From IMG/VR virus record IMGVR_UViG_3300034061_006011: a DNA stretch of 64,000 nt; one strand, written 5' to 3'. Under the pieces are notes generated by a model. That model made no database searches. It was not told where the DNA came from and saw only the letters and a list, made by a program, of their open reading frames with translations. Below, piece after piece: positions 1 to 64,000 of this stretch (within the stretch, counting starts at the first letter, position 1; the number at the start of each line of letters is the position of its first letter). The translations under genes and the position numbers were made by a program. This DNA is from a virus. Lineage: Duplodnaviria > Caudoviricetes.

Positions 1-7
1 ACATAAT

Positions 8-1213
8 CTATTTATTTACCGCATCAAATTGTTTACAAGCATTTAAAAAATCTTCTTCTGCTGTACCTTCAACATTGTCACTTATTCTATTTATATATAT
101 CTTTTCTGCAATATCGTAAACTTCTTTTGGAAGATCAAGAGATAACATGCTAAGACTTTTAGTCAAAGTGTATCCCTGATTTTTAAATTCTGCCAACCTA
201 ATCAATTGATCAAAGTTAACGCCTTTGACATATTTATTCCAAGGTTCAGGTATAAATCTATTGACTGTCTCGGTATTGGGATCAGGAAATTCTCTAACTA
301 TCTTGAATCTTGATGGTCTGTGCTTAAGAGATTCATCTACCTTTTCAATGTCATTTGCTGTCAATATGAAAATAGTTTTATCAAATGAAGTATAAACTCC
401 ATCAAGAGAATTAAGGATTGTATCAAAAGTGAATTTTGGAGCATTAATTCCAATTGATGAATTTTGCATTACACATGTTCTTTTATTAAAATATGAATCA
501 AAATCTTCTAGAATGACAAGAGATCTGGCTGGAATTTGAGAAAACATTACCATCAAGTGAATATTGTCATATTCGGGAGAGAATGTTACATAATATGTTG
601 GTAATTTGTATTTTTCAGAAACATATTTGATAAAGCTTGTCTTTCCATTTCCCGGTTTACCATGAAGGATAAGACCTAATTTCTTATCTTCTTCACTCAT
701 GCAAAGTTCAATTTGTTCTTCAATATCTTTCCACACTTCTTTAGGTTGAATTGGAACAATTGATTTACTTTTAATCTTACCAATATTATCAACATAGTGT
801 GGAGTTAACACATAAACGGGCATTTCTGTTCTGTGGTTGATTGTATAGTCACAAAGATCTCTCAAGAATTTTCTTACTTTGCCATATTGCCATCGCATGA
901 AAGTTATTCTTGTTGTTTGATCTTTACCTTGCCATCCTGCATTAAGAAGTCTTTCGCCATGATTAACTAAGAAAAAAGGTGATTCTTTATATTTGAGAAG
1001 TGCTGAAAATTCTAAAGCTGACCTATTTTCAATTTTTATTTCTTCTGAAAATATTACTTTGAAAGTAGTAACATCAAGAGAACTGTATATGTGTCGGAAT
1101 ATTGCAGGTTCCAGACGCATTTCCATTGTTATTACATATTTGAAAAGTGCCCAGACACTTACAAATGCTGTTCCAAAAGCCAAAACCAATGTAAACAAGT
1201 TTTGTGTAAACAT
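8..1213 (-). CDS. AAA+ ATPase, BCS1-like, with N-terminal hydrophobic anchor
   Basis: Walker A GKPGNGKTS, Walker B ILEDFD, LNSLDG and RPSRF motifs; hydrophobic N-terminus. Confidence 0.8.
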   Translation of the reverse strand: MFTQNLFTLVLAFGTAFVSVWALFKYVITMEMRLEPAIFRHIYSSLDVTTFKVIFSEEIKIENRSALEFSALLKYKESPFFLVNHGERLLNAGWQGKDQTTRITFMRWQYGKVRKFLRDLCDYTINHRTEMPVYVLTPHYVDNIGKIKSKSIVPIQPKEVWKDIEEQIELCMSEEDKKLGLILHGKPGNGKTSFIKYVSEKYKLPTYYVTFSPEYDNIHLMVMFSQIPARSLVILEDFDSYFNKRTCVMQNSSIGINAPKFTFDTILNSLDGVYTSFDKTIFILTANDIEKVDESLKHRPSRFKIVREFPDPNTETVNRFIPEPWNKYVKGVNFDQLIRLAEFKNQGYTLTKSLSMLSLDLPKEVYDIAEKIYINRISDNVEGTAEEDFLNACKQFDAVNK

Positions 1214-1240
1214 ATATTAAATTAGTAACTAATTTAGATT

Positions 1241-1555
1241 ATGAATGAAACCAAACTAAAACAAAAACTTGAATCAAGTCTGCAAAATGATGAGAAATTA
1301 TCAGCTGTAGTTTTAATAACAGTTATATCAATTGCAATTGATATATTCGTTTTCATGTATCAAAACTGCAATACTGCAAAGGGTCTAATTAAAAGATCAG
1401 CAAAGAAACAAGGATTTTTATATCGTAAGTTTTTGAAGACACATGTGTATCCAAAACTTAACGAATCATCTTTGACAGATGAAGAAAAAGAAACATCTAT
1501 TGAAAAAATTAGACAATTGATTTTGAATGATCAATTAGACGAATTTATTCAGTAG
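1241..1555 (+). CDS. hypothetical protein with one hydrophobic segment
   Basis: 104-aa ORF filling the gap; AVVLITVISIAIDIFVFM segment. Confidence 0.5.
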   Translation: MNETKLKQKLESSLQNDEKLSAVVLITVISIAIDIFVFMYQNCNTAKGLIKRSAKKQGFLYRKFLKTHVYPKLNESSLTDEEKETSIEKIRQLILNDQLDEFIQ

Positions 1556-2030
1556 GATCACTTTCGTCTGTTATTTTATAATTAATATCTTTGTCTGCAT
1601 ATTTTGCAGCTAAACTTGTTGCTCTTGCTAGCAAGCCACAAATAAATGTTGGATTGCCACTTGCTTCAAGAGTCATGTTGTTTGGCAAAGAATGATCATA
1701 CATCACAAAAGCAAAACTAATGTTTTCTCTAGTATTTAACTCTTCAATCATTTGTTTAACTGTAACAATTGAAAGATCTGGAATTCCTAAATCGTTTTTT
1801 CCAATAAAATGATTCATGAATTCTTTTAGCTTGTGTCTGTGCAAACAGAATAAAATCTTGTTTTCGTCTGCATGTAATGACAGAAAATTATCTGTACTAT
1901 CAGCAGATTTAGTTATTTTTACAATTAGTTTTTCTTCAGTAACGTAGAAATATAATCTATCAGCATCATATTTGCTGATAACAATTCCATCTACTTTAGA
2001 AAACCATTTAACAAATTCTTGTGTAGTCAT
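1545..2030 (-). CDS. hypothetical protein
   Basis: 161-aa ORF, stop/start overlap with neighbour. Confidence 0.6.
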   Translation of the reverse strand: MTTQEFVKWFSKVDGIVISKYDADRLYFYVTEEKLIVKITKSADSTDNFLSLHADENKILFCLHRHKLKEFMNHFIGKNDLGIPDLSIVTVKQMIEELNTRENISFAFVMYDHSLPNNMTLEASGNPTFICGLLARATSLAAKYADKDINYKITDESDPTE

Positions 2031-2668
2031 GTTGGAATTTCAAAACCTAATATAGTACCTTCAAAATCACAAGCCATTGAAGGGTTGCTACTATTATAGT
2101 AAATTACTTTTATTGTTATTACATCTGATGCAGATAATTCAAATGGAGGGATATTAAAGTATAAAAATCCATCTAAGTTTGTAGCAGTTGTTCTTAATGA
2201 ATAAAAAGTTGTAGCATTTACATTTACTGTATATTTTGCTGCTACATCACCACTTACTTTAATTCCAAGGAAAACAAATAATGTAGAAGATGGAACAGTA
2301 TAAGTAGTTACTGTTGTTAAACTATTAGGATTTACCGATGGCGCAGAATCAAATTCATTAACTGGATTATCAAAAGCTCTTATTGAATTTTTAATAACAA
2401 GACCGTACTCATCACCAATTAAATTTGCATTTTTAACCGATGTTATTTCTTCTAAATTTTGCCCAGTTACTACCGTTCTTGCTCTTCTTCTGTATACAGG
2501 CGCACCGGGAGCTAATGGGTATGGATTAGATACTGGAGCAACATCACCGTAATCTACGGCTGTTTCGTCCATTATCGAACCAGATTCACCAATATTAAGC
2601 GATGTGTAGTTATTTGGATCTATAGGCATGAATATATCTATTAAAGTTGTGGTCTTTTTATCAACCAA
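2027..2668 (-). CDS. hypothetical beta-rich protein, possibly virion structural
   Basis: 213-aa T/V/S/N-rich ORF. Confidence 0.5.
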   Translation of the reverse strand: MVDKKTTTLIDIFMPIDPNNYTSLNIGESGSIMDETAVDYGDVAPVSNPYPLAPGAPVYRRRARTVVTGQNLEEITSVKNANLIGDEYGLVIKNSIRAFDNPVNEFDSAPSVNPNSLTTVTTYTVPSSTLFVFLGIKVSGDVAAKYTVNVNATTFYSLRTTATNLDGFLYFNIPPFELSASDVITIKVIYYNSSNPSMACDFEGTILGFEIPT

Positions 2669-2684
2669 CGACTAAATAGTTTTA

Positions 2685-2909
2685 ATGTTTTCATTTAAAG
2701 AATTTTTAAACCTGCAAGAAATAGCCTCAGATTCATGGCTAACACCACCTCTTGAACCAACAAGTGGTTATATTGGTGTCTATGGTGGTCCGATTGAAGG
2801 CATTCACAGAAAAAATGAGGAGCCAATTGGATCAATGAAAACAAGACTTGACCCAGTTATGGCTCCTTCTAAAAGAATACGTCATAGCAAAAAGATGAAG
2901 AAGATTTAA
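2685..2909 (+). CDS. small protein with capsid-targeting-like N-terminus (MFSFKEFLNLQE)
   Basis: CTAAATAG late-promoter-like box just upstream; tag motif. Confidence 0.55.
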   Translation: MFSFKEFLNLQEIASDSWLTPPLEPTSGYIGVYGGPIEGIHRKNEEPIGSMKTRLDPVMAPSKRIRHSKKMKKI

Positions 2910-3133
2910 TAGTGTCCGTATCTGTCTTCAAAACCATCATCATCTAATAAATCAGAATCATCACACTCATGTTGTCTGTACCATTCATCTTCTGGATCTT
3001 CTTCTGGTTCGTCATTGTCATGTAGACTGTGCCACTTATCTTCGTCATCTGGTTCTTCATTATCATTTGTGGACGAAAATAATTCATCCACAAATTCTTC
3101 ATCATCATAATCAACATAATCATCGTCATGCAT
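2906..3133 (-). CDS. very acidic low-complexity small protein
   Basis: 75 aa, about half D/E. Confidence 0.55.
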   Translation of the reverse strand: MHDDDYVDYDDEEFVDELFSSTNDNEEPDDEDKWHSLHDNDEPEEDPEDEWYRQHECDDSDLLDDDGFEDRYGHY

Positions 3134-3145
3134 GACTGTCTCCTG

Positions 3146-4681
3146 TTATCGTGAGCATGCGCTAGATCTTGTTTCAGCACACTTAATAACATAGTTTGGA
3201 GAGCAATAATTCTTAACAGGTGCTTCTACTTTCTTTTCAATTTCAGGACAGCCATAAGGACCACCACATCCACAACCACTGATTCTGTACTTCCAACATT
3301 TGCCGTATTCTGGCTGACCCGGAATTAAACAATTATCTTTAAATCCATCACAACGAACCATAATCCTCTTAAGAAGACCATCATCTGCAACTTTCCATGT
3401 GTTGTCAATTAAATCATTCTTCAAAATATACTTAGCAGCTTCCTGACCACATTTAATTGAATCATCCATGTCAGATAACATCATTCCTGAAAATCCCATC
3501 GCATCATCAACAAGATCATCAACAGGAAGTCTAATCTTCAAGTTTTTATATTTTTCATTAGTAATTTCAAGCAAATCATCAACTCTAACTTGATGCTCAT
3601 ATCTCATCATTGTGAAATTGAATTCTTTTTCTTCATTAATTTTCAACTTGTTCTTATTCTCATGCATATTCATCTTTGCAGAACCAACCATCATGTTCTT
3701 GCTAACAAATACATTCTGCGCTATTGTTGCCAATTCTGGATTGATTGTCTTACCAATATCAACAAAAACTTTAGCAAAAGCAGCATAGAACTTTGGTGTT
3801 GATGGCACAAGCTTGATACATTTGAATAAAGAATCTCTCACAAAATCTCTTGCCATCTTCAAAGATGCAACATTCTTGCCTTTAGCAGTATAAATTTCTG
3901 CAAATATTCGGTACAAAGCTCCACTCATAACCCTTGAAAAGTCATGTGGTTCTTTGCTTAACTTGCTTGGATCATTGTTATTATCTGGCAATGTTGCTGG
4001 ATCAACATAAATCAAATCATTGTCAACATTTCTTAAATAACCATTCATACCCAATCCATTGCCAAATTGTTCAGCTAATTTACTTATAATACTGCTTTGG
4101 AACAAATCACCTTTTGTTTCTGATAACATAAAATTTATCATGGTATCATGATGTAATGATGCCAAGAAAGCAAACACATCACCAAAAGCTTCATGAAAAG
4201 CCCAGATTTCCATACTGCCAACAGACCAAAAGTCTGGTCTATTATAATCTAAAACTGCATGACCTAATTCATGTGTGATAATCTCAGCAGACAATGCAGT
4301 AAATATTTTCTTGCCAGCTCCCATAAACCAAAAGAATTTAAGATTGGTTCTGTCGTAATAAGCATTAGGCATCTGCCCAGCACTTGGATAGATCGATAAA
4401 GTTTTTACCTTAGACCAGTTTGCTATTTTATTTGGTGAATAAGAATTGTAAAAATTATTCATGGCGAAATTTAATACGCCATTTACATTTGAAGCCAAAC
4501 CACCAGTAGTGGTAAAGTTTTCATTTGGCGCTGTATAACCAACCACGTTAAATAACTTACTTGGTGTAAATGTTACTGTTTCTACCAAATCTGGTGTTGT
4601 AGGATCATTTAAATAATATTTGATTGTTTGTTTTGCTACTTTAGCTCGAACTTGATTTATTAATTTTTTCTTTCTTGCCAT
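3146..4681 (-). CDS. zinc metallopeptidase, M4/M36-like, Cys-rich C-terminus
   Basis: NAYYD, HELGH (HExxH), HEAFGD third-ligand motif; GGAG RBS. Confidence 0.8.
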   Translation of the reverse strand: MARKKKLINQVRAKVAKQTIKYYLNDPTTPDLVETVTFTPSKLFNVVGYTAPNENFTTTGGLASNVNGVLNFAMNNFYNSYSPNKIANWSKVKTLSIYPSAGQMPNAYYDRTNLKFFWFMGAGKKIFTALSAEIITHELGHAVLDYNRPDFWSVGSMEIWAFHEAFGDVFAFLASLHHDTMINFMLSETKGDLFQSSIISKLAEQFGNGLGMNGYLRNVDNDLIYVDPATLPDNNNDPSKLSKEPHDFSRVMSGALYRIFAEIYTAKGKNVASLKMARDFVRDSLFKCIKLVPSTPKFYAAFAKVFVDIGKTINPELATIAQNVFVSKNMMVGSAKMNMHENKNKLKINEEKEFNFTMMRYEHQVRVDDLLEITNEKYKNLKIRLPVDDLVDDAMGFSGMMLSDMDDSIKCGQEAAKYILKNDLIDNTWKVADDGLLKRIMVRCDGFKDNCLIPGQPEYGKCWKYRISGCGCGGPYGCPEIEKKVEAPVKNYCSPNYVIKCAETRSSACSR

Positions 4682-4724
4682 GATAGCTCCTTGAAAAAAA
4701 TGTTGCTATTACTTAATTATATAT

Positions 4725-5240
4725 GTGAGAAGCATTGAAGAAAAAATTATTGAGTTGAGACTCGCTGAAGCTGTCCAAAAAGACTTCTTCGGTCAATCTA
4801 GTATATTACACACAATTGTTAAATCGCTTGGTTCAGAAATAATACAAGATAATTTTCCAAATAGCACTTTAGACTTCATGAATGACGATTACCTTGAAGA
4901 AAAAGTAAGAGAATTTGATATAAATCATACAAGTACTATAATTGGATATCACTTTGATGGTCTAAGAATGGGATTTTCTCTTGAAATACTTTATAAAGAA
5001 AATTATGGTAGTTTAAAAGTTATTTGGCAAAATAGAACTGTTTATGAAGAATGTGACGGAGAATTAATTTCTTATAACCCATTGAATGAATGGGAAGATA
5101 AAATAAATCAGCTTTATAAAAAAGCTGAAATTAAAATTAAAAATATTGCAGCAAGTCAAGAAGAATTGCTGCAATCTCAAGCTAAAAAAGAAGAAGACAA
5201 AGAAATCAAAAGACTAAGAGAGAAGTGGGGCATCAATTAG
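4725..5240 (+). CDS. hypothetical protein
   Basis: 171-aa ORF. Confidence 0.6.
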   Translation: MRSIEEKIIELRLAEAVQKDFFGQSSILHTIVKSLGSEIIQDNFPNSTLDFMNDDYLEEKVREFDINHTSTIIGYHFDGLRMGFSLEILYKENYGSLKVIWQNRTVYEECDGELISYNPLNEWEDKINQLYKKAEIKIKNIAASQEELLQSQAKKEEDKEIKRLREKWGIN

Positions 5241-6061
5241 GGAGGCGTGATTAAATCACCACTTGCAATAATATGTGGAATCTCACATATTCCAATTAAG
5301 CTTGAGCCAGTATATTGATAGGTAGTCTTGAATGCAGCATCACCTTCAGAAGCACCAGCAGGATATTTTATTTCGGCAGAAATAAGTCCGCTTGTATAAA
5401 CCTTCTTGGTGAACATATACTGATCATTACAACCCTTAAGAAGCTGCCAATCTGCACTTGGGGAAGATGAATTAAATCCAGCAGCATTTATGTAACCAGC
5501 TTCAATTGTATTGCTTGTGTCTAATAAAATAACTCTTTCTGATCCAAGATTAGTAAAATCAAATCTTTTAGCAATATCATATCTTTCAAAATAAGTTGGT
5601 AATTCTTGAATTGGTGCAAATTTATTGAATTGAATAAACCCTTCTGCACTTGAATTTACAACATGCGCCTTGAAATTAGACTTCGGCTTCTTAGACTTAA
5701 TAAGAACTTTATTGCCAGTTACACCAATAATGTTTGTCTTGAAAACAGATGCTGTAAAGAATGTGGAAAATAAATTGTCGGCATTTAATGCAGTTACAAC
5801 TTCAGCAGCAGTAGTTGCAGAAGCAGTACTACCAGATATATCAACAGTAACATTCGCATAATTGACTTGTTCAACATCATAACAAAAAGATATTGTCAAA
5901 TCAGTTTCAGATGAAAAATCATATGGCTCAGTGTTTCCACTAAGAATATAATCTGATCTGTTAGTATTCGCTTTAATTTTGAACGTCTGCTGATATTGTC
6001 TATCAGCAGATAACAAACTACCACGAAATTCAAAATCGTAAACATTCATGAAAAAAGGCAT
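5237..6061 (-). CDS. hypothetical protein, possibly virion structural
   Basis: 274-aa S/T/A-rich ORF. Confidence 0.55.
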   Translation of the reverse strand: MPFFMNVYDFEFRGSLLSADRQYQQTFKIKANTNRSDYILSGNTEPYDFSSETDLTISFCYDVEQVNYANVTVDISGSTASATTAAEVVTALNADNLFSTFFTASVFKTNIIGVTGNKVLIKSKKPKSNFKAHVVNSSAEGFIQFNKFAPIQELPTYFERYDIAKRFDFTNLGSERVILLDTSNTIEAGYINAAGFNSSSPSADWQLLKGCNDQYMFTKKVYTSGLISAEIKYPAGASEGDAAFKTTYQYTGSSLIGICEIPHIIASGDLITPP

Positions 6062-6071
6062 AGTTTTTTCC

Positions 6072-6518
6072 TCAATAGCTTAATAGTCTCTTATATCTAT
6101 CTACATCGCTGCGACTTTTTTCTATTTGTTTTTCATAAAAAACTTCTAACCACTTCCTAGTAACTGGATCTTCTTCTTTTTCAATTTCACTAATTCTAGT
6201 CACATAATTCTCTACAACTTCTTCTTCCATATGTAATGCATATTTCAAAGCATACTCAGTATTAAGATTAACATCAAATGGTTCAAAACCTTTTGCGTCA
6301 TTATCAAGTAAAGTACCGCCAACACCAACAATCATATCTTGAAATTCCTTTACATGCTTCATTTCTTCAGCAGCTTCTTCCGTGAAAATTTCTTCAACTT
6401 CTATTGAATCTAATCCTTGTACTGTACTTGCATTGGTCAAATAAAACATCATATGTTTGCGCTCATTACGCAAATCCATATACAATTTTTTCAAAAGCTC
6501 TTTGCTAACAGCTGGCAT
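6072..6518 (-). CDS. ferritin-like (bacterioferritin-type) di-iron protein
   Basis: EEMKH, MEEEVV and EKQIE helices with ExxH-type ligands; start moved to 6518 after GGAGG. Confidence 0.75.
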   Translation of the reverse strand: MPAVSKELLKKLYMDLRNERKHMMFYLTNASTVQGLDSIEVEEIFTEEAAEEMKHVKEFQDMIVGVGGTLLDNDAKGFEPFDVNLNTEYALKYALHMEEEVVENYVTRISEIEKEEDPVTRKWLEVFYEKQIEKSRSDVDRYKRLLSY

Positions 6519-6605
6519 ATTAAATCCCTCCATAAACATAAAATAGTATTGGAAAATAATCTTAAGATAAGGCAATTTTCAAAAAATGACTATATATTTA
6601 TATAG

Positions 6606-8372
6606 ATGGATAATTGGAAGAAAAAATACAAGTCTTTAAAAGACTACTATTTAAATCAATATGACTCAGAATTCTATTCAATAGATAACTATCAATTGGA
6701 AATTGATCCAAATGAAACTATTGATGATGTTTCTGCTTATAATCAACAAAGACAAGAAGAAGAAACATATAAATGCATGCAATCTTTTTCTTATTTTTGC
6801 CATAAATATATCAGAATTTTGCATCCAACAAAAGGCTTAGTGCCATTTATAATTTTCAAATACCAGCAAAGAGTAATTGATGATTATGAAAACCATAGAT
6901 TTAATATTATCTCAAAATTCCGTCAGGGTGGTTTAACAACAGTAACATTGCTTCACGGACTTTATAAAGCATTATTCACACTCGATTTTTCAATGATGCT
7001 TATATCAAAGTCTGACCGTGAAGCTGTAGAAGCTGGATACATCGTCGATAGAGCTATTGAACATTTACCAGAATGGCTTAAACCTAAAAAAGATGGTAAG
7101 TGGAATGACCACCTTAAACAAATTACTGAAACAGGTGGTAGCCTTAGATTTTATTCGCCAGAAGCCGCCCGTGGAAAGTCTGTGGCATTCATTTGTATAG
7201 ATGAAGCAGCATTCTTACCTAATATGGAAACGGACTGGAGAGCTTTGTATCCAGTTCTTTCAACAGGTGGTAAATGTTCAATTATTTCTACAGTCAACGG
7301 TACAGGTAACTATTATTACGAATTATATACAGGAGCAAAAGAAGGTAGAAACAAATTTAATATTATTGATATTGACTATCACGAACATCCTTTCTATAAT
7401 TCGAAAGTAAATCCAGAATGGGCAGATGAACAAAGAGCACAGCTTGGCGAAAAAGGTTTCTTACAGGAAATTCTTAGAGTATTCCTTGGATCTGGTGACA
7501 CATATATTCCCGGTAAAGAATTAGCAAGACTTGATGAAGAAGTAAAAAATGGTTTTCCTAAAAGGAAACTTTTTGCAAAATATCAAAATAAAACTAAAAA
7601 CGATGATCCAGATATGAAAGAAGAAAATAAAGGAGCATTGTGGATTTGGAAAGAACCAGCACCAGCAAAAGAATATATATTCGGTATAGATTGCTCAGAA
7701 GGAGTAATGGCTGATAACTCTTGTATTCAAATTGTAGATACAGAATCAAGAGAACAAGTTGCTGAATTTTATTCCAACAACATAACACCTTATGAATTTG
7801 CACAAGTAGTTTATGAATTGGCAATTTTATATAACAATGCTTTGCTAGTGATAGAAGATATGGCTGCTGGCATGTCAGTAATTAACACTTTGCAAAATGA
7901 GCTTTATTATGATAATTTTTATTATCACAATCCAGATTCAAGAAATGCTAGAATTGGAATTAAAACAACTGTCTCTACAAGACCGTTGATATTGACAAGC
8001 TTTCAAACAGCAATTTTGCAAAAATCATTAAAAGTAAATTCTGTAAGACTATTGCATGAAATGAAAACATTTGAATACAATAATACAACTAAAAAACCAG
8101 AAGCTCATAAAGGTAAACATGATGATGCAATTATGGCTTTGGCTTTATGTTTGTATGTCCTGTCAACTCAAAACAAATCTCAACCAGCAGGATATGATGG
8201 TAAAAAAGCTAAAGCATCAATACTGCTAGAAGATATAAAAAAAGAAATCAGCGAAAATATGAAAGCGAATTTTAAGTCAAAATTTAAACCAAAAGAAGAT
8301 AATAAAGATTATTCAGAAATGATTGCACTATATCGACCAAAAAATACACTCTTAAATGAGTTTGGGTGGTGA
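6606..8372 (+). CDS. terL: terminase large subunit (T4 gp17-like)
   Basis: KFRQGGLTT Walker A variant, ICIDEAAF Walker B, IISTVNG coupling motif, RNase H-like nuclease GIDCSEG...HDDAIMA. Confidence 0.93.
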   Translation: MDNWKKKYKSLKDYYLNQYDSEFYSIDNYQLEIDPNETIDDVSAYNQQRQEEETYKCMQSFSYFCHKYIRILHPTKGLVPFIIFKYQQRVIDDYENHRFNIISKFRQGGLTTVTLLHGLYKALFTLDFSMMLISKSDREAVEAGYIVDRAIEHLPEWLKPKKDGKWNDHLKQITETGGSLRFYSPEAARGKSVAFICIDEAAFLPNMETDWRALYPVLSTGGKCSIISTVNGTGNYYYELYTGAKEGRNKFNIIDIDYHEHPFYNSKVNPEWADEQRAQLGEKGFLQEILRVFLGSGDTYIPGKELARLDEEVKNGFPKRKLFAKYQNKTKNDDPDMKEENKGALWIWKEPAPAKEYIFGIDCSEGVMADNSCIQIVDTESREQVAEFYSNNITPYEFAQVVYELAILYNNALLVIEDMAAGMSVINTLQNELYYDNFYYHNPDSRNARIGIKTTVSTRPLILTSFQTAILQKSLKVNSVRLLHEMKTFEYNNTTKKPEAHKGKHDDAIMALALCLYVLSTQNKSQPAGYDGKKAKASILLEDIKKEISENMKANFKSKFKPKEDNKDYSEMIALYRPKNTLLNEFGW

Positions 8373-8381
8373 GAAAAATAT

Positions 8382-8410
8382 TTGACATATTTTTTTGTTC
8401 ATGCTAGAAT
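8382..8410 (+). promoter_or_regulatory. sigma70-type promoter giving a leaderless transcript
   Basis: TTGACA-N17-TAGAAT, ATG 7 nt after the -10 box, no RBS. Confidence 0.7.
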
Positions 8411-8416
8411 ATCATC

Positions 8417-9121
8417 ATGAGAACCAATCATATAAAACGTGGCACTGTTCGTGAAGACGGTAAAGTATTTTGGGTTTACCGAAAAGGTAAAGAAGTTTGG
8501 GCAACAAAAGAACAATATGACAAAAGAGAGAATACAAGAAAAGCATATGTTCGTATGTGCCAACAAGAATATAGAAAATCACAAGCGAAAAAATTACCAC
8601 ATGAAAGAAATTATCTCGGTAAATATGATTGTTCCAAAAATTTATACTTCATTAGTATTTCTACCGCAGGTAAAGAAGTATGGGGAACCAAATTCCAACT
8701 TGAAAAACATAGAAAAAGACTGAACGATAGAAGAAAGGACATGACCAAAAGACTTAAAGAACTTCAAACTAATCTTAAATTTGGTGATCCCAATCCAAAT
8801 AACCCAAAAGAATTTGTTTGCTTCTTTATTGGTAAAAAACCATATTTTGGATCTGCCAAAAGATTGGAAGAAAGGAAAAAAAGCAGAGCAATATCTTACA
8901 GGAAATTAGACATGTTTTATAGAACGAAAAGAAAACTTGTATTGCAGTCTTTGGAAAAAAGAATTCGTAGAGGAACTGTTAATGAAGAAACAGGTTTGGT
9001 ATTCTGGGAATATAATGAAGCAGGTAAAGAAAAATGGTTTTCAAAAGAAGAATTTAAATTAAGACATGAAAAAGAAAAAGTAAGAAGAAATAAATATAGA
9101 AAGAAATCAGTAGACGCTTAA
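8417..9121 (+). CDS. basic protein with repeated RGTV-x-E-x(1,2)-G-x-VFW-x-Y...GKE-x-W modules
   Basis: module at both ends of the protein plus a degenerate internal copy. Confidence 0.7.
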   Translation: MRTNHIKRGTVREDGKVFWVYRKGKEVWATKEQYDKRENTRKAYVRMCQQEYRKSQAKKLPHERNYLGKYDCSKNLYFISISTAGKEVWGTKFQLEKHRKRLNDRRKDMTKRLKELQTNLKFGDPNPNNPKEFVCFFIGKKPYFGSAKRLEERKKSRAISYRKLDMFYRTKRKLVLQSLEKRIRRGTVNEETGLVFWEYNEAGKEKWFSKEEFKLRHEKEKVRRNKYRKKSVDA

Positions 9122-9167
9122 TCCTCGACCTTGTGTAAAGAAAGCCGAGGATTCAGCTTATAAACAT

Positions 9168-9593
9168 TTATCCAAAATATCCTTTATTTTTCAAGTTATC
9201 AATGATAATATCCAGATTTGGGACAAGATTTAATTTTTTGCAATCTTCATAATCACACCATTCGTATTTATCATGTTCAAAATTCAATCTTATTTTTGGA
9301 TTATCTACAACTGTTGCATGGACAAAATTAACATAATCATCTTCAACTCTTGTTTGAACCTTTTTTAATTCATATGGAGGAATATCAAGTCCTATTTCTT
9401 CTATCATTTCTCTTGATGCAGCATCTTCTGGAGTTTCTCCCTCTTCAACACCACCACCAGTAAGACAATAATATAAAGGCATCCATGGAGCAGTACTGCT
9501 TCTTCTTAACAATAATAATTTATTATTGTTAAAAACCGCTACTGTCGCAGACTTGGGCAATCTTCCTTTTAAAAAATCCTGAAAACTTTTCAT
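9168..9593 (-). CDS. Nudix hydrolase
   Basis: Nudix box GGGVEEGETPEDAASREMIEEIG; tag-like start MKSFQDFL. Confidence 0.9.
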   Translation of the reverse strand: MKSFQDFLKGRLPKSATVAVFNNNKLLLLRRSSTAPWMPLYYCLTGGGVEEGETPEDAASREMIEEIGLDIPPYELKKVQTRVEDDYVNFVHATVVDNPKIRLNFEHDKYEWCDYEDCKKLNLVPNLDIIIDNLKNKGYFG

Positions 9594-9691
9594 TTTTTTT
9601 CCTCTTTATTAACTTCATTTTTAACTTCTTTTTTAATCTTCCTGCTTTTACTTTTTGTTTTTGATTTTTTTGAAGGTCTTCCACAACACAT
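9590..9691 (-). CDS. 33-aa basic peptide (MCCGRPSKK...), not in ORF track
   Basis: GGAG RBS, ATGA overlap with Nudix start. Confidence 0.5.
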   Translation of the reverse strand: MCCGRPSKKSKTKSKSRKIKKEVKNEVNKEEKK

Positions 9692-9708
9692 TTTTGACTC
9701 CTATCTTA

Positions 9709-10353
9709 TTACGAGGATATGATTTTCTTCATTATCAAACAATCACCATTAACAATATCTTCTTTTTGACAATATTGAAGAAGAAAATTAATTGCTTTTC
9801 TTGTAGTAACATGTGAATCAACTTCATGCCAATGTATGTCATCAAAAAATATATAACCTCCAATTTTTACTTTTGAGAAATACAATGTTGCATCTTTATA
9901 AGCTAATAATTCTGAATGATTCCCATCAATATGCAATAAATCAATACTATCATCCTCAAATTGATTATAAACATTTTCTGCTTTATCTTTAATGATTTTG
10001 CTTACACCTTTGATATCAAATTTTTCTAAGTTAGCAAGAAAGTGTCTGTATACATAATCGATATCTAACTTGCTCCACCAATCAACATTTGCTTCATCTT
10101 GCATTTCTTCTAAAGCTGATTCATTAGACCAAGGATCAATACCTACTATTTCTCCTTTACCGTTTTCTTTAATTGCAAGAGCTTGTGGAATAAAAGAAGA
10201 ACCACCGAAAACGCCAATCTCTACGCACAAATCGGGTTTAATATCAGCTATGCAGTTGACAAGTTTAGTAGCTTTTTCTAAGCTACACCATCCCTCAATA
10301 GATTTTAAATTTTCCTGTACAATATCAATTACATTTTGCATTACCATCTCCAT
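9709..10353 (-). CDS. class I SAM-dependent methyltransferase (Methyltransf_24-like)
   Basis: VEIGVFGGSS, GIDPW, IDLLHIDGNH, GGYIFFDD. Confidence 0.85.
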   Translation of the reverse strand: MEMVMQNVIDIVQENLKSIEGWCSLEKATKLVNCIADIKPDLCVEIGVFGGSSFIPQALAIKENGKGEIVGIDPWSNESALEEMQDEANVDWWSKLDIDYVYRHFLANLEKFDIKGVSKIIKDKAENVYNQFEDDSIDLLHIDGNHSELLAYKDATLYFSKVKIGGYIFFDDIHWHEVDSHVTTRKAINFLLQYCQKEDIVNGDCLIMKKIISS

Positions 10354-11405
10354 TCTTTGTTGTTTCTTAGTTGATCTCTTTCTTGTTTTAAATCAAAATT
10401 AGGAGTTCCTAACCATACATTTAACTTTTCACGATTAGATTCACTGAAAATATCAAAGTTTCTATATTTCAATGTTTCTCTTCTTATAATTTCTAAATGC
10501 TTGTCTGTAATTTTGTTGGAATTAGCTCGCATTTCATACAATTCTCTTCCACATATCAACATTCCATAATTTTCTATAGCAATAAAATTGTCAATTTTCT
10601 TTTTCATCTTAGTCACATCTTCACAATTTTGTTTTTGACAATCTTCTCCAACTTCCCAATTGGTTTTCTCTTTGTAATCTGTATAACTTGTGTGATCCAA
10701 AATATAAAGAAATCCATTTTCATCTAAAGTAAAATTAACTCCTAATTGAACTAGCCTATCACCAAAATCACAATCCTCTAAACTTTTGCAACCATCCATC
10801 TTCTCATTATAGCCATTTATAATCAAAGCATCTTTCAAGCTAAAACTAGTACCAGCAAAAGCCCAACTACCATTTCTATGATTATAAACAGCTTGAGATA
10901 GATTTTTTAACCTGTGATCATTGATGTAAATTTTACCACTTATAGGAAAATTAATTACTCCGTTAGAAGTATTTATGTTTTCCAATCTTTTGTGCATTCC
11001 GAGCATGAAATGCCCATTTTTATAATGATTCCAATATATTTGTAATAAATCATCAGGGAAAAACTCAGCATCATCGCAACTTATTACCAACTCACCATCA
11101 GCATACAATATCCCAGTATTCTTTGCGGCAGAAATATAGACATATCCTTTATCATACCAATATCTATGATTTGGATGTATGGGAACATGCTTGACAATAA
11201 AAGGTAATGTTGGAATAATTTTACTGAATTTTTCTTTGTTATCTTCATAAAATGTATCAACATAAATGAATTCAAATTCCTTTAATGTTTGTCTTTTTAA
11301 ATTTTCAACAACAGAAAAAAAATAACTATCTATTCCTTGACTTTCTAAAAAATTATCACAAGATGCCGTGTGTATTATAAAAGATATTTTGTGTACATAA
11401 TGCAT
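10341..11405 (-). CDS. glycosyltransferase family 2-like
   Basis: AAKNTGI, SCDDAEFF (DxD), GYNEKM...EDCDFGDRL. Confidence 0.8.
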   Translation of the reverse strand: MHYVHKISFIIHTASCDNFLESQGIDSYFFSVVENLKRQTLKEFEFIYVDTFYEDNKEKFSKIIPTLPFIVKHVPIHPNHRYWYDKGYVYISAAKNTGILYADGELVISCDDAEFFPDDLLQIYWNHYKNGHFMLGMHKRLENINTSNGVINFPISGKIYINDHRLKNLSQAVYNHRNGSWAFAGTSFSLKDALIINGYNEKMDGCKSLEDCDFGDRLVQLGVNFTLDENGFLYILDHTSYTDYKEKTNWEVGEDCQKQNCEDVTKMKKKIDNFIAIENYGMLICGRELYEMRANSNKITDKHLEIIRRETLKYRNFDIFSESNREKLNVWLGTPNFDLKQERDQLRNNKEWRW

Positions 11406-11552
11406 AATTAATCCTCACATTAATTTAGTTATAATCACAATAATGATTTAAAATCTTTATTGGGTTTTTTCCAGTTTTTTCTTAGTTCGTTTCTCTCTTG
11501 GTTCAAAAATATATTCTACACATTTTTCCTTCCTATCTTAATATATTAAGCT

Positions 11553-12215
11553 GTGAATCTATTAATTTCAACAATGCCCAGATCAGGCAGTACATTACTA
11601 TTTAATCTCTGCCGAATATTATTTGAAGAAGAATACGGCAAAGATAAGACTTATGCCACTTGGACTCAATTTTTCAAAGAGAATCAACAAAAAAAATATA
11701 ATATTATAAAAAATCATGATAGAGTGCAAAAGCTAATTGATTGGGCTGATTTAATCATCACAAGCGTAAGAGACCCAAGATACGTTATCGCAAGCTATTC
11801 TGATTTTAATCCAAAATTTAATGTCAATTCAGAATCACAAATCAAAAGCGTTTGCTCGTCTTATATAAAAACATTTGAAATCATGAAACCTCTATCAGAT
11901 TATACTTTCAGATATGAAAGCTACTTTAACGACAAAACAAAAATAATAAAAGAAATAATGAATGTTTTAGGAATAAATGAATCAAAAATAGATATAAATA
12001 AAATAATAAAAAATTTAGATGCAATTAAAAATACAAAATACGAAAAGCTTGATCGCACTGTCACACAAATGCATCCAAACCATATAAGCCCTAAAGCAAA
12101 TAAAACAATACATGAAAGATTAACCAAAGAACAAATAAGATTTATTGAATCTAATTTTTCTAAATTTATGCTTGATCATGGATACAAACCAGTCAACTTT
12201 ATAAAAATGTTATGA
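11553..12215 (+). CDS. sulfotransferase-like protein
   Basis: PAPS loop MPRSGSTLL, VRDPR, FRYE motifs. Confidence 0.8.
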   Translation: MNLLISTMPRSGSTLLFNLCRILFEEEYGKDKTYATWTQFFKENQQKKYNIIKNHDRVQKLIDWADLIITSVRDPRYVIASYSDFNPKFNVNSESQIKSVCSSYIKTFEIMKPLSDYTFRYESYFNDKTKIIKEIMNVLGINESKIDINKIIKNLDAIKNTKYEKLDRTVTQMHPNHISPKANKTIHERLTKEQIRFIESNFSKFMLDHGYKPVNFIKML

Positions 12216-12221
12216 GGAAAT

Positions 12222-12821
12222 ATGCATCTCGAAGGAAAAGAATTGTGCGGAAAAAATGTTTATTGTTTTGAAAAAGATAATAAAATTATAATGCATCACT
12301 TCAATAAAAAAGTCGCAGAATTACAATTTAACAATTCAGAAAATGTTACACATATAAAAATATATAAAAAAAGATATGTTAAAAACATTTTGCTATTCAT
12401 TGATCTTAAAAAGAATTTAACATTTGATGACATCATTGGTCTACCTATAGAATTTAAAAATGTTGACCAACTGAAAGAAAGATTGCCCTTAAATAAAATT
12501 CTTTACTACGGAACAATATTAAATTCCTTGACATTGGTAAAATATGCTGTTGACAGAGAAGTAGAAATGGATCATAATACTTTTGTTCATGCGGCGAAAC
12601 ACAGCAAATTTTCTCTGTTGTTTCACTTGAGGAATAATGTTTCATTCCCAGAAGAAGGAATGATTGCAGCTTTAGAGCACAAAAATTATGCAACAATTAA
12701 ATTATTATGTAAGAAAATAAAGTCAGTAGAAAAATATATAGAATTAATTAGCACCAAAGAAGATCACAAAAAAATAAAAGAAATGTTGATCAAAGAGTTG
12801 GCAACAAGATACAAAAGGTGA
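12222..12821 (+). CDS. hypothetical protein with degenerate ankyrin-like helical repeats
   Basis: AAKHSKFSLL / ALEHKNYATIKLL pattern. Confidence 0.45.
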   Translation: MHLEGKELCGKNVYCFEKDNKIIMHHFNKKVAELQFNNSENVTHIKIYKKRYVKNILLFIDLKKNLTFDDIIGLPIEFKNVDQLKERLPLNKILYYGTILNSLTLVKYAVDREVEMDHNTFVHAAKHSKFSLLFHLRNNVSFPEEGMIAALEHKNYATIKLLCKKIKSVEKYIELISTKEDHKKIKEMLIKELATRYKR

Positions 12822-12824
12822 ATC

Positions 12825-13316
12825 ATGAATCTCTTTCTTGAAGTTTCTTTATCAGATCTTTATAACAGCACAGACACTCACTTTCCTGAAAAGATTGTTA
12901 GATCTACTTCAGTTGAAATCGGTGATATTACATTCAACTTTTTACCACCAAGTACACTTCTAATTAGATCTGATGCACACGGAGAAGGCGTTTATCCTCT
13001 CACAATTCTTTTAAATAATGTAAAAAAAGGCAGAACAACAATAGAAACTGTAACCGGACCTGTTAAAATAGCCAAAATTAATCCAAGAAATGGCAATGCA
13101 CAAGTCTTCTGTGGTTGTACCAACTTTGCCTATACATGCAATAGACAAAATGATGCCGTCAATTCACTGTACGATAGTTCCAGAAACTTGCGCCCACCAT
13201 ACATAAAAACCACAAATAGAGCCTTCCTTAATGAAGGCAATCATCCCGGTTTATGCAAACATTTAATTAAATTAGTTCAAGAATTAAAAAACATGGGAGT
13301 ATTAACAAAACTATGA
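12825..13316 (+). CDS. SWIM zinc-finger protein
   Basis: VFCGCTNF...LCKHL. Confidence 0.7.
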   Translation: MNLFLEVSLSDLYNSTDTHFPEKIVRSTSVEIGDITFNFLPPSTLLIRSDAHGEGVYPLTILLNNVKKGRTTIETVTGPVKIAKINPRNGNAQVFCGCTNFAYTCNRQNDAVNSLYDSSRNLRPPYIKTTNRAFLNEGNHPGLCKHLIKLVQELKNMGVLTKL

Positions 13317-13337
13317 TAAATGTAAACAAACCTTATC

Positions 13338-14435
13338 TTACAAATCTACTGAGACCATAGTGTTAAGTAAATCTTGTAGTTTATATTCAGCAATTTTAAC
13401 TACAGAATCATTGTCGCCATAACTTATTATAATTTTATCTTTTTTTCTTACCATTCCAATAGGGAATATACAAGCAATTTCATTTTGTTTTCTAAAAGGC
13501 GTTTCACATGCTGCATCTGCTGGCAAATAAGTTCTATTAGCACATTTTAAAACATTAAATGGAGGCTCACCAGAAAACAAATAAACTCCATTGTCATAGT
13601 GATGTTTGTGACTATGAATCATTGATGTATGAAAAGTGCCAAGATAATTACCATCATCTAATCTAACAGCATTAGTATTTCCTCTCAAATGAGCATCTAT
13701 CTTCCATGGAGATACCCAAGAACTTTCAAAAACTTTCTTGCATTTAAAGTTGTTATCTAATTCATAAATCCCATGAGGACAAACAGAGTTTATAATATAT
13801 ATTTTACCATTATGATCAAAAGGCATCCAATTTTTCTGCCTTGAATTCATATGAGCAGGACTTATTCTAAAAGATGTATCTTCAATAAATTTACCAGAAG
13901 ATCTGTTATCCATTATAACAGTTCCTCTCATGTATTCTGTTTCATACTTGTCGTTTTCAATATAAGAATAAATCATCAACAACTGATTATCTTTAGTCCA
14001 AATTAATCTTGGATCAGCACATTTGTTTATATTAAATTTATGATAAGACTTTTCAACCACCTTGTAATTTTTGTCTAATATACAACCGACAAACTTTAGT
14101 TCATTTGGGCGGTATACACAAACATAATGATCATCATCTAATTCGACTAAACCAGCATTGAATGAACCTTTTTCTGGGATATCAATCTTGATAAATTTTG
14201 CATTTACAGTTGTTAAAAAGTCTTTATCTGGTCTAGGTTTCTCAGGAACAATATTATTTTTATTTCTTCCACCAATAGATTTTACAATTTTTTGTCCACT
14301 GCCTAAAGAAGAAGAAGCTAGTAAATTATTTTTGATTCTACTAGCCATGTCTCCCTCATTTATTATTTTGTTTAAACTGTTAAGATTAATTACAGCAGCT
14401 CTTCTTCTTGATGCTACATCTTTTTTTTTGTCCAT
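13338..14435 (-). CDS. 5-bladed beta-propeller glycosidase-like protein (GH43/GH130 clan-like)
   Basis: FNAGL, CADPRL, QKNWMPF, LRGNT, FPIGM, ISYGDND. Confidence 0.7.
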   Translation of the reverse strand: MDKKKDVASRRRAAVINLNSLNKIINEGDMASRIKNNLLASSSLGSGQKIVKSIGGRNKNNIVPEKPRPDKDFLTTVNAKFIKIDIPEKGSFNAGLVELDDDHYVCVYRPNELKFVGCILDKNYKVVEKSYHKFNINKCADPRLIWTKDNQLLMIYSYIENDKYETEYMRGTVIMDNRSSGKFIEDTSFRISPAHMNSRQKNWMPFDHNGKIYIINSVCPHGIYELDNNFKCKKVFESSWVSPWKIDAHLRGNTNAVRLDDGNYLGTFHTSMIHSHKHHYDNGVYLFSGEPPFNVLKCANRTYLPADAACETPFRKQNEIACIFPIGMVRKKDKIIISYGDNDSVVKIAEYKLQDLLNTMVSVDL

Positions 14436-14532
14436 ATAAACCTATCCTTATACTATAATAGTTATTATATTCAATAGTAATTTTTAGGTTTAACCAATAA
14501 ACATCATAAATTAAAGACGAGCTTTTATAATT

Positions 14533-15348
14533 TTAATCCTCTATTACTTTTCCTCGACAATATTCCAATGATTTTTTTATTTCTTTTTCTATTTTGGTAA
14601 AAGCAATATTAACTGTTTTCTCAACAATATTTTCAGTATGGTTAATAGGAGAATTTTCATTACAAAACTTAGTCAATTTTTTGAAATCAGGACGTTTTAA
14701 TTTACCACCACCATATAAATAAGATACAAAAATTTCATATGCCAATTCGTCGGCATCTTGTACAGTTTTATTTTCCACAGTTGATTTTGCAGATGCAAAA
14801 TTAAACAATAAAGGCAATATTTTGTTTGGTTTAAATTCTACTGAAGGAAATTCATTGTTGTCATAGAATTTATTCACTGTTGTAAAAGGTATTTTGCCAA
14901 ATGTCAGATGTGTAACTAAATTGAAAACAGCCATCTTAATTGTATCTTTAGAAGACGAATTTCCCATTTCAAACACTGCATGACCCATATTGTGCAAAAT
15001 CATCCAAGGAGTTAGTAAATCTCCTTGTGATGATTTCTTAAGAAAAACTATATCCTCTTTTGGAATTTTATCAAAAAAGTATTTTTGAATATCTATGTCA
15101 TCTCTGTTATATTCACCAAAGTATATATGAAAATTAAAGCCTTTGACTCTTGCCAATACTGTGTCTAAAACAGATATTATGCCACCACGAAGCTTGCTAC
15201 GACTACTAATAACAAGCGGTCTTTTATACATGCCAGAAATATATTCAGTATCTTTTTCATTAAGAGATGGCTTAAATTCATCTCCATGTGGCATCGTAAA
15301 GCCACCATGACTCGATAAAGCTTCCAAAAATTGATAAAAACTTTTCAT
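14533..15348 (-). CDS. tagged protein (MKSFYQFLEA) with degenerate zincin motif; paralog of 26550-27713
   Basis: LTPWMILHNMGHAV...ELAYEIF. Confidence 0.65.
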   Translation of the reverse strand: MKSFYQFLEALSSHGGFTMPHGDEFKPSLNEKDTEYISGMYKRPLVISSRSKLRGGIISVLDTVLARVKGFNFHIYFGEYNRDDIDIQKYFFDKIPKEDIVFLKKSSQGDLLTPWMILHNMGHAVFEMGNSSSKDTIKMAVFNLVTHLTFGKIPFTTVNKFYDNNEFPSVEFKPNKILPLLFNFASAKSTVENKTVQDADELAYEIFVSYLYGGGKLKRPDFKKLTKFCNENSPINHTENIVEKTVNIAFTKIEKEIKKSLEYCRGKVIED

Positions 15349-15430
15349 TGTACCTATATAGAAAAACCCCGGCGAAATATTTTAACTTCTCTACTAGCAA
15401 TTTATTTAAAATTATCACTAAATATACACT

Positions 15431-15997
15431 ATGAATACTTTCAAACAATTTCTAGAATCTAGAAACGATGAACTAAGAAAAGCATTAGAAGACATTACAG
15501 CCAATTTCGCTAAATATGGATCGCCAGTTCCTCCACAACCAATCGATACAGATCCAGATCTCCTAAAATGGGAACCAGAACTATTAGAATTTAACCCAGA
15601 ATTAGTTAAATGGACTCACGAACTACTCCATAAACGCAAAGATCAAAACCAAACAGCAAAAGAATTTAAAAAATGGATCGAAATGAGAACCAGAGCTGAA
15701 ATGAGAACCAAAGCATCAGCACCACCTCCTCAACCAAAACCACCATTGCCACCAATAGAAGACTTTATCAAAGAATATAAGCCAAAAAGACATCCCGAAA
15801 AAGACTACGGAGGATATAACGATGGAATGAAATACACTGTAGTATCTACATCAAAATCTGTACCACATGAATTAAGACAACTAATAGCAAGATCACTAGG
15901 AGAAGAATGGTCATACCGTCAAGAAGTTGATAGAAAACCTTCAGATAACAAAAGAAGACACTATTACCTCGTTTATTGCCCAAGCCTAAGCTTGTAA
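15431..15997 (+). CDS. tagged Pro-rich hypothetical protein (MNTFKQFLES)
   Basis: CTAAATA upstream; tag motif. Confidence 0.65.
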   Translation: MNTFKQFLESRNDELRKALEDITANFAKYGSPVPPQPIDTDPDLLKWEPELLEFNPELVKWTHELLHKRKDQNQTAKEFKKWIEMRTRAEMRTKASAPPPQPKPPLPPIEDFIKEYKPKRHPEKDYGGYNDGMKYTVVSTSKSVPHELRQLIARSLGEEWSYRQEVDRKPSDNKRRHYYLVYCPSLSL

Positions 15998-16050
15998 AAT
16001 AAATTGACATAAATACTAATTTATAATATAAAAATAGAGGCAACTATGTC

Positions 16051-16551
16051 ATGATCGAAATCCCTATCACAAAAATCATGCTAGATTATGCAAACCACAA
16101 AGCATACCAACTCGGAAAATTAAAAAACTCAATAACAAAAGGCGAAGGTAATATCGCCGGATTCCTTGGCGAAATAGCAACAAAAATGTATCTAAACATA
16201 CCATATAACAAAGAAGAAAACTCTATACACTACGATATAATACACAACAACATAAGAATAGATGTTAAAACAAAAAGAACCACAACTACTATAAAACCAT
16301 ACTACGAAACCAGTATCGCCAACCTCAATACACTACAAGATTGTGACGATTATCTCTTTACAAGAGTGTATCAACCTACATATTCAAATATGCCAATATC
16401 AGTATTCCTGCTAGGTATCTACCCAAAAGACCTATACTTCGAAAAAGCTAGATTTCTATCCAAAGGAGATATTGACGGAGATAATAACTATATCGTAAAA
16501 AGCGACTGCTGGAATATGACTATTGATGAATTATACAATATTAACTACTAA
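16051..16551 (+). CDS. PD-(D/E)xK restriction-endonuclease-like protein
   Basis: GEIA...YDII...IDVKTK. Confidence 0.65.
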   Translation: MIEIPITKIMLDYANHKAYQLGKLKNSITKGEGNIAGFLGEIATKMYLNIPYNKEENSIHYDIIHNNIRIDVKTKRTTTTIKPYYETSIANLNTLQDCDDYLFTRVYQPTYSNMPISVFLLGIYPKDLYFEKARFLSKGDIDGDNNYIVKSDCWNMTIDELYNINY

Positions 16552-16613
16552 TCATCACACAAATCTTCATTAAAAATTCATCCCATTATGCCCCAAACTT
16601 CCATAAATATTAT

Positions 16614-16775
16614 ATGGAAGAAATTAATCATATAGTGAATCATATCACAACCATGAACCCAGCACTACCTAATTCTCAACAAGAATTAATTAGCACCCTG
16701 TCATTCATTGCTATCGTACCAGCAACCACCATGTTCATCCTCTACGCAATCTATGAAGAATATTTTCACTGCTAA
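16614..16775 (+). CDS. 53-aa small membrane protein, not in ORF track
   Basis: CATAAATA box 5 nt before ATG; C-terminal hydrophobic helix LSFIAIVPATTMFILYAIY. Confidence 0.5.
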   Translation: MEEINHIVNHITTMNPALPNSQQELISTLSFIAIVPATTMFILYAIYEEYFHC

Positions 16776-16787
16776 TCTAAATATACC

Positions 16788-17270
16788 ATGATCACCTTCA
16801 AACAATTTTTAGAAAATAAAGAAGACTTAGAACTACCACCAGAAATGGGAACCGCTCCAATACCAGATGGATGCGTAAGACTCTATCATCAAACAAATCC
16901 AGAAAATGTTCCATCAATTAAACAAAATGGCATAACTAAATCTTTGTCAACAGGAAAATCGCACCACGAACCATCTGTAATCTGGGCTGCAAGAAAACCA
17001 TTCTATAACATCAAATCAGACCTAGCTACTATCGAATTCTTCATCCCAGAAGAACAATTCTCACCACCAAGCTACGTCTTGGTAGACGTAATACCACCAG
17101 AACAAATTATAGGCATACACGAAAGATGGACCGACCTCGCAAGACACCTAATAAAAGATTACCCAGAACCAAATCAATCAAAAATAGACTTCTGGATGTC
17201 TATCGACGATAATTACAAAAAAGCTACCCAATTTTATGTCAACTATATGAAATCAATAGATAAATTGTAA
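16788..17270 (+). CDS. tagged ADP-ribosyltransferase-fold protein (MITFKQFLEN)
   Basis: LYHQT...SIKQNGI...IWAA pattern of ART/Tpt1-like NAD-binding domains. Confidence 0.6.
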   Translation: MITFKQFLENKEDLELPPEMGTAPIPDGCVRLYHQTNPENVPSIKQNGITKSLSTGKSHHEPSVIWAARKPFYNIKSDLATIEFFIPEEQFSPPSYVLVDVIPPEQIIGIHERWTDLARHLIKDYPEPNQSKIDFWMSIDDNYKKATQFYVNYMKSIDKL

Positions 17271-17289
17271 ATATTATCATAAATACAAC

Positions 17290-18603
17290 ATGACCACTTT
17301 CAAACAATGGCTGTTAACCGAAGCAATAATTGACAAAGAAGAATTTATTAAAGAAATTAATTCTACAGAACATTCTTATTTACACTTACAACTGTCCCCT
17401 AATGGAAAAATATTAATTACAAGCCCTCATATTGAAACCAATATAATAAAAATTGGGAAAAAATATAAGTCAATCGAAGCAACAGGATCATTACAACCAT
17501 TATCTAAAAATTTTGCTAATGTAATTAACACAATTAAAAAAATATATCCTGAAATATTAAACTATGTCGTTTCCGAGACAGGAGTTGCAGGATTTAGAAA
17601 TCCTTCAACAAAACATAGAACAGTACAATATTGGCTTGACCAACAAAGAACAGAACCAAAAGTAAATCTACCAAAATATTTTTATCACGGCACCTCTACA
17701 AACTTATATAATATGTTCATCAAAGAACAAGGATTGGTCCCAAGACAAATATCTGGAAGTTCTGGATCTTATGGTGCATCATCAGTCAGAGCCTTATCAA
17801 GAGGAATGTTTAATTATCTTACAATTCATCCTGATTATGCTACAAGAGAAGCAGCTACACAAGCAGCAAAAAATCATGGCGGTCTTCCACTCATATTAAA
17901 AATAAATTCATATGCAATAGATCCAACAAGACTTTTTCCCGATGAAGACGCAAGAGCAGAAACTTGGGAAGAATCCATGCACAAGATAGGAACAGTTGCC
18001 TATAAAGGCATTATCCAAAACTCAAGCATCATGCCATATGAAATTAGCAAAGATATCAATAGATTAAAATGGTTGCCTTATGAAGAAACACCAACAATGA
18101 ATCATCCCACATACGAAAAATTAATTACAACAAAAGAACATAGAAACAAAGATTCCGTATTCTTTGCACTTTATGATAAAGAAATAATTGATAGAAAAGG
18201 TAGCTTACTCAAACCAATAACCAGCGAAGAATTTAACGAAATAATAAAGAATGCAAAATGGGCAACTAATGCATGGTTAATTTGTGAATCAATAAACGAA
18301 GGTATATTGGAAAAGACAAGAAATTCTGTTATCAGCAGAAGTAATTTCGATAAAGAAGCACAAAAAATTGTACTTGATTTGTATAAGCATGATATTTTTG
18401 ATGAATATCTGCAAATGAAAAGCGAATACATTAGAATATATGATTACGCAATACAAGTAATAATAAAATATGCTAAATACCTTGGCAAAAATTCATGGAA
18501 AGAAATAGATCAAAAATTAAGAACTGTTTACTCAAGAAACAATAGAGATCAAAATGACCACTTATATTCCACTGAAGCTAAAGAAATATTAGGAATTAAA
18601 TAG
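17290..18603 (+). CDS. tagged ART-fold (Tpt1/KptA-like) protein (MTTFKQWLLTEA)
   Basis: FYHGTS...IKEQGLVPR...YLT...A..AA...GG.PLILKI. Confidence 0.7.
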   Translation: MTTFKQWLLTEAIIDKEEFIKEINSTEHSYLHLQLSPNGKILITSPHIETNIIKIGKKYKSIEATGSLQPLSKNFANVINTIKKIYPEILNYVVSETGVAGFRNPSTKHRTVQYWLDQQRTEPKVNLPKYFYHGTSTNLYNMFIKEQGLVPRQISGSSGSYGASSVRALSRGMFNYLTIHPDYATREAATQAAKNHGGLPLILKINSYAIDPTRLFPDEDARAETWEESMHKIGTVAYKGIIQNSSIMPYEISKDINRLKWLPYEETPTMNHPTYEKLITTKEHRNKDSVFFALYDKEIIDRKGSLLKPITSEEFNEIIKNAKWATNAWLICESINEGILEKTRNSVISRSNFDKEAQKIVLDLYKHDIFDEYLQMKSEYIRIYDYAIQVIIKYAKYLGKNSWKEIDQKLRTVYSRNNRDQNDHLYSTEAKEILGIK

Positions 18604-18715
18604 AAAGATTACCCGCAACTCCCGAAGAAGCAAGTATGTGGAAACTCAAAACTCTTAACCACCCATTCCATTTCAAATTCATTTCAGAAAATCCACAAGT
18701 AATCATAAATAATAC

Positions 18716-19867
18716 ATGACTAATTTTAAACAATGGCTACTTACAGAAGAAATTGACCGTAATGGCAAAACGGCAATAGTTTATCATAGAACCGACGAAA
18801 TTGAAAATGCACTTTCAATACTCCAATATGGATCTAAATCCGATTTTGATAAAGACCATCCTATGTTATCCGATTTTGATAAAGACAATCAACCGGGGCA
18901 GATGTTCTTCGTCTTTGATCTTGAAAGCACTATGGGAAAGGCAGAAACTTACGGAAATGCTATAATAAAATTCAAAGTCACTGATCTTGATAAATATCTT
19001 GTATTCCATACAAATATGGCTAAAAGAATTCATGGAGAGAATTACAAATTAAGTGATCAACTTAGAGAATTCAAAATTTCACAAAAATTCACACAAAATT
19101 ATCTTGATGATATAGACGAAAAACTAGTCACAAATCAATATAACCACATCACTGACGTTTATTCTTTTTTAATTGAAAACGAATGGATAAAAAGTAAAAT
19201 AAAAGGCGTTATTTATTGGGGATATGATGATGGATATTGCTTGCTTAAATTCCGTCCAGTAAATGACGGAACAATTACTATGATCGGATATGCAACCGAC
19301 CCACACAAAAATTATGAAAAAGATGGGATAATAAAAAGCAAAAATAGAATGAAAGATTTAGAAAAATCTCAAAATTGGACAACATCAACAGATATAGCCA
19401 AATTAAAATCTATTGATAAAACCCCATACGGACAAAGAGAAAAATATATTAAAATAAAAGAAAAAAATCCAACTGTCTTGGAAATAATCAAAAAACTAAA
19501 ACTAGAGAAAAATATTGAAAAAGATGAATTATTAAAAATAATGAATTCTGTTAAAAATAAAAACGCATTTGCAAAAATAATTATACAAAATAAAAAAGAA
19601 TTAACAGTTGATGATATTTCATTGTTAATGAAATATTCAACAGACTCATGGGAAATTTGTTCATTTATACTTAAGAATAGACCAGAATTGTCTGATTTTA
19701 TTTCTAGAGCTATGTTTCCTAAAACCTACAGACCAATGGACACTCAAACCAGCAAGGTATGGTCTGATTATACATCAGATCCAGACAGAAGACCAATAGA
19801 CACTAAAACCGGCGAAAGACCAGAATTGTCTGATTTTATTTCTAGAGCTATGCGTTCCCGTAAATAA
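18716..19867 (+). CDS. tagged PARP-like ART protein, paralog of 22638-23720 (MTNFKQWLLTEE)
   Basis: VYHRT; shares VTDLDKYLVFH.NMAK.IHG.NYK.SDQL with its paralog. Confidence 0.65.
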   Translation: MTNFKQWLLTEEIDRNGKTAIVYHRTDEIENALSILQYGSKSDFDKDHPMLSDFDKDNQPGQMFFVFDLESTMGKAETYGNAIIKFKVTDLDKYLVFHTNMAKRIHGENYKLSDQLREFKISQKFTQNYLDDIDEKLVTNQYNHITDVYSFLIENEWIKSKIKGVIYWGYDDGYCLLKFRPVNDGTITMIGYATDPHKNYEKDGIIKSKNRMKDLEKSQNWTTSTDIAKLKSIDKTPYGQREKYIKIKEKNPTVLEIIKKLKLEKNIEKDELLKIMNSVKNKNAFAKIIIQNKKELTVDDISLLMKYSTDSWEICSFILKNRPELSDFISRAMFPKTYRPMDTQTSKVWSDYTSDPDRRPIDTKTGERPELSDFISRAMRSRK

Positions 19868-19910
19868 AATTTATTTAACAATTAATTAAATATACACCAA
19901 TAAATACAAC

Positions 19911-20561
19911 ATGATCAACTTTTATCAATTCCTTGAATTTGCTAGAGAAATCATCCCAATAGGTACTGTTACTGACCCAAATGTCAGAAAATCGCTGGCA
20001 GGAAGAAGAATTAATTCCGCTGATGCGAAAAAATATTTGGATCAAGGTTTCGTTTATGTCTATAGATTTGAAGGATTCGCACCACGTCTCAGGAAGTATT
20101 CAAGAGGAGTTTGGTATTTTATAGGAGATGAAAATGATACTAAACTTGATCTGGGCAAATGCTTATTAGCATGGAATAAAGTACATGCACTTCACCTATT
20201 AGGATTTCCCAACAATTATATATTGTTTTATATTAATCCTGCAAATTTTTTACGACTTGCTGCTGACCAAAATTTAAACAATAGATATATAAATCAAGTA
20301 ATAAAATCACACTTTAATGAAAATGGACCTACCAAAGATTTCAATTCTTATGATAAATTAGATTTTCCCATGACTGGTATCGCAAAAAGTCAGGGATATG
20401 ATACTATCATGTTAGTTGCAGAAGGTGATTCCAAATCAGCAGAATTAATCGATCTTAGAACAGAAGTAACTCCTAAATCATTAGAAGATTATTTAAAAGA
20501 AATAGATGTAGATGAAGTTATGAAAGATTTAAAGAAAAAAAAGGGGAAAAAATCTACATGA
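19911..20561 (+). CDS. tagged protein, possible ART fold (MINFYQFLEF)
   Basis: VYVYRF start strand and GYDTI...E-LI end typical of ART-like domains; weak. Confidence 0.45.
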   Translation: MINFYQFLEFAREIIPIGTVTDPNVRKSLAGRRINSADAKKYLDQGFVYVYRFEGFAPRLRKYSRGVWYFIGDENDTKLDLGKCLLAWNKVHALHLLGFPNNYILFYINPANFLRLAADQNLNNRYINQVIKSHFNENGPTKDFNSYDKLDFPMTGIAKSQGYDTIMLVAEGDSKSAELIDLRTEVTPKSLEDYLKEIDVDEVMKDLKKKKGKKST

Positions 20562-20617
20562 TCACTTTCAAATAATCACCGTAACAACTCCAGTTAATTC
20601 TAATAAAATTAATATAA

Positions 20618-21301
20618 TTATTCTGAATCTGAGGAATAAGTGCCTATACCATAGTACTCTTTAATCTTATCAATCGCATCATTGTAAAGAATTGTTGCAT
20701 AAGAAGGACGAATATTCAATTCTGCCGCAATATCTTTATTCATTACATCCTCAGACCTGCGAGTCAAAATAATCTTCTGCCTTGGACTCAAATTGGGAAC
20801 CCTTAACAAATCCTCTAATCCCATCTTTTCAGACGATGGATCATCAGCAAATGAACTAGGCTCATGAATAGTACCAACTGTGTTAAAACTCACATTTCCT
20901 TTCTCACTCTTCCAATTATTACGCCTTATAATGTCCACAACAGATGCTCTAATCATGTTTGTAATCAAACCACCAATTAAATTGTAATTCAATTTTCTAT
21001 TTCTTATTTTTTTTTCAACCGTATTGTGAACCCTCAGCAAAGTCCTGTTGATAATGTCCTCTTCATCAACAATGTTTCTTATAACCATTCTACGCTGATA
21101 AGGCAAAAGACTATTCCTAAAACAATTTCTTATATTATTGTCCAATCTATCATAAAACTTTTCCTTCTTACCCAAATTATCAGAATACCATAAAAATAAA
21201 TTCTCCAAATTCCTCTTACACTTAAAAATTATCTCGGCTGCTTCTGGATCTACAGATTCATGAAAATCTCTATTAATAACATATTCAAAAAATGTTTTCA
21301 T
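20618..21301 (-). CDS. tagged ECF-like sigma factor (MKTFFEYV...HES)
   Basis: region-2-like EDIINRTLLRV...IRASVVDIIRR; region-4 HTH LSPRQKIIL...KDIAAELNI. Confidence 0.7.
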   Translation of the reverse strand: MKTFFEYVINRDFHESVDPEAAEIIFKCKRNLENLFLWYSDNLGKKEKFYDRLDNNIRNCFRNSLLPYQRRMVIRNIVDEEDIINRTLLRVHNTVEKKIRNRKLNYNLIGGLITNMIRASVVDIIRRNNWKSEKGNVSFNTVGTIHEPSSFADDPSSEKMGLEDLLRVPNLSPRQKIILTRRSEDVMNKDIAAELNIRPSYATILYNDAIDKIKEYYGIGTYSSDSE

Positions 21302-21381
21302 AATAAACTATATATTCCACTAAACAAAAAAATCACACCACATCTCTATAAATTAAATCCACAAATAAGCATAAATACTAC

Positions 21382-21762
21382 ATGATCACTTTCAAACAAT
21401 TCCTAGAATCCTACAGAATGGAAGACCAAACCTTCTCCGATAACAACGGCACCTACTCCGTACCACAAATAGTCAACTACGCAACAGAAAACAAAACAAT
21501 AAAAGAAATGCCATTAGAACCCCTACTACATAACCTAGAACCATCCCCACACGAAGAAGGTGATGAACTACCCGGTCATCCAGAATTTATCAAAAGAACT
21601 GAACTAACTGACCTCAAATACCCAATCATTATCGTCAAATACCCAGACGGTCTCTTTATCGCTGACGGTGTCCATAGACTAGCAAAAGCTCACTCCCTAA
21701 ACCAACAAACTATCAAAGCTTATGTCCTAGACCAAAATGAATTAGAACAATTCAAAATGTAA
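21382..21762 (+). CDS. tagged ParB/Sulfiredoxin-like domain protein (MITFKQFLES)
   Basis: YPIIIV...IADGVHRLAKA. Confidence 0.7.
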   Translation: MITFKQFLESYRMEDQTFSDNNGTYSVPQIVNYATENKTIKEMPLEPLLHNLEPSPHEEGDELPGHPEFIKRTELTDLKYPIIIVKYPDGLFIADGVHRLAKAHSLNQQTIKAYVLDQNELEQFKM

Positions 21763-21768
21763 CATTCT

Positions 21769-22563
21769 TCAAGACTCAATCCAATCCTGTCCATTATGAA
21801 CTAAAATTTTAGTCACAGGTAAAGAACTTTCTCCTGTGTACTTCAAAGCCATAGGATTCTTTCCATAATTATTCTGGAAAAACCAAGATTCCAGTTTTTT
21901 ATGCAATTCTGGATTCCGATCCTGATGTCCATAATAAAAAGGAGCTATATTAGATGCTGCTCCTGCACTGTAATAAGGGTTATCATTCAACAAAGGATCA
22001 CGAACACTTCCTATTCTACCGGGAAATTTACCATACAAACTTCTGGCTACAGGATTCTTCTTGATAGTCGAAAATGGAATTGGCTCGGCATCAATACCAG
22101 TCAACTTTTCTCCAACTTCATCCTTTGACAAATATTCTTTTGTCTTGTCTGTTAAATTAACATCTCCCAACTTGTTCAGCTTTCCAACTCTTTTAGAAGC
22201 ATAAGTAAGAATGTCCTTCGCATGATTCTCAATGTCCAAATCCCATTCACCAAAATCAATATTTGGAACATCTATTACAACAACTATAGGATTACCCTCT
22301 AAAGAACCCTTCAAACCATACAATTCTCTGTTCATACGAGCCAAAGCATGAGTTTTTGCGCTTTCATCCGATGTCCAAAGAAATAAACCACCTCCCTGAC
22401 CATGACCGTATCCCGAAGACCTAGCACCATCCCTCTTAAATGAATTCAATACCTCATCGTTCTTTCCAGAACTAGTTCCATGATAAAACCTGAAAGGACC
22501 ATTAATAACAATATCATGTGAATAACCTTCATCATGTCGAAGCCACTCTTTGAAATTATCCAT
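21769..22563 (-). CDS. tagged ART-fold protein (MDNFKEWL...DE)
   Basis: FYHGTS...GHGQGGGLFLWT. Confidence 0.65.
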   Translation of the reverse strand: MDNFKEWLRHDEGYSHDIVINGPFRFYHGTSSGKNDEVLNSFKRDGARSSGYGHGQGGGLFLWTSDESAKTHALARMNRELYGLKGSLEGNPIVVVIDVPNIDFGEWDLDIENHAKDILTYASKRVGKLNKLGDVNLTDKTKEYLSKDEVGEKLTGIDAEPIPFSTIKKNPVARSLYGKFPGRIGSVRDPLLNDNPYYSAGAASNIAPFYYGHQDRNPELHKKLESWFFQNNYGKNPMALKYTGESSLPVTKILVHNGQDWIES

Positions 22564-22637
22564 AATGTTTATATATAAAAAATCCAGAAAAATATCAACC
22601 CTCTACACAAATTAAATCAACATACATAAATATAACC

Positions 22638-23720
22638 ATGAACTTTAAACAATGGCTCATCAACGAAGAAATTTATCCCAATAACACCGCTACGGTTTAT
22701 CATAGGACTGAACACGCTAGCAATATTGAAAGAATTCTACAATCTGGATACAAAACCGGTGGTGGTCAAATGTATGGTAATGGTCTTTACACTACCATCT
22801 CACTAGAAAGCCAATTTAAAAGTTATATGAGCATATATGGTAATTATGTTATCAAGTTTCATGTCACCGATCTTGATAAATATCTTGTATTCCACCCCAA
22901 TATGGCTAAAAAAATTCATGGTCAAAATTACAAAATCAGTGATCAATTGAAAAATTTTAATTTAGCAGGAAGCTTTACAGAAGATAAACTTAGACAATAC
23001 GATGAAGCACAAGAAAAAACCGGAACTGTTAATGGTAATAATGCAGTTAAATTTTGTAGAGAAAATATTGGGATACTGCATACAATAAAAGGCATTATTT
23101 ATTATGGAACAAATGATGGCTATTGTTTAGTAAAATATAAACCAGTGAACGATAATACAATAAAAATGCTTGGTTACGCAGAAGCACAAGTTGAAGATAT
23201 CAATAAAATGAACGAACTGTACGCAAATAAAGGATGGAATACATCAACAGATAAAGCTAACATCAAAGATATACAAGATTTAGAACCAGATCAAAGAGAA
23301 AAATACGCAACAATTACTCCAAATAATTTGAAATCTGTATCAGAAATTGTAACCCTTATAAAGGATGAAAAATCTAATTTTGAAGAAATATTCGAATACA
23401 TAAAGAGAAATAAATTAATAGATCAAAAATACAAAAATACTATTGTAAGACTTATATTAAAATATAAAAAAGAAATATCCGTGGAACAATTGCTAGAACT
23501 AGTAAAATACAAAAAAGAAATCTCCATAGAAGAATTAATTGAACTAATAAATTACAAAAAAGAAATCTCCATTAAACAATTACTAGAACTAATGAAATAT
23601 ACAAACATGTCCACATCAGAAAGAGAAAAATTTATTGCAACTTACTTACCAGAAAAAGTAAATTCAATTAAACAATATGTTAACGATCCATCAAACTTTA
23701 CTTCAACACATGATGATTAA
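22638..23720 (+). CDS. tagged PARP-like ADP-ribosyltransferase (MNFKQWLINEE)
   Basis: VYHRT...ILQSGY...MYGNGLYTT; three 14-aa C-terminal repeats KYKKEIS.E.L.EL. Confidence 0.7.
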   Translation: MNFKQWLINEEIYPNNTATVYHRTEHASNIERILQSGYKTGGGQMYGNGLYTTISLESQFKSYMSIYGNYVIKFHVTDLDKYLVFHPNMAKKIHGQNYKISDQLKNFNLAGSFTEDKLRQYDEAQEKTGTVNGNNAVKFCRENIGILHTIKGIIYYGTNDGYCLVKYKPVNDNTIKMLGYAEAQVEDINKMNELYANKGWNTSTDKANIKDIQDLEPDQREKYATITPNNLKSVSEIVTLIKDEKSNFEEIFEYIKRNKLIDQKYKNTIVRLILKYKKEISVEQLLELVKYKKEISIEELIELINYKKEISIKQLLELMKYTNMSTSEREKFIATYLPEKVNSIKQYVNDPSNFTSTHDD

Positions 23721-23766
23721 TATCAACCCTCTACACAAATTAAATCAACATACATAAATACACATC

Positions 23767-24048
23767 ATGAAACTTAAAGATAAAGCTACCATCAAAACAA
23801 ATTTTCCAGAAGCTGACTTTTGGATCGTTCGCAGAGGATCAGAATCAGACGTTGGTAAACCTACCAAAAAATTTAGCGAATATCACATAGGAATTAAAGT
23901 TACATCTGATGACCTATTACCAGATTATCTCTACTACGCAATGACATATCTCTACAACCAAGGATACTATAAACCATTAGCCACAGGAATGTCAAGCTTG
24001 GTAAACATACAAGTTAAAGATGTTAAAAATATTAAAATGGGCGAATAA
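23767..24048 (+). CDS. small protein resembling a type I R-M HsdS target-recognition fragment
   Basis: ADFWIVRRGS..VGKP...IGIKV...LPDYLYY...G...NI pattern; recognised from memory. Confidence 0.55.
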   Translation: MKLKDKATIKTNFPEADFWIVRRGSESDVGKPTKKFSEYHIGIKVTSDDLLPDYLYYAMTYLYNQGYYKPLATGMSSLVNIQVKDVKNIKMGE

Positions 24049-24099
24049 TAAAACCACACTACCTCTACACAAATTAAATCAACATACATAAATATAACC

Positions 24100-24693
24100 A
24101 TGAACTTTAAAGAATTTATTTATAATGAAACATCAACAGCTAGCCTAGACCTCGTTGGCTATAACTGCCGTCAAATAGAACCAGACACAGATCCACACTT
24201 CGGTCAAGTACATGTCTCTGGTCCCAGCGAAGAAGACATGAGTGCTGAAGTATTCGTCAAAAGATATATCGAAAATATCATAGAAGAAAAGGACTACTAC
24301 GAATTCATAAAAGAATATGGAGACGATCCATATGAGAAAAATCAATCACTCACAACAGAACGCCAACAATGGATGGTAAAAGCTGCCAATTTTCTTAACA
24401 AAAAAGGATACAGAATGCTATTCTGCGGCGATAAACCAGAAAAAATCTATGGAGAAAATTGCTACGCAGTCTATATCGATAAAACAAAAATTATTAATAT
24501 CACACGTCGTGACTATTACCCAATGACAGACGAAATAGACGAAATCACAGAAGAAACTATCATCACTTGGAAAATACCATACAACCCAATCCTCGTAAAT
24601 ATCAAAACATTACCAACAAAATTACCAAAACCAATTCCACTCATCAGACCAAGAAGACGATCAGATCGAAATGGAGATCACGAATTCCTATAA
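24100..24693 (+). CDS. tagged hypothetical protein (MNFKEFIYNE)
   Basis: late cassette upstream, tag motif. Confidence 0.65.
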   Translation: MNFKEFIYNETSTASLDLVGYNCRQIEPDTDPHFGQVHVSGPSEEDMSAEVFVKRYIENIIEEKDYYEFIKEYGDDPYEKNQSLTTERQQWMVKAANFLNKKGYRMLFCGDKPEKIYGENCYAVYIDKTKIINITRRDYYPMTDEIDEITEETIITWKIPYNPILVNIKTLPTKLPKPIPLIRPRRRSDRNGDHEFL

Positions 24694-24773
24694 CCCAATA
24701 CCAGAAATATTACACACCACTTCTACACAAATTAAATCAACATACATAAATACACCTGAGCAAATCATAACAC

Positions 24774-25682
24774 CTAATAAATCCGTTCTCCTCTGACGGA
24801 CTCACTCGTCCTCTGCTTCCATTGGTCCCTTAAAACATCTCTTCGCATCATAGCTGCCTTGGAAAACGGCTCAACAGCCAAATGTGCAGCCGGAAGGTCA
24901 AATGCCTGCTGCGGCGTTTCTCCCACCAATAAGTCCTTCACAGTCATAGTTGTTACTGATTTCCCACCCTTATCAAATGTATTTACAAAAATAGTTGTAT
25001 TCATAGTAGCAGGCTGATACAGGAGAGCTTCATCATCACTAGTTGACCTGACACGCTGATTCTTGGCACAAATAGCCTTAAGGCAATTTATCAATTTCTC
25101 CTTGTCATACGAATACATGTCGAAATTGTTGGCACCCCTCACAAGTATCATACCAGCATCCTTCATCGCCTCTACTTCAAGCTGCTCTTCTCCATGACCC
25201 ATAGCTATCTTCTGCAAAATTGATGAAGCCGATCCCAAAGCCTCATCCAACCCTTTAGCCATTATTTGCTCAATATAATTTTCACATTCTTTATCATTAT
25301 TATACACATCAGAGGATATCATGTCGCTAATTACCGAATACATCAAACCAAAATTTTCATGATTGATGTATGTCTTATCGGAAGGAGGAAAAAAGAAACC
25401 GGAAGAATGAACATGACCACGCCTGACATCTCTCTCTTCTCTCTCAAGCTTTTCCTTGTTAACACAAGGATTGTTCCTAAAATTAGTATAAAAATCAAAT
25501 AAAGCTTTTTTGTATTTCGTGACATAATATTGCGATATTAAATCTGTATGTCCTCTGGATCTGTCAGATCTTATGGCATTCTGCAACTTACCATTTGGAT
25601 AATATATCCATTCGCCCTTGATGCAGGACTCTCCTTCACTCTCATTTTCTCTCATCAAAACCCAATCCATAAAACGAATCAT
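24774..25682 (-). CDS. tagged hypothetical protein (MIRFMDWVLMRENE)
   Basis: 302-aa ORF, GGAG RBS. Confidence 0.65.
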   Translation of the reverse strand: MIRFMDWVLMRENESEGESCIKGEWIYYPNGKLQNAIRSDRSRGHTDLISQYYVTKYKKALFDFYTNFRNNPCVNKEKLEREERDVRRGHVHSSGFFFPPSDKTYINHENFGLMYSVISDMISSDVYNNDKECENYIEQIMAKGLDEALGSASSILQKIAMGHGEEQLEVEAMKDAGMILVRGANNFDMYSYDKEKLINCLKAICAKNQRVRSTSDDEALLYQPATMNTTIFVNTFDKGGKSVTTMTVKDLLVGETPQQAFDLPAAHLAVEPFSKAAMMRRDVLRDQWKQRTSESVRGERIY

Positions 25683-25731
25683 ATAATCTCCAATATTTAA
25701 TTACCCATGTATATTTATTCCAAATAATTAA

Positions 25732-25941
25732 AAACCTCACCCAATAGAACAACTAAAAGCCAAAAGAATTAAAATAACCATCAACCCCGGAGATTGGGTC
25801 TGCCTCACAAGAAATTATGCAAAAGAACACGGAGAAGGAAGCCTGAATAACGTATTCAAAATAATATCCAAAACAGTACCAGCTAAACACCTATTCACTA
25901 ACGGTGACATGCTACAAGAATTCGGTTACGACCCTTCTTAA
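25732..25941 (+). pseudogene. 5'-truncated remnant of an ART-like domain
   Basis: 69 open codons with no start: ...INPGDWVCLTRNYAKEHGE...KTVPAKHLFTNGDMLQEFGYDPS*. Confidence 0.65.
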
Positions 25942-25948
25942 TACACAT

Positions 25949-26545
25949 TTATACCGCACGAATATTTTGTAAAAATTTCTTCTTTTCCAAAGGACTCGAC
26001 TCCATTGTCAAATTCTCTGGAATAGATGGATAACCCTTCGGAACATATTCCCTTTCATATATATCTCTCCTCATCCATTGATTTATTTTTACCGAAACAT
26101 ATGAAGGAAATAAACCCTTGATGGCAAAAATATCATACGCATCTCTGCGACCTTCAGGATTCGTTATTATTCCAGTAACAGGATTGGCAGTTTTTGTTTT
26201 TGACGGACTCCATATCAGATAATCAGGATTATTATTTTTGATAAACTCACCAATTGCATAAAAAACAGCACCAATCACCTTAATACCAACTCCACGCCTC
26301 TCATCCTTAGAATTGTTACTTCCCCTTTTAAACTCAACTTCATAACTATTCGATTTCAACTCCTCAAACCAGACCAAATAACACCACTTGGGACTACAAT
26401 CATCACCCTCAACATCGAAGTAAAACAAATCATTGCGACTCCACTCCGAATGCTTCGGCTTACCTCCATCAGTTCCCACAATAGTCATCTCGCTTAACCA
26501 CAAATAATCATCTGTTCGGTCCAAATATTCAAAAAATGTTTTCAT
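25949..26545 (-). CDS. tagged hypothetical protein (MKTFFEYLDR)
   Basis: start moved to 26545; 25 bp around the start identical to the sigma gene at 21301. Confidence 0.65.
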   Translation of the reverse strand: MKTFFEYLDRTDDYLWLSEMTIVGTDGGKPKHSEWSRNDLFYFDVEGDDCSPKWCYLVWFEELKSNSYEVEFKRGSNNSKDERRGVGIKVIGAVFYAIGEFIKNNNPDYLIWSPSKTKTANPVTGIITNPEGRRDAYDIFAIKGLFPSYVSVKINQWMRRDIYEREYVPKGYPSIPENLTMESSPLEKKKFLQNIRAV

Positions 26546-26549
26546 AATA

Positions 26550-27713
26550 TCAACTGCCCCTTCTATCCATAATAACTTCACCCCTGCAACCATCTATAAT
26601 TGAATGGTAAGAGGCTGCAATTTCATTAAATCTACTGTCCAAACCATCTAGCAAACTATCAAAATTTTCCGGTTCCCTACCTGCAAATAATTTTTGCAAC
26701 TTTACTTTGTAATTAGGATCAACTATCGGCAACCTTCCTCCTTGAGTTAACCAAAATACAAATATCTCCATTTGTAACTCCCCAGAATTTAAAGCCTGTT
26801 GTAAATCCATTTTCGATTTTATAAATTGACCCGATCTGGCTCCAGATATTATCTTAAACGCTTCCTTTATACTCCAAATACTAGGAAACAAAATTGTTAG
26901 AAAATCTATAGTTATATTCCCTATTCTTTTTTGTATTTCTTCATCAGTATACAAAGCTTCTTTATTACCATCTTTCAACACATCAATCCAACCTTGATAA
27001 AACTGTGGATACATCGGACTAACCAAAAAGTCTTTCAAAAGTTCCTTAACTAAATTTTCAGCTCTAACACAATCCTCCTGAATTTTATTCATGTATGTGT
27101 TGCCATAATCTGCTGTACGAGCAAGTGACCCTCTATCAAAAATACCATGTGCAAATGTGTGAAGAATCAACCAAGGAGTCAAAGGATCAGCAGCAGTACT
27201 CGTCTTCATGTAAACAATATCATTCTCACTTATGTTCATTCCGTCACGACCATAAAAATAATTTTTTAATTGATTGTAGTTGTCTTTAGTTAACTCTTTA
27301 CTTATGGTAAATCCTGACTTAATATCATCTTTAGGATAACCAAAATAGAAATGTATGTTCACAATACCAAGCTTCTCTAACTTCTTTTCAAGACCAGACA
27401 TTATCAATTTAAAATTTCTAGGATTCTCTATAATTTTCTTGTCACCACCTTTAAAATTGTGATCCCAACCAGAACTACCATATCGACTACCAACATCATC
27501 AGAATCAATATCCTTGTCTGGAAAATGCTTTTTATACTCATCACCATAATTTGAACCAAATTGAGAAGACCAACCATAATCATTAGACGGCGGCTGATTT
27601 TGCAAACCCTGTGAAAGATTATGCTGAACCGGATAACCTCCAACTGACCCTAAAACTTCATCAATTGTAAATTTATTGTCATTAATCAAAAACCACTCTT
27701 TAAATCTTTTCAT
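26550..27713 (-). CDS. tagged protein with degenerate zincin motif (MKRFKEWFL)
   Basis: PLTPWLILHTFAHGI...ELQMEIF. Confidence 0.65.
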   Translation of the reverse strand: MKRFKEWFLINDNKFTIDEVLGSVGGYPVQHNLSQGLQNQPPSNDYGWSSQFGSNYGDEYKKHFPDKDIDSDDVGSRYGSSGWDHNFKGGDKKIIENPRNFKLIMSGLEKKLEKLGIVNIHFYFGYPKDDIKSGFTISKELTKDNYNQLKNYFYGRDGMNISENDIVYMKTSTAADPLTPWLILHTFAHGIFDRGSLARTADYGNTYMNKIQEDCVRAENLVKELLKDFLVSPMYPQFYQGWIDVLKDGNKEALYTDEEIQKRIGNITIDFLTILFPSIWSIKEAFKIISGARSGQFIKSKMDLQQALNSGELQMEIFVFWLTQGGRLPIVDPNYKVKLQKLFAGREPENFDSLLDGLDSRFNEIAASYHSIIDGCRGEVIMDRRGS

Positions 27714-27851
27714 AATACATATCTATCCCACAAAAACAAAAACCCTACCACCCCCAAAAAAATACCCCGGCGCATTTTTTTAAACCCCATACCTTCATAT
27801 ATTTTTAACCTATTACCACATATACACAATACCATGTCACAACATTTCTGT

Positions 27852-27975
27852 AAAATGAAATAAAATTATTCCAGATTTTTAGAAAATGAAATAAAATTAT
27901 TCCAGATTTTTAGAAAATGAAATAAAATTATTCCAAAATTTTAGAAAATGAAATAAAATTATTCCAAAATTTTTT
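27852..27975. repeat. 4 x 31-bp AT-rich tandem repeat
   Basis: AAAATGAAATAAAATTATTCCA(G/A)A(T/A)TTTTAG. Confidence 0.95.
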
Positions 27976-28156
27976 AAATAAATCAAGATGAACAACAAAA
28001 GGGAGCCATGATGGCGGGGGGATACCCCCCTACCCCACTCTCTTTTGGGGAATGTCAAGTGCAATTATGTTATGGCAACTTTGTAACATAATTAAAAAAC
28101 CCCTATAAAACAAGTGCGGCGCAATTGTGTTATCACGCCGCCTGCCTATTCTGTTA

Positions 28157-28339
28157 TCACCTTACCCACTTCATAGTTATGTTAGCCTGAACCTTTGGCT
28201 TATCCCCCTCCCATTCAGTATTGATATTCACTTCTGTTATCTGCCTTGTCGGCTTGCGGTCATGGTGTTGAACGTGTTGGCAACCTACCGACAACACCAC
28301 AACCAATAACATAATTAACCTTACCATGGTCATCATCCT
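28157..28339 (-). CDS. small putative lipoprotein
   Basis: hydrophobic signal ending in LSVG-C lipobox; start approximate. Confidence 0.55.
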   Translation of the reverse strand, partial: RMMTMVRLIMLLVVVLSVGCQHVQHHDRKPTRQITEVNINTEWEGDKPKVQANITMKWVR

Positions 28340-28524
28340 TGAATGCCGATTGATCCCCACACTACTATTATCGGCATTCAACCAACCAGACTTGAACCAA
28401 CCTAAAGATTCTTCCTAACCACATTTTAGTATCCTAAGTTTGTCCGCATTGTCTCAATTGAAATAACAATAAAAAAACCCCCTTCTCCGGGTGGAGAAGG
28501 GGGCTGTTGATTATTGTTAGCCTA

Positions 28525-29190
28525 TCATTCAGATAACAGAATCATTTCTAATTCCCCCCCACGGATTCCCATTGAAGGGAATCCCTTGGCTGAATAAATT
28601 CTTTCGATTGCGTCTTCGGACGTTAGCCCGAAGACGTTTTGCAATTGTTGGAACAGGCACTTCAAATGGCGATCCAGTGCCAACTTTGTTATCACAATAA
28701 CAAAGTTTTCAATGGTGCCGTTAACACGGCACGCCGTCCCAGTGGGACGGTTGATTTCAAAATTAACCGTCCCAAGACGGTTCACATCCCACTTATAACG
28801 CCCACTGGCGGATTGATCCGCCGGTGTTGGTAGTGGGTGTTGACAATTACAATAAGTATCCTGATCCGCATTGAAATAGTCCGCCCAATCAATGGGCGTT
28901 CCAATGCACGCCCAAAGATGCCCAAACGAATGGGCGATTTTACGGGACACCCGCAATTGTGCGGGTGTCATTTTTGAAGTCTCAAAACTGAATTCATCGG
29001 GATACCGAAGTGGCTCGCCACTCCAGTGGCGTGAACAGTCTCGCTTGCCCCGTAGGGCAAGCGATGCGATTTCAGCGGCATTGGGTGCCGCAGCGTTCTT
29101 CCTGATCCAGTGGTTGAGATACGCAACACGACCGGTTGCGGTTGCGGTTGCGGTTGCGGTTGCGGTGGCGGTGGCGGTTGAAATGGTCAT
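28525..29190 (-). CDS. hypothetical protein with N-terminal (TA)n microsatellite
   Basis: start moved to 29190; 8 x CGGT(T/G)G at 29133-29180. Confidence 0.7.
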   Translation of the reverse strand: MTISTATATATATATATATGRVAYLNHWIRKNAAAPNAAEIASLALRGKRDCSRHWSGEPLRYPDEFSFETSKMTPAQLRVSRKIAHSFGHLWACIGTPIDWADYFNADQDTYCNCQHPLPTPADQSASGRYKWDVNRLGTVNFEINRPTGTACRVNGTIENFVIVITKLALDRHLKCLFQQLQNVFGLTSEDAIERIYSAKGFPSMGIRGGELEMILLSE

Positions 29191-29552
29191 GTTCGATACT
29201 CTCATGCCCGTTTCAGGTACGGGTGGACCTTGGCTAAGGTGAACCACAACATGCGGTTCACCTACGACTATCTTAACATCATCCCCAACTAGGTCAAGAG
29301 AAAATCCACCCAAGAGAAAAGATTCCTCCCATCCACATTTTAGTATCCTAGTGTTGTCTCAATTGTCCAGCAATAGGATTCCTCCCATCCACATTTTAGT
29401 ATCCTAGTGTTGTCCACATTGTCCAGCAATAGGATTCCTCCCATCCACATTTTAGTATCCTAGTGTTGTCTCAATTGTATCAATTCAGATAACAATAAAA
29501 AAACCCCCTTGACTTGTCTGTCAAGGGGGTGGTTGATTAAGTTAGCCGATTG

Positions 29553-29759
29553 TTATTTAATTTTGTCGAGCCACATATCGATGATTCCAGAAACCAGTTT
29601 CCTTTCCTTTGGTTTCATTCTTAGAAACATTTTTAGATGTTCAACGATTTTCTCGAATCGTTCCAGCTCATTTTTGATTCTTTTAAGTTGTTTGTCTACC
29701 CTCTTTGGGCGAGAAACCTTTCCATCAACAATGCGGCTTGATTCGTTTTCAGTTCTCAT
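29553..29759 (-). CDS. small coiled-coil hypothetical protein
   Basis: own promoter, leader and terminator. Confidence 0.65.
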   Translation of the reverse strand: MRTENESSRIVDGKVSRPKRVDKQLKRIKNELERFEKIVEHLKMFLRMKPKERKLVSGIIDMWLDKIK

Positions 29760-30006
29760 GGTATTCGATCCATACGGTTTTCAGGGGAACCGGGAACCTA
29801 GAAGCGGCACACTATGCGCCGCCTCATGCATTCATTCTACCATCATCCCCAACTAGGTCAAGGGAAAAGAAAAGATTCCTCCCATACACATTTTAGTATC
29901 CTAGTGTTGTCTCAATTGTCCAGCACAATATCAAAATTGAAATAACAATAAAAAAACCCCCTTGACTTGTCTGTCAAGGGGGCTGTAGTTTTGTTATCTG
30001 ATATTG

Positions 30007-30273
30007 TTATTTTGTGAACGCCTCCAGTATTGCCTTCATGGCAACGTCTCTTATTTCACTCTTAGGCAAACGCATGATTGCCCGCATACAAGAGATTTTA
30101 TTCTTGTAGCTTTTGAGTAGGTCATCCAATGGCGTTTTCTCCCTTGCGTGGGGTATTTCCGGCAGATTAAACCGCTGTGGCTTATCGCACTTAATGTATT
30201 CCTTGTATTCCTTTTCCCGCTTGTCGGCGGTTGGAGAAACGGTTGCGGCAACGGCGTTACGCTCAATTTTCAT
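30007..30273 (-). CDS. hypothetical protein
   Basis: own promoter and leader shared with 29553-29759. Confidence 0.65.
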   Translation of the reverse strand: MKIERNAVAATVSPTADKREKEYKEYIKCDKPQRFNLPEIPHAREKTPLDDLLKSYKNKISCMRAIMRLPKSEIRDVAMKAILEAFTK

Positions 30274-30585
30274 AGCAGTCGATCCAACCGGTTTTCAGGG
30301 GAACCGGGAACCTAGAAACGGCACACTATGCGCCGCCTCATGAAGTCATTCTAACAACGTCCCCAACTAGGTCAAGAGAAAATCCACCCAAGAGAAAAGA
30401 TTCCTCCCATCCACATTTTAGTATCCTAAAGTTGTCCGTATTGTATCTTAAGAGGAATTCCTCCCATCCACATTTTAGTATCCTAAAGTTGTCCGTATTG
30501 TATCGTAATAGGAATTCCTTCCATCCACATTTTAGTATCCTAAAGTTGTCTTAATTATCTAGAACGATATCAAAAAAGGGTGTAA

Positions 30586-31785
30586 TAGTGTTAGCCGATA
30601 ACGAAATAGCGGAGATAACGAAATGGCGGGAATAGTGTTAGCCGATAACGAAATAGCGAAGATAACGAAATGAAGGTAATAGTGTTAGCAGATAACGAAA
30701 TTAAAGATATGAAAACAAAAAAACCCCGCAAGCCTTTCGACTTGCGGGGCAGATTGACCGGCAGGGGTTGTCATGTTGTCGTGTGTGATGTAATCTTGAT
30801 CACATTATTGGAAACACCTTGATAAACCGGAGACATCTTACCCGCATGAGTGAACTCAATTCCGTAATTGGCACCGACACGGAATTCGGTTTCCGTTCCG
30901 GGTTCATAAGCCACGAAACCGATATTCGTTGCCTCATGAACAAAGTTCACGATGCGAGTTGGTTTCCCATATCCCCAGCGTACTGGTGAAACCCCTACGC
31001 ATATCACTTCAATATTGTAATTACCCGGCTCAATCGCTTGAGTGATTGGCGTTGGCAATTTAATAGCTGCAATTGGTGCAAGTGGTGCAATTGGTGCAAT
31101 TGGTGCCACTGGTGGCACTTGCGCCACTGGTGCCACTGGTGGCACTTGCGCCACTTGCGCCAACGCTGCCCTAAGCGTTGCCAATTGTTCGGGGTTGAAA
31201 CCCCGAACAAGATCAAGCATCGACTGGCTTGCATCGATTGCCACTGGTGCGGAAACGGACTTGGCGTTCTTGCGGGGTGCCATGGTCATAAACTCCATGC
31301 CAGTTTCAGGATACTGGCGGAACCGGTTAAGGTGAACCACAACATGCGGTTCACCTACAAGCATCATAGGGAAACCGTTTCACTAGGTCAAGCGAATTCC
31401 CAAGAAAGTTTCCTTACAAATTCTTAAGATCCGCGGACCCCCCCCCCTCCCATCCACATTTTAGTATCCTAAAGTTGTCTCAATTGTCCAGTCTGGTAAC
31501 AAAAAAGGAATTCCTCCCATCCACATTTTAGTATCCTAAAGTTGTCTCAATTGTTTCTAAAAAAAACAAAATTAAATTATAATATTTAATTTCATAATTA
31601 AAATAGTTATCAGATAACGAAAGTGGCAATAATGTTAGCCGATAACGGAATAGGGGAGATAACGGAAACGGTAATAGTGTTAGCGGATAACGTAAGTGGG
31701 AATAGTGTTAGCGGATAACGGAAGTGGGAATAGTGTTAGCGAATAACGGAATAGGGGAGATAACGAAATTACCGATATGAAAACA
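30586..31785. repeat. two blocks of GTTAGCNGATAACG / GATAACG repeats (30586-30712, 31605-31785)
   Basis: about 5 and 7 GATAACG copies; both blocks adjoin the same terminator. Confidence 0.9.
30771..31289 (-). CDS. hypothetical protein with AP-rich linker and beta-rich C-terminal domain
   Basis: start after GGAG at 31289; AQVPPVAPV repeats. Confidence 0.7.
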   Translation of the reverse strand: MTMAPRKNAKSVSAPVAIDASQSMLDLVRGFNPEQLATLRAALAQVAQVPPVAPVAQVPPVAPIAPIAPLAPIAAIKLPTPITQAIEPGNYNIEVICVGVSPVRWGYGKPTRIVNFVHEATNIGFVAYEPGTETEFRVGANYGIEFTHAGKMSPVYQGVSNNVIKITSHTTT

Positions 31786-31841
31786 AAAAAACCCCGCAAG
31801 CCTTTCGACTTGCGGGGCAGGATTGCCGATATGTTATTCGA

Positions 31842-32099
31842 TTATGCACCAAGCCAGATGATCTTGGTGTTCTTATTGGCAAGATGACGGGTGAGCAGGA
31901 AGACGAGATCAGTGTCTTCCTTTTTTGAAATCATCTTGATTACGTCACCGTTTCGATCAACGGTCAATTGAACCGAAGTTCCTTCAATCTGGTTCATTCC
32001 AAGGCTTGTCACCTTGGAAGTGGACAACGCTTCAACAATTGCGTTATCTACTTTTGCGTCGATGAGAACAGCAATCGAAACCTGAATATTGTTATTCAC
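31842..32099 (-). CDS. hypothetical protein
   Basis: own promoter, leader and terminator. Confidence 0.6.
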   Translation of the reverse strand: MNNNIQVSIAVLIDAKVDNAIVEALSTSKVTSLGMNQIEGTSVQLTVDRNGDVIKMISKKEDTDLVFLLTRHLANKNTKIIWLGA

Positions 32100-32359
32100 G
32101 GTAAGAATCTCAATCCGGTCTTAAGGTGAACCGGTGACCTAGGCTTGTTGAACCATTCACCAAGCCATGAACGTATTAGACCACAAACGCCAAACCACGT
32201 CAAGAGAAAATTCCAGCAGGAGAAAATTCCTTCCATCCACATTTTAGTATCCTAAAGTTGTCTCAATTGTCCAGTCTGATAACAAAATTGAAATAACAAT
32301 AAAAAAACCCCCTTGTCCGGGGGGACAAGGGGGCTGTCAATTTTGTTCTGTTATGAGAT

Positions 32360-32593
32360 TCACCACCAAGCGGTAGCGTTCTCCTTGCTCACTTCTGAAA
32401 TCTTGATCAATATCGAAACGAGACTATCACGAAGCTCGTCATTCGATTGATCATTTCTGAATTCTTCAACGAGTACCTTGTACTTGGCTACAAGCTTTTC
32501 AATCTTTGAAATAACATTGAGAAGCTGTTTGCTTGGAACCTTGGAAGCTTGGGCTTCCTCTTCTGCCGTCATGATTCTGTTATCGTTGTTCAT
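32360..32593 (-). CDS. small coiled-coil hypothetical protein
   Basis: GGAG RBS, start at 32593. Confidence 0.6.
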   Translation of the reverse strand: MNNDNRIMTAEEEAQASKVPSKQLLNVISKIEKLVAKYKVLVEEFRNDQSNDELRDSLVSILIKISEVSKENATAWW

Positions 32594-32983
32594 TTTGTTT
32601 TCTCCAGTGCTTTGCGACACCATGCCGCATTGAGCAAACACAATTTACCACAACCAACCGCAGCTTGTCAACAACACTATTTGCCCCTATTACGGTAGGA
32701 GATATACAGCCGTGTATATGTAGGGATTAGTATGCAAGATATGCAACGCCGATGGTGAACCGTCGATAAGCCGAACGGATTAGATAAGCATAAGACGGAA
32801 CCGTCCCATCCACATTTTAGTATCCTAAAGTTGTCTCAATTGTCCACGCAGATATCAAAACGACGATATGCCCCATCCACATTTTAGTATCGTAAAGCTA
32901 GTGGAATAGTAGCTTATTAAATAACAATAAAAAAACCCCCTTCTCCGGGTGGAGAAGGGGGCGGTTGATTATGTTAGCCTAAC

Positions 32984-34084
32984 TTATTTGGCTTCTTGAT
33001 TTACCTTTTCAAGAGACTTCAGAATCATTGCAAGCTCATGGCGGCTTGCACAATTCTTAGCACCTTCAATATGTCCTGCAAAATCTGAAATGAACTTCCG
33101 TGCTTCAGATTTTGCATCACATTGTTTTTCAAGGAATAACAAAAGTCCATCGATTTCCTCCCTAGACAATCCCTTTTGCCGCTTTTCGGCGGTTGGGGAA
33201 ACAGTTGGTTGGTTCAATGGTGGCAGTGGTTGACGTGATGGAGGAAGGACAGAAGAAGGAGTCTTCGGGTCCACTTTAGGTGGCATTGCTGCACCTGAAA
33301 GATTGATAGGTGGAAGATCTTTCTTCTTCTCTTCGATCTTAGCTACGGCTTTGGCTTCTGCTTTTGTGGCAGCAGAAGGAGCAATACCAGAATTGATTCC
33401 TTTATCGGCAAGCTTCTTGTCGATAACGTCAATAATTTTATCGTTGAGCTTCTTCTTCTCTTCCTTGCTCTTGTCCATTTCTGAAATCACTTCGGTTGCT
33501 GCGGCAATGTCCGCCATGACTTCAGGAGGAACAGCCTTTCCATTCTTCCTTTCTAACAAACGAAAAGCGGAAGACTTCGTATATTCTCCTTCATGGATAG
33601 ACAATTGAATTGCTTCGGGCAACTTGAGCAATTTCAAAAAGTTTGATACTTCAGAATCTGAAATATTAAAATGCGCTGCTATGGTCTTTTGTGTCCAATT
33701 GAATTCCTCCTTAGCCCGTAGCATATCCTTAGCCCGATCAATGAATGAAGGATTGTGATATGAATTCTCAACAATCTGAATTACGAAATGATCTTCTCTG
33801 GTCCTTGCCTTGTAAACAAGAGCTGGAATCTCCTTTAATCCAGCTTCTTTAGCTGCCATGGTACGGCGAATGCCGCCCATGACTTCAAAAGTGCCGTCTT
33901 CCTTTTCATTCAGAATGATATTCTGAAGAACTCCATGAATCTTAATGTTATTTGCCAATTCTGTGATTGACGCTGGGTCCATTCCAGCCTTCCGATTCCT
34001 TGACAAATCATAATTGATTTTGTCAAGAGCAACGATCATCCGAACAGAAGCAGGTGAAGAAGAAACCTTAGATGCCTTAGCCAT
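32984..34084 (-). CDS. parB: ParB/Spo0J-family partition protein
   Basis: SIxELAxNI..HGVLQNI, GGIRR box II variant, EN, HTH WTQKTIAAHFNISDSEVSNFLKLLKLP; start after GGAG. Confidence 0.85.
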   Translation of the reverse strand: MAKASKVSSSPASVRMIVALDKINYDLSRNRKAGMDPASITELANNIKIHGVLQNIILNEKEDGTFEVMGGIRRTMAAKEAGLKEIPALVYKARTREDHFVIQIVENSYHNPSFIDRAKDMLRAKEEFNWTQKTIAAHFNISDSEVSNFLKLLKLPEAIQLSIHEGEYTKSSAFRLLERKNGKAVPPEVMADIAAATEVISEMDKSKEEKKKLNDKIIDVIDKKLADKGINSGIAPSAATKAEAKAVAKIEEKKKDLPPINLSGAAMPPKVDPKTPSSVLPPSRQPLPPLNQPTVSPTAEKRQKGLSREEIDGLLLFLEKQCDAKSEARKFISDFAGHIEGAKNCASRHELAMILKSLEKVNQEAK

Positions 34085-34702
34085 TTCAAAATCTCCTATT
34101 TTGTTTTCTTTCAGGATCAAACTGTTCTCACCTGAAAGAAACCGTTCCGCCCTTTAGCGGTGAACCCATTAAACCACAACCGGCTTAACGTGTCAAGTGT
34201 TTTTTTTCCTCGGCAAAACAAGCGTTTTTAACACTTGCAACTTCAGAATTGAACACGGTTGGCGTTGTGTTTTCACAAATCCACCCAAACCACACCACCA
34301 TCAAGGACACCCTTAGTATACGAAAAACACCGAGGAAAATCAAGTACCTCTTATATATTGATATCATAGGCGCGCGCCCCCTTCCATCCACATTTTAGTA
34401 TCCTAAACCCATCTTTAATTGATACTAAAATGTGAATGGGGATGGGCGGTTTTATACAAGTATAAAATCATATCAATCGTTTGATTCGATTCCTTCCATC
34501 CACATTTTAGTATCCTAAAGTTGTCTCAATTAGTTTTGCTCAAGTATCAACTAAGTCTCAATTGCGTTTTTTCAACTATCTGTAAAGGGGAAATTACATT
34601 TCATAATCATTCCTCCATCCACATTTTAGTCTCAATTAAAGATGTGCTTAGGATACTAAAATGTGGATGGAACCGGACAGTCTTATACTAATACAAAATC
34701 AA

Positions 34703-34766
34703 TTCATTCGTTTCATTTGATTCATTCATTTGATTCATTCGTTTGATTCATTCGTTTGATTCGTTT
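34703..34766. repeat. 13-mer AT-rich tandem repeat TTTGATTCATTC(G/A)
   Basis: three full units at 34716, 34729, 34742 plus partial flanks. Confidence 0.9.
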
Positions 34767-34882
34767 CTTTCCCATCCACATTTTAGTCTACAAGAAGTGT
34801 AGCTTATTAAATAACAATAAAAAAACCCACCTGAGATGTCTCAGGTGGGTGATGAATTTTAGATTGTTAGAGTCTTATTTGA

Positions 34883-35221
34883 TTACGATCCAACAAGGCT
34901 CTCATTCAATTCAAGATGCATTTCTAATGTGTCACCGGGACGCATACCACCCCGATAATCCAACTCTTTGAACTTCTGACAAATGATACCGAACAACTCA
35001 TTCTTGATTCTGTCATGCTCTTCAGGATCTTCTGAGAAAGGAATGGGAACATTCCAACTCTTAATACTACAAGGATCACCCTTGAGAAATAATTTAGATG
35101 CATTAAGGATTTCCCATCCACATGATGCAAGTGGCAATCCAAAGAAAATTTGCCTGTTATTTGTGTGCATTGTATAGACGTTACCGGATGGTGACCTATG
35201 GAAGTAGAATACTGTATTCAT
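34883..35221 (-). CDS. early hypothetical protein
   Basis: promoter-hairpin-GGAG cassette; start moved to 35221. Confidence 0.65.
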   Translation of the reverse strand: MNTVFYFHRSPSGNVYTMHTNNRQIFFGLPLASCGWEILNASKLFLKGDPCSIKSWNVPIPFSEDPEEHDRIKNELFGIICQKFKELDYRGGMRPGDTLEMHLELNESLVGS

Positions 35222-35289
35222 CTCATTCTCCTTATCGAGTACCCGACTTCCCACTGTGTTCCATCAGGTACTCAAATTGTATCAAACTA

Positions 35290-35619
35290 TCAACCACCTG
35301 TCAAGTACAAACCAATTTCACTAACCAAACTCTCCTTAAGCGTTTTATATTCATCATCAATTTTGTCACAAAAGGCATTTTTCAATCTTGCATGTATCTG
35401 ATTTATGTTTTCTAAAATGTTTTTCTTAGCGGAGCTGTCTTCTCTTTGAATAAAGTATTGAAACTTTGTCCAAAGATACTTTAATTCATCAACCATCCTC
35501 CTGTAATCCTTTAGACTAAGATAAACTGAAGCCACTTCAGGCATCTTTAGTCTTTTACCATTCGGCAACACCAACCAACTACCATCTTGGTCATCTACAA
35601 TTTCAATTTCACAATCCAT
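35290..35619 (-). CDS. early hypothetical protein
   Basis: perfect TTGACA-N17-TATAAT upstream. Confidence 0.65.
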   Translation of the reverse strand: MDCEIEIVDDQDGSWLVLPNGKRLKMPEVASVYLSLKDYRRMVDELKYLWTKFQYFIQREDSSAKKNILENINQIHARLKNAFCDKIDDEYKTLKESLVSEIGLYLTGG

Positions 35620-35808
35620 TTTGTCGGTTCCTTTAATGTTATGACTCTCTGTTGGTCATAACACCATTATACCACACATTTTGTCTCTTGTCAAGCCCCT
35701 CATGTGCGTGTACACGATATGTGCGTGCGGTATATGTGCGCCCGGTATATGCTAAACCACCGATAACAAAAAAACCCACCAAGTTTACCTTGGTGGGTCT
35801 GAGTTTAT

Positions 35809-36054
35809 TCAACTTACACGACATAAACGATACACAAATGGCTTGGTTCGACCCCTTTTGTCCTTGTATAAGTCCCTTTTCTTCGTGATCACAAGCGTTT
35901 CTTCGCCTACGTCGATCTCTTGAGCATGTTTTCCACGCCCATAAGGGATTAGAATAGAGAAAATGTCGTCATTACCATTGATTTCATCGGTTATGACTTG
36001 TCGATTAACGCATTGGATGATATGGAACACCCGATTAGCGAATTCATTCATCAC
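35809..36054 (-). CDS. early hypothetical protein
   Basis: ATGA-coupled to upstream ORF. Confidence 0.55.
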   Translation of the reverse strand: MMNEFANRVFHIIQCVNRQVITDEINGNDDIFSILIPYGRGKHAQEIDVGEETLVITKKRDLYKDKRGRTKPFVYRLCRVS

Positions 36055-36248
36055 TTTTCTCCCTTATCTGTGAATTTTGTGTTCTCACAAGGGATGCAAT
36101 TGTGAATTGTACCATCTTCCATAACGAAATCTTGCACTTCTACAAGATCCTTCACATACGTTCTAACAGACGCACGGAACGTCTGCTTGTCTTTGTATAG
36201 TCCAAACCCTTTTCGGACAACAAAAGTAAACAGCTTCATCGTTTCCAT
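36051..36248 (-). CDS. early hypothetical protein
   Basis: start moved to 36248 after GGAGG. Confidence 0.6.
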   Translation of the reverse strand: METMKLFTFVVRKGFGLYKDKQTFRASVRTYVKDLVEVQDFVMEDGTIHNCIPCENTKFTDKGEK

Positions 36249-36674
36249 CTTCAATTCCTCCATTGCAGGTGCGATTTGCTCCTGTTTACACATTGTAACA
36301 AAAATATTTTGTTATGTCAAGAAAAATTTTCAACTAGGCGCATACATATTATTTCATACAACGTGCATATTGCACCTATTAGACACAAAGAGAGTATGAA
36401 TATGTAATAGCGGGCGTTTGACCCGCTTCCTTTCCTATCCTTCACTTGGATAGGTTTTTTTATTTGTATAATGCTTCGCTCCATTATTTTCCACAAATCC
36501 CCATTTCATCCCACCTTATAAAACCTGCCTTACATTATATCTACTTTTCTCAATCCTGATATGTGACTACTTTCCATATCATTTATGTAATTGGTTTGAA
36601 ATAGTTTTAATTATTCCATAAAAAAACCCCTTGGGGATTAGCCAAGGGGTTGATATGGATAGTGTTGATATGTG

Positions 36675-37004
36675 TTATTCTTCTTTAAATGGTAATTCTT
36701 TGTGGTGCCGAATACGAAGGAGTTTAGATTCTGAATCGGTTAAAGAGTTATTGCAGACTACTCTAACTTCATTAAGTTGGAGTTTTTCCATCAACTCCTT
36801 TAATTGGATCTCTTCCGTTATTGGTTGTACCATTGCAAATGGTACATAGGGAAGATCATCTACTTCTCCTATCTGTGTCCCATTTGGTGTTTCATACTCC
36901 ACCTGATCACCTGCAACGAACTCCTGAGACACGAACTTGTTGTCTTCAAATCTTTGGATAACAAAACCGTGCGTAATCTTATAAACCATCTCTTGATACT
37001 CCAT
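36675..37004 (-). CDS. early hypothetical protein with C-terminal DUF932-derived fragment
   Basis: ends VVCNNSLTDSESKLLRIRHHK, matching 39569-40549. Confidence 0.7.
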   Translation of the reverse strand: MEYQEMVYKITHGFVIQRFEDNKFVSQEFVAGDQVEYETPNGTQIGEVDDLPYVPFAMVQPITEEIQLKELMEKLQLNEVRVVCNNSLTDSESKLLRIRHHKELPFKEE

Positions 37005-37167
37005 TTTGTTTTAGGTGAGTGACGACATGTCTTTCACCTACGACAATTGTAGCAGATATTTGGCTTGGTGTCAAGTAATTTTTTGTTTATGTTTTGTTTG
37101 TATTTACATAAAAAAAACCCCTTGGGGATTAGCCAAGGGGTTGATATGGATAGTGTTGATATGGTGG

Positions 37168-37782
37168 TTATGAGTATTGTGGACGATAGTTGCCGGTATG
37201 TGATTCGCCGGGGAATCGTTCATTTGTGATACCATATTCTGTTGGACCATCTGGTTCCGGCAGATAGTCAGCATCTAATCCTCTTGCTTCTAACCAGTCA
37301 AGAGATTCCGATAGGTGTTTATCGTGTTGTCGTTTGCTTGCTTCATTCAGTTCTTCTGCAAAATCCTGCATTTCCTGTCTAATCTGATCGGCTTGTTCGC
37401 CATTTAGACATTCATAAGACTCTTGAAGGAAGCTTTGATGATACCACCAACCACCTTCTTCTGCTCCTCCGTAGGACTGGTAGTGTTCATATAAAGATAT
37501 GAACTTTGATGGTTGTTGAATTCTGTTTTGTGAATCACATTCGCATGTGTTCTTCTTGCCTTCGCATCGTTCACCACCGCCTTCATATTTAATACAAATT
37601 CCATCTTCATTAAGCTCAGGAGATTCGCATTCACATGTTTGCCAGTAAATTTCCTTATTACAATTTTGGCAAACATGTGGTGGTCGTTTGATTTCTTCTT
37701 CTCTGTTTTCTTCACCGAATACTTTCTTCAGATTATACTTAGCGATGATTTTGCTGAATGATTCTGCTTTATACTTAGGCAT
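37168..37782 (-). CDS. acidic Cys-containing early protein
   Basis: CxxC/CxC clusters; start after GGAGTATCAAG. Confidence 0.7.
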   Translation of the reverse strand: MPKYKAESFSKIIAKYNLKKVFGEENREEEIKRPPHVCQNCNKEIYWQTCECESPELNEDGICIKYEGGGERCEGKKNTCECDSQNRIQQPSKFISLYEHYQSYGGAEEGGWWYHQSFLQESYECLNGEQADQIRQEMQDFAEELNEASKRQHDKHLSESLDWLEARGLDADYLPEPDGPTEYGITNERFPGESHTGNYRPQYS

Positions 37783-37943
37783 CTTGATACTCCATTGGTT
37801 TGAAAGCAAGCCATTTGCTTTCGTGGATGTATTGTATCAGGTATTTGGTTTAGTGTCAATGTTTTTTTTTGGTATTATGTTTGCATAAAAAAACCCCCTT
37901 GGGTGTTATCCAAGGGGGTTGATATGGTTGGTGTTGATATGTG

Positions 37944-38645
37944 TTATTCTTGTTCTTGTTTAAGTTGTTGTGAGTTATATTGTGCCCAGAGGAGTGGGCA
38001 ATTGGTTTTAATCCAATTTTGTACTCTTGCGATTTCATCAAGACGATTGTGCCAATGTGATTTCATATAATCATTATCTTGATCGAAGGTATGTCTTCCT
38101 CTGGCATATCTTTCTGCACGTTGTTCTCCTGAGTCATGGTTCTCCATTTCGGAGTATGCATTATTGATCTGATCTTCGAGGTACTTGATGAAGTTTAGAT
38201 TAACTTCAATCTCTCCGCACTTCCTTAGAAGTCTGAGTGTGGCATCTTCGAGCAACTTCCTTTCCTTTTCATTCTTAAGAAGAACGAAGTCAACCATTTG
38301 CATTAGTACAGCACGTCCGTCAATTTCGTGGTCGTTAGCCTCATCGAACTTTTCCTTCAGACTTTCAAAGTCTGTAATTTCTTGAAGATAAGCAATAATC
38401 TCAGGGACTTCGTTGCTGTTGTGGAAACGGAGTCCTCGGCTGAGACTTTTGATGACATCTTCGATGTTTGCTTCTTTTGTAATTGTTCTACAAGAGAAGT
38501 TCCCACTTTCTGGATCACCGTAATCATAATCTTCTACGATGAAGATTTGATGTTGAAATTTATCCTTAATCCTTTGAATTTCCTTGTTGATTGTCTCTTG
38601 ATGGATATTGCGCTCTTCGATAGTCATTTCAGGCATATTAGGCAT
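37944..38645 (-). CDS. early hypothetical protein
   Basis: 233-aa ORF in a full cassette. Confidence 0.7.
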   Translation of the reverse strand: MPNMPEMTIEERNIHQETINKEIQRIKDKFQHQIFIVEDYDYGDPESGNFSCRTITKEANIEDVIKSLSRGLRFHNSNEVPEIIAYLQEITDFESLKEKFDEANDHEIDGRAVLMQMVDFVLLKNEKERKLLEDATLRLLRKCGEIEVNLNFIKYLEDQINNAYSEMENHDSGEQRAERYARGRHTFDQDNDYMKSHWHNRLDEIARVQNWIKTNCPLLWAQYNSQQLKQEQE

Positions 38646-38818
38646 CTTGATACTCCTTTGGGTTACGAGAGCAAGCTGTTTGCTTTCGTGAGTGCATTGT
38701 AACAGGTATTTGGTTTGGTGTCAATGTTTTTTTTTGTTTTTTTTGGTGTTTGTATTTGCATAAAAAAACCCCCTTGGGTGTTATCCAAGGGGGTTGATAT
38801 GGTTGGTGTTGATATGTG

Positions 38819-39046
38819 TTATTCTTGTTTGAATAGGTCTTTGAAATGATCTTTGAATTTATCAAAGTCTTCCTGAGAGAGACTTGATTCCCAATATTGT
38901 CTATTGGGATTTTCCATTGTTTCTTCTACTTCTTCGACAAAATTTATGTCTTTTAGAAGTTTGCTTATAGCAAAGTTTTCTTTATCGAGATCAGTGATTT
39001 TGTTTTCATTCATGTATTGAATGAATTCTTCTTTCGTCCATTCCAT
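38819..39046 (-). CDS. early acidic hypothetical protein
   Basis: cassette, start moved to 39046. Confidence 0.65.
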   Translation of the reverse strand: MEWTKEEFIQYMNENKITDLDKENFAISKLLKDINFVEEVEETMENPNRQYWESSLSQEDFDKFKDHFKDLFKQE

Positions 39047-39119
39047 CTTGATACTCCATTGGTATGAAAGCAATCCATTTGCTTTCGTGGATGTATTGTA
39101 TCAGGTATTTGGTTTAGTG

Positions 39120-39299
39120 TCAATGTTTGTTTTTCATTTCGTTAAACTTTTGGTTTATAGAATTAGTTAGTTCTCTTTTGATTGCCATAATTTCCGTATG
39201 TGTTGCATTCTTAAGATGCTCTTTGAGCATGATAAGCAGCTTGTCGATGTGGCTTTGTATTTGGATAAGTTTAATATCCTGTTCAAGTGAATAAGGCAT
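39120..39299 (-). CDS. 59-aa helical protein, not in ORF track
   Basis: AGGAGG RBS; stop codon lies in the next -35 box. Confidence 0.6.
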   Translation of the reverse strand: MPYSLEQDIKLIQIQSHIDKLLIMLKEHLKNATHTEIMAIKRELTNSINQKFNEMKNKH

Positions 39300-39568
39300 G
39301 GGCGATCCTCCTGATATGAAAGAGTTGATTAGAAAAGTTTCTGTTCATACTTTCCATTCTATATTCTAACCTATTTTCTCTTGTTGTGTCAATACCTCTT
39401 ATTTTGGCTTATAGCTCATTTATTTCTTTCCTTGGGACTTCGGGTGATTATTAGAAGATAATCGTTTCTAGGTGGCGTTATGTAAAACTGTGAATGGGTT
39501 TATGTGATTGCATAAAAAAAACCCACACTGGTTTTTGCCAGTGTGGGCTTATGGTTTATTAAATTCGA

Positions 39569-40549
39569 TTAGTTAGCGACTTGGACGGCTAGGTCTAACG
39601 CCCGTTTGTTCATATTAGCTGATTGACCGAACCAGAGGGAGGTGTATCGGTTATCAGGGTTTCGTCCGGCGTTGTGAGAGAGGTGTTCGGTGACTGCGTT
39701 GTAAGCAGACCACCAAGTACCTTCAGCGAGGTCAGATCCTACGCCGACATAGGCGAGGTCGGTGATTTCTTTGACACGGTTGAAGGAGCGGGTTGACATT
39801 TCGCCATCGGTATTGACATCAACGTCAAGGACTTTGATGACATATTCGACGAGATCCTTGTGGTTAACGATTCTGCTTTTGGCGAGGAATCGGTATTGTT
39901 CCATGGTGGCTTGGAACTCAGAGTTTGCGAGAACCATAATTTCTCGAACTTTGTCGAGAACTTCGGTTTGTCGTTTGTGGTGCCGAATACGGAGGAGTTT
40001 AGATTCCGAATCGGATTTAGCTTGAGCTAATGTATTAGCACAAACTACACGGACTGGGGTGAAACCTGCACGGGTGGATTGAGTCCCGTCGAATGAAGTG
40101 GAAAGAAGGATATAGCGTTTAATCGCATCACCTTTAACGACTTCGGATTCTTCTTCATTAACTTTGCACATAGCAAAGATAACCCTACCTCCTTTGAGGA
40201 CACCGGCGGTTTCAAAAGTAGCTAGACCTGAGTCAACAACAGGTTGAAACCATTGAAGAGCTTCACTTGGTTGAATTGGTTCCCATTGTGGACCAACTGT
40301 GCCGAGGTAAGCTTGATCGACATCACGGAGAACGCCGAATGAATCTTCGGTTGGTGTAAATTCTCCGTTTTCGTCTTTGCGGTAGAGAGGGGATTTGTAA
40401 ACTCCCCAATCCATGTTTGCGGCTTTGAGGAAGGACAGATAATTCTTAGTATCATCTCCTTCTACTTTCTGACCGAGTGAGTGCCAACCGGGTTGACCGG
40501 CGAAGGCGAAAGAAGCGACATTATTCCTGTTTTCGATATCGTGTGCCAC
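39569..40549 (-). CDS. DUF932-family phage/plasmid protein
   Basis: MAHDIE...GQPGWHSLG, FETAGVLKGGR, LLSTSFDGT, TPVRVVCANTL, GTWWSAYNAVTE; GTG start at 40549. Confidence 0.85.
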   Translation of the reverse strand: MAHDIENRNNVASFAFAGQPGWHSLGQKVEGDDTKNYLSFLKAANMDWGVYKSPLYRKDENGEFTPTEDSFGVLRDVDQAYLGTVGPQWEPIQPSEALQWFQPVVDSGLATFETAGVLKGGRVIFAMCKVNEEESEVVKGDAIKRYILLSTSFDGTQSTRAGFTPVRVVCANTLAQAKSDSESKLLRIRHHKRQTEVLDKVREIMVLANSEFQATMEQYRFLAKSRIVNHKDLVEYVIKVLDVDVNTDGEMSTRSFNRVKEITDLAYVGVGSDLAEGTWWSAYNAVTEHLSHNAGRNPDNRYTSLWFGQSANMNKRALDLAVQVAN

Positions 40550-40671
40550 TGTCTGAATCTCCTTATAACTGTCGTTTCTGGGCGAAGTTGCCGTTGACGA
40601 CAGGTGTATTGTAGCGTGTTTCGGTCGTGGTGTCAAGTGTTTTTTTTTATTTTTTTGGGGTTTGTGGTTGT

Positions 40672-40914
40672 TTAATTTTTTGGGAATTTTGGGGTAATTT
40701 CTGGTGAAACGTGGATATCGTCCTTATCGTTGATGATATAGAACGATGCTGATATGGTCATTTTGTCTATGAAACCTTCTTCTTTTGTATAAACATTAAC
40801 ACGGAATCTGTTATCGAATATATTGATTACATTTACATGGGAGAAGTTTGGTGGAGTTCCCAGTTGATCTAATACAAAGTCAGCGATTTCATTATTTTCT
40901 TCCTTGACCTTCAT
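40672..40914 (-). CDS. early hypothetical protein
   Basis: INIFDNRFRVNVY; cassette. Confidence 0.65.
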   Translation of the reverse strand: MKVKEENNEIADFVLDQLGTPPNFSHVNVINIFDNRFRVNVYTKEEGFIDKMTISASFYIINDKDDIHVSPEITPKFPKN

Positions 40915-41003
40915 GCTAATCTCCTTTTGATATGGCGAAGTTGCCATGGTGTAATTGTATCTTGTTAGGTGTTAATTGTCAATAGATAAAATCTGAAATA
41001 AAA

Positions 41004-41336
41004 TTATTTTAGATTTGGGAAAATTCCATATTTTCTATCGCTGTGGATGGTAGCGGTGCCGTCATTTATAGCTTTCTGCATAATTTCTAGGCATTTATCT
41101 TTATCAAATTGTGGGTAATGGTGATATGGGTCAACTAGAATAGATTCTAGTGTAGTTTTCATTTCTATAAGTTCTTCGTAGCGGATATAGTCATCTTGGG
41201 ACTGGAAAGCTTCCATGAGAGCAATTCTTCTGATTGCTAGGGTATTTTCATGGAATGTGAAGTCAGTGTATCCCCAACCGTTTTTAGGAATCCAAGTTCT
41301 TAGACCTGTGGGGATGCTTTTATACTTTGTGGTCAT
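41004..41336 (-). CDS. early hypothetical protein
   Basis: cassette, start moved to 41336. Confidence 0.65.
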   Translation of the reverse strand: MTTKYKSIPTGLRTWIPKNGWGYTDFTFHENTLAIRRIALMEAFQSQDDYIRYEELIEMKTTLESILVDPYHHYPQFDKDKCLEIMQKAINDGTATIHSDRKYGIFPNLK

Positions 41337-41449
41337 TCTATAACTCCTTTTATATGGCGAAGTTGCCATGTGTTTATTGTATCGTGTTTATTTTTGTTTG
41401 TCAATAGGAAAAAAAACCCCAGTGATTTTGGTCACTGGGGTTTTGGGTT

Positions 41450-41596
41450 TTATTGTTCTTTTATAATTTTGGCGAGTTTAGCTGATCTGGTATTTTGTCG
41501 TTTTGTTTTTTTGTTATTATGGATACCTGCACCTGAGAGGTGTGGTTTATGTCCTGTTGATATGTTGAGGGTATCAATTTTACCTATGATCTTCAT
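41450..41596 (-). CDS. 48-aa basic protein (GHKPHLSGAGIH...KRQNTR), not in ORF track
   Basis: AAGGAG RBS; ends just before a terminator. Confidence 0.6.
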   Translation of the reverse strand: MKIIGKIDTLNISTGHKPHLSGAGIHNNKKTKRQNTRSAKLAKIIKEQ

Positions 41597-41922
41597 ATAA
41601 CTCCTTTCAATTTATATTCTTCTAGTGTTAGAAGACTTTGTTCATCCCAATTTTTTGGGAAGTTATCTTCTACTTTATTTACGAATTCTTGATGATTTTC
41701 GTCATTATCATCATATACTAGGCGTACAGAGTAATAGTAACCGAAATCATGTGGGTTACTTTTGATTGTGTAATATACGCCTTCTGGTTTTGGGAATTGT
41801 CTTTCTAGTTGTTTAATTAGAGTTTTTGCTTCTAATTTTGCCATAATTGAGTCATAGTTTGGTCCTAATTGTTGGCAATTTTCTTCATATGGGGTTGTTT
41901 CAAATTCGTAATAGTCAGACAT
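41593..41922 (-). CDS. acidic phage protein
   Basis: TPYEENCQQLG...NPHDFGYYYSV. Confidence 0.7.
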   Translation of the reverse strand: MSDYYEFETTPYEENCQQLGPNYDSIMAKLEAKTLIKQLERQFPKPEGVYYTIKSNPHDFGYYYSVRLVYDDNDENHQEFVNKVEDNFPKNWDEQSLLTLEEYKLKGVI

Positions 41923-42001
41923 TGTGATACTCCTAATTGGTTATCAGCAATCCGTTTGCTGATAAGGGTATTGTAGCGCAGATTAGAGAGTTTGTCAATG
42001 T

Positions 42002-42226
42002 TTAATTCATTTTATTTACGAATCTTTTCCATCGTTTTCTGTAATTTTTATCAGATTCTGTCTCTTTTGAGACATTTTGCTTGCAGTTTGGGCAAGCTGA
42101 GTAATTGCTTGTTTGGTTTAATGGATTATAGGAGCCGTTGAATGGATTATGGGAGCCGATGAGATTTTCCCGGCAGAGGGAGCATTCTTGATAGATCGTT
42201 TGATAAATACTAAGTCTTAATTGCAT
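42002..42226 (-). CDS. Zn-ribbon protein; paralog of 43450-43662
   Basis: CSLC...CPNC, shared C-terminus. Confidence 0.65.
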   Translation of the reverse strand: MQLRLSIYQTIYQECSLCRENLIGSHNPFNGSYNPLNQTSNYSACPNCKQNVSKETESDKNYRKRWKRFVNKMN

Positions 42227-42282
42227 TGTGTGATACTCCTAATTGTGGAAATGGAAAAGGGGGAGGGCGTGTCTCTTCAGGT

Positions 42283-42597
42283 CTAATCAACAATTGGTTG
42301 CTGATCGATAATCCTGTGAATCTCTGTGGAATCATATGAACATATCCTAGATATGAAACCTTGCAGTTCTACCAAAGAATATATCTTTGGTTCTTCTTCT
42401 TTAGTTGATAATTCATTCCATGTGTGTACTCGGAATTGATAACAATCACCATCATTGGCAATTCTTTCTATCTTCTCGATAGAATAATTTTGACTGTCCC
42501 CAATATCAGCATTGGGGTTGTTTTCAATATTCTGCTTGAGAATATCCAGTTTGCTTTCCAACAAAGCAATTGCCAACTTGTGTGCAAAGTTATACAT
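42283..42597 (-). CDS. early hypothetical protein
   Basis: cassette with promoter and hairpin. Confidence 0.65.
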   Translation of the reverse strand: MYNFAHKLAIALLESKLDILKQNIENNPNADIGDSQNYSIEKIERIANDGDCYQFRVHTWNELSTKEEEPKIYSLVELQGFISRICSYDSTEIHRIIDQQPIVD

Positions 42598-42785
42598 CTC
42601 ACATACTCCTTCTTATCGGCAGCCATTGCTGACAATGTATCATAGGTAGTTGAACGTAGATAAGTCAACTTTTGTGTTTACCTAATTTTGTTTATTTCTT
42701 TAATAATTTCTTGGATAAGAAGGGGGGGAGAATGTGTCTTGAAGCACTCTCCCCCCCCTATTAGCACCTTGTTGGTGCTAATATA

Positions 42786-43139
42786 TCAAATTTCTTCTGC
42801 TGGTAGCTTGTCGATGCATTCTTGGACAAAAGTTTCTCGTACACCGATTTCTCGGCAGACTTCTTTGATTGTTTGTTCGAGGTTTGGATTATCAACCAAA
42901 ACTCCTGCCCTGTGATTCTTTTCGCCTTGCCATTTGGTATCATGTCCAGCGGAAACTAAAAAGGTGTTTGTTCCCTTCTTCTTACGGATGCGAAGCCACC
43001 AGTCACGGGATGCTTGGCATTCGTACTCTCCTTCCCAACCTTTGTGGAACAGGATTACATCCCATTCGTTTTTATTGATTTTGACAGGTCTTCTGCCTGT
43101 CATGGTAACTGTGAGGCTATTGTCGTTCTTGGTAGTCAT
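42786..43139 (-). CDS. early hypothetical protein; paralog of 43763-44125
   Basis: shared KNDxSLTxTMTxRxPVK, EYECQA, CIxxLPAEEI. Confidence 0.7.
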   Translation of the reverse strand: MTTKNDNSLTVTMTGRRPVKINKNEWDVILFHKGWEGEYECQASRDWWLRIRKKKGTNTFLVSAGHDTKWQGEKNHRAGVLVDNPNLEQTIKEVCREIGVRETFVQECIDKLPAEEI

Positions 43140-43240
43140 TTTAAGAATTCCTAACGTGAGTGATATTGGTCACTCGTCCATATCCCGGCGGGGCACACCG
43201 CTTGGGGAGAGTTTTAACCTGTGCCGGTGGTTTGGGTGGC

Positions 43241-43390
43241 TTAGACTGCGTTAAGCATCATCTTTGCCATTGTGGACAATTTGTGTTTGGCTTGGACTAA
43301 GGAATTCTCTAAGAATTCCTTATTGTTTTGCAAGTCTTTAATATCCGTTTTCAGTTTATGTTCTTCCTTTTTGAGTTGTATAATTAGCTT
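43241..43390 (-). pseudogene. 3' fragment of the 44232-44558 gene fused to a promoter copy
   Basis: last 44 aa nearly identical to 44232 ORF; no RBS or true start. Confidence 0.75.
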
Positions 43391-43449
43391 GAAAGCAATC
43401 CGTTTACTGATAAGGGTATTGTAGCGCAGATTAGAGAGTTTGTCAATGT

Positions 43450-43662
43450 TTAATTTGTTTTGTTTACGAATCTTTTCCATCGTTTTCTGTAATTTTTATC
43501 AGATTGTGTCTCTTTTGAGACTTCTTGTCTGCAATTGGGGCACATATTGTATTTGTTTGCTATTCCGTGGAATATTACATCGAAGCTTTTTGCTTCTGGT
43601 GAATTGATATCATTGTCTCTGCAAAGACTGCATTCTAGATCTAGGCTCATTTCTAAATACAT
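43450..43662 (-). CDS. Zn-ribbon protein
   Basis: CSLC...CPNC; start after AGGAG. Confidence 0.65.
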   Translation of the reverse strand: MYLEMSLDLECSLCRDNDINSPEAKSFDVIFHGIANKYNMCPNCRQEVSKETQSDKNYRKRWKRFVNKTN

Positions 43663-43762
43663 TTGTGTACTCCTAATTGTGTAAATGCAAAAAAAGGGGG
43701 AGAGTGTGTCTTGAAGCACTCTCCCCCTATTAGCACCAACGAGGTGCTAATATATCGTTGTA

Positions 43763-44125
43763 TCAGATTTCTTCAGCAGGTAGATCTGCGATACAGGATT
43801 GAGCTAATGAATCGCTTCCGTTGATCTGTTCAACGATATCTTTTATAGCTTGGGGTGCATCATTGATATTGTCAATAATGACACCAGCAGAGATGGTATC
43901 TTCTCCACTCCAACCGGAGTAGAAAGATCCGTATACGACACATCGATCATCGCCATCCCTTTGACATTGGCGAACAGACACTTTCCATGTTCTGTTTGCC
44001 TGACATTCATACTCATTGTCCCAATCTTTGGCTTGGGCAACTAATGTCCAAACCTTTTTGCTTACTTTGACAGGTGGACGGTCTGTCATTGTGATAGTAA
44101 GACTATCGTTCTTTACTTCTGTCAT
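43763..44125 (-). CDS. early hypothetical protein
   Basis: paralog of 42786-43139. Confidence 0.7.
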   Translation of the reverse strand: MTEVKNDSLTITMTDRPPVKVSKKVWTLVAQAKDWDNEYECQANRTWKVSVRQCQRDGDDRCVVYGSFYSGWSGEDTISAGVIIDNINDAPQAIKDIVEQINGSDSLAQSCIADLPAEEI

Positions 44126-44231
44126 TGTCGTTCTCGCATGGTTTGGTGATAGAATCGTCACCTGTCGATTGTCCGTCAGGGCACACTGATTGGGACTGGA
44201 TTTAACCTGTGCCGGTGAATTGGTTGGCTTA

Positions 44232-44558
44232 TCAGACTGCGTTAAGCATCATCTTTGCCATTGTGGACAATTTCTGTTTGGCTTGGATCAAAGAATTCTC
44301 TAGGAATTCTTTGTTGTTTTGCAAGTCTTTAATATCATTTTTAAGTTTATGTTCTTCCTTTTTAAGTTGTATAATTTCTTTATTTAGGTCCATTTTGGAC
44401 TGCATCATTTCCCAAAATGGGATTATGCACATATCATTTTGGATAGCGTTGACGATCATTGGCAATACATCTTTGAAGATATCTTGCAGATAACCGTCTG
44501 GAAGATTGCCACAAAAATTTGTAATCTTGTTAATTTCGTTTGACTTCTCAATATTCAT
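44232..44558 (-). CDS. coiled-coil early protein
   Basis: cassette; heptad C-terminus. Confidence 0.7.
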   Translation of the reverse strand: MNIEKSNEINKITNFCGNLPDGYLQDIFKDVLPMIVNAIQNDMCIIPFWEMMQSKMDLNKEIIQLKKEEHKLKNDIKDLQNNKEFLENSLIQAKQKLSTMAKMMLNAV

Positions 44559-44643
44559 CTTGATACTCCTTTGGGATTACGAGAGCAATCCATTTGCTTT
44601 CGTGAGTGTATTGTAACAGATCTTTTATGATTTGTCAAGGGAA

Positions 44644-44823
44644 TTATCCGTTGATATTGTTTTTGTTATGATCTAAGACATACCAATCGTGACGATTGGG
44701 GTAATCGTCGTTGATTAGTTCTTCTGCAAAGGTCATAGCGTCTTTGTCATTATATGTTTCAAATTCGTCTACGATATCCCATTCCCCTGATTCCCGAACG
44801 AAGGCAACATGATACTTTTTCAT
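44644..44823 (-). CDS. small acidic protein
   Basis: start moved to 44823. Confidence 0.6.
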   Translation of the reverse strand: MKKYHVAFVRESGEWDIVDEFETYNDKDAMTFAEELINDDYPNRHDWYVLDHNKNNING

Positions 44824-44824
44824 A

Positions 44825-45025
44825 TTATACTTTCTCAACAATGAACTTATTTTGGGCGAAATTATAGTGAAAGTATACTTTTTGGTTATGAAATAAGCCG
44901 ATACCTGAAGTACCATTAGTGGTACTGGAGAGAATTTTGAATTTAGGAATGTTTTGATACTTTGTATGAGGAACTGGTTCTTTTGTGTGATTGATACTTA
45001 GCAATTCTTCTAACTGTGTGAGCAT
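44825..45025 (-). CDS. early hypothetical protein
   Basis: hairpin and AAGGAG upstream. Confidence 0.55.
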   Translation of the reverse strand: MLTQLEELLSINHTKEPVPHTKYQNIPKFKILSSTTNGTSGIGLFHNQKVYFHYNFAQNKFIVEKV

Positions 45026-45079
45026 CTTATTCTCCTTAGTGCTTGCCAGCAGTTGTTGCTGGCAAGCGTGTTATAGGGA

Positions 45080-45286
45080 TTAGTTCCTTAGAAGCGGGAA
45101 TGAAATGCCTCGGATTACGAGTTTTCCGTCTTTTCTTCGGACAACTTTGGTTTGATTGTCCACTCGGAAAATTTCTGTTGCTTCGCCCAAGCGAGCGATA
45201 GCTGCTGGGAGTTGGGAATCTAATACTTTCTCCCACTCACCGGTTTGTGGGTTTACTGCGATGATTGGCTGATTGGGATTGTCCAC
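45080..45286 (-). CDS. early hypothetical protein
   Basis: cassette. Confidence 0.6.
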   Translation of the reverse strand: MDNPNQPIIAVNPQTGEWEKVLDSQLPAAIARLGEATEIFRVDNQTKVVRRKDGKLVIRGISFPLLRN

Positions 45287-45413
45287 TTTTCTCTCCTTGT
45301 GTTTATCAGCAACAGTTGCTGATAAGTGTATTGTAACAGGGGTTAGGGGTTATTGTCAATAGTAAAAACCTAATACTCATGTTTTTTGTGCATAGGTATT
45401 AGGAAAGTATAAA

Positions 45414-45605
45414 TTATACTTGGTCAAGTCCTGCCGAGGAGCTTAATCGTTCCCTTAATTCAATAACCTCATTTTCGTGAATCGAACTATCCTCAAACAC
45501 ATACTCATCATCCTCACCATACAAATAATCATCAACATTAGAACTCAAGACGCTTAAGGCGAATTGAATAATCCTGTACTCTTTATCACTCAGAGTAATA
45601 TTCAT
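45414..45605 (-). CDS. small acidic protein
   Basis: start moved to 45605. Confidence 0.6.
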   Translation of the reverse strand: MNITLSDKEYRIIQFALSVLSSNVDDYLYGEDDEYVFEDSSIHENEVIELRERLSSSAGLDQV

Positions 45606-45685
45606 GACACACTCCTTAGTGCTTGCCAGCAGTTGTTGCTGGCAAGCGTATTGTAACATATCGACGTTGATATGTCAAGTTTTGG

Positions 45686-45994
45686 TTAATCAGGTGTTAT
45701 TACACTTCCGATATCTGTTCGCACCTTTTCTTTTCTTCCATTTATTATAATAGTTTTATGTGGCATATTGTCACTGTCACAAGGTACGTTTTGATATAGA
45801 CCTTTCTTAGCAAGGCTACCTAATATTCCTGCGAATGAATTAGGTGTAATGTTATGTTGTTTACATTCCTTTAATGTTTCTGGCAGACCAGTTTGACCAT
45901 CAGACCCGTCAGGCTCGATACCAGAAGCGAAGATATTGGCAACAAGTGCCTTGTAGACGATCTCTTCTAACACTGTCAATTGTACATCTGCCAT
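45686..45994 (-). CDS. possible winged-helix protein
   Basis: FAGILGSLAKKGLY helix-wing pattern. Confidence 0.55.
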   Translation of the reverse strand: MADVQLTVLEEIVYKALVANIFASGIEPDGSDGQTGLPETLKECKQHNITPNSFAGILGSLAKKGLYQNVPCDSDNMPHKTIIINGRKEKVRTDIGSVITPD

Positions 45995-46134
45995 GTCTGA
46001 TTCTCCTTATTGTTTATCAGCAACTGTTGCTGATAAGTGTATTGTAACAGGGGTTAGGGGTTATTGTCAATAGTAAAAGCCTAATACCCATGTTTTTTGT
46101 GCATGGGTATTAGGAAAGTATAAATGGATATGTT

Positions 46135-46446
46135 TTAGACTGGTATAAGATATGTGAACACTTCGATGTGTGCCTGATTTTTTTCTATTGCTTCTTCTAC
46201 TATTTGCAGTGCTTTTTGTTCATCGAACGATGGGAATTTAGTATTATCCATTCGGATTTTTTTATTTTTCACGTTAGTAATGGTGATATGTTGTCCGATT
46301 ATTTTGTGATATTTTTCATTCATGATTATTCTTTCTGACTCTCTGTGGCAGATGAGTTTTTCGGAAGCATCATGATGAAAATAGTGGTAATTCCATCCAT
46401 CTTTAATGATGCAGCAAGTGGTTGACGTTGGTGAAATAGTAACCAT
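46135..46446 (-). CDS. early hypothetical protein
   Basis: cassette. Confidence 0.6.
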   Translation of the reverse strand: MVTISPTSTTCCIIKDGWNYHYFHHDASEKLICHRESERIIMNEKYHKIIGQHITITNVKNKKIRMDNTKFPSFDEQKALQIVEEAIEKNQAHIEVFTYLIPV

Positions 46447-46529
46447 GTCTGATTCTCCTTATTGTTTATCAGCAATCCATTTGCTGACGGATGTATTGTA
46501 ACAGGGGTTAGGGGTTATTGTCAAGGGGA

Positions 46530-46760
46530 TTACTGAATGCTATGTTTGTTATTCATTCTTATCTCCTTGATTATCTCTTGGAGAATAGGAATAAGTGCCA
46601 TATTCCTGCATAGCACTTGATTGTCTTCATCAAGTGCAGATTGTTTTTCAATTATTTCTTCTAAAAGTTTAATATCTTCCTTTCCTCCTAATACGGAAAG
46701 TGTAAGTACACTTTGAAGAATTTGCTGAATAGCAAATGTTGTTGATCTCATTAAGTTCAT
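46530..46760 (-). CDS. early helical protein
   Basis: start moved to 46760. Confidence 0.6.
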   Translation of the reverse strand: MNLMRSTTFAIQQILQSVLTLSVLGGKEDIKLLEEIIEKQSALDEDNQVLCRNMALIPILQEIIKEIRMNNKHSIQ

Positions 46761-46896
46761 TTCATTACTCTCCTTGTTGTTTGTCAGCAAGCCATTTGCT
46801 GACGAATGTATTGTATCATATCGCTGTTGATATGTCAAGTGATAAAAACCTAATACCCATGTTTTTTAGGCATGGGTATTAGGAAAGTATAATACT

Positions 46897-47331
46897 TCAG
46901 GCATCGCTGTCATAGTGTCCATTATCATCGGGATAAACATAATAATCAAAATCTGGTAATTCTCTCTCCTTTATTCTCTTTTCATAATGGTCAAATATTT
47001 TTTGTCCTATTTCATTGGGGACCGGAATTTCATAATCGTCCTTAAACCTAATTACTACATTCTTGAGATACCTTTCGTCGTCACTGCATTCGGGGTTGCA
47101 GTCTTCTGGTTCTCCATAGATCCGTGCAGGTTCATAATATCCACTGCACATATATTCTATTGTTAAATCAAACTCTAAATTACCAACTAATGGTTTTAGA
47201 TATTTATTTAACCAAATTGGTAAAAGTTCTCGTTCTATTTCTACAATATCTCCTCCGTGTGGGTCTGATCCACATTGTAATACCAGAAAATCTGGTATTT
47301 TATTCCAACTGACAGTTCTGGATCTGTTCAT
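46897..47331 (-). CDS. acidic phage protein
   Basis: SGYYEPARIYGEPEDCNPE motif. Confidence 0.65.
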   Translation of the reverse strand: MNRSRTVSWNKIPDFLVLQCGSDPHGGDIVEIERELLPIWLNKYLKPLVGNLEFDLTIEYMCSGYYEPARIYGEPEDCNPECSDDERYLKNVVIRFKDDYEIPVPNEIGQKIFDHYEKRIKERELPDFDYYVYPDDNGHYDSDA

Positions 47332-47332
47332 T

Positions 47333-47851
47333 TCACACACTCCTTTTGATTTTGGCACCAGTCAAGTTGGCACCAGTCAAGTCAATGTCACTGTTGACAC
47401 CAGTTAAGTCCAAGTTTGCATTAGTCAAATTTGCACCATTTAAGTTAGTAAACCTAAAGTAGGCACCAGTCAATTCGGCACCTCTTAGGTTGCAATTTGA
47501 CAAGTCGGCTTTACCTAAAACAGTGTCACTCAAGTCTGCATTAGTCAAATTTGCACCATTTAAATTAGCAAAACTCAAGTTTGCATTAGTCAAATTGGCA
47601 CTTCTTAGGTTGCAATTTGACAAGTTGGCACCAGTTAAGTTGGCACCAACCAAATCAGCATAACTCAAATTAGCGTTACTCAAATCAGCATCAAACAAAT
47701 TGGCACCAGTCAATTTGGTAAAACTCAAGTTAGCATTACGCAAATCAGCAAACTTCAAATTTTCATATGTCAGGTCAGACCTGTCTAAACTTTCATAATG
47801 TGTCTGGTTGACGTAGATGACATCACCATTAATGTTCTTAATCTCGATCAT
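47333..47851 (-). CDS. pentapeptide-repeat protein
   Basis: about 25 A(D/N)Lxx repeats. Confidence 0.93.
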   Translation of the reverse strand: MIEIKNINGDVIYVNQTHYESLDRSDLTYENLKFADLRNANLSFTKLTGANLFDADLSNANLSYADLVGANLTGANLSNCNLRSANLTNANLSFANLNGANLTNADLSDTVLGKADLSNCNLRGAELTGAYFRFTNLNGANLTNANLDLTGVNSDIDLTGANLTGAKIKRSV

Positions 47852-47966
47852 TTCACACTCTCCTTTGGGTAAAACATGAAAAAAAGTATCTGGATTAGGG
47901 GAAGAAACCTAATACCCATGTTTTTTATGCATGGGTATTAGGAATTCCTAAATGGATATGTGGATA

Positions 47967-48254
47967 TTAATCCCAACCATGGTCGTCACTTTCTTTAAGC
48001 TTGCGCTTACAAACGGCACAAATGTAGTCATCGTCCTCATATGGGGGATGAACAACATCACCACCCCAACCATCGATTCCAAGCGGATCGCCGTTATAAG
48101 GTTTAAGTTCTTCGTCATAGAAGTGAGGATCGGACTTCAAATGTTTGTAACAGCGCATACAGACATCATATGTGCTGCTTCCACTCCCATATTTGTTATC
48201 AGGACTTTCGCACCATTCATGGACATTTGAACCTGAATTATCAACGCGAGGCAT
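47967..48254 (-). CDS. acidic 2xCxxC protein, copy 1 of 3
   Basis: CMRC...CAVC; start moved to 48254. Confidence 0.75.
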   Translation of the reverse strand: MPRVDNSGSNVHEWCESPDNKYGSGSSTYDVCMRCYKHLKSDPHFYDEELKPYNGDPLGIDGWGGDVVHPPYEDDDYICAVCKRKLKESDDHGWD

Positions 48255-48312
48255 AAACTTACTCCTTTGTGTTTGCCAACAAACCATTTGCTGACTCATG
48301 TATTGTAGGGGG

Positions 48313-48642
48313 TTAGGGGTTATTGCCAAAAATATTGTAACCTAATACCCATGTTTTTTGTGCATGGTTGTCACTTCTTGTAAGCTTGCGCTTACAAACG
48401 GCACAAGTGTAGTCATGGTCCTCATATGCAGGATGATGCTCATCACCACCCCAACCATCGATTCCAAGCGGATCACCGTTATAAGGTTTAAGTTCTTCGT
48501 CATAGAAGTGAGGATCGGACTTCAAATGTTTGTAACACATCCTACAGACATCATTTGTGCTGGGTCCACTCCCATGTGGGTTATCATCAGGACTTTTGTA
48601 CCATTCATCCACATTTGAACCCATATTATAAATGCGAGGCAT
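48313..48642 (-). CDS. copy 2 of 3, C-terminus extended by loss of its stop codon
   Basis: deletion at CATGG microhomology fuses gene end to half-terminator. Confidence 0.7.
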   Translation of the reverse strand: MPRIYNMGSNVDEWYKSPDDNPHGSGPSTNDVCRMCYKHLKSDPHFYDEELKPYNGDPLGIDGWGGDEHHPAYEDHDYTCAVCKRKLTRSDNHAQKTWVLGYNIFGNNP

Positions 48643-48784
48643 AAACTTACTCCTTTGTGTTTGCCAACAAACCATTTGCTGACTCATGTATTGTAGGGGG
48701 TTAGGGGTTATTGTCAAGAGGGAAACCTAATACCCATGTTTTTTGTGCATGGGTATTAGGAATTCCTAAATGGATATGTGGATA

Positions 48785-49075
48785 TTACTCCCAACCATGA
48801 TTGTCACTTCTTGTAAGCTTGCGCTTACAAACGGCACAAGTGAAGTCATCGTCCTCATATGCAGGATGATGCTCATCACCACCCCAACCATCGATTCCAA
48901 GCGGATCGCCGTTGTAAGGTTTAAGTTCTTCGTCATAGAAGTGAGGATCGGACTTCAAATGTTTGTAACAGCGCATACAGACATCATATGTGCTGGGTCC
49001 ACTCCCATGTGGGTTATCATCAGGACTTTCGTACCATTCATCGACATTTGAACCTAAATTATAAATGCAAGGCAT
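48785..49075 (-). CDS. copy 3 of 3
   Basis: near-identical to copies 1 and 2. Confidence 0.75.
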   Translation of the reverse strand: MPCIYNLGSNVDEWYESPDDNPHGSGPSTYDVCMRCYKHLKSDPHFYDEELKPYNGDPLGIDGWGGDEHHPAYEDDDFTCAVCKRKLTRSDNHGWE

Positions 49076-49079
49076 ATCA

Positions 49080-49262
49080 TTACTCCTTTATTGTGTGCAA
49101 AATTGGGTATAATGTAATTTCATCTTCTGTTGCTACGGGAGTTTCACCAGCAGCATTTACCAACCAGTACGCACCGGGACCATTTTCTGGTTGCCATTCA
49201 ATTACCCAATGTGGTACTGCTGATCCCCAAAAAACCATGTCACCATGCTCATAACGTCTCAT
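49080..49262 (-). CDS. small beta-rich (SH3-like) protein
   Basis: cassette; YEHGDMVFW...WVIEW. Confidence 0.55.
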   Translation of the reverse strand: MRRYEHGDMVFWGSAVPHWVIEWQPENGPGAYWLVNAAGETPVATEDEITLYPILHTIKE

Positions 49263-49417
49263 ATCAAATACTCCTTAATAATAAAGCTTTAGTGCCCAAT
49301 CGATTGCCAGCAAACCATTTGCTGACAAATGTATTATAGGGGGTTAGGGGTCGTGGTGTCAAGTGATAAAAACCTAATAATCATGTTTTTTGTGCATGGG
49401 TATTAGGAAATCCTAAA

Positions 49418-50050
49418 TCACACTTGTTGTTGTGTAAGTCTTTCGATCATAATGTCGGTAATTTCTTTTACTAATATTTTTACAAATTCTTTTGATCTCA
49501 TTATATCTTCTGCAACAGCAAAAGTTGGTATTTCTGCTGCAATATCTTTAGAAGACAATCCTGCTACGATATCTTCTATAGAGATCTCTGCTGCGATATC
49601 AGCAAAAGATAATCCTTCTACAATGTCTTCTGTAGAGAATTCTGCTGCAATATCAGAAACACAGAATTTATCTGCGATATCTGAAGCAGAGAATTGTCCT
49701 GCTATTTTTTCTACCATATCATCATTTTCGCTGATATCAGATGCAAGTTCAGCTAAAAAATCTGAGTTAGATAATTTTTCTGCAATTTTTTCAGCGATAT
49801 CATCTTCGCTGAAATTAGATGCAATTTCCGATGTGTCAATATGATTTGCCAACTTTTTAATATTAACATATGGAGCGACATCAGCCGCAGAGAATTTTTC
49901 TGCTATTTTTTCTGCTATTACCTCTTCTGAAATGACAATTTGATTAGCTAAATTATTGATATTCAATGCTTCTGCCAATTTGGCATAATCAATTTCTGGT
50001 GTTGTTACTGTTACATAAGAAGCAATTTTCTTAAAAATCCAATTAAACAT
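49418..50050 (-). CDS. acidic protein with 9-aa helical repeats
   Basis: IAAEFSTED/IVEGLSFAD/IAAEISIED/IVAGLSSKD. Confidence 0.7.
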   Translation of the reverse strand: MFNWIFKKIASYVTVTTPEIDYAKLAEALNINNLANQIVISEEVIAEKIAEKFSAADVAPYVNIKKLANHIDTSEIASNFSEDDIAEKIAEKLSNSDFLAELASDISENDDMVEKIAGQFSASDIADKFCVSDIAAEFSTEDIVEGLSFADIAAEISIEDIVAGLSSKDIAAEIPTFAVAEDIMRSKEFVKILVKEITDIMIERLTQQQV

Positions 50051-50128
50051 TATAATTCTCCTTAATCTGTCGCTGTTGGCGAAGTTGCTTAGGCGACAGG
50101 TGTATTATAAATTGATCTGATCGCTGTG

Positions 50129-50359
50129 TCAATCAATTTCTTTGCACAATTCCAAGATTTTCACTTCTTCAGGGAGTAGATCCCATGTTGTTTCGATATA
50201 ACCGTCTTCGGTTTTCTTGTTAAAAGTAACACGATAAGGTCTTGCCTTACCATCTACTCCGATATGATTGGGTCTTACAGTTGCCCAAGCATCTACTGGA
50301 ATTGGATTACCATTCATGAAATTAACAACTGTAAATCTAACAGCAATTCTATTATTCAT
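50129..50359 (-). CDS. early hypothetical protein
   Basis: cassette. Confidence 0.6.
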   Translation of the reverse strand: MNNRIAVRFTVVNFMNGNPIPVDAWATVRPNHIGVDGKARPYRVTFNKKTEDGYIETTWDLLPEEVKILELCKEID

Positions 50360-50491
50360 AACATTCTCCTTAATGTTCGGCGAAGTTGCCGAGAGTGCAT
50401 TGTAACAGGTATTGGTTGGTATGTCAATAGAAAAACCCTGCCAAATCGGCAGGGTTTATGGTTTGCTAATTATACTTTAGCAAGAATGGAA

Positions 50492-50680
50492 TTATTTTTT
50501 CTTTGGAAATAATTCCTCAAAATCATCTTTACTTATTTTATACTCATCTGACATATCATCATATGTGATGTCTACGCCTAGTAACTTGAAAAAATCAACG
50601 GGAAAATCTGGATCTTCCATGTTGTTTTTCACTAACTTATTGATAAGTCTTTCCATGTCTGACGCATTGATATTCTTCAT
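50492..50680 (-). CDS. small acidic protein
   Basis: coupled to upstream ORF. Confidence 0.55.
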   Translation of the reverse strand: MKNINASDMERLINKLVKNNMEDPDFPVDFFKLLGVDITYDDMSDEYKISKDDFEELFPKKK

Positions 50681-51003
50681 TATACTTCCTCCTCTACAGA
50701 TTCTTGGTTAAAGACAGTACCATTCTCTTGAACATATCCTTCAGCCAATTCTTGCCAATTAACTTCCGACAGGGTAGCGTTGATAAGGTCATTGAGGAAA
50801 CAATTGGTTATATCTTTACCATTTTCATCTTTGATCATGTTTTCTTCGACAAAATTTTTGATATCTTTTGCCAATTCGTACTGATTCCTTGCATTATTAG
50901 CAAGATTTTGTACTTCACGTTCATAATGTTGTTCATTATCAATATGAAGAGAGACAAGCCAAGTCTCGTAGTTGTAATGACCGTTATATTCCTTATTGTT
51001 CAT
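50680..51003 (-). CDS. phage protein with YNGHYNYETWLVSLHIDN motif
   Basis: conserved-looking N-terminus and VNWQELAE. Confidence 0.7.
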   Translation of the reverse strand: MNNKEYNGHYNYETWLVSLHIDNEQHYEREVQNLANNARNQYELAKDIKNFVEENMIKDENGKDITNCFLNDLINATLSEVNWQELAEGYVQENGTVFNQESVEEEV

Positions 51004-51030
51004 TTCAATTCTCCTTATTGTGATTGAAGA

Positions 51031-51264
51031 TCAAGAAAATTGCCTTGCCAGTACAGGTTTTTTGCTGGAAGGCATAAAAAGACGTTTTTTGTGTCCATTG
51101 CCTACGTTAATGGCACGATAGTACATTACTGCGGAAATGAATTTGCCTTTAAATTTACTTATTGTTTTGTAACTACTTTTTCCATGTCCAATTTGGATAA
51201 GGAATTCTGTTTCGTTAGTATATGCGATGTTTTTACCATCAATTTCCGAGATATACGTTTCCAT
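51031..51264 (-). CDS. early hypothetical protein
   Basis: cassette. Confidence 0.65.
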   Translation of the reverse strand: METYISEIDGKNIAYTNETEFLIQIGHGKSSYKTISKFKGKFISAVMYYRAINVGNGHKKRLFMPSSKKPVLARQFS

Positions 51265-51370
51265 GTCATTCTCCTTAATGTTCGGCGAAGTTGCCGAGAG
51301 TGTATTGTAACGGGTATTGGTTTTTGTGTCAATAGGAAACCCTAATTTTTTAGGGTTTATGGTTTGTCAA

Positions 51371-51649
51371 TTATTCTTCGACTGGTGCGAAGAATTGTGC
51401 TAGTTGTTTTTCTAATGCCCTAACATCACCATTTTCTCCGAATGTCTTTCGGATTAGGTATGTTCGGCAGTCGTGAAATCGTTTTCTTTCCTTAGTGGAT
51501 ACACCTTGTCCGCTTATGGTGTATTGATCGAATGATTCTTGTAGAGATTGCATTTCTACTACAAGTTCTTCGTGTGTCATCTCTTCTGGTCTATATGGGA
51601 CCAGCGAGTAGAAGAAATTTGGAATTGTATCTGGTTGTAATCGTACCAT
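51371..51649 (-). CDS. hypothetical protein
   Basis: 92-aa ORF in operon. Confidence 0.55.
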   Translation of the reverse strand: MVRLQPDTIPNFFYSLVPYRPEEMTHEELVVEMQSLQESFDQYTISGQGVSTKERKRFHDCRTYLIRKTFGENGDVRALEKQLAQFFAPVEE

Positions 51650-51805
51650 TAGTAGCTCCCTACTTCTGTTAAATTACCTTTAGCCAGAGCAATGGCTGTT
51701 TTACAAAGTAGTTCTAATTGGTCTGTATCAAAGTAATTATTTGTGTCTGGATTTACAATGAGCCTATTCATTTCTTCTAGTATTTGAATAAGAGTCTTGT
51801 TCACT

Positions 51806-52003
51806 TCACGATCTAACATGTCCATATTTAGACTCCTGACATTCTGAGCATTTGAAACGATCTTTGTACGCCGAAATGATAACTTTACCTGAGATATCTC
51901 TGATATCTTCTTGTGGTTGATTTTCCCAATCTTTAAAATCTACGATATTAGTTCTTATGCATTTGCAAGCGTATTTTACTCTTATAATTCTCATGTCATT
52001 CAT
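51806..52003 (-). CDS. small Cys-containing protein
   Basis: CKC...CSEC. Confidence 0.5.
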   Translation of the reverse strand: MNDMRIIRVKYACKCIRTNIVDFKDWENQPQEDIRDISGKVIISAYKDRFKCSECQESKYGHVRS

Positions 52004-52184
52004 TTTCCATCTCCTTTCCTTGGATAGACCAGTTGCCTATTTTGTTTCCATTAGCATCGAGTATGCCGTTGGACAGGGAGTTGTTTACTTGGCTAGCGAT
52101 TTTTCGTAAAATCCTAGCTGTTTCCTGTTGTGGATCATCTGTGAAGGCATCGTTGTCCATATCAAAAGTACAAGTAAAACGCAT
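51996..52184 (-). CDS. small phage protein
   Basis: FDMDNDAF...ARILRKIA...ILDANGNKIG. Confidence 0.7.
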   Translation of the reverse strand: MRFTCTFDMDNDAFTDDPQQETARILRKIASQVNNSLSNGILDANGNKIGNWSIQGKEMENE

Positions 52185-52233
52185 TCCATTGCTCCTTGTG
52201 GTTAAGTTACTGTAACATATCGTTGTTGATATG

Positions 52234-52482
52234 TCAAGTTTCTTCTATTTCACCGATACAATCGTCTGAGAAGAAGTCAATTTTTTCTAAGTTTTTGTAA
52301 TCATATTCTGGAATTATAACAACCATATCGACGCTGACGACATCTTTATATGGTCCGCTTAGTGGTTTATTGTTATGGTCAATAAATTGATCATTAACAA
52401 TAAATTTATGTTCGATTAGTTGTTTTACAACATAGTTAAATGATTCTCTCTTGTTGTAATGAATCATACCTTTGTATGCCAT
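52234..52482 (-). CDS. hypothetical protein
   Basis: start moved to 52482. Confidence 0.5.
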   Translation of the reverse strand: MAYKGMIHYNKRESFNYVVKQLIEHKFIVNDQFIDHNNKPLSGPYKDVVSVDMVVIIPEYDYKNLEKIDFFSDDCIGEIEET

Positions 52483-52486
52483 TTTG

Positions 52487-52723
52487 TTAATCCCTATAAG
52501 CGTTGATGATGTAATATGACCTTGTTTGATCTTTCTTAGGGAAAGAAGAAGCAGAAATAGTTTGACTAAATGAACCGCCAAAGATAGCGGAATGGGAATA
52601 ATCTACTAATTTACTTTGAAGTTCGTTTGGAATATCTTTATCTGTTGATACAAGGTCTTGAGTTGTATCGTTATTAGAATTAAGTCTTTCTTCAAATCGT
52701 GGGTCGAAATCTTTGATATCCAT
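52487..52723 (-). CDS. early hypothetical protein
   Basis: cassette. Confidence 0.55.
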   Translation of the reverse strand: MDIKDFDPRFEERLNSNNDTTQDLVSTDKDIPNELQSKLVDYSHSAIFGGSFSQTISASSFPKKDQTRSYYIINAYRD

Positions 52724-52869
52724 TGTTATACTCCATTGGTTAGGTGGTATACATTACCGCCATGGGTTTATTGTATATGGTTTTTGGTTCTATGTCAAGG
52801 TTTTTTTGTTGATGTGTAAAATTCCCCTATGTTTTGGCATAGGGGAATTATGTTTTTGCAAGAATGTTT

Positions 52870-53040
52870 TTATATTTTTGCTTGAAATTGTTGGAATGTT
52901 AAGTGAGTTAATCCGCTTCCTAGTATTCCGAGTATTAGTGCTAGGAAGATGCTATTAAATTCTGTGTAGACTATAACAGCTAACAGTGTAAAGACTGTTA
53001 GTTTTGTTAATTCTGTTATTATGTTTAAGTTATTTAGCAT
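52870..53040 (-). CDS. small two-helix membrane protein
   Basis: two hydrophobic segments. Confidence 0.5.
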   Translation of the reverse strand: MLNNLNIITELTKLTVFTLLAVIVYTEFNSIFLALILGILGSGLTHLTFQQFQAKI

Positions 53041-53287
53041 TTTGTTTGCTCTTGTATACTGAATAAGACTGATCAACGAGTTGGTTAAGTTTTTTTGAAT
53101 CTAATTTTTTGTTAGGTCTCATTAGTGGTGGTAATTTCTTACCAGTTTTATCTGATATGCTTTTCTTCTTATTCATAATGCTTGCATATGTCAATTTCAA
53201 TCTTTTTGACAGTTGCAATATAGTCAATCTTTTATCGATTGCTTGGATATAGGCTTTAATAAACTTCACGTCATCGATCATCGTCAA
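53030..53287 (-). CDS. basic small protein, possible HTH
   Basis: LTILQLSKRLKLTYASIMNKK. Confidence 0.6.
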   Translation of the reverse strand: MTMIDDVKFIKAYIQAIDKRLTILQLSKRLKLTYASIMNKKKSISDKTGKKLPPLMRPNKKLDSKKLNQLVDQSYSVYKSKQNAK

Positions 53288-53410
53288 ACTCCTTTTTTAT
53301 TACAGCTAAGTGCTGTACAAGGATTATATGCGATTTTTATGTTTATGTCAAGGTTTTTTGTATTGTGTTAATATATATGTCAACATAATAATTCACTTTT
53401 AAGGAGCATT

Positions 53411-53758
53411 ATGAAAAGTTTTGAAGAATATGTGATTTTAAGGGAAAGCGAAAGTCCAGAATATCCAAACTTTAAAAAGCGTATAGACTTTGGTGGAGGA
53501 GATACAGAAAACGCTTTTTTTAGTTTAGGCTTGCCAAATTTAGAGGAAATTGCTGCTGATTCCCAGATACCTAAAGTAAAAGAGTTTGCAAGAAAATTAG
53601 CATTTCAAATCCGTGATGCTGGTCTTATGACAATAAAAGATATAACAAAGATAACACCAGAACAAAGCTCTATTGCTGAGAATATTAAGCGTCAATGGAA
53701 AGGTTTTGTTTCACAATATCCTAATCTTGTTAGTGGTTTTCAAGGTCATATTTCTTAA
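53411..53758 (+). CDS. tagged hypothetical protein (MKSFEEYVILRES)
   Basis: upstream 50 bp and terminator shared with 53880-54584. Confidence 0.7.
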   Translation: MKSFEEYVILRESESPEYPNFKKRIDFGGGDTENAFFSLGLPNLEEIAADSQIPKVKEFARKLAFQIRDAGLMTIKDITKITPEQSSIAENIKRQWKGFVSQYPNLVSGFQGHIS

Positions 53759-53778
53759 TTTAATCTTTATAACAAAAA

Positions 53779-53810
53779 GAACCACCGGCAGAAATGCCGG
53801 TGGTTCTTTT
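53779..53810 (+). terminator. intrinsic terminator AGAACCACCGGCAGAAATGCCGGTGGTTCTTTT
   Basis: identical copy near 54612-54645. Confidence 0.9.
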
Positions 53811-53879
53811 TACAATTTTGTTTTATTAATATTGTGTTAATATATATGTCAACATAATAATTCAATTTTAAGGAGCATT

Positions 53880-54584
53880 ATGACGAGTTTTAACGAATGG
53901 CTAAAGCAGAGAGACGAAAGGTTTCATGAATATTTTGATACTCCTTATGATTCCAACATTGTTGGTCAAAATAGTGAAAGAGGTTATTCTAGCTCTAGCG
54001 GAAATCCTGTTTTAGACAGTGGAAAAGAATTGCCTGCTAGGTTCAACAAAATGTCAACGATGTATAGATCTTTAGCACAAAAAAGCCCTGACAAGAGTCA
54101 ATTTTCCGGTTCATTGAAAGTGCGTTTTTATCAGGGAAATAAATCACAAATGCGTGATCCAAGAGGTGATCAAAAACTTATGGCAATTGAATTGACTGAT
54201 TTGGGAAAAATGAATTTAGATAAGCTTGTCAAAGGTGAAGGGCAAGCTACTCATATTGCTGGAGAAACCATTTATAAAAAAGGTGACTCTAGACCAATGC
54301 AAATGACAGCAAAAGATATTCTTAACAACGTATTTGGAGAATGTAAAGCTCTTCTGCAATATCATTTAATTGATGAAAAAGCAACTAAATTCGCAAAATT
54401 GAATTTTGTAAAGGAAATAAAAGATATAATAAGCAGATTTGGAAACAATCATATGACAATATTAGATGCATCATTAAAATCAATTATAAGAGATTTGGAA
54501 TTAGAAAATGGTGTTCAGCTTAAATATGAAACTATTGGACCATCAATTTCATTAGTAAGTGATGATTATTTTAACATAAAATAA
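53880..54584 (+). CDS. tagged hypothetical protein (MTSFNEWLKQRDE)
   Basis: see above. Confidence 0.7.
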   Translation: MTSFNEWLKQRDERFHEYFDTPYDSNIVGQNSERGYSSSSGNPVLDSGKELPARFNKMSTMYRSLAQKSPDKSQFSGSLKVRFYQGNKSQMRDPRGDQKLMAIELTDLGKMNLDKLVKGEGQATHIAGETIYKKGDSRPMQMTAKDILNNVFGECKALLQYHLIDEKATKFAKLNFVKEIKDIISRFGNNHMTILDASLKSIIRDLELENGVQLKYETIGPSISLVSDDYFNIK

Positions 54585-54661
54585 CAAGATAAAATTATTT
54601 ATAAAAACACAGAACCACCGGCAGAAATGCCGGTGGTTCTTTTTTTATACTTTCCTAATTA

Positions 54662-54934
54662 TCAACGATAACGAACACAAGCGAACCAACCGTTGCGTCC
54701 TCTTGACACAGCGATTTCTACAGGTGTACGCTTGCCCCAGAAGCAACAATTATGTATTGCGTCCTGTGCTGACCTAGTGCTGAATCCAACACCTTCATAG
54801 GCGAAGCTACCGCCTCTATGTGCCATTCTGCCAGTTGAAGCAGAAGCATTTGCAGATGCTTGAGCGGAAAGACCGCCAGCAGCAAACGATTGAGTAGCGA
54901 ACAGAACAGCAACAATCAAAACCTTCCATGACAT
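54662..54934 (-). CDS. small secreted Cys-containing protein
   Basis: signal peptide, MAHRGG...YEGVG...CC...GWFACVRY. Confidence 0.7.
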   Translation of the reverse strand: MSWKVLIVAVLFATQSFAAGGLSAQASANASASTGRMAHRGGSFAYEGVGFSTRSAQDAIHNCCFWGKRTPVEIAVSRGRNGWFACVRYR

Positions 54935-55002
54935 AACTATAACCTCCATGTGGAAACAAAACACCAAAAAGAAACATTTTCCTTTTATTTTCTCTGACTA
55001 AG

Positions 55003-55557
55003 TTATACCGAAAGATCCCTAAAGACTGCTATTAGTTTTAACAAGGATTCACTTTCTAATTGAATCCTCATATCATTACTGTTGGGTCCATTATACTCAA
55101 GTTCCTTGTCATAGTCAAGGAACATTTTTTTGGATTCTGGCAAATAGATTCTTTCTTGCAGAGATAATTTACTTAATGCTTCCCGAAATGTTTCAATTTC
55201 CCGATCATTTCTCTTTTTATCTACTATAAACTGTTCAGGAGATTGGTCATCTTCAACTACAATAGTTGTTTCAAAGTCAAGAACATTTCTATGATATCGT
55301 TTCTTATGCATCCATAAAGATCGGGCACCTTTCATTTGCCAAGCAGCATGACCGGAGAAAGATCCTTTAGTTGGATCATAAGTGGATGCAGCAACGACCA
55401 AGCTCATCATAAGCTCTTGCCGATATCCTTCTTCATCACGAAAATAAACACCTTTTGGAGTTCTTTTAAGGAACCATTCTACCAATGCAATATTATCTTC
55501 TACCAACTTCCTTTGAGTATTAGTCAAAGGAGAAACTTCTTTTTTTTGTTTAGCCAT
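55003..55557 (-). CDS. sigma70-family region-2 protein
   Basis: LVEDNIALV...ELMMSLVVAASTYDPTKGSFSGHA. Confidence 0.75.
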   Translation of the reverse strand: MAKQKKEVSPLTNTQRKLVEDNIALVEWFLKRTPKGVYFRDEEGYRQELMMSLVVAASTYDPTKGSFSGHAAWQMKGARSLWMHKKRYHRNVLDFETTIVVEDDQSPEQFIVDKKRNDREIETFREALSKLSLQERIYLPESKKMFLDYDKELEYNGPNSNDMRIQLESESLLKLIAVFRDLSV

Positions 55558-55727
55558 AACTACCTCCTATGGACCTTCATTATACGGTTGTTGATATGGT
55601 TTGTCAATGTCGAACCATGTTCATGATTAACTTTTCGTCTCTGAGTGCAATTTGGTATTTAATTTCTCCAATTATGATTGGATAAGTGAAGTAACTTATA
55701 ATTATACCAATTAAAAACCAAAATAAA

Positions 55728-56384
55728 TTATTCTTCAAATTGGTCCCTTAGCCTTTCTACGCATTTTTTTGTTATCTGTTGAATGCGTTGTCGTGTAACT
55801 CCAAGTTCATCAGCAATACTTTGAAAACTTTTTTCATTAAAATAATGGTCTATGACTATTTGTCTGTGATGAATAGGAAGAACATTTAGGTTAATATAAA
55901 ACACAACTTTCTCTTCTTGTGGTTGCCTTAAAGTTGAATGTTTTGATTTGCTAATTACTTTATCGTTAATTGTAATTAGTTGATAATTATCTTTCCTTCT
56001 TCTATTTTTTACAAAATAGATTTCATAAATCCTTCTAAAGAAAGATGTATAGAAGTATGTCATGAACAAGACTTCACCGGGGATGAAGTATTTCTGGCAG
56101 CTACAATAGACATATAAAGCAATATTTTTAGCTTCCTCTAAATCTAATTTAATTTTATATTTTTCTTTGAATTTGCTGGCTAATTTTCTGGAGAAGTATG
56201 TTGTCATTTTGATAATATCTTCTTTAGGAAATTCAATATTTTTAATATCATTGTCTATATTTCTGCGATTTGCTTCATTTTGAGCAATACGCAGAGAATA
56301 CTTTTTATTTTCTCTTCCTATCTTTATGTCTACACAATCATTTGTTGTATAGACATATCCATCCTTGGTTTTAGTGTACCACAT
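55728..56384 (-). CDS. sigma70-family-like protein with region-4 HTH
   Basis: LP...RQIVIDHYFNEKSFQSIADELGVTRQRIQQI. Confidence 0.75.
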   Translation of the reverse strand: MWYTKTKDGYVYTTNDCVDIKIGRENKKYSLRIAQNEANRRNIDNDIKNIEFPKEDIIKMTTYFSRKLASKFKEKYKIKLDLEEAKNIALYVYCSCQKYFIPGEVLFMTYFYTSFFRRIYEIYFVKNRRRKDNYQLITINDKVISKSKHSTLRQPQEEKVVFYINLNVLPIHHRQIVIDHYFNEKSFQSIADELGVTRQRIQQITKKCVERLRDQFEE

Positions 56385-56605
56385 TATTGATCCAATGCTG
56401 CAAAAAAGGAAGTCTTGTGTGACCAGTTCTGATTTTTACTGAACAAAGTGCTACGACGATAGATATTTTTCCAACATGTGGAAATGTATGTCCAGTTTAT
56501 TGCTATGTTAAAAACAGTTGACTGGTTTAATGAACCGAAATCATAAGAACAACCTGATGTAAGCCAAGCTGTATCTTTTGGAATATTTTGATACTTGTTA
56601 ATCAT
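56384..56605 (-). CDS. small S/W/N-rich protein
   Basis: coupled overlaps at both ends; composition like the 59-62 kb array. Confidence 0.5.
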   Translation of the reverse strand: MINKYQNIPKDTAWLTSGCSYDFGSLNQSTVFNIAINWTYISTCWKNIYRRSTLFSKNQNWSHKTSFFAALDQ

Positions 56606-57189
56606 GTTTCTTGCTCCGGTTGATATTCTTGTTCTTCTAATCTAAAAGTCCATGCTACTGCTTGCTGGCATGTTTTAGCAGTTGGTGGAACACAAAGATA
56701 ATAATCTTTGTATGTACCATCTGGTTCTTGGGTAGAATTGACTACTTTGACATAAGATACTGGTTCATCAAATATACCTTTTATTTGAAAAAGGATTTGA
56801 TTTTTTTGTTTATCTTTGTGGATGATAGTTGTGTTGTTACTTTCTAACACTCTATCCATTCCAACAATTTTAATGCCGACATATCTAACTTCTGTATTAG
56901 GATGAGCTAATACTTCTGTTATTGTCAAGCTATCTGGTTTGGTGTAGAAATGTGGTGGAATTCTTACACCTTCGTAATAATAGCTGATGCTTCCCCATTT
57001 ATCGGCATCTAGCCCATGTTTTTTACCATTCCTGTACCAAGTGATACGGGTTGGTGTAATATAAGCGGGACCATCGTCTTTGTGAAGGTTGCCTTCTTCG
57101 TTGGTAAATCTTGTGATAGGTCCAAATGGATATTCTGTTAAGAAGAAATCCAATCGTGCTTTCCACGCATCAAATCCGTTATTCTTCAT
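56602..57189 (-). CDS. DUF6745-like phage protein
   Basis: LHKDDGPA repeat; VKVVNSTQEPDGTYKDYYLCVPP...AVAWTF. Confidence 0.75.
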   Translation of the reverse strand: MKNNGFDAWKARLDFFLTEYPFGPITRFTNEEGNLHKDDGPAYITPTRITWYRNGKKHGLDADKWGSISYYYEGVRIPPHFYTKPDSLTITEVLAHPNTEVRYVGIKIVGMDRVLESNNTTIIHKDKQKNQILFQIKGIFDEPVSYVKVVNSTQEPDGTYKDYYLCVPPTAKTCQQAVAWTFRLEEQEYQPEQET

Positions 57190-57298
57190 TGCTTTCCTCC
57201 TTAGTCATCCAGCTATCTTGATTCATCTTCCACATAGTGTAGATGAAAGCAAATGCTAGAAATACAACAGTTGTTAGCCAAATGTAATACACGATCAT
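57179..57298 (-). CDS. 39-aa membrane peptide, not in ORF track
   Basis: GGAGG RBS, promoter upstream, one TM helix. Confidence 0.55.
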   Translation of the reverse strand: MIVYYIWLTTVVFLAFAFIYTMWKMNQDSWMTKEESNEE

Positions 57299-57370
57299 GG
57301 TTGTTCCTCCATGTGTGTATTGTATATGGTTTTTCTTGATGTGTCAAGTGGTTAATTTTGTTTAGTGTTG

Positions 57371-57378
57371 TATAAATA
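57371..57378 (+). promoter_or_regulatory. exact T4-type late promoter TATAAATA
   Basis: 6 nt before ATG of tagged gene; variants (C/A)ATAAATA or CTAAATA precede 15431, 16614, 16788, 17290, 18716, 19911, 21382, 22638, 23767, 24100. Confidence 0.75.
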
Positions 57379-57384
57379 GGTATT

Positions 57385-58815
57385 ATGAAAAACTTTTATG
57401 ATTTTTACAAGTTGTTATCAGAGTCATTTCAACAAAACGATGAGTTTTTGAGTTTTATATTGAATGCTGTTGAAAAAAAGAAGGAAGAATTAGGTAATAA
57501 CAGTTACATGGATGCGATAACTAAGCTTAATAGAGAAATTAGAGAGCCGCTAACAAACTTTACAGTAAATGATTATGGGGATTTGATTAGGTTTTTGTAT
57601 TTCGTTTATGGAGACATGGTAAAAGGTGAAGATGATAGCAGTTTTAGACGACAAGTAACATGCATTGGTTATTTTTTCTCACTTGCTGTTACAGATGATG
57701 TTCTTCAAAAAAGTGATATTGTAAGAGTTATAGTAATAAACAACTGCGCTAATCCTAGTATGCCAGATTTTATAAAAGATTTTAAACAATTTGCCTCAAG
57801 TCATGGATATAATTTTGGTTCTAATTGGATTAATCTTTATCGATCTTTAGCGAGCAGATCTGAAATAATTTTTGATGGTTTTACAAATTTATTAACTGAC
57901 AATAATATGGAACAATATGCAAGGTTTTTAATCGACCAAGCAAGTGCATCAGTAGAGCTTCCTGATAATCACAGAATCTTACATAGGGTGACAAGAGAAA
58001 ACCCAAAAAGAAAACATTGGACTAAAAAAGTAAGTCGTTATATGAACCCAGAATTTGTCAAATTAATTGTACCATTAATTCCAGAAAACTTATTTTCTTT
58101 ACAGCAGGTACAGATGGCTGGAAGTGGAATTGCACTTGGACCACATGGTCCAGCGTATGATAACGATGATTTTAGTGAAGAACAGCATGGAAGCATTAAA
58201 CAACAAATGTTAAAATATGACAATGTAAAATTCGGGGAAAATCCTGTTCGTGATGAAATGGTAATACTAGATTTGGCAGCACACATTCTTGATGAGACAG
58301 ACAACACGGAATTGTTTGATGGAGGAGAAAACTCAATTGGTGTTAGTTCAATCATCAAAAAGCTTTTTTTTGAAATTACTGACGATCAGGAAGAAGAAGC
58401 TATAAGAACGCAAAAATTACCTCTTTCAAGAACAGAAATAGCTGTGCTTAACTTTTTCTTTAAAGGTCTTAGAAATGCAGTAGTTGAAAAAGTTTTTCCA
58501 CTCAGTTTGGCACTTACTCTGTATTTAATTGATGTAAAAGCTGGTTCACGAAAAAAACTTAGTCGAATGGAATTTGAACTTGCTCAAGCAATAAAAGCAA
58601 GAAAAGAAAGACTAGGTATAGATGATTCAGAAGATCATGATTTAGATTTTGAATTCTATCAACACATGGCAGCATTAATGCTTGAAAGTAAAACTTTCCC
58701 TTATTTTACTGTCAGAGGTGTTATTGAACAAATAAGACATCATGAGATGATGACAAAATTTCTTAAAAAATTAGTCAATGAATTAAAAAAAGAATATGGA
58801 TTAAGTGGATTTTAA
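57385..58815 (+). CDS. tagged hypothetical protein (MKNFYDFYKLLSES)
   Basis: 476-aa ORF under late promoter. Confidence 0.7.
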   Translation: MKNFYDFYKLLSESFQQNDEFLSFILNAVEKKKEELGNNSYMDAITKLNREIREPLTNFTVNDYGDLIRFLYFVYGDMVKGEDDSSFRRQVTCIGYFFSLAVTDDVLQKSDIVRVIVINNCANPSMPDFIKDFKQFASSHGYNFGSNWINLYRSLASRSEIIFDGFTNLLTDNNMEQYARFLIDQASASVELPDNHRILHRVTRENPKRKHWTKKVSRYMNPEFVKLIVPLIPENLFSLQQVQMAGSGIALGPHGPAYDNDDFSEEQHGSIKQQMLKYDNVKFGENPVRDEMVILDLAAHILDETDNTELFDGGENSIGVSSIIKKLFFEITDDQEEEAIRTQKLPLSRTEIAVLNFFFKGLRNAVVEKVFPLSLALTLYLIDVKAGSRKKLSRMEFELAQAIKARKERLGIDDSEDHDLDFEFYQHMAALMLESKTFPYFTVRGVIEQIRHHEMMTKFLKKLVNELKKEYGLSGF

Positions 58816-58829
58816 AAAAGGAAAAAATT

Positions 58830-59158
58830 ATGAAAAACTTTTATGAATGGTTAGAAGAGCGTGATGCTGAAATGCTTAATGAGGCTAAGAAGCCTTATAA
58901 GGGATATAATGCAAAGAAGAACCATCCAGAAGGTGGATTAAAACCATCTTATGCTAAGAAACTTGGTATTCATGCTGGGATTGAAACCAAACGTGAAGCT
59001 GAACGTAAGGGTGGCGTTAAGAAGATGTCAAAGAAGACTCAAGCAAGAAGAAAGTCATTCTGTGCAAGGATGAAGGGCATGAAGAAGAAACTTACAAGCA
59101 AAAAAGTTGCAAATGATCCAAAGAGCAAAATCAATGCTGCTTTAAGAGTATGGAAGTG

Positions 59159-59162
<4 letters not shown>
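58830..59162 (+). CDS. tagged basic protein with T4-like/cyanophage C-terminal motif (DUF6321-like)
   Basis: MKNFYEWLEE; RRKSFCARMKGMKKKLTS...DPKSKINAALRVWKC. Confidence 0.75.
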
Positions 59163-61242
<2,080 letters not shown>

Positions 61243-61253
61243 ATATCACCTTA

Positions 61254-61466
61254 TCAGCCTTCTGATACCCATCCAGCTTCGCCTTCCTCTGTATCATATA
61301 CATTCTGGTTAATATAGGAGGTAGCCTCTTCTGCTGTCAAGAACAATTTACAATTGTTAGATGTAGCAAAATCTTCAGCCTGATTGAGATTTGGGAAAAC
61401 ATAATCCAACAATCGAAAGTCATTAAAGTTCTGACCCGATAAGAAGTAATATCTATTCATTTGCAT
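61254..61466 (-). CDS. hypothetical protein
   Basis: coupled to upstream ORF. Confidence 0.55.
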   Translation of the reverse strand: MQMNRYYFLSGQNFNDFRLLDYVFPNLNQAEDFATSNNCKLFLTAEEATSYINQNVYDTEEGEAGWVSEG

Positions 61467-61852
61467 CACCACCAGCTACTATAAAAAACATAAAGTCCAT
61501 CACCTATTGCTCGTTTAGCCTGATAAATAAAATCAATATCATTTTCAATTGATTTACTGTCAGGAGGATTATCACCGAAGAAAAACCCTTTTGTATTAGG
61601 AAGATTACCTTCTCTAACATTCTTCTCCAAATTTTCTAAATCTTCTAACGTAAGCATAACATAATCACAATTGAATTCTCCTATTCCACCTTTTTTATAA
61701 AACAAATCACTCATCCATCCATGAAGATCATGATGTTTGCGCCAGTAAAACAATTGATTCTTATCCAATCCTTCCACAAAAACTGGATTGATGTCTTTCA
61801 ATTCTATAACATCTTCTTTTTTAATTGAATAAACAAACATATCAAGTCCCAT
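61466..61852 (-). CDS. conserved phage protein (MGLD family)
   Basis: MGLDM, YWRKHHDLHGW, GFFFG, YSSWW. Confidence 0.8.
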   Translation of the reverse strand: MGLDMFVYSIKKEDVIELKDINPVFVEGLDKNQLFYWRKHHDLHGWMSDLFYKKGGIGEFNCDYVMLTLEDLENLEKNVREGNLPNTKGFFFGDNPPDSKSIENDIDFIYQAKRAIGDGLYVFYSSWW

Positions 61853-61861
61853 GAGATACTC

Positions 61862-62420
61862 CTATATTAAGCCATCACCATCCCAATACATAGACCAACG
61901 CCACGGAAGAGACCTAGTTATTTTTTTTCCAAAAATCGACCATGTAGAACGAACATGACGAAAAGAATCAATATCTCTCCAGTTTGACATCATTCTCGAT
62001 CCAGACCATTCTCTGGATCTAATAAATATATTTGATCTCATGATCATGTCATCACCTCTGCCACCATTATATCATAAAACTGATGAAAATCAATGTGATC
62101 ATTCATTAAATGACCAAGACGCAGAACAAATATGCTCATTGTGAACAGAGAAAATTGTAAATCCAGAATAAGAATAATGATTGTTCCATGATCTAGAAAT
62201 TGATATATCTCTAGACCAACACCAATTATTATGATTGCAAGAATTCGATCTAAGAATCATTGTAAGACCAACACCACCCAGAACAGATTTGACCACGATG
62301 GTGTTCAGAAAAAATGGTAAAACCAGAGAAAGAATAATCATCATTCCATGATCTAGAAATTGATATATTTTTAAACCAAAAATGATACATGTAATTGTTA
62401 GAATTTATTCTAGTAATCAT
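61862..62420 (-). CDS. three more W/S-rich ORFs: 61862-62047, 62099-62260, 62250-62420
   Basis: MI(M/L/T)R starts; last two share ISISRSWN..YS.SGFTIFS.H. Confidence 0.6.
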
Positions 62421-62883
62421 GGTTAGATTCCATTTCTTCATTTTCATTCTGAGAATATGCCTGTTGGTAATTGCTCGTTTTTGAGTTCAAGAGTTTTAGC
62501 AAGACTTCGTGATTACCTGTTTGGACAACATCACTATCCTTTGTCATTGCTAAACATTTTGCTTTATCGCCAGATAGCCATGCCGCAGTTCCCAAGTAAT
62601 ATTTTGCTTCGCCCGGACTTTCTTGCCGAGCCTGCTGTGCAGCCTTTTTCATCATACTTACTGCTAATTTTATGTCGCCAGAAAAAGCATGTCTTTGCGC
62701 TTCATGCCAAGTATCAACCCAATCATTGCTCATCGGGTTGCTGTCACCTTGATACTGTTCATCGCTCTCATTCAACCATTCTGCAAAAGAAAATTTATTT
62801 TCTTTAACACAATTTGGAACTGTTCTATTACCTTTCTTTTTCATGCCTACTTGCTTATAGCCTTTCCAACAAGATTCATTCAT
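62410..62883 (-). CDS. T4-like protein with CWKGYKQVGMKKKG..VPNCVKE motif, internal tag-like FSFAEWLNES and TPR-like end
   Basis: motifs read from translation. Confidence 0.7.
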   Translation of the reverse strand: MNESCWKGYKQVGMKKKGNRTVPNCVKENKFSFAEWLNESDEQYQGDSNPMSNDWVDTWHEAQRHAFSGDIKLAVSMMKKAAQQARQESPGEAKYYLGTAAWLSGDKAKCLAMTKDSDVVQTGNHEVLLKLLNSKTSNYQQAYSQNENEEMESNHDY

Positions 62884-62911
62884 AATTTTACCTCACTAAA
62901 TTATATATTCA

Positions 62912-63244
62912 TTATTCAAACTTTGTAACATATCCGCATTCAAGCTTTTCGTATAAATTCCGACACCATTTAATTATTTCTTCAGGTTCCAAATCTTTAC
63001 TCATAGTGACTGTGAAGTGTTGATCGTCTTTGTCTCGAAAGTATGCCACAAAATCATATCCATCAGGAATGATTCTTTCTGGTGTGCTATACCTACTAGT
63101 TTGCCAAAACCTAAGAATAACGGAAAATCTTCTGCCAACACTATCTTTTTGTGAATAACCCCAACATTTATTGTGTTTATCGTTCAGATGATCATATATT
63201 TTCTGAGGTTTGAATCCAGCAGAAATTATATCTTGTTCTGTCAT
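62912..63244 (-). CDS. hypothetical protein
   Basis: 110-aa ORF. Confidence 0.6.
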   Translation of the reverse strand: MTEQDIISAGFKPQKIYDHLNDKHNKCWGYSQKDSVGRRFSVILRFWQTSRYSTPERIIPDGYDFVAYFRDKDDQHFTVTMSKDLEPEEIIKWCRNLYEKLECGYVTKFE

Positions 63245-63318
63245 TTAACATTCCTAAAAAATACCGCTCACATTTTATTGTGAGCGGTGTGTGATTGTTT
63301 ACCAGCATATTTAAGACA

Positions 63319-63633
63319 TCAATTATCTAAATTGTGGTAAACCCAGTTTGGTTGGTAGATCAGTTCTACAGCGTTCAAAGAAATGATAACACTCGACCCG
63401 ATAGGATCTTCCGAGTTAGGCTTTTCGGAACTAGAAGCCCCAGAAGACTCTACAGCACGGGCTTGGGCAAGAACGCAGCAATCGTCAGTGACCTTGCTTA
63501 AGATGCCTCTGTAGTTAAATCTGGCGCACAGAATGGCAACTGGTTGTCCAATATACTCATTCATAATAGTAGCCATGTTACTACCAGTTGATTTCTCTGG
63601 TGATACCCGTGAAAAAGTCCTTTTAACAGCCAT
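63319..63633 (-). CDS. Sm/SH3-like phage protein
   Basis: IGQPVAILCARFNYRGILSKV; AAGGAGTATCAAG RBS. Confidence 0.6.
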   Translation of the reverse strand: MAVKRTFSRVSPEKSTGSNMATIMNEYIGQPVAILCARFNYRGILSKVTDDCCVLAQARAVESSGASSSEKPNSEDPIGSSVIISLNAVELIYQPNWVYHNLDN

Positions 63634-63664
63634 CTTGATACTCCTTTGTGTTAATAAAACCTAA

Positions 63665-63985
63665 TTAGTCAGCAACCTTACGTTCTTTTTCAACTGCAAG
63701 TGGATCATACTCACGTTGACGGGAAACGCAAATCCATTCATTTTTTGGTAATGTGATCACATCATGTTCGTCATGACCGATCTTAATATCTTCATGTTCG
63801 GATAGAACATAAATATCTCCATTTTCATCTACGAAAGATTGCATTTCGGAGATGGAAGGACTCATGATCTTATGAGAGTGTCCTGTGACTTCTCCATAAG
63901 CAAGGATGTTGTCTGTCTTCTTCTTCAAGTTGTTAGGAATATTCTTAACAGTCTTGAAGAATATATCTCCTTGTCGTGCTTGCAT
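63665..63985 (-). CDS. conserved phage protein often seen with DUF6745
   Basis: RQGDIFF, LAYGEVTGHSH, HDEH, QREYDP. Confidence 0.75.
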   Translation of the reverse strand: MQARQGDIFFKTVKNIPNNLKKKTDNILAYGEVTGHSHKIMSPSISEMQSFVDENGDIYVLSEHEDIKIGHDEHDVITLPKNEWICVSRQREYDPLAVEKERKVAD

Positions 63986-64000
63986 TATAAACTCCTTTAA

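Follow-up and report, generated by a model that had tools for sequence, protein, structure and literature searches.

A ParB-family gene embedded in a repeat array of a giant T4-type lake phage raises the question of what the encoded protein does with these repeats. To our knowledge, the ParA-independent ParB clamps (KorB, VirB, BisD, and Noc), which have only recently come to be understood, are all known from plasmids, ICEs, or chromosomes. According to a 2025 survey (PMC12704722), mobile elements often carry orphan ParBs, most of which are uncharacterized. We analyzed a 64-kb stretch of the phage DNA (hereafter, the window) together with related lake-metagenome loci and a protein family of 13 members. 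The locus is a case of clustered, asymmetric, promoter-linked repeats that occur with a partner-less ParB, and this protein more likely controls or organizes the surrounding island than segregates phage genomes.

The phage protein is a ParB-family member with a modified nucleotide box

The span flagged in the initial annotation as a full-length ParB (32803-34790; 1,988 nt) extends from repeat copy to repeat copy. The gene lies inside it, but the open reading frame itself is shorter (Table 1). An alternative genetic code, which the flagged span seemed to imply by suggesting an open reading frame of ~660 aa, is unneeded because a clean frame of 366 codons is read with table 11. The promoter of the gene is strong and identical in sequence across all related loci. 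A search for structured RNA upstream of parB yielded no Rfam match and a fold z-score of -1.0.

The protein matched the Pfam families ParB_N (PF02195, 2.4e-13) and HTH_ParB (PF17762, 1.4e-10), TIGR00180 (97.3 bits; cut-off 58.45), and PHROG 1033 (2.9e-27), which bears out its early identification as a ParB with a helix-turn-helix (HTH) domain. These profile matches give good support to its membership in the ParB/RepB/Spo0J superfamily, with the HTH intact. The best solved relatives are Myxococcus xanthus ParB, Noc, and Spo0J; matches to solved ParB and Noc reached ~1e-15 with the protein itself and ~1e-22 with the family profile, against a weak match to KorB (2.7e-6), and the protein scored only 85 bits with the Noc model TIGR04285 (cut-off 315). 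An AF2 model built from the 13 sequences was poor outside the HTH (mean pLDDT 54), and therefore only family-level fold matches were taken from it. According to Pfam and PHROGs, this is the only recognizable DNA-binding protein encoded in the repeat island.

The description as full length calls for qualification, in part because the ParA-binding motif is absent (see below). No Pfam match to the C-terminal dimerization domain PF23552, which generic ParBs do carry, was detected, and the protein may dimerize through another fold; a search of 1.84 billion representatives found nothing homologous to the final 127 aa beyond the family itself. The conserved Pro-rich linker was considered as a partner motif and rejected, its conservation being explained by a recent common origin of codons 241-366, a segment of low synonymous divergence.

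The CTPase-like box noted initially is only partly retained. The GxxR motif of box II is present as GGIRR or GGVRR in 13/13 members, where M. xanthus ParB has GERR in the alignment; also retained are the box III Asn and an Arg that corresponds to M. xanthus R54. However, the position of the catalytic Glu of GERR is occupied by Ile or Val in all 13 members, and box III (ENLxR), which hydrolysis also requires, reads ENSY-H instead of ENLQR in allele A, the one in the window, and ENLIRQ in allele C. Given that this Glu is required for CTP hydrolysis and not for binding (PMC11790492), its replacement would favor a long-lived clamp. The sequence of ParB-type proteins is no predictor of NTP specificity (survey in PMC12704722).

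Table 1. Features of the parB locus and repeat island (nucleotide positions in the window unless given as aa)
Feature	Position	Strand	Description
parB-family gene	32984-34084	minus	366 aa; ATG at 34084 behind AGGAG site
parB sigma70-type promoter	34168-34196	minus	TTGACA, 17 nt, TTTAAT; TGG just upstream of -10
parB intrinsic terminator	32935-32962	minus	12-pair G+C stem, T run
ParB N-terminal NTP-binding domain	~aa 16-120		
ParB HTH DNA-binding domain	~aa 125-208		
ParB helices	to ~aa 255		
ParB Pro-rich linker	~aa 256-305		
ParB helical C-terminus	~aa 308-361		lineage-specific
Whole repeat field	28415-34790		19 copies as 6+2+1+2+3+1+3+1 ahead of eight minus-strand genes
parB upstream repeat zone	34384-34790		six copies, two inverted
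parB upstream cores	34772-34790, 34652-34670 (inverted), 34615-34633, 34496-34514, 34421-34439 (inverted), 34384-34402		
Repeat copies downstream of parB terminator	32806-32891	minus	two; also upstream copies of next cassette (gene 32360-32593)
Preceding early cassette	34825-35304	minus	promoter 35276-35304, 112-aa gene 34883-35221, terminator 34825-34850
Second repeat class, array 1	30590-30696		three GTTAGCNGATAAC sites and half-sites, behind type-2 terminator (30723-30750)
AT-rich stretch	31555-31605		~50 nt; follows array 2
Second repeat class, array 2	31606-31747		five GTTA(G/T)CNGATAAC sites and half-sites

No sign of a partition partner in the window

As initially noted, ParA is missing from the window: no deviant Walker A motif was found in six frames of the 64 kb, and Pfam searches of 50 open reading frames yielded no ParA. 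The window likewise showed no integrase, repressor, or Rep. The phage encodes a T4-type terminase, and T4-type phages are lytic. The ParA-binding motif LG(K/R)GL is absent in 13/13 family members, as judged with the pattern (L/F/I)G(K/R)G(L/F/I), which was present in all four canonical ParBs that were recovered in the same search and served as controls. Absence of this motif is the criterion by which a survey recognized ParA-independent clamps, with Noc, VirB, and BisD so listed (PMC12704722). Alignment to the parS-contact positions 170, 171, and 173 (taken from PMC7383237) mapped the replacements G170 to N, K171 to I, and R173 to D/E in the phage protein.

Repeats and cassettes of the island

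The repeat field comprises 19 copies with at most three mismatches (0.01 expected by chance), all within the ~7-kb island of swappable early genes. The repeat unit is 45 nt long and has an invariant 21-nt core, AGGATACTAAAATGTGGATGG; spacings of 56, 57, and 67 nt occur. Each of the eight island genes has one to six copies between the upstream terminator and its own promoter, and seven of the promoters have recognizable host-type signals. The initial annotation correctly placed repeats on both sides of parB, six copies upstream and two downstream; such flanking is common to every island gene and not special to this one. The copy nearest the promoter stops 20-187 nt short of the -35 element, varying by cassette, with parB at the upper end of this range. 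The orientation of the repeats follows transcription in 17/19 copies, and the two inverted copies upstream of parB are the only ones in the island. The core is absent elsewhere in the window despite ~25 other early promoters there, and the cassette preceding parB, which has no upstream repeat, marks the upper edge of the island.

The repeat is not symmetric: the right side does not vary, whereas the left arm of a 14-nt inner dyad, TTTAGGATACTAAA, erodes, such that 6/7 symmetric pairs are found in only 9/19 copies. We rejected this dyad as a parS given that it is intact in only these nine copies and that such a dyad occurs in 11% of random 45-mers. No canonical parS (TGTTNCACGTGNAACA; up to two mismatches), NBS (up to three mismatches), or OB sites were found. 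Seven repeat copies match a weak host promoter, TGGACA-16-GATACT.

A second repeat class forms two arrays that, read on the gene strand, consist of direct TTYCGTTATC repeats, with twelve direct units altogether.

Relatives, alleles, and cassette exchange

The protein and the repeat occur together in 8/8 related lake-metagenome loci that have a ParB relative, which lends support to the proposed tie between the two but not to the segregation role attached to it; this co-occurrence is not independent evidence because all eight loci represent one phage lineage. Neither the repeat array nor ParB relatives were found in IMG/VR, and a DNA search of the GTDB genome collection for the repeat gave only single chance matches among the matches listed. 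Within these searches, protein and repeats are restricted to one lineage.

Within this lineage, the N-terminal 240 codons of parB form deeply diverged alleles, in which the DNA-contact positions vary (N/K, K/T/D, S/D/V, and R/Q), whereas both repeat classes remain constant: neither the repeat core nor the GTTAGCNGATAAC arrays covary with the DNA-binding alleles. In a comparison of codons 31-90 with one relative (L004), 11/60 residues differ, and 23/49 codons for identical residues carry synonymous changes, a pattern indicating that the N-terminal domain is under purifying selection. Between strains, the intergenic scaffolds are 96-100% identical, compared to 40-75% for the coding segments, parB codons 31-240 included. 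The seemingly ultra-conserved 330 nt upstream of parB are therefore not special, their conservation being that of the intergenic scaffolds in general. In another relative (L001), three cassettes contain unrelated open reading frames, each behind the same repeats. Among the neighboring early genes, Pfam searches identified a DUF932 protein and a pentapeptide-repeat protein, which look like products of conflict genes.

A proposed transcription-controlling clamp and its alternatives

The explanation that we favor, tentatively, is that the phage protein is an orphan clamp of the KorB/VirB/BisD type that loads on the island repeats and controls transcription of the early cassettes. Under this model, the ParA-less member of the ParB/Noc/KorB family would be made early from its strong host-type promoter. 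We propose that its dimers load on island-specific repeats, of either class, and that the clamp closes around DNA on binding a nucleotide, probably CTP. The closed clamp would then slide over the island and determine how strongly, or when, the cassette promoters, that of parB included, are transcribed, a role that KorB, VirB, and BisD have for plasmids and ICEs. The distances between repeats and promoters vary, as would be expected of a sliding clamp more than of a phase-dependent activator. In its placement, the repeat resembles the site arrangements of KorB and VirB (PMC11790492, PMC10770331). Autoregulation of parB is suggested by its repeat cluster, which is the densest in the island and alone contains inverted copies. 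The model also draws on the family membership with an intact HTH, the retained box residues in a domain under purifying selection, the lack of ParA in the window and of its binding motif in the family, and the joint occurrence of protein and repeat. Weighing against the clamp are the asymmetry of the repeat, whereas every characterized ParB-type clamp that we know of loads on a palindrome; the variation of the contact positions among alleles, whereas both repeat classes are constant; the weak host promoter matched by seven copies; and the poor AF2 model outside the HTH.

The repeats also accompany unrelated cargo genes, so ParB could be one cargo among several. It would then be a hypervariable gene in an island shaped by an arms race, with host DNA, nucleotides, or a defense system as its target. 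The repeats would be part of a reusable terminator-repeat-promoter-leader scaffold and have a different reader, whether host RNA polymerase (using them as weak tandem promoters), a middle-mode factor of the phage, or the cassette-swapping recombination machinery. This alternative, which we consider somewhat unlikely, draws on the contrast between near-identical scaffolds and diverged coding segments, the unrelated open reading frames behind the same repeats in L001, the co-orientation with transcription, the promoter-like copies, the constancy of the repeats across ParB alleles, and the conflict-like neighbors. However, the invariance over 21 nt, 10 of them on the downstream side of the -10-like hexamer, exceeds the needs of a sigma70 promoter, and the core is confined to the island although early promoters are plentiful elsewhere in the window. 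Moreover, parB alone has six copies, with conserved inverted pairs among them, and a ParB whose HTH is intact must have a DNA site of some kind.

The centromere proposed in the initial annotation, a parS-like site through which ParB would position or segregate genomes via host ParA/SMC, in support of a carrier or plasmid-like state, appears very unlikely, also with a phage actin-like filament in the place of ParA/SMC. The clustering of many sites around parB is indeed reminiscent of parS clusters on chromosomes and of the sopC array of tandem repeats in F (PMC7205306), the protein passes the TIGR00180 cut-off, and P1 ParB likewise has no canonical ParA motif (PMC12704722). These points are countered by the absence of the LG(K/R)GL motif throughout the family and of ParA, integrase, repressor, and Rep from the window, by the T4-type terminase, by the strong early promoter of parB, and by sites that are asymmetric, promoter-linked, co-oriented with transcription, and invariant across alleles. 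Furthermore, actin-type partition works through adaptors of the ParR type, not ParB. A replication origin, with the 19 copies or the TTYCGTTATC arrays as initiator iterons and ParB assisting the origin or marking newly injected DNA, is, if anything, slightly less likely still. It could account for the direct TTYCGTTATC units, one array of which abuts the AT-rich stretch, and for the turn of the cumulative GC skew near 36-38 kb; a minor part of this proposal is that the final nucleotides of the main repeat, CCATNCACA, agree with the DnaA box at 7/9 positions, with variation concentrated at the N position. Nevertheless, the strictly conserved CC where the DnaA box has TT argues against DnaA, the island contains no consensus TTWTNCACA box, and Pfam, PHROGs, and the ESM Atlas revealed no Rep-like or other initiator-like protein among the island products. 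The repeat spacings are unlike those of iteron origins, and the GC skew in T4-type giant phages tracks the direction of transcription.

With the clamp as the preferred reading, the locus is a compact candidate protein-site pair in a T4-type giant phage, offering one protein of 366 aa whose DNA-binding half varies naturally among alleles, two classes of candidate site, and seven promoters that can serve as read-outs. Should the clamp recognize the asymmetric repeat, the rules known for clamp loading would widen; if ParB does not read it, the repeat would be an unexplained, strictly conserved element of the cassette-exchange scaffold. A more elaborate version, which we regard as unlikely, is that a hydrolysis-poor clamp on asymmetric 21-nt sites serves as a built-in timer or silencer of the island, or as a shield for incoming DNA; the divergence of the alleles would then stem from an arms race against the host or against co-infecting phages. 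Such a protein would be without precedent both as a ParB-type transcription clamp in a virulent phage and as one that loads at a non-palindromic site.

Comparison with known systems

In its layout, the island resembles the PeSL (promoter-early-stem-loop) cassettes of T4-type phages, in which swappable small early genes are flanked by promoter and leader modules that can be reused; we know of no PeSL units with a 21-nt upstream repeat or an associated ParB. Among the ParB-like proteins, Bacillus Noc is one of the best solved relatives in sequence and fold and, like the phage protein, an orphan without the ParA motif (PMC8429893, PMC7383237). Unlike Noc, the phage protein falls below the cut-off of the Noc model, has no NBS-like site, and carries Asp or Glu, not Gln, at position 173; no N-terminal amphipathic helix is evident in it. 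VirB of Shigella pINV and BisD of ICEclc are ParA-independent, ParB-like CTP clamps with upstream loading sites that change transcription at a distance, and BisD spreads in the direction of transcription (PMC10770331, PMC12409273). Their loading sites are few and parS-like inverted repeats, in contrast to the 19 asymmetric sites of the phage, and BisD has an activator domain and the BisC partner, whereas the phage ParB has a lineage-specific C-terminus and a phage context.

The type Ia partition systems (F SopB/sopC, N15 SopB with four IR sites, and P1 ParB/parS) also combine phage or plasmid ParBs with multiple repeated sites, sopC being an array of tandem 43-bp direct repeats (PMC7205306). 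They differ in having a cognate ParA/SopA next door and an inverted repeat in each unit, whereas the lytic-type, T4-like phage has neither ParA nor the ParA motif. The 5mYOX-associated ParBs are phage-encoded and ParA-less and share the ParB NTP-binding fold (10.1101/2025.08.14.668559; PMC13229309), but they have no DNA-binding domain and are encoded beside a TET/JBP dioxygenase; the island ParB has an HTH and no such neighbor.

KorB of the IncP-1 plasmid RK2 is, likewise, a ParB-family CTP clamp with an HTH that is encoded within the region it controls, has many OB sites near promoters, and acts over variable distances by sliding (PMC11790492). It differs from the phage protein in its peptide interacting with ParA (IncC), its partners KorA and TrbA, and its perfect 13-bp palindromic site; no KorA-like partner was identified at the phage locus. 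A further likeness lies in the second repeat class, in which GTTAGCSGATAAC matches OB (TTTAGCSGCTAAA) at 10/13 positions.

A narrow ParB family with altered motifs

Within 32803-34790, initially annotated as ParB, a ParB gene is present; the span itself is no ORF, and its ends are two repeat copies. The gene (parB) occupies the single long frame of this span and has a likely start preceded by an AGGAG site, giving a 366-aa product; its leader, from promoter to start codon, contains two hairpins. The window comes from an uncultured giant phage whose large terminase is of the T4 type. The block holding parB has a G+C content of 42-45% vs ~30-33% for the genome.

The protein matched ParB_N (2.4e-13) and HTH_ParB (1.4e-10) in Pfam, TIGR00180 (97 bits; cut-off 58), and PHROG 1033, "ParB-like partition protein" (2.9e-27). 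The nearest solved structures by sequence are Myxococcus (M. xanthus) ParB, Geobacillus and Bacillus Noc, Spo0J, and Caulobacter ParB (1e-15 with the single sequence and 1e-22 with the family profile). KorB is a more distant solved relative (2.7e-06), and the protein scores below the Noc model (85 bits vs a cut-off of 315). The AF2 model from 13 sequences was poor overall (pLDDT 54) and confident over the HTH region, and every Foldseek match to it was a ParB-family chain. A search of 5.8 billion clustered proteins delineated a tight family of 13 clusters (60-100% identity), beneath which, after a gap, generic ParBs follow at ~35% identity. No homologue of the C-terminal 127 residues, in which four predicted helices come after a Pro-rich linker, turned up beyond this family in 1.84 billion representatives.

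All 13 family members retain box II GxxR, reading GGIRR or GGVRR, and in none is the Glu of GERR present, Ile or Val taking its place; KorB and ParB need this residue to hydrolyze CTP, not to bind it (PMC11790492). In box III, E-N is kept, reading ENSY-H in the allele of the window and ENLIRQ in another. The motif (L/F/I)G(K/R)G(L/F/I), a marker of ParA-binding ParBs in a 2025 fold survey (PMC12704722), is found in 0/13 family members, whereas 4/4 canonical ParBs from the same search have it. That the window encodes no ParA, as the initial annotation stated, was borne out: the deviant Walker A KGGxGK[ST] is absent from all six frames of the window, Pfam detected no ParA among 50 ORFs, and the sole Walker A motif present is that of an AAA protein.

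The parS-contact residues of Caulobacter ParB (PMC7383237) were transferred via alignment with the solved structures. Q162 and S172 are kept in the phage family; N178 is kept as N148 in the allele of the window and is K in other alleles; R204 is kept, being Q in allele C, the variant of the main comparison strain, L004. G170 and K171 are N and I, respectively, and the specificity residue R173 is Asp or Glu in every allele. With these changes, the phage ParB should not be expected to read parS or NBS; neither consensus was found in the window, in line with the altered contact residues. This protein fits best among the orphan clamps of the ParB-CTPase fold that carry an HTH, whose other members include Noc, VirB, BisD, and KorB in its regulatory role (PMC12704722, PMC11790492, PMC10770331, PMC12409273).

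Coordinates of features in the window
Feature	Position	Strand	Remarks
AAA protein	8-1213
T4-type large terminase	6606-8372		marks the phage of the window
Segment missing from L004	25741-27719		beside lower island edge
Tandem array of an AT-rich 31-bp unit (five copies)	27813-27998		lower island edge
Mosaic relative to L004	27950-35260		conserved scaffolds, diverged coding segments
Main repeat, 19 copies	28415-34790		17 on one strand, 2 inverted
Second-repeat arrays	30590-30696; 31606-31747		GTTA(G/T)CNGATAAC; eight sites and half-sites
AT-rich stretch, ~50 nt	31555-31605		adjoins one second-repeat array
parB terminator	32962-32935	minus	strong; downstream of gene
parB frame	32984-34120	minus	table 11; likely start ATG 34084
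parB promoter	34196-34168	minus	sigma70-type, TTGACA-17-TTTAAT; upstream of gene
60-aa ORF	34185-34367	minus	hydrophobic stretch; between last repeat and parB promoter
Weak promoter-like site	34343-34315		in region of 60-aa ORF
Short tandem array	34700-34765		GAATCAAACGAAT-like units, between repeat copies upstream of parB
Segments diverged from L004	parB codons 31-240; 30771-31367 (gene); ~35100 (gene); near 30200; near 29900
DUF932 gene	39569-40636		early region; 3e-44
Pentapeptide-repeat gene	47333-47851		early region; 3e-40
Sigma-like protein	55003-55557	minus	weak Sigma70_r2 match, 0.005
Adjoining sigma-like protein	55728-56384	minus	clear Sigma70_r4 match, 4e-11
DUF6745 gene	56602-57189		early region; 2e-31

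Two repeat classes in the island

The repeat core CCATCCACATTTTAGTATC occurs in 19 copies at ≤3 mismatches (0.01 expected by chance), all within 6.4 kb. None was found elsewhere in the 64-kb window despite ~25 other strong early promoters, and a word-based look-up in earlier windows of the same genome recovered core look-alikes at the parB locus only. A logo of 60 copies from the window and four related loci revealed an asymmetric core free of variation (AGGATACTAAAATGTGGATGG, gene strand), with weaker conservation 5' (ACAAT-N4-GACAAC) and 3' (GAGGAAT) of it. The inner dyad TTTAGGATACTAAA reaches 6/7 symmetric pairs in only 9/19 copies, and equally good dyads are present in 11% of random 45-mers. 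The 3' end, CCATNCACA on the plus strand, matches the DnaA box TTATCCACA at 7/9 positions; across the 60 copies, variation at this end centers on N, which is C, A, or T, and CC is strictly kept.

Repeat copies precede all eight minus-strand early genes of the island (6+2+1+2+3+1+3+1), in each case downstream of the preceding terminator and ahead of the promoter of the gene itself; the copy nearest the promoter ends 187, 134, 29, 58, 31, 20, or 31 nt before the -35 hexamer. Thus, the flanking of parB by repeats on both sides, correctly noted in the initial annotation, is the same as for every other island gene. What sets parB apart is that it has more copies than any other island gene (six) and holds both inverted ones; the positions of these are kept in all related loci reaching that far. 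The short tandem array among these copies is strain-variable (65% identity to L004). The neighboring 60-aa candidate ORF is 100% identical in L004, but so is its DNA there, which makes the match uninformative about coding.

The second repeat, twelve direct TTYCGTTATC units when viewed on the gene strand, is island-specific and present in 5/8 related loci. Its sites have 5-6 of 6 symmetric pairs, and the same type-2 terminator precedes each array. The sites agree with the KorB operator OB at 10/13 positions, a match not significant alone because the window has 11 such matches in all.

A mosaic island with reusable scaffolds

One metagenome scan yielded eight lake contigs with ParB relatives (60-93% identity), which represent strains of one phage lineage because the island backbone is collinear; the repeat core is nearly unchanged in all eight. 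In IMG/VR, neither the repeat array nor a ParB relative was found, and a DNA search of genome-collection contigs gave single chance matches only, among the matches listed. Compared with L004, the window shows 96-100% identity in its intergenic scaffolds (terminators, repeats, promoters, and leaders) and only 40-75% in several coding segments. Among codons for identical residues, synonymous change affects ~50% in parB codons 31-240 (deeply diverged alleles) and ~10% in codons 241-366 (recent shared ancestry), so that at least three deeply diverged alleles of the nucleotide- and DNA-binding half exist. Diverged parB halves have thus been recombined into a nearly isogenic background, and the N-domain is under purifying selection. 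Neither repeat class covaries with the ParB alleles, though four predicted DNA-contact positions differ. One contig, L001, carries three cassettes absent from the window, with ORFs unrelated to anything in the island of the window behind the same repeats, which are therefore part of a reusable cassette scaffold.

Possible roles of ParB and the repeats

We tentatively favor ParA-independent control or organization of the island by ParB, a role to which we give somewhat less than even chances. It is suggested by early expression from a strong promoter, candidate sites at differing distances ahead of all island promoters, the densest repeat cluster at parB itself, and the predicted slow hydrolysis. 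The main caution is that ParB may be mere cargo, one more hypervariable gene of the island, with something else reading the repeat: the repeat is asymmetric, unrelated cargo genes travel with it, and ParB alleles are not tracked by it. We regard this as rather unlikely.

The initial proposal that the repeats are the parS centromere of this ParB is disfavored and now looks improbable, chiefly owing to the absence of the ParA motif from the ParB family and to the linkage of the sites with promoters. Slimmer still is the chance that the island is a replication origin: the second-repeat arrays and the DnaA-box-like end of the main repeat would fit, but no initiator was found alongside in Pfam or PHROGs searches of the island proteins. 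Apart from ParB, these proteins had no matches in either database, and the largest had none in an Atlas search.

Other genes of the window

Pfam detected no integrase, repressor, or Rep among 50 ORFs of the window, and no ParB-family match at E up to 1 for 21382-21762. The early region encodes DUF932 and pentapeptide-repeat proteins, both frequent in entry/conflict regions of mobile elements, and a DUF6745 protein. The two adjoining sigma-like proteins may constitute a split or two-part phage sigma factor.

Follow-up and report, generated by a model that had tools for sequence, protein, structure and literature searches.

A repeat-rich non-coding hub upstream of a ParB-family gene in a large T4-like lake phage: a possible control region of an early regulon

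What is the role of a repeat-bearing non-coding gap that lies directly upstream of a ParB-family gene in a large uncultured phage? The gap is located in the stretch of 64,000 nucleotides analyzed here (the window), and a first-pass annotation had proposed it as a candidate bidirectional replication origin, with a T5-like injection-stop or genome-end signal as the alternative. In agreement with that description, the 798-bp gap, bounded by the start of parB (34084) and by the stop of the gene upstream of it (34883), holds only short ORFs, all of them starting inside repeats, and Rfam and tRNA scans of the window found nothing. The source of the window is a large uncultured T4-like lake phage of about 238 kb, presumably lytic. 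The longest contig carrying the ParB protein of the window measures 237,814 bp, a T4-type large terminase is encoded at 6606–8372 (best match with 46% identity, in a 595-kb uncultured phage record), and strain contigs extending the left flank encode a T4-type portal, prohead protease and gp23. The G+C content is about 0.30 to the left of 28 kb, 0.42–0.45 at 28–34 kb and about 0.38 to the right, and from 24.7 to about 53 kb essentially every gene lies on the − strand. No DNA match was found between the G+C-rich island and cultured-phage records. At the left island edge, just upstream of the gene at 26550–27713, four 31-bp A+T-rich tandem repeats were observed (27852–27974).

The island is marked by a repeat, R, whose core is CCATCCACATTTTAGT on the + strand, or ACTAAAATGTGGATGG when read on the − strand. 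A scan with the 16-mer CCATCCACATTTTAGT, allowing up to three mismatches, returned 19 matches, all within 28415–34787, with 1.1 expected by chance; R is present in every intergenic gap of the island and absent from the window outside it. Seventeen of the 19 copies are on one strand, co-directional with transcription, and the only two inverted copies (34424–34439 and 34655–34670) both belong to the cluster upstream of parB. The invariant part of R is asymmetric and 16–22 bp long, without dyad symmetry in the core, which is the size of a protein site. In the viral contig collection, no match to the R 22-mer was found. Four matches to a 19-mer in genome contigs, considered as a clue to the host, were discarded as chance, all being located inside coding sequence (D-T-K-M-W-M).

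Six R copies, including the two inverted ones, are gathered in a 440-bp non-coding stretch just upstream of parB, the densest R cluster, to which we refer as the hub (Table 1). Within 34382–34787 they are of mixed orientation and 40–119 bp apart. The hub consists of a duplicated unit (34382–34524 and 34612–34800), in each of which a forward R leads, via a repeat tract and a short stretch resembling a palindrome, to an inverted R placed back-to-back with a forward R. The inverted copies pair with those at 34384 and 34615 at a start-to-start distance of 40 bp, so that the two head-to-head pairs noticed in the first-pass annotation are indeed there (34382–34440 and 34612–34672). These 58-nt pairs are 93% reverse-complementary to one another and, as single-stranded DNA, each folds to a hairpin of 14 to 20 bp. 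Both inverted copies, R2 and R5, are directed into repeat tracts, which are not unstable; promoter activity of R itself is a prediction. A consensus promoter scan missed the probable parB promoter, whose −10 element has no A at position 2. The palindrome resembling an IHF site was rejected as a signal, since the window contains 12 such matches and 11.8 are expected by chance.

Table 1. Features of the hub, of parB and of the neighboring island
Feature	Position	Strand	Evidence or remark
Intrinsic terminator of the upstream gene (34883–35254); right hub edge	34825–34850	−	11-pair stem and T-run
R1, core-only copy, co-oriented with the − strand genes	34772–34787	−	
Tandem 13/9-bp repeats, copy number strain-variable	34703–34771		
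R2, inverted copy, pair A with R3	34648–34672	+	pair z = −6.4
R3, GAGAC variant of the core	34612–34633	−	pair A flipped in strain L010
Spacer of ~90 bp with two further AATTGAGAC motifs and a 10-codon mini-ORF	34525–34611		one variable site in 10 haplotypes
R4, full-length copy	34494–34524	−	
Small palindrome matching the IHF consensus on both strands	34471–34486		not above chance
R5, inverted copy, pair B with R6	34421–34440	+	pair z = −3.9
R6, then G/C-rich block (34368–34381)	34382–34412	−	
Sigma70-like promoter TTGATT-17-TATACT	34315–34343	−	9/12 positions; invariant in 10 haplotypes
Probable parB promoter TTGACA-17-TTTAAT, TG upstream and A-rich tract	34160–34195	−	read from sequence
parB, full-length ParB/Noc-type, N-terminal domain and HTH	32984–34084	−	Pfam ParB_N 2e-13, HTH_ParB 1e-10
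Remaining 13 R copies, clustered by one, two or three	28415–32888	−	between terminator and TTGACC/TTGACA promoter
GTTANCNGNTAAC quasi-palindromes, 5 copies; second array of 3 at 30590–30696	31606–31747		
Least stable 50-mer of the 64-kb window, between palindrome array and two R copies	31555–31605		−47.4 kcal/mol

Outside the hub, the R copies are embedded in a recurrent arrangement. Eight times along the − strand of the island, a strong intrinsic terminator precedes R, which is present in one to three copies; next come a promoter of the sigma70 type, a hairpin leader and a small gene with its ribosome-binding site. The promoters of these cassettes are TTGACC-16-TAGAAT or TAAGAT with TG upstream, with TTGACA in two of them, and the R core is separated from the −35 element by 19, 29, 31, 31, 31, 40, 58 or 135 nt. 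R is absent from the cassettes at 35–38 kb, whose promoters follow the consensus TTGACA-17-TGnTACAAT, and it therefore labels a promoter class of its own. Cassette copies of R carry an upstream GACAAC/AATTGAGAC module together with a −35-like TGGACA, and both are missing from the hub copies; hence it is the core, and not a promoter, that is kept. The conserved small island proteins gave no match to a DNA-binding family and no usable lead in Pfam, PHROGs or Atlas.

Several of these properties, namely the restriction of R to one promoter class, its placement between terminator and promoter, its co-orientation, its variation in copy number and its asymmetric core, argue for the hub being a protein-binding control region, i.e., an operator or nucleation hub of a ParB-centered early regulon. 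Of the readings considered, it covers the largest number of observations, and we give it somewhat less than an even chance. The broad range of R-to-promoter distances (19–135 nt) counts against it, as it fits a strictly phased activator poorly, and so does the finding that no small island protein resembles a DNA-binding family.

The same cassettes bear on a different possibility, in which R is, or overlaps, a promoter used by host sigma70 or by a phage sigma-like protein, and the hub is a cluster of divergent promoters. R always comes after a terminator and before a gene, eight cassette copies read TGGACA-16-GATACT or similar (9/12 positions), the −10 and the start site both falling within the R core, and the window does encode sigma-like proteins (55728–56384, Sigma70_r4; 55003–55557, weak r2 match). 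The T4 origins oriF and oriG are made up of a promoter and a downstream A+T-rich unwinding element of about 50 bp (PMC3016281). The hub could likewise prime an R-loop of this type through its 13-mer tract. The TGGACA and GATACT elements, however, score as a weak promoter, and promoter-like matches of this grade occur at chance level (34 vs. 27 expected in the region). In addition, conservation is highest downstream of the putative −10, a −35 is missing from the hub copies, each cassette contains a better sigma70 promoter after R, and tandem copies 56–57 bp apart would crowd RNA polymerase. We therefore consider it rather doubtful that R acts as a promoter.

In order to place the hub among its relatives, around 40 loci from many lake samples were compiled by exact-protein look-ups and by a 19-mer scan of metagenome contigs. 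The six-copy pattern (forward, inverted, forward, forward, inverted, forward) was found in every locus covering the region, with spacings of X, 40, 119, 71–72 and 40 bp common to 20 assemblies representing 10 haplotypes. X, the distance between R1 and R2, is 95, 104, 117, 130, 135 or 169 bp and is set by the copy number of the 13-mers, which thus behave as a VNTR; the number of R copies per cassette also varies between strains (1 or 2; 2 or 3). ParB and the hub were present in all 10 contigs found through a flanking gene. Since 20 independent assemblies cross the site, an assembly junction, which would have spoken against the origin proposed earlier, is not what is seen here. All these relatives are strain-level, with the flanking gene 95–99.7% identical, and the conservation of the hub accordingly carries little weight. 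The idea that the hub is more conserved than its genes was dropped, as the flanking gene is equally conserved and parB is the outlier.

Two further observations on variation of R were made in this comparison. In strain contig L010 (1857–5141), 10 of 11 R copies carry GTGTATGG in place of GTGGATGG, a concerted change across dispersed copies, and the 58-bp pair A has the opposite orientation to that seen in every other strain. Moreover, a G10 homopolymer (31430–31440) directly after an R copy has nine or ten Gs depending on the strain.

The protein encoded next to the hub was most similar among PDB entries to chromosomal ParB/Noc chains (about 1e-15), with KorB at 3e-6, and its GxxRR (GGIRR) and EN motifs are invariant in 10 alleles. 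Identity among its homologues falls from 60% straight to about 36%, the latter being bacterial ParB proteins. Matches in phage records reach at most 38% identity, and no relatives were found in the viral contig collection. With respect to a parS-type system, the ParB_N and HTH_ParB domains are both there, R is not palindromic, and no ParA-type family was found among the window ORFs scanned. The lack of palindromy also weighs against the hub as the control region of a ParB-centered regulon, because ParB/Noc-type dimers bind palindromes.

Between strains, parB DNA identity is 68–77% (window vs. L006, L010 and L011), compared with 95–99.7% for the flanking gene and 93–98% for the hub. The alleles fall into three classes that differ most just after the HTH (approximately residues 130–240). 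Such divergence points to allele replacement or diversifying selection, and its rapidity amid near-identical strains suggests a module under unusual selection. Co-variation between ParB and R was looked for and discarded, none of the three allele classes being linked to an R variant.

Palindromes do occur elsewhere in the island. The quasi-palindrome GTTANCNGNTAAC is present in 8 copies, with 1.2 expected, confined within the window to two arrays with periods of 47 bp (30590–30696) and 28 bp (31606–31747), along with extra CGTTATC half-sites. In its most frequent forms it agrees with the KorB operator (OB) core TTTAGCGGCTAAA at 10 of 13 positions (PMC11790492). Candidate ParB loading sites are more probably these KorB-operator-like palindromes, at 30.6 and 31.6–31.7 kb, than R.

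As for the proposed origin, third-codon GC skew (GC3 skew) on the + strand was determined for 112 non-overlapping ORFs. In the first-pass annotation, the + strand had been judged by eye to be C-rich to the left of the island and G/T-rich to the right, which the calculation corroborated (C-rich at 11.5–28.4 kb, G/T-rich at 37–47 kb). At 11.5–28.4 kb, GC3 skew was −0.42 for the 13 + strand genes and −0.38 for the 8 − strand genes; it was about −0.09 in the island (28.4–34.1 kb), −0.19 at 34.2–37.1 kb, and +0.27 at 37.1–47.3 kb. In a regression, side contributed 0.25 and orientation only −0.06, with the side term halving the residual sum of squares, and − strand genes alone retained the flip (−0.51 in the left arm, n = 6, vs. 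+0.24 in the right arm, n = 21; p = 4e-12). Consequently, the flip is not an artefact of gene orientation, and it has an origin-type polarity, with C enriched to the left and G to the right.

A skew inflection therefore persists after orientation is controlled for, but it occupies a broad zone whose best fit is about 37.0 kb and not 34.4–34.8 kb. The best single breakpoint was 37.0–37.2 kb (bootstrap 95% interval 28.0–37.9 kb), and the six genes at 34.9–37.0 kb are still negative (−0.17; 93 G vs. 131 C pooled, binomial p = 0.013; p = 0.002 vs. the right arm). When the analysis was extended 10 kb past each window end by means of strain contigs L012 and L015, the skew was near zero or weakly positive there; it is thus local and fades within about 20 kb on each side. 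The evidence from skew is further limited by the foreign-looking composition of the R-bearing island, which may simply not be at equilibrium. That an origin lies somewhere within the skew zone is a fair hypothesis.

Other compositional features of the window were recorded alongside. A second orientation-independent sign change in GC3 skew occurs at about 59.7 kb, from positive (53–59.7 kb) to negative (59.7–63 kb). The stretch at 11.5–28.4 kb, a variable island of capsid-tagged genes, shows a very strong + strand C3/A3 excess in both gene orientations, with skew down to −0.83, far exceeding what is seen in the structural genes on its left. The tandem repeats at 27852–27974 sit exactly where the strongly negative skew ends. 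Within the − strand gene block, a 380-bp non-coding gap (36293–36675) contains + strand terminator-like hairpins (36412–36454) and one TTTTCCACA box at 36487. This gap, near the best-fitting skew breakpoint at about 37.0 kb, could hold a small + strand RNA gene.

The orientation-independent flip, with the polarity of diverging leading strands, is left unexplained by a control hub and is an argument for the hub as a bidirectional origin, at which R would bind an initiator (phage-encoded, or host DnaA via the CCATCCACA core) and the 13-mer tract would open. The skew is strongest near the island and fades outward, as expected if recombination-dependent replication follows firing. The hub is the sole place of inverted R copies, and R matches 7 of 9 positions of the DnaA box through CCATCCACA, with strain variation falling on the N position of the box. 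Furthermore, compositional bias is known to shift at the active T4 origins, and iterons of undefined function are present in T4 oriE (Kreuzer and Brister, PMC3016281). The hub resembles T4 origins in belonging to a T4-like phage and in its nearby bias shift, its direct repeats and its promoters adjoining A+T-rich DNA; it differs in that T4 origins are located at switches of transcription direction (PMC3016281), whereas both hub flanks are transcribed leftward, and in that its 13-mer tract is not unusually unstable.

Regarding this tract, the AT-rich 13-mers described previously are present and rich in A+T (77%; 13-bp unit at 34712–34762, 3.9 copies, 97% matches by Tandem Repeats Finder), but they are not an exceptional unwinding element: with −59.9 to −60.6 kcal/mol per 50 bp they stand at the 63rd–69th stability percentile of the window, and they are a VNTR. 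The canonical DnaA box TTWTNCACA occurs 11 times in the window, which is the chance level, and not at all at 28.4–34.9 kb, and no Rep or initiator family was detected by Pfam and PHROGs among the island and flanking ORFs. Also unfavorable to an origin at the hub are the breakpoint at 37.0 kb with the six still-negative genes, the 13 of 19 R copies that are located at promoters elsewhere, and the renewed sign change at about 59.7 kb, owing to which the skew domains are not simple replichores. Taken together, of the traits of an iteron origin the clustered repeats are present and a skew flip exists in a broad zone around the site, while an unstable tract, canonical DnaA boxes and an initiator gene were not found, and we regard bidirectional initiation at the hub as unlikely. 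Similarly small is the chance we assign to a broader version, in which early replication truly starts at the hub or in the island around it, with firing organized by an R-binding initiator and a ParA-less ParB clamp; the decaying skew would then be the mutational footprint of fixed-direction forks before recombination-dependent replication randomizes them.

A site 3 kb to the left, with palindromes and the least stable 50-mer of the window, is more origin-like than the hub. The A+T tract at 31555–31605 is about 96% A+T within a G+C-rich island, compares with a window mean of −62.3 kcal/mol and is conserved in strains. An origin could accordingly reside at 31446–31820, with the hub being only regulatory: five quasi-palindromes spaced by 28 bp, the unstable 50-mer, two R copies and a promoter follow one another, in the order (iterons, unwinding element, boxes) known from plasmid origins, and the site is strain-conserved and inside the skew-breakpoint interval. 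Nevertheless, the same palindromes recur at 30590–30696 without an AT tract and resemble KorB/ParB operators more than Rep iterons, no initiator gene was found, and the genes from the site to 37 kb have no positive skew. This location is, in our judgment, quite improbable.

The arrangement of convergent R copies about a possible bend site is reminiscent of lambda cosB, and the hub might in principle be a packaging (pac/cos-like) site, or else the T5-like injection-stop or genome-end signal suggested earlier. The injection-stop region of T5 (iss) is untranslated DNA with conserved direct and inverted repeats, DnaA-like boxes and two near-identical inverted modules set apart (10.1101/866236); in its repeats and modules it is similar to the hub. 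It differs in being part of a terminal repeat, in a genome with fixed ends, and in its paired consensus DnaA boxes (10.1101/866236). The phage studied here has a T4-type large terminase, which points to headful packaging; no terminal repeat was seen, 20 assemblies cross the site unbroken, the hub has no consensus DnaA box, and R is spread over 6.4 kb at promoters. Both variants are thus very improbable.

The possible control hub was then compared with regulatory and replication systems known from plasmids. Iteron plasmid origins (P1 incC/incA, R6K gamma and pPS10) have asymmetric direct repeats of about 20 bp, inverted operator copies and a nearby partition gene. The hub shares with them the asymmetric direct repeats, the inverted copies and the neighboring partition-type gene, and it deviates from them in lacking a Rep gene, a canonical DnaA box and a tract of low stability, in the spacing of R (56–119 bp compared to about 22 bp) and in that most R copies are found at unrelated promoters.

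The kor regulon of the IncP plasmid RK2 (PMC11790492) provides another parallel: a ParB-family protein among small operons that share operator-type repeats near their promoters, and two site families in one control region, with the palindromes described above matching the OB core. Differences were also evident. RK2 is a plasmid and the present locus belongs to a large T4-like phage, in which neither ParA/IncC nor a KorA homologue was found; R is asymmetric, tandem and placed 19–135 nt upstream of promoters; and the ParB protein has its closest matches in chromosomal ParB/Noc proteins, KorB being more distant. It is in anatomy that the locus resembles such a regulon. The locus is a member of none of the families tested. 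It combines operator/iteron-type arrays and a ParB-family protein with an unusual host, a large T4-like phage in whose window no ParA was detected.

Returning to the hub as a control region, we propose that R would be the recognition site of a sequence-specific DNA-binding protein governing the early-gene cassettes at 28.4–34.9 kb. After injection, host RNA polymerase would fire the cassettes until the CTPase-type protein of the ParB family, together with a partner that binds R, had accumulated and shut them off, a burst on entry and later silencing like that of the RK2 kor circuit. Protein bound at the hub could bridge or loop the DNA and might thereby tune both parB expression and the promoter at 34315–34343. 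The sequence data show the anatomy of the locus, the place of R relative to terminators and promoters, the hub in all strains covered and the family of the ParB protein; we infer the binding of a protein to R, the identity of that protein and the direction of its effect (repression or activation). Control functions and origin activity could coexist at the hub.

Almost nothing is known about where replication starts and how early genes are controlled in uncultured giant phages, and the locus described here is a compact system, with one asymmetric repeat, one palindrome family and one ParB, that is found across many lake metagenomes. If the locus is an origin, a locally decaying, orientation-independent skew would offer a way to find origins in phage metagenome assemblies; it would be a sequence-only signature of T4-type origin use, and a plasmid-like origin/ParB module would exist in a lytic giant phage. 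If the hub is instead an operator or nucleation center, KorB-like global control by ParB proteins would extend from plasmids to a T4-like phage.

Follow-up and report, generated by a model that had tools for sequence, protein, structure and literature searches.

An array of promoter-hairpin cassettes

The window, a stretch of 64,000 nucleotides from an uncultured giant lake phage, carries 26 near-consensus sigma-70 promoters on its minus strand between 35276 and 53351 (TTGACA-N16-18-TAnAAT, with 11-12 of 12 positions matched). The anatomy of the units is directly visible: each cassette comprises an optional intrinsic terminator, the promoter, a hairpin, a strong Shine-Dalgarno (SD) sequence and a start codon. 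The cassettes precede small early genes, all of them ORFans, each with its own promoter, forming 26 monocistronic units. Separate U-tailed terminators are found upstream of about eleven promoters, and many cassettes are followed by an intrinsic terminator one gene later. The same layout occurs in five related lake-metagenome contigs.

Twenty-five of the 26 promoters lead into a hairpin that begins 3-9 nt past the -10 box, the sole exception being that at 43418. A first-pass annotation had proposed that nearly every early transcript opens with a hairpin and that these structures sit at the predicted +1; both statements hold, and every hairpin it listed is present at its site. Over the 36 nt past the -10 box, the mean fold energy is -9.0 kcal/mol, compared with -3.8 (sd 3.5) at 2000 random positions on the same strand and in the same region. 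The hairpin motifs are almost exclusive to this position, with 8 of 10 occurrences of GCAA-N5-TTGC and all six of GCAACTTCGC lying within 25 nt past a -10 box.

The hairpins fall into several classes, given here with the minus-strand coordinates of promoter and hairpin, in that order, which together delimit each cassette. Class A hairpins occur in cassettes 6 (49362-49333, 49328-49304; one U.G pair), 7 (48717-48690, 48683-48663; two G.U pairs), 8 (46838-46810, 46803-46783; loop AUGGC), 9 (46524-46495, 46488-46468; loop AUGGA, terminal G.U), 13 (44638-44610, 44603-44579; one internal A.C mismatch), 15 (41998-41970, 41965-41941; 10 bp, loop ACGGA), 20 (39123-39095, 39086-39066; loop AUGGA), 21 (38724-38696, 38689-38665; loop ACAGC, one A.C mismatch, upstream terminator 38795-38767) and 22 (37859-37831, 37822-37802; loop AUGGC, upstream terminator 37920-37892). 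An extra copy of the cassette 7 hairpin (48295-48275) follows a weaker promoter (TTGGCA, 48329-48302). Class A' comprises cassettes 10 (46070-46041, 46036-46014; 10 bp, loop CAG) and 12 (45359-45330, 45325-45303; loop CUG), the latter hairpin being the exact inverse of the former. Class B hairpins, with an AACUUC loop, are found in cassettes 3 (51332-51304, 51297-51282), 4 (50427-50399, 50392-50377; upstream terminator 50457-50433), 16 (41404-41376, 41369-41354; upstream terminator 41444-41413) and 17 (40982-40954, 40947-40932), and the class B apex sits on a 7-bp outer stem in cassettes 5 (50132-50104, 50099-50067) and 18 (40636-40608, 40603-40569), which serves a DUF932 gene. In cassette 4, a second small hairpin follows and displays the SD in its loop. 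Cassette 23 (37074-37046, 37040-37012; upstream terminator 37142-37116) has a two-tier, class C hairpin. The others are a 6-bp hairpin with a pentaloop, the single one of its type, in cassette 1 (53351-53323, 53317-53301); an imperfect branched hairpin in cassette 2 (52798-52770, 52767-52730; upstream terminator 52849-52820); an 11-bp hairpin with loop ACAAC in cassette 11 (45678-45650, 45647-45621), recurring with its SD as a promoter-less second copy 580 nt downstream (45041..45067); a long imperfect hairpin, the weakest of the set, in cassette 19 (39392-39363, with TAGAAT; 39354-39318); a small interrupted hairpin in cassette 24 (36320-36292, 36284-36266); one of 8-10 bp in cassette 25 (35694-35666, 35663-35637; upstream terminator 35800-35772); and a 10-bp stem with a large loop in cassette 26 (35304-35276, 35273-35237). 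The A-Y-N-N-N pentaloop described in the first-pass annotation is a property of class A only, and even there the loop drifts (AUGGA, AUGGC, AUGGU, ACGGA, ACAGC, AUAGA, AUGUC and AAGGC, together with the three-nucleotide loops CAG and CUG).

Predicted start sites and hairpin placement

Offset 7 past the -10 box is a purine at 23 of the 26 promoters, flanked by pyrimidine-rich offsets 4-6 and 8, and we infer that host RNA polymerase most likely starts there. Two metatranscriptome runs yielded no more than a few contigs of read length. Most cassettes have their first stem base at offset 7 or less, and the others at offset 8-9. The predicted 5' end would therefore carry 0-2 unpaired nucleotides and, given the purine at offset 7, pairing usually begins at the predicted +1 itself. 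Hairpins end at offset 22-39, and the SD, at +27 to +57, is outside the first hairpin in every case, following it after a variable gap of 4 to 27 nt. It is the promoter, not the ribosome-binding site, that fixes the position of the hairpin. In about nine cassettes the palindrome reaches 2-4 bp upstream of the predicted +1, an extension that RNA-level selection alone does not explain.

Promoters outside the array provide points of comparison. Five sigma-70-like promoters on the minus strand at 29234..32670, with -10 boxes ending at 29270, 29834, 30348, 31363 and 32642, are each followed directly by a G.U-rich hairpin of 11-12 bp. Two consensus promoters at 55552..57347, also on the minus strand (55607-55579 and 57347-57319), lack a separate 5' hairpin; the SD starts 8-11 nt past the -10 box, and in these leaders of about 14 nt the ribosome site itself is at the 5' end. 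The 36 nt past the -10 box are unstructured in the T4-type phage RB49 (mean fold energies of -2.4 and -4.9 in two stretches), as is the region past the -10 box in other viral contigs rich in consensus promoters (-2.3 and -3.4), so a strong promoter does not in itself entail a hairpin.

Selection on pairing and a putative 5'-end role

Class A was compared across 31 distinct sequences from six sources, the window and five related contigs. Pairing is found in 79% of cells, against 65% in shuffles, none of 500 of which came up to that value, and 22-45% when the partners are slid. Covariation scores 0.336 versus 0.116, and four stem positions show 3-4 pair types each, with few broken pairs. Orthologues differ in their hairpins, the changes being compensated; the MNIEKSNE gene, for instance, has three different stems in the window and in contigs L002 and L005. 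Relative to strains of 97.6% identity, we counted no substitutions in 236 stem positions or in 144 positions of promoter hexamers, 3 in 121 loop positions, and 156 in 6488 positions of other sequence, a background of 2.4% at which zero stem substitutions would arise with a chance of about 0.003. The earlier proposal that compensatory changes mark a selected structure is thus borne out by both the covariation and the strain comparison. Because stems covary, orthologues swap hairpins and strain substitutions touch loops and spare stems, it is the pairing that is under selection, and not the loop sequence.

We infer a stabilising role at the RNA level, which we hold with moderate confidence. Each early mRNA would be born with a base-paired triphosphate 5' end. 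Such pairing would keep RppH, the RNA pyrophosphohydrolase, and the 5'-end-dependent RNase E/G or RNase J from gaining a single-stranded end. Short early messages would be stabilised as a result, possibly while the phage speeds decay of host mRNA, as T4 does by destabilising host messages via RNase E/G (PMC3014915). Any stable stem would suffice, which would leave stems free to covary and to swap between orthologous genes, and loops to drift. The first-pass annotation had offered 5'-end protection, a mark distinguishing phage from host mRNA, and antitermination; the first fits best, since the hairpin is anchored to the promoter rather than the SD, the stem usually opens with the predicted +1 purine and the loops are free to drift.

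The leader of phage T7 gene 10 is a 5'-terminal stem-loop that stabilises mRNA. The Escherichia coli ompA and papA leaders have the same effect (Emory, Bouvet and Belasco 1992, cited through PMC3997798, section 6), which that paper explains by the requirement of RppH and RNase E for single-stranded 5' ends. In all three, as is predicted here, the hairpin lies 0-2 nt from the 5' end with the SD free downstream, and pairing is the only sequence requirement. Those are single genes with experimentally shown effects, whereas the present case is a genome-scale rule, covering 25 of 26 early promoters and five nearby, deduced from sequence.

A different role would be that of a tag. An RNA-binding protein of phage or host would recognise it and single out early phage messages to be translated preferentially, to be shut off or cleaved at a set time, or to be told apart from host mRNA, with 5' protection at most a side effect. 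In class A, all 31 sequences keep the inner four GCAA/UUGC pairs unchanged while the outer pairs covary, which could mean sequence recognition and not merely a need for any stem. The class B loop AACUUC is kept on four different stems (AAAUUC in L004 and L005), and apexes containing UGG reappear in the relative L001 and at 32642. We nevertheless consider a tag unlikely: at least four unrelated apex types and several unique hairpins share one position, leaving no common motif; loops, unlike stems, diverge at the background rate between near-identical strains; class A loops vary widely among relatives; and no RNA-binding protein was identified, the early genes all being ORFans.

Recombination, strand preference and known phage elements

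Breakpoints are directly observed inside cassettes: indels between strains end there, within hairpins. Repeats of 149 nt, ending in the 3' arm of a hairpin, stand on either side of a 1448-nt segment, and in a public run a 580-nt skip lies between the two hairpin and SD copies of cassette 11, which bound the indel. Cassette 14 (43374..43446), the exception noted above, is a chimeric recombination scar. Its promoter (43446-43418), which sits inside an ORF at 43480-43241, is identical to that of cassette 15 and is followed by the 5' arm and loop of cassette 15 and then by unrelated sequence, leaving a broken hairpin and no SD or start downstream. The repeated cassettes, hairpin included, may serve as homology for recombination that inserts or deletes ORFan genes.

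Breakpoints of this kind also favour a DNA-level role, in which the palindromes would be operators for a dimeric early-gene repressor or recombination or cruciform sites for cassette shuffling, and the RNA hairpin would be incidental. The lac O1 operator is centred at about +11, as are the palindromes here; these often extend upstream of the predicted +1, and inverting the CAG loop gives exactly the CUG loop. Symmetric wobble scoring within the cassette region gave 16 A.C against 4 G.U oppositions, so the transcribed strand is not favoured, although these oppositions are mostly outer or pre-TSS and mutually non-independent, and A is abundant on the sense strand. Of 59 leaders, 41 fold slightly better as antisense, and in two related class A stems (44610 and 38696) the internal A.C mismatch would be a G.U pair on the opposite strand. 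Half-site recognition by a protein, however, predicts neither mirror-image compensation nor unrelated palindromes at one position, and recombination homology would keep loops too, yet only stems are constrained. Folding both strands of four of the five sibling leaders (29834, 30348, 31363 and 32642; 29.8-32.6 kb) gave energies of -16.4/-7.9, -18.9/-11.8, -18.6/-15.6 and -12.0/-8.4 for the transcribed and opposite strands, respectively; their multiple G.U pairs would be A.C mismatches in the other arm of a cruciform. These four hairpins, far more stable on the transcribed strand, give direct evidence that this phage has structure at the RNA level, and we regard a DNA-level role for the cassette palindromes as distinctly unlikely.

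Transcription-level signals, either an antitermination element of the nut/boxB or put type or a structure aiding escape from strong promoters, are highly improbable. Like lambda nut boxB and HK022 put, the hairpins are small, promoter-proximal RNA structures of phage early transcripts, the short stem and pentaloop of class A are of boxB-like size, and there is the terminator one gene after many cassettes. Unlike those elements, they have no GNRA-like pentaloop, no boxA was noticed, and an Rfam search of the hairpins matched no family at any threshold, which speaks against the antitermination proposed earlier. The sequence classes share no sequence and differ too much for one polymerase-binding RNA, and read-through, which in lambda and HK022 concerns one or two long operons, is not needed where every gene has its own promoter.

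CsrA/RsmA-binding hairpins carry a GGA in the loop, and the first-pass annotation had noted that the ANGGA loops resemble such sites. A minority of class A loops, four or five, read A(U/C)GGA and have an AAGGAG or AUGGAG SD, with a second GGA, 10-20 nt downstream, which resembles the two-site geometry of CsrA. Control of early translation by host CsrA through such sites has only a very slight probability and is largely refuted as a general explanation: GGA occurs in only 4-5 of 26 loops (most have GGC, GGU, CAG, CUG, ACAAC, AACUUC or others) and in none of class B or the single hairpins, is not conserved among cassettes, strains or relatives (at cassette 20, AUGGA is AUAGA in the 97.6%-identical L002 and L003; L004-L006 have AUGUC), and lies in loops evolving at the background rate.

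The closest counterparts of the cassettes are the PeSL (promoter-early stem-loop) units of the T4-type phages RB49/phi1, T4/PST and KVP40/nt-1 (Arbiol et al. 2010, PMC2839356; Comeau et al. 2014, PMC4122927). In both, a repeated unit combines a near-perfect early promoter of the sigma-70 type with a stem-loop, a strong SD and a start, and the leader start (ACAC..CA.CGAAA) and ribosome-binding site (GGAGAATCA) resemble those of RB49. Published accounts treat the PeSL stem-loop as a terminator or attenuator that precedes the promoter, lies in it or overlaps it; in one subclass it comes immediately ahead of the start site (PMC2839356, PMC4122927). Here, in contrast, the hairpin is a further element besides the terminators, lacks a U tract, lies inside the transcript from +1 and has its pairing selected independently of sequence. 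The cassettes are a variant of regulatory cassettes already known in T4-like phages, with a hairpin placement that is new: in RB49, the type phage for PeSLs, the stem-loop lies within the promoter spacer or ahead of it, and the leader has no structure. Not mentioned in the first-pass annotation is that the hairpins belong to terminator-promoter-hairpin-RBS cassettes and that these, like PeSLs, mark recombination breakpoints as well. Both systems are concentrated ahead of ORFans in the variable region of a T4-like genome, and in both, indels between close relatives break inside the units.

Anatomy of the early promoter cassettes

The early region was scanned for sigma-70 promoters with the consensus TTGACA-N16-18-TAnAAT, and 26 minus-strand sites between 35276 and 53351 match it at 11 or 12 of 12 positions over 18 kb, many of them with an extended TG. 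Two further consensus sites lie at 55579 and 57319. Promoters are named here by the end coordinate of the -10 box, and offsets are counted in nucleotides after that box. When the 45 nt following each -10 box were read, a hairpin was found to begin 3-9 nt past the box in 25 of the 26 promoters. The hairpin coordinates and sequences listed in the first-pass annotation, which had noticed such structures from the sequence alone, are all correct. The 36 nt after the box have a mean minimum free energy (MFE) of -9.0 kcal/mol, against -3.8 (sd 3.5) at 2000 random positions on the same strand. The hairpins fall into several classes. In class A, a 5-nt loop sits on an inner GCAA/UUGC that never changes, and the outer stem varies; class A' keeps this stem but has a 3-nt loop. 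Class B hairpins share the apex GGC-AACUUC-GCC, which is found on four outer stems, class C has a two-tier stem, and several hairpins are unique. Within the 64-kb window, the class motifs are nearly confined to the position after a promoter.

Offset 7 is a purine in 23 of the 26 promoters, with mostly pyrimidines at offsets 4-6 and 8; a purine at that spacing in a pyrimidine context is the usual sigma-70 start. In most cassettes, stem pairing begins at this predicted +1 purine, or the palindrome already encloses it; in the rest, 1-2 nt would be left free. The hairpin is fixed relative to the promoter, whereas its distance to the Shine-Dalgarno (SD) sequence ranges from 4 to 27 nt, and the SD always falls outside the first hairpin. 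The whole cassette measures ~80 bp. At the hairpin-less promoters 55579 and 57319, the leaders are only ~14 nt long, which places the ribosome site itself at the 5' end.

Two local arrangements involve SD-like sequence. In cassette 4 (50378-50355, minus strand), a second 6-bp hairpin directly follows the 5' hairpin and presents the SD, AAGGAG, as its loop; in the sister cassette at 51304, this second hairpin is only partial. The class C stems (37040-37012 and 31356-31330) pair AGGUGA, an SD-like word, with UCACCU, which also occurs within the 16S anti-SD tail, a pairing that could be due to chance or could bear on ribosome recruitment.

Conservation of pairing in relatives and strains

A DUF932 protein encoded at 39569-40636 recurs at 79-99% identity in one viral contig (L001) and five lake-metagenome contigs (L002-L006), and in these relatives a hairpin occupies the same place after nearly all consensus promoters, the exception being the unstructured leader of one small gene in L004 and L005. 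When 31 distinct class-A hairpins are aligned, the paired fraction of cells is 79%, compared with 65% in shuffled sets (none of 500 attains 79%) and 22-45% with slid partners; the covariation scores are 0.336 observed and 0.116 for the control. At four stem positions, 3-4 pair types occur with few broken pairs, while the inner four pairs are constant across all 31 sequences. Orthologous genes show the same behavior: the MNIEKSNE gene (named by its protein start) has three stem versions in three genomes, including two A:U to U:A double changes, and in the leader of the MSDYYEFE gene, A:U is exchanged for G:C. In L004 and L005, the class B apex of the DUF932 leader persists on an altered outer stem, and in L001 this leader carries a wholly different hairpin. 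The alignment and the differing stems on orthologues thus uphold the earlier description of covarying stems with compensatory changes. A protein-guided search of viral contigs with two early proteins as queries returned no match, nor did an exact DNA pattern joining the -10 box to a class-A hairpin; a looser pattern gave mostly chance single matches and served only as a control set of multi-promoter contigs.

Two of the relatives, L002 and L003, are near-identical to the window (97.6-97.8% over ~7 kb). Between these strains and the window we counted no substitutions at 236 paired stem positions and none at 144 promoter hexamer positions, compared with 3 of 121 in loops and bulges, 3 of 205 in promoter spacers, 2 of 52 between the -10 box and the hairpin, and 156 of 6488 (2.4%) everywhere else. 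At the background rate, ~5.7 stem substitutions would be expected; with none seen (probability ~0.003), the pairing is held as constant as the promoter hexamers. Conservation does not extend to the loops, where one substitution changes AUGGA to AUAGA.

Candidate functions of 5'-terminal pairing

Each predicted transcript would leave 0-2 nucleotides unpaired at its 5' end; any stable stem seems to serve, the SD stays free, and the hairpin is placed by reference to the start site. This is the anatomy of a 5'-terminal stabilizer, and we give roughly even chances to the reading that the pairing stabilizes the mRNA. RppH and RNase E need single-stranded 5' ends, the accepted account of stabilization by 5' stem-loops (PMC3997798), and T4 speeds host mRNA decay through RNase E/G (PMC3014915). 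As in such stabilizers, pairing is kept with sequence left free, which is seen in the covariation, in the orthologue stems and in the intact stems beside substituted loops; if transcripts begin at the predicted +1, the stems would also lie within the ~0-3 nt of the 5' end expected of a stabilizer. If stabilization is their role, 5'-terminal pairing would be a rule for a whole temporal class of messages, beyond single genes such as ompA and T7 gene 10, and would be built into the same portable cassette as the promoter and ribosome site. Promoter-early stem-loop (PeSL) cassettes, which have so far been discussed as promoters, terminators and recombination sites, would then gain a post-transcriptional function. 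Being compact, the cassettes are possible parts for expression constructs; the finding opens no new kind of system.

The recognition mark proposed in the first-pass annotation, a tag read by a putative protein, would account for the invariant GCAA/UUGC core and the retained AACUUC loop, but it sits poorly with several unrelated hairpin classes and drifting loops, and we consider it rather unlikely. Searches of ~50 window ORFs against Pfam and PHROGs returned no RNA-binding, Nudix or RNase-related protein.

Stabilization by paired 5' ends could also serve as a self-mark. We speculate that the phage might set off 5'-end-dependent decay of host mRNA early in infection, for instance through activation of RNase E/G in the manner of T4 or through a decapping-type activity that it delivers. 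Its own early messages, every one of them starting with a paired 5' triphosphate, would then escape. Carried on portable cassettes, the mark would automatically protect each newly acquired gene. Such a scheme would amount to genome-wide self/non-self discrimination at the RNA 5' end, and we hold it to be unlikely.

The palindromes might instead act in DNA, as operators or recombination elements. Their centers lie near +11, about nine of them reach 2-4 bp upstream of the predicted +1, and recombination breakpoints fall within cassettes. Within the 35276-53351 region, wobble pairs do not single out the transcribed strand: symmetric scoring gives 16 A.C against 4 G.U oppositions, mostly at outer positions before the predicted start, in a few cassette families and on an A-rich sense strand, and by MFE, 41 of 59 leaders fold slightly better as antisense than as sense. 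Outside this region, five extra sigma-70-like promoters occur on the minus strand at 29234-32670 (-10 ends 29270, 29834, 30348, 31363 and 32642), combining TTGACC or TTGACA with TAGAAT, TATGAT or TAAATT, each followed immediately by an 11-12-bp hairpin. Four of these hairpins, all but that at 29270, were folded on both strands; they contain 1-3 G.U pairs each, with energies on the transcribed and other strand of -16.4/-7.9, -18.9/-11.8, -18.6/-15.6 and -12.0/-8.4 kcal/mol. A G.U to G-C change separates the hairpin at 30348 from that at 29834, and the outer stem of class C recurs in those at 31363 and 29270. The much greater stability of the four folded hairpins on the transcribed strand we take to mean that RNA hairpins at transcript starts are a general practice of this phage. 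Mirror-image compensation, unconstrained loops and these G.U-rich siblings all count against a DNA-level element, which we judge quite unlikely. A 10-kb query gave no RNA run among those listed. In two metatranscriptome runs, where the region has small shares, the contigs are only 151-189 nt long (read length) and uninformative on starts, strand and level; one of them covers a promoter, so its source may be DNA or read-through.

A transcription-level signal is very improbable. The antitermination suggested earlier finds no support, since the loops (AUGGN, AACUUC, CAG and others) differ from nut sites in having no GNRA-like pentaloop with boxA, and a permissive Rfam search returned nothing beyond sub-threshold chance matches of terminator-like kind, none of which reaches a gathering score. 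Equally unsupported is the supposed resemblance to CsrA/RsmA sites, for GGA occurs in just 4-5 of 26 loops and is lost by the loop substitution in the near-identical strain, making this the least credible reading. Overall, the first-pass observation holds and its interpretation is supported in part, 5'-end protection being the best fit among the functions it proposed.

Three other assignments were rejected. The hairpins are not intrinsic terminators, as a U tract is lacking on the sense strand and the T-richness on the opposite strand is weak and comes from the -10 box. Stems of 5-12 bp are too short for RNase III sites, and an N4-type hairpin promoter is excluded by the position of the hairpin downstream of a perfect sigma-70 promoter rather than upstream of the start.

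Relation to PeSL cassettes and evidence of shuffling

A possible affinity to T4-type myoviruses is suggested by a large terminase with a T4-type match (6606-8372) and by the likeness of leaders and ribosome sites to those of RB49, the type phage for PeSL cassettes. Many cassettes share with RB49 units a leader start (ACAC.CA.CGAAA) and an RBS-to-start segment (GGAGAATCA..ATG), which hints at shared cassette ancestry or a common optimum. The window also encodes ParB (32984-34120) and a pentapeptide-repeat protein; no tRNA genes were found in it. A near-identity search with the 18-kb region in phage and plasmid collections gave no match, and the region is present in 20 lake-water metagenome runs. 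None of 20 hairpin-led proteins has a significant Pfam family, making them ORFans, and gene content varies between the window and L001-L005. Two small sigma-like proteins, one with a region 4 match and one with a weak region 2 match, are encoded at 55003-56384 on the minus strand, behind the region of hairpin-less consensus promoters; they are candidates for a putative switch away from host sigma-70 early transcription.

As in PeSL systems, many repeated near-consensus sigma-70 early promoters lie on one strand, they are associated with ORFans in a variable region, and indel or replacement breakpoints between relatives fall inside cassettes (PMC2839356, PMC4122927). The PeSL stem-loop, however, is described as a terminator or attenuator that precedes the promoter, lies inside it or overlaps it (PMC2839356, PMC4122927), whereas the hairpins here start at or after the predicted +1 without a U tract, and U-tailed terminators are separate. 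In RB49, a GC stem lies inside the spacer or a terminator lies upstream, and the leader is unstructured (mean MFE -2.4 in an ORFan-rich stretch and -4.9 in another, with a background of about -4). Leaders are likewise unstructured in two other viral contigs with 5-9 consensus promoters. The 5' hairpin is therefore clade-specific, an addition to the cassette that does not simply come with promoter strength. The parts themselves, PeSL-type cassettes and 5' stem-loop stabilizers, are already known; our literature search found no description of a covarying 5'-terminal hairpin as a systematic fourth cassette module in a T4-like phage.

U-tailed terminators precede ~11 promoters and form repeated families. 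One family (stem CCUAAUACCCAUG...) lies upstream of five promoters on the minus strand, at approximately 45421-45375, 46110-46075, 46885-46850, 48770-48730 and 49410-49370, with small differences and a weakened copy before 45330; this repetition indicates that terminators are shuffled modules too. Recombination within cassettes has left traces. Spacers and hairpins are reassorted, one gene being found behind differing promoter spacers and one spacer with differing hairpins. A 1448-nt segment of the window is missing from L002 and is flanked by a 149-nt direct repeat that extends from upstream of the promoter, through it and into the hairpin as far as the 3' arm. Promoter 43418, the only one with neither a hairpin nor an SD or start behind it, follows cassette 41970 through the 5' arm and loop and then runs into unrelated sequence; it is the scar of this event. 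A 79-aa ORF (43480-43241) runs through its perfect consensus promoter and broken chimeric hairpin (43446-43374); at the twin promoter (41998), the homologous upstream reading frame is closed by stop codons. In a contig from a public run (X26), 45031 is joined to 45612 across a 580-nt skip with 38 shared letters, an exchange between two copies of one hairpin and SD, of which the copy at 45067-45041 has lost its promoter. Other skips in public lake runs, 46116/50353 (X27; 4236 bases) and 39193/53409 (X1; 14215 bases), have short flanks. Lastly, the hairpins at 46036-46014 and 45325-45303 have identical 10-bp stems and differ solely in their loops, CAG and CUG, which makes them exact reverse complements. 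In L002 (353-383), the CAG form stands before the ortholog of the 45330 gene, and the pair looks like the outcome of palindrome-center inversion or template switching.
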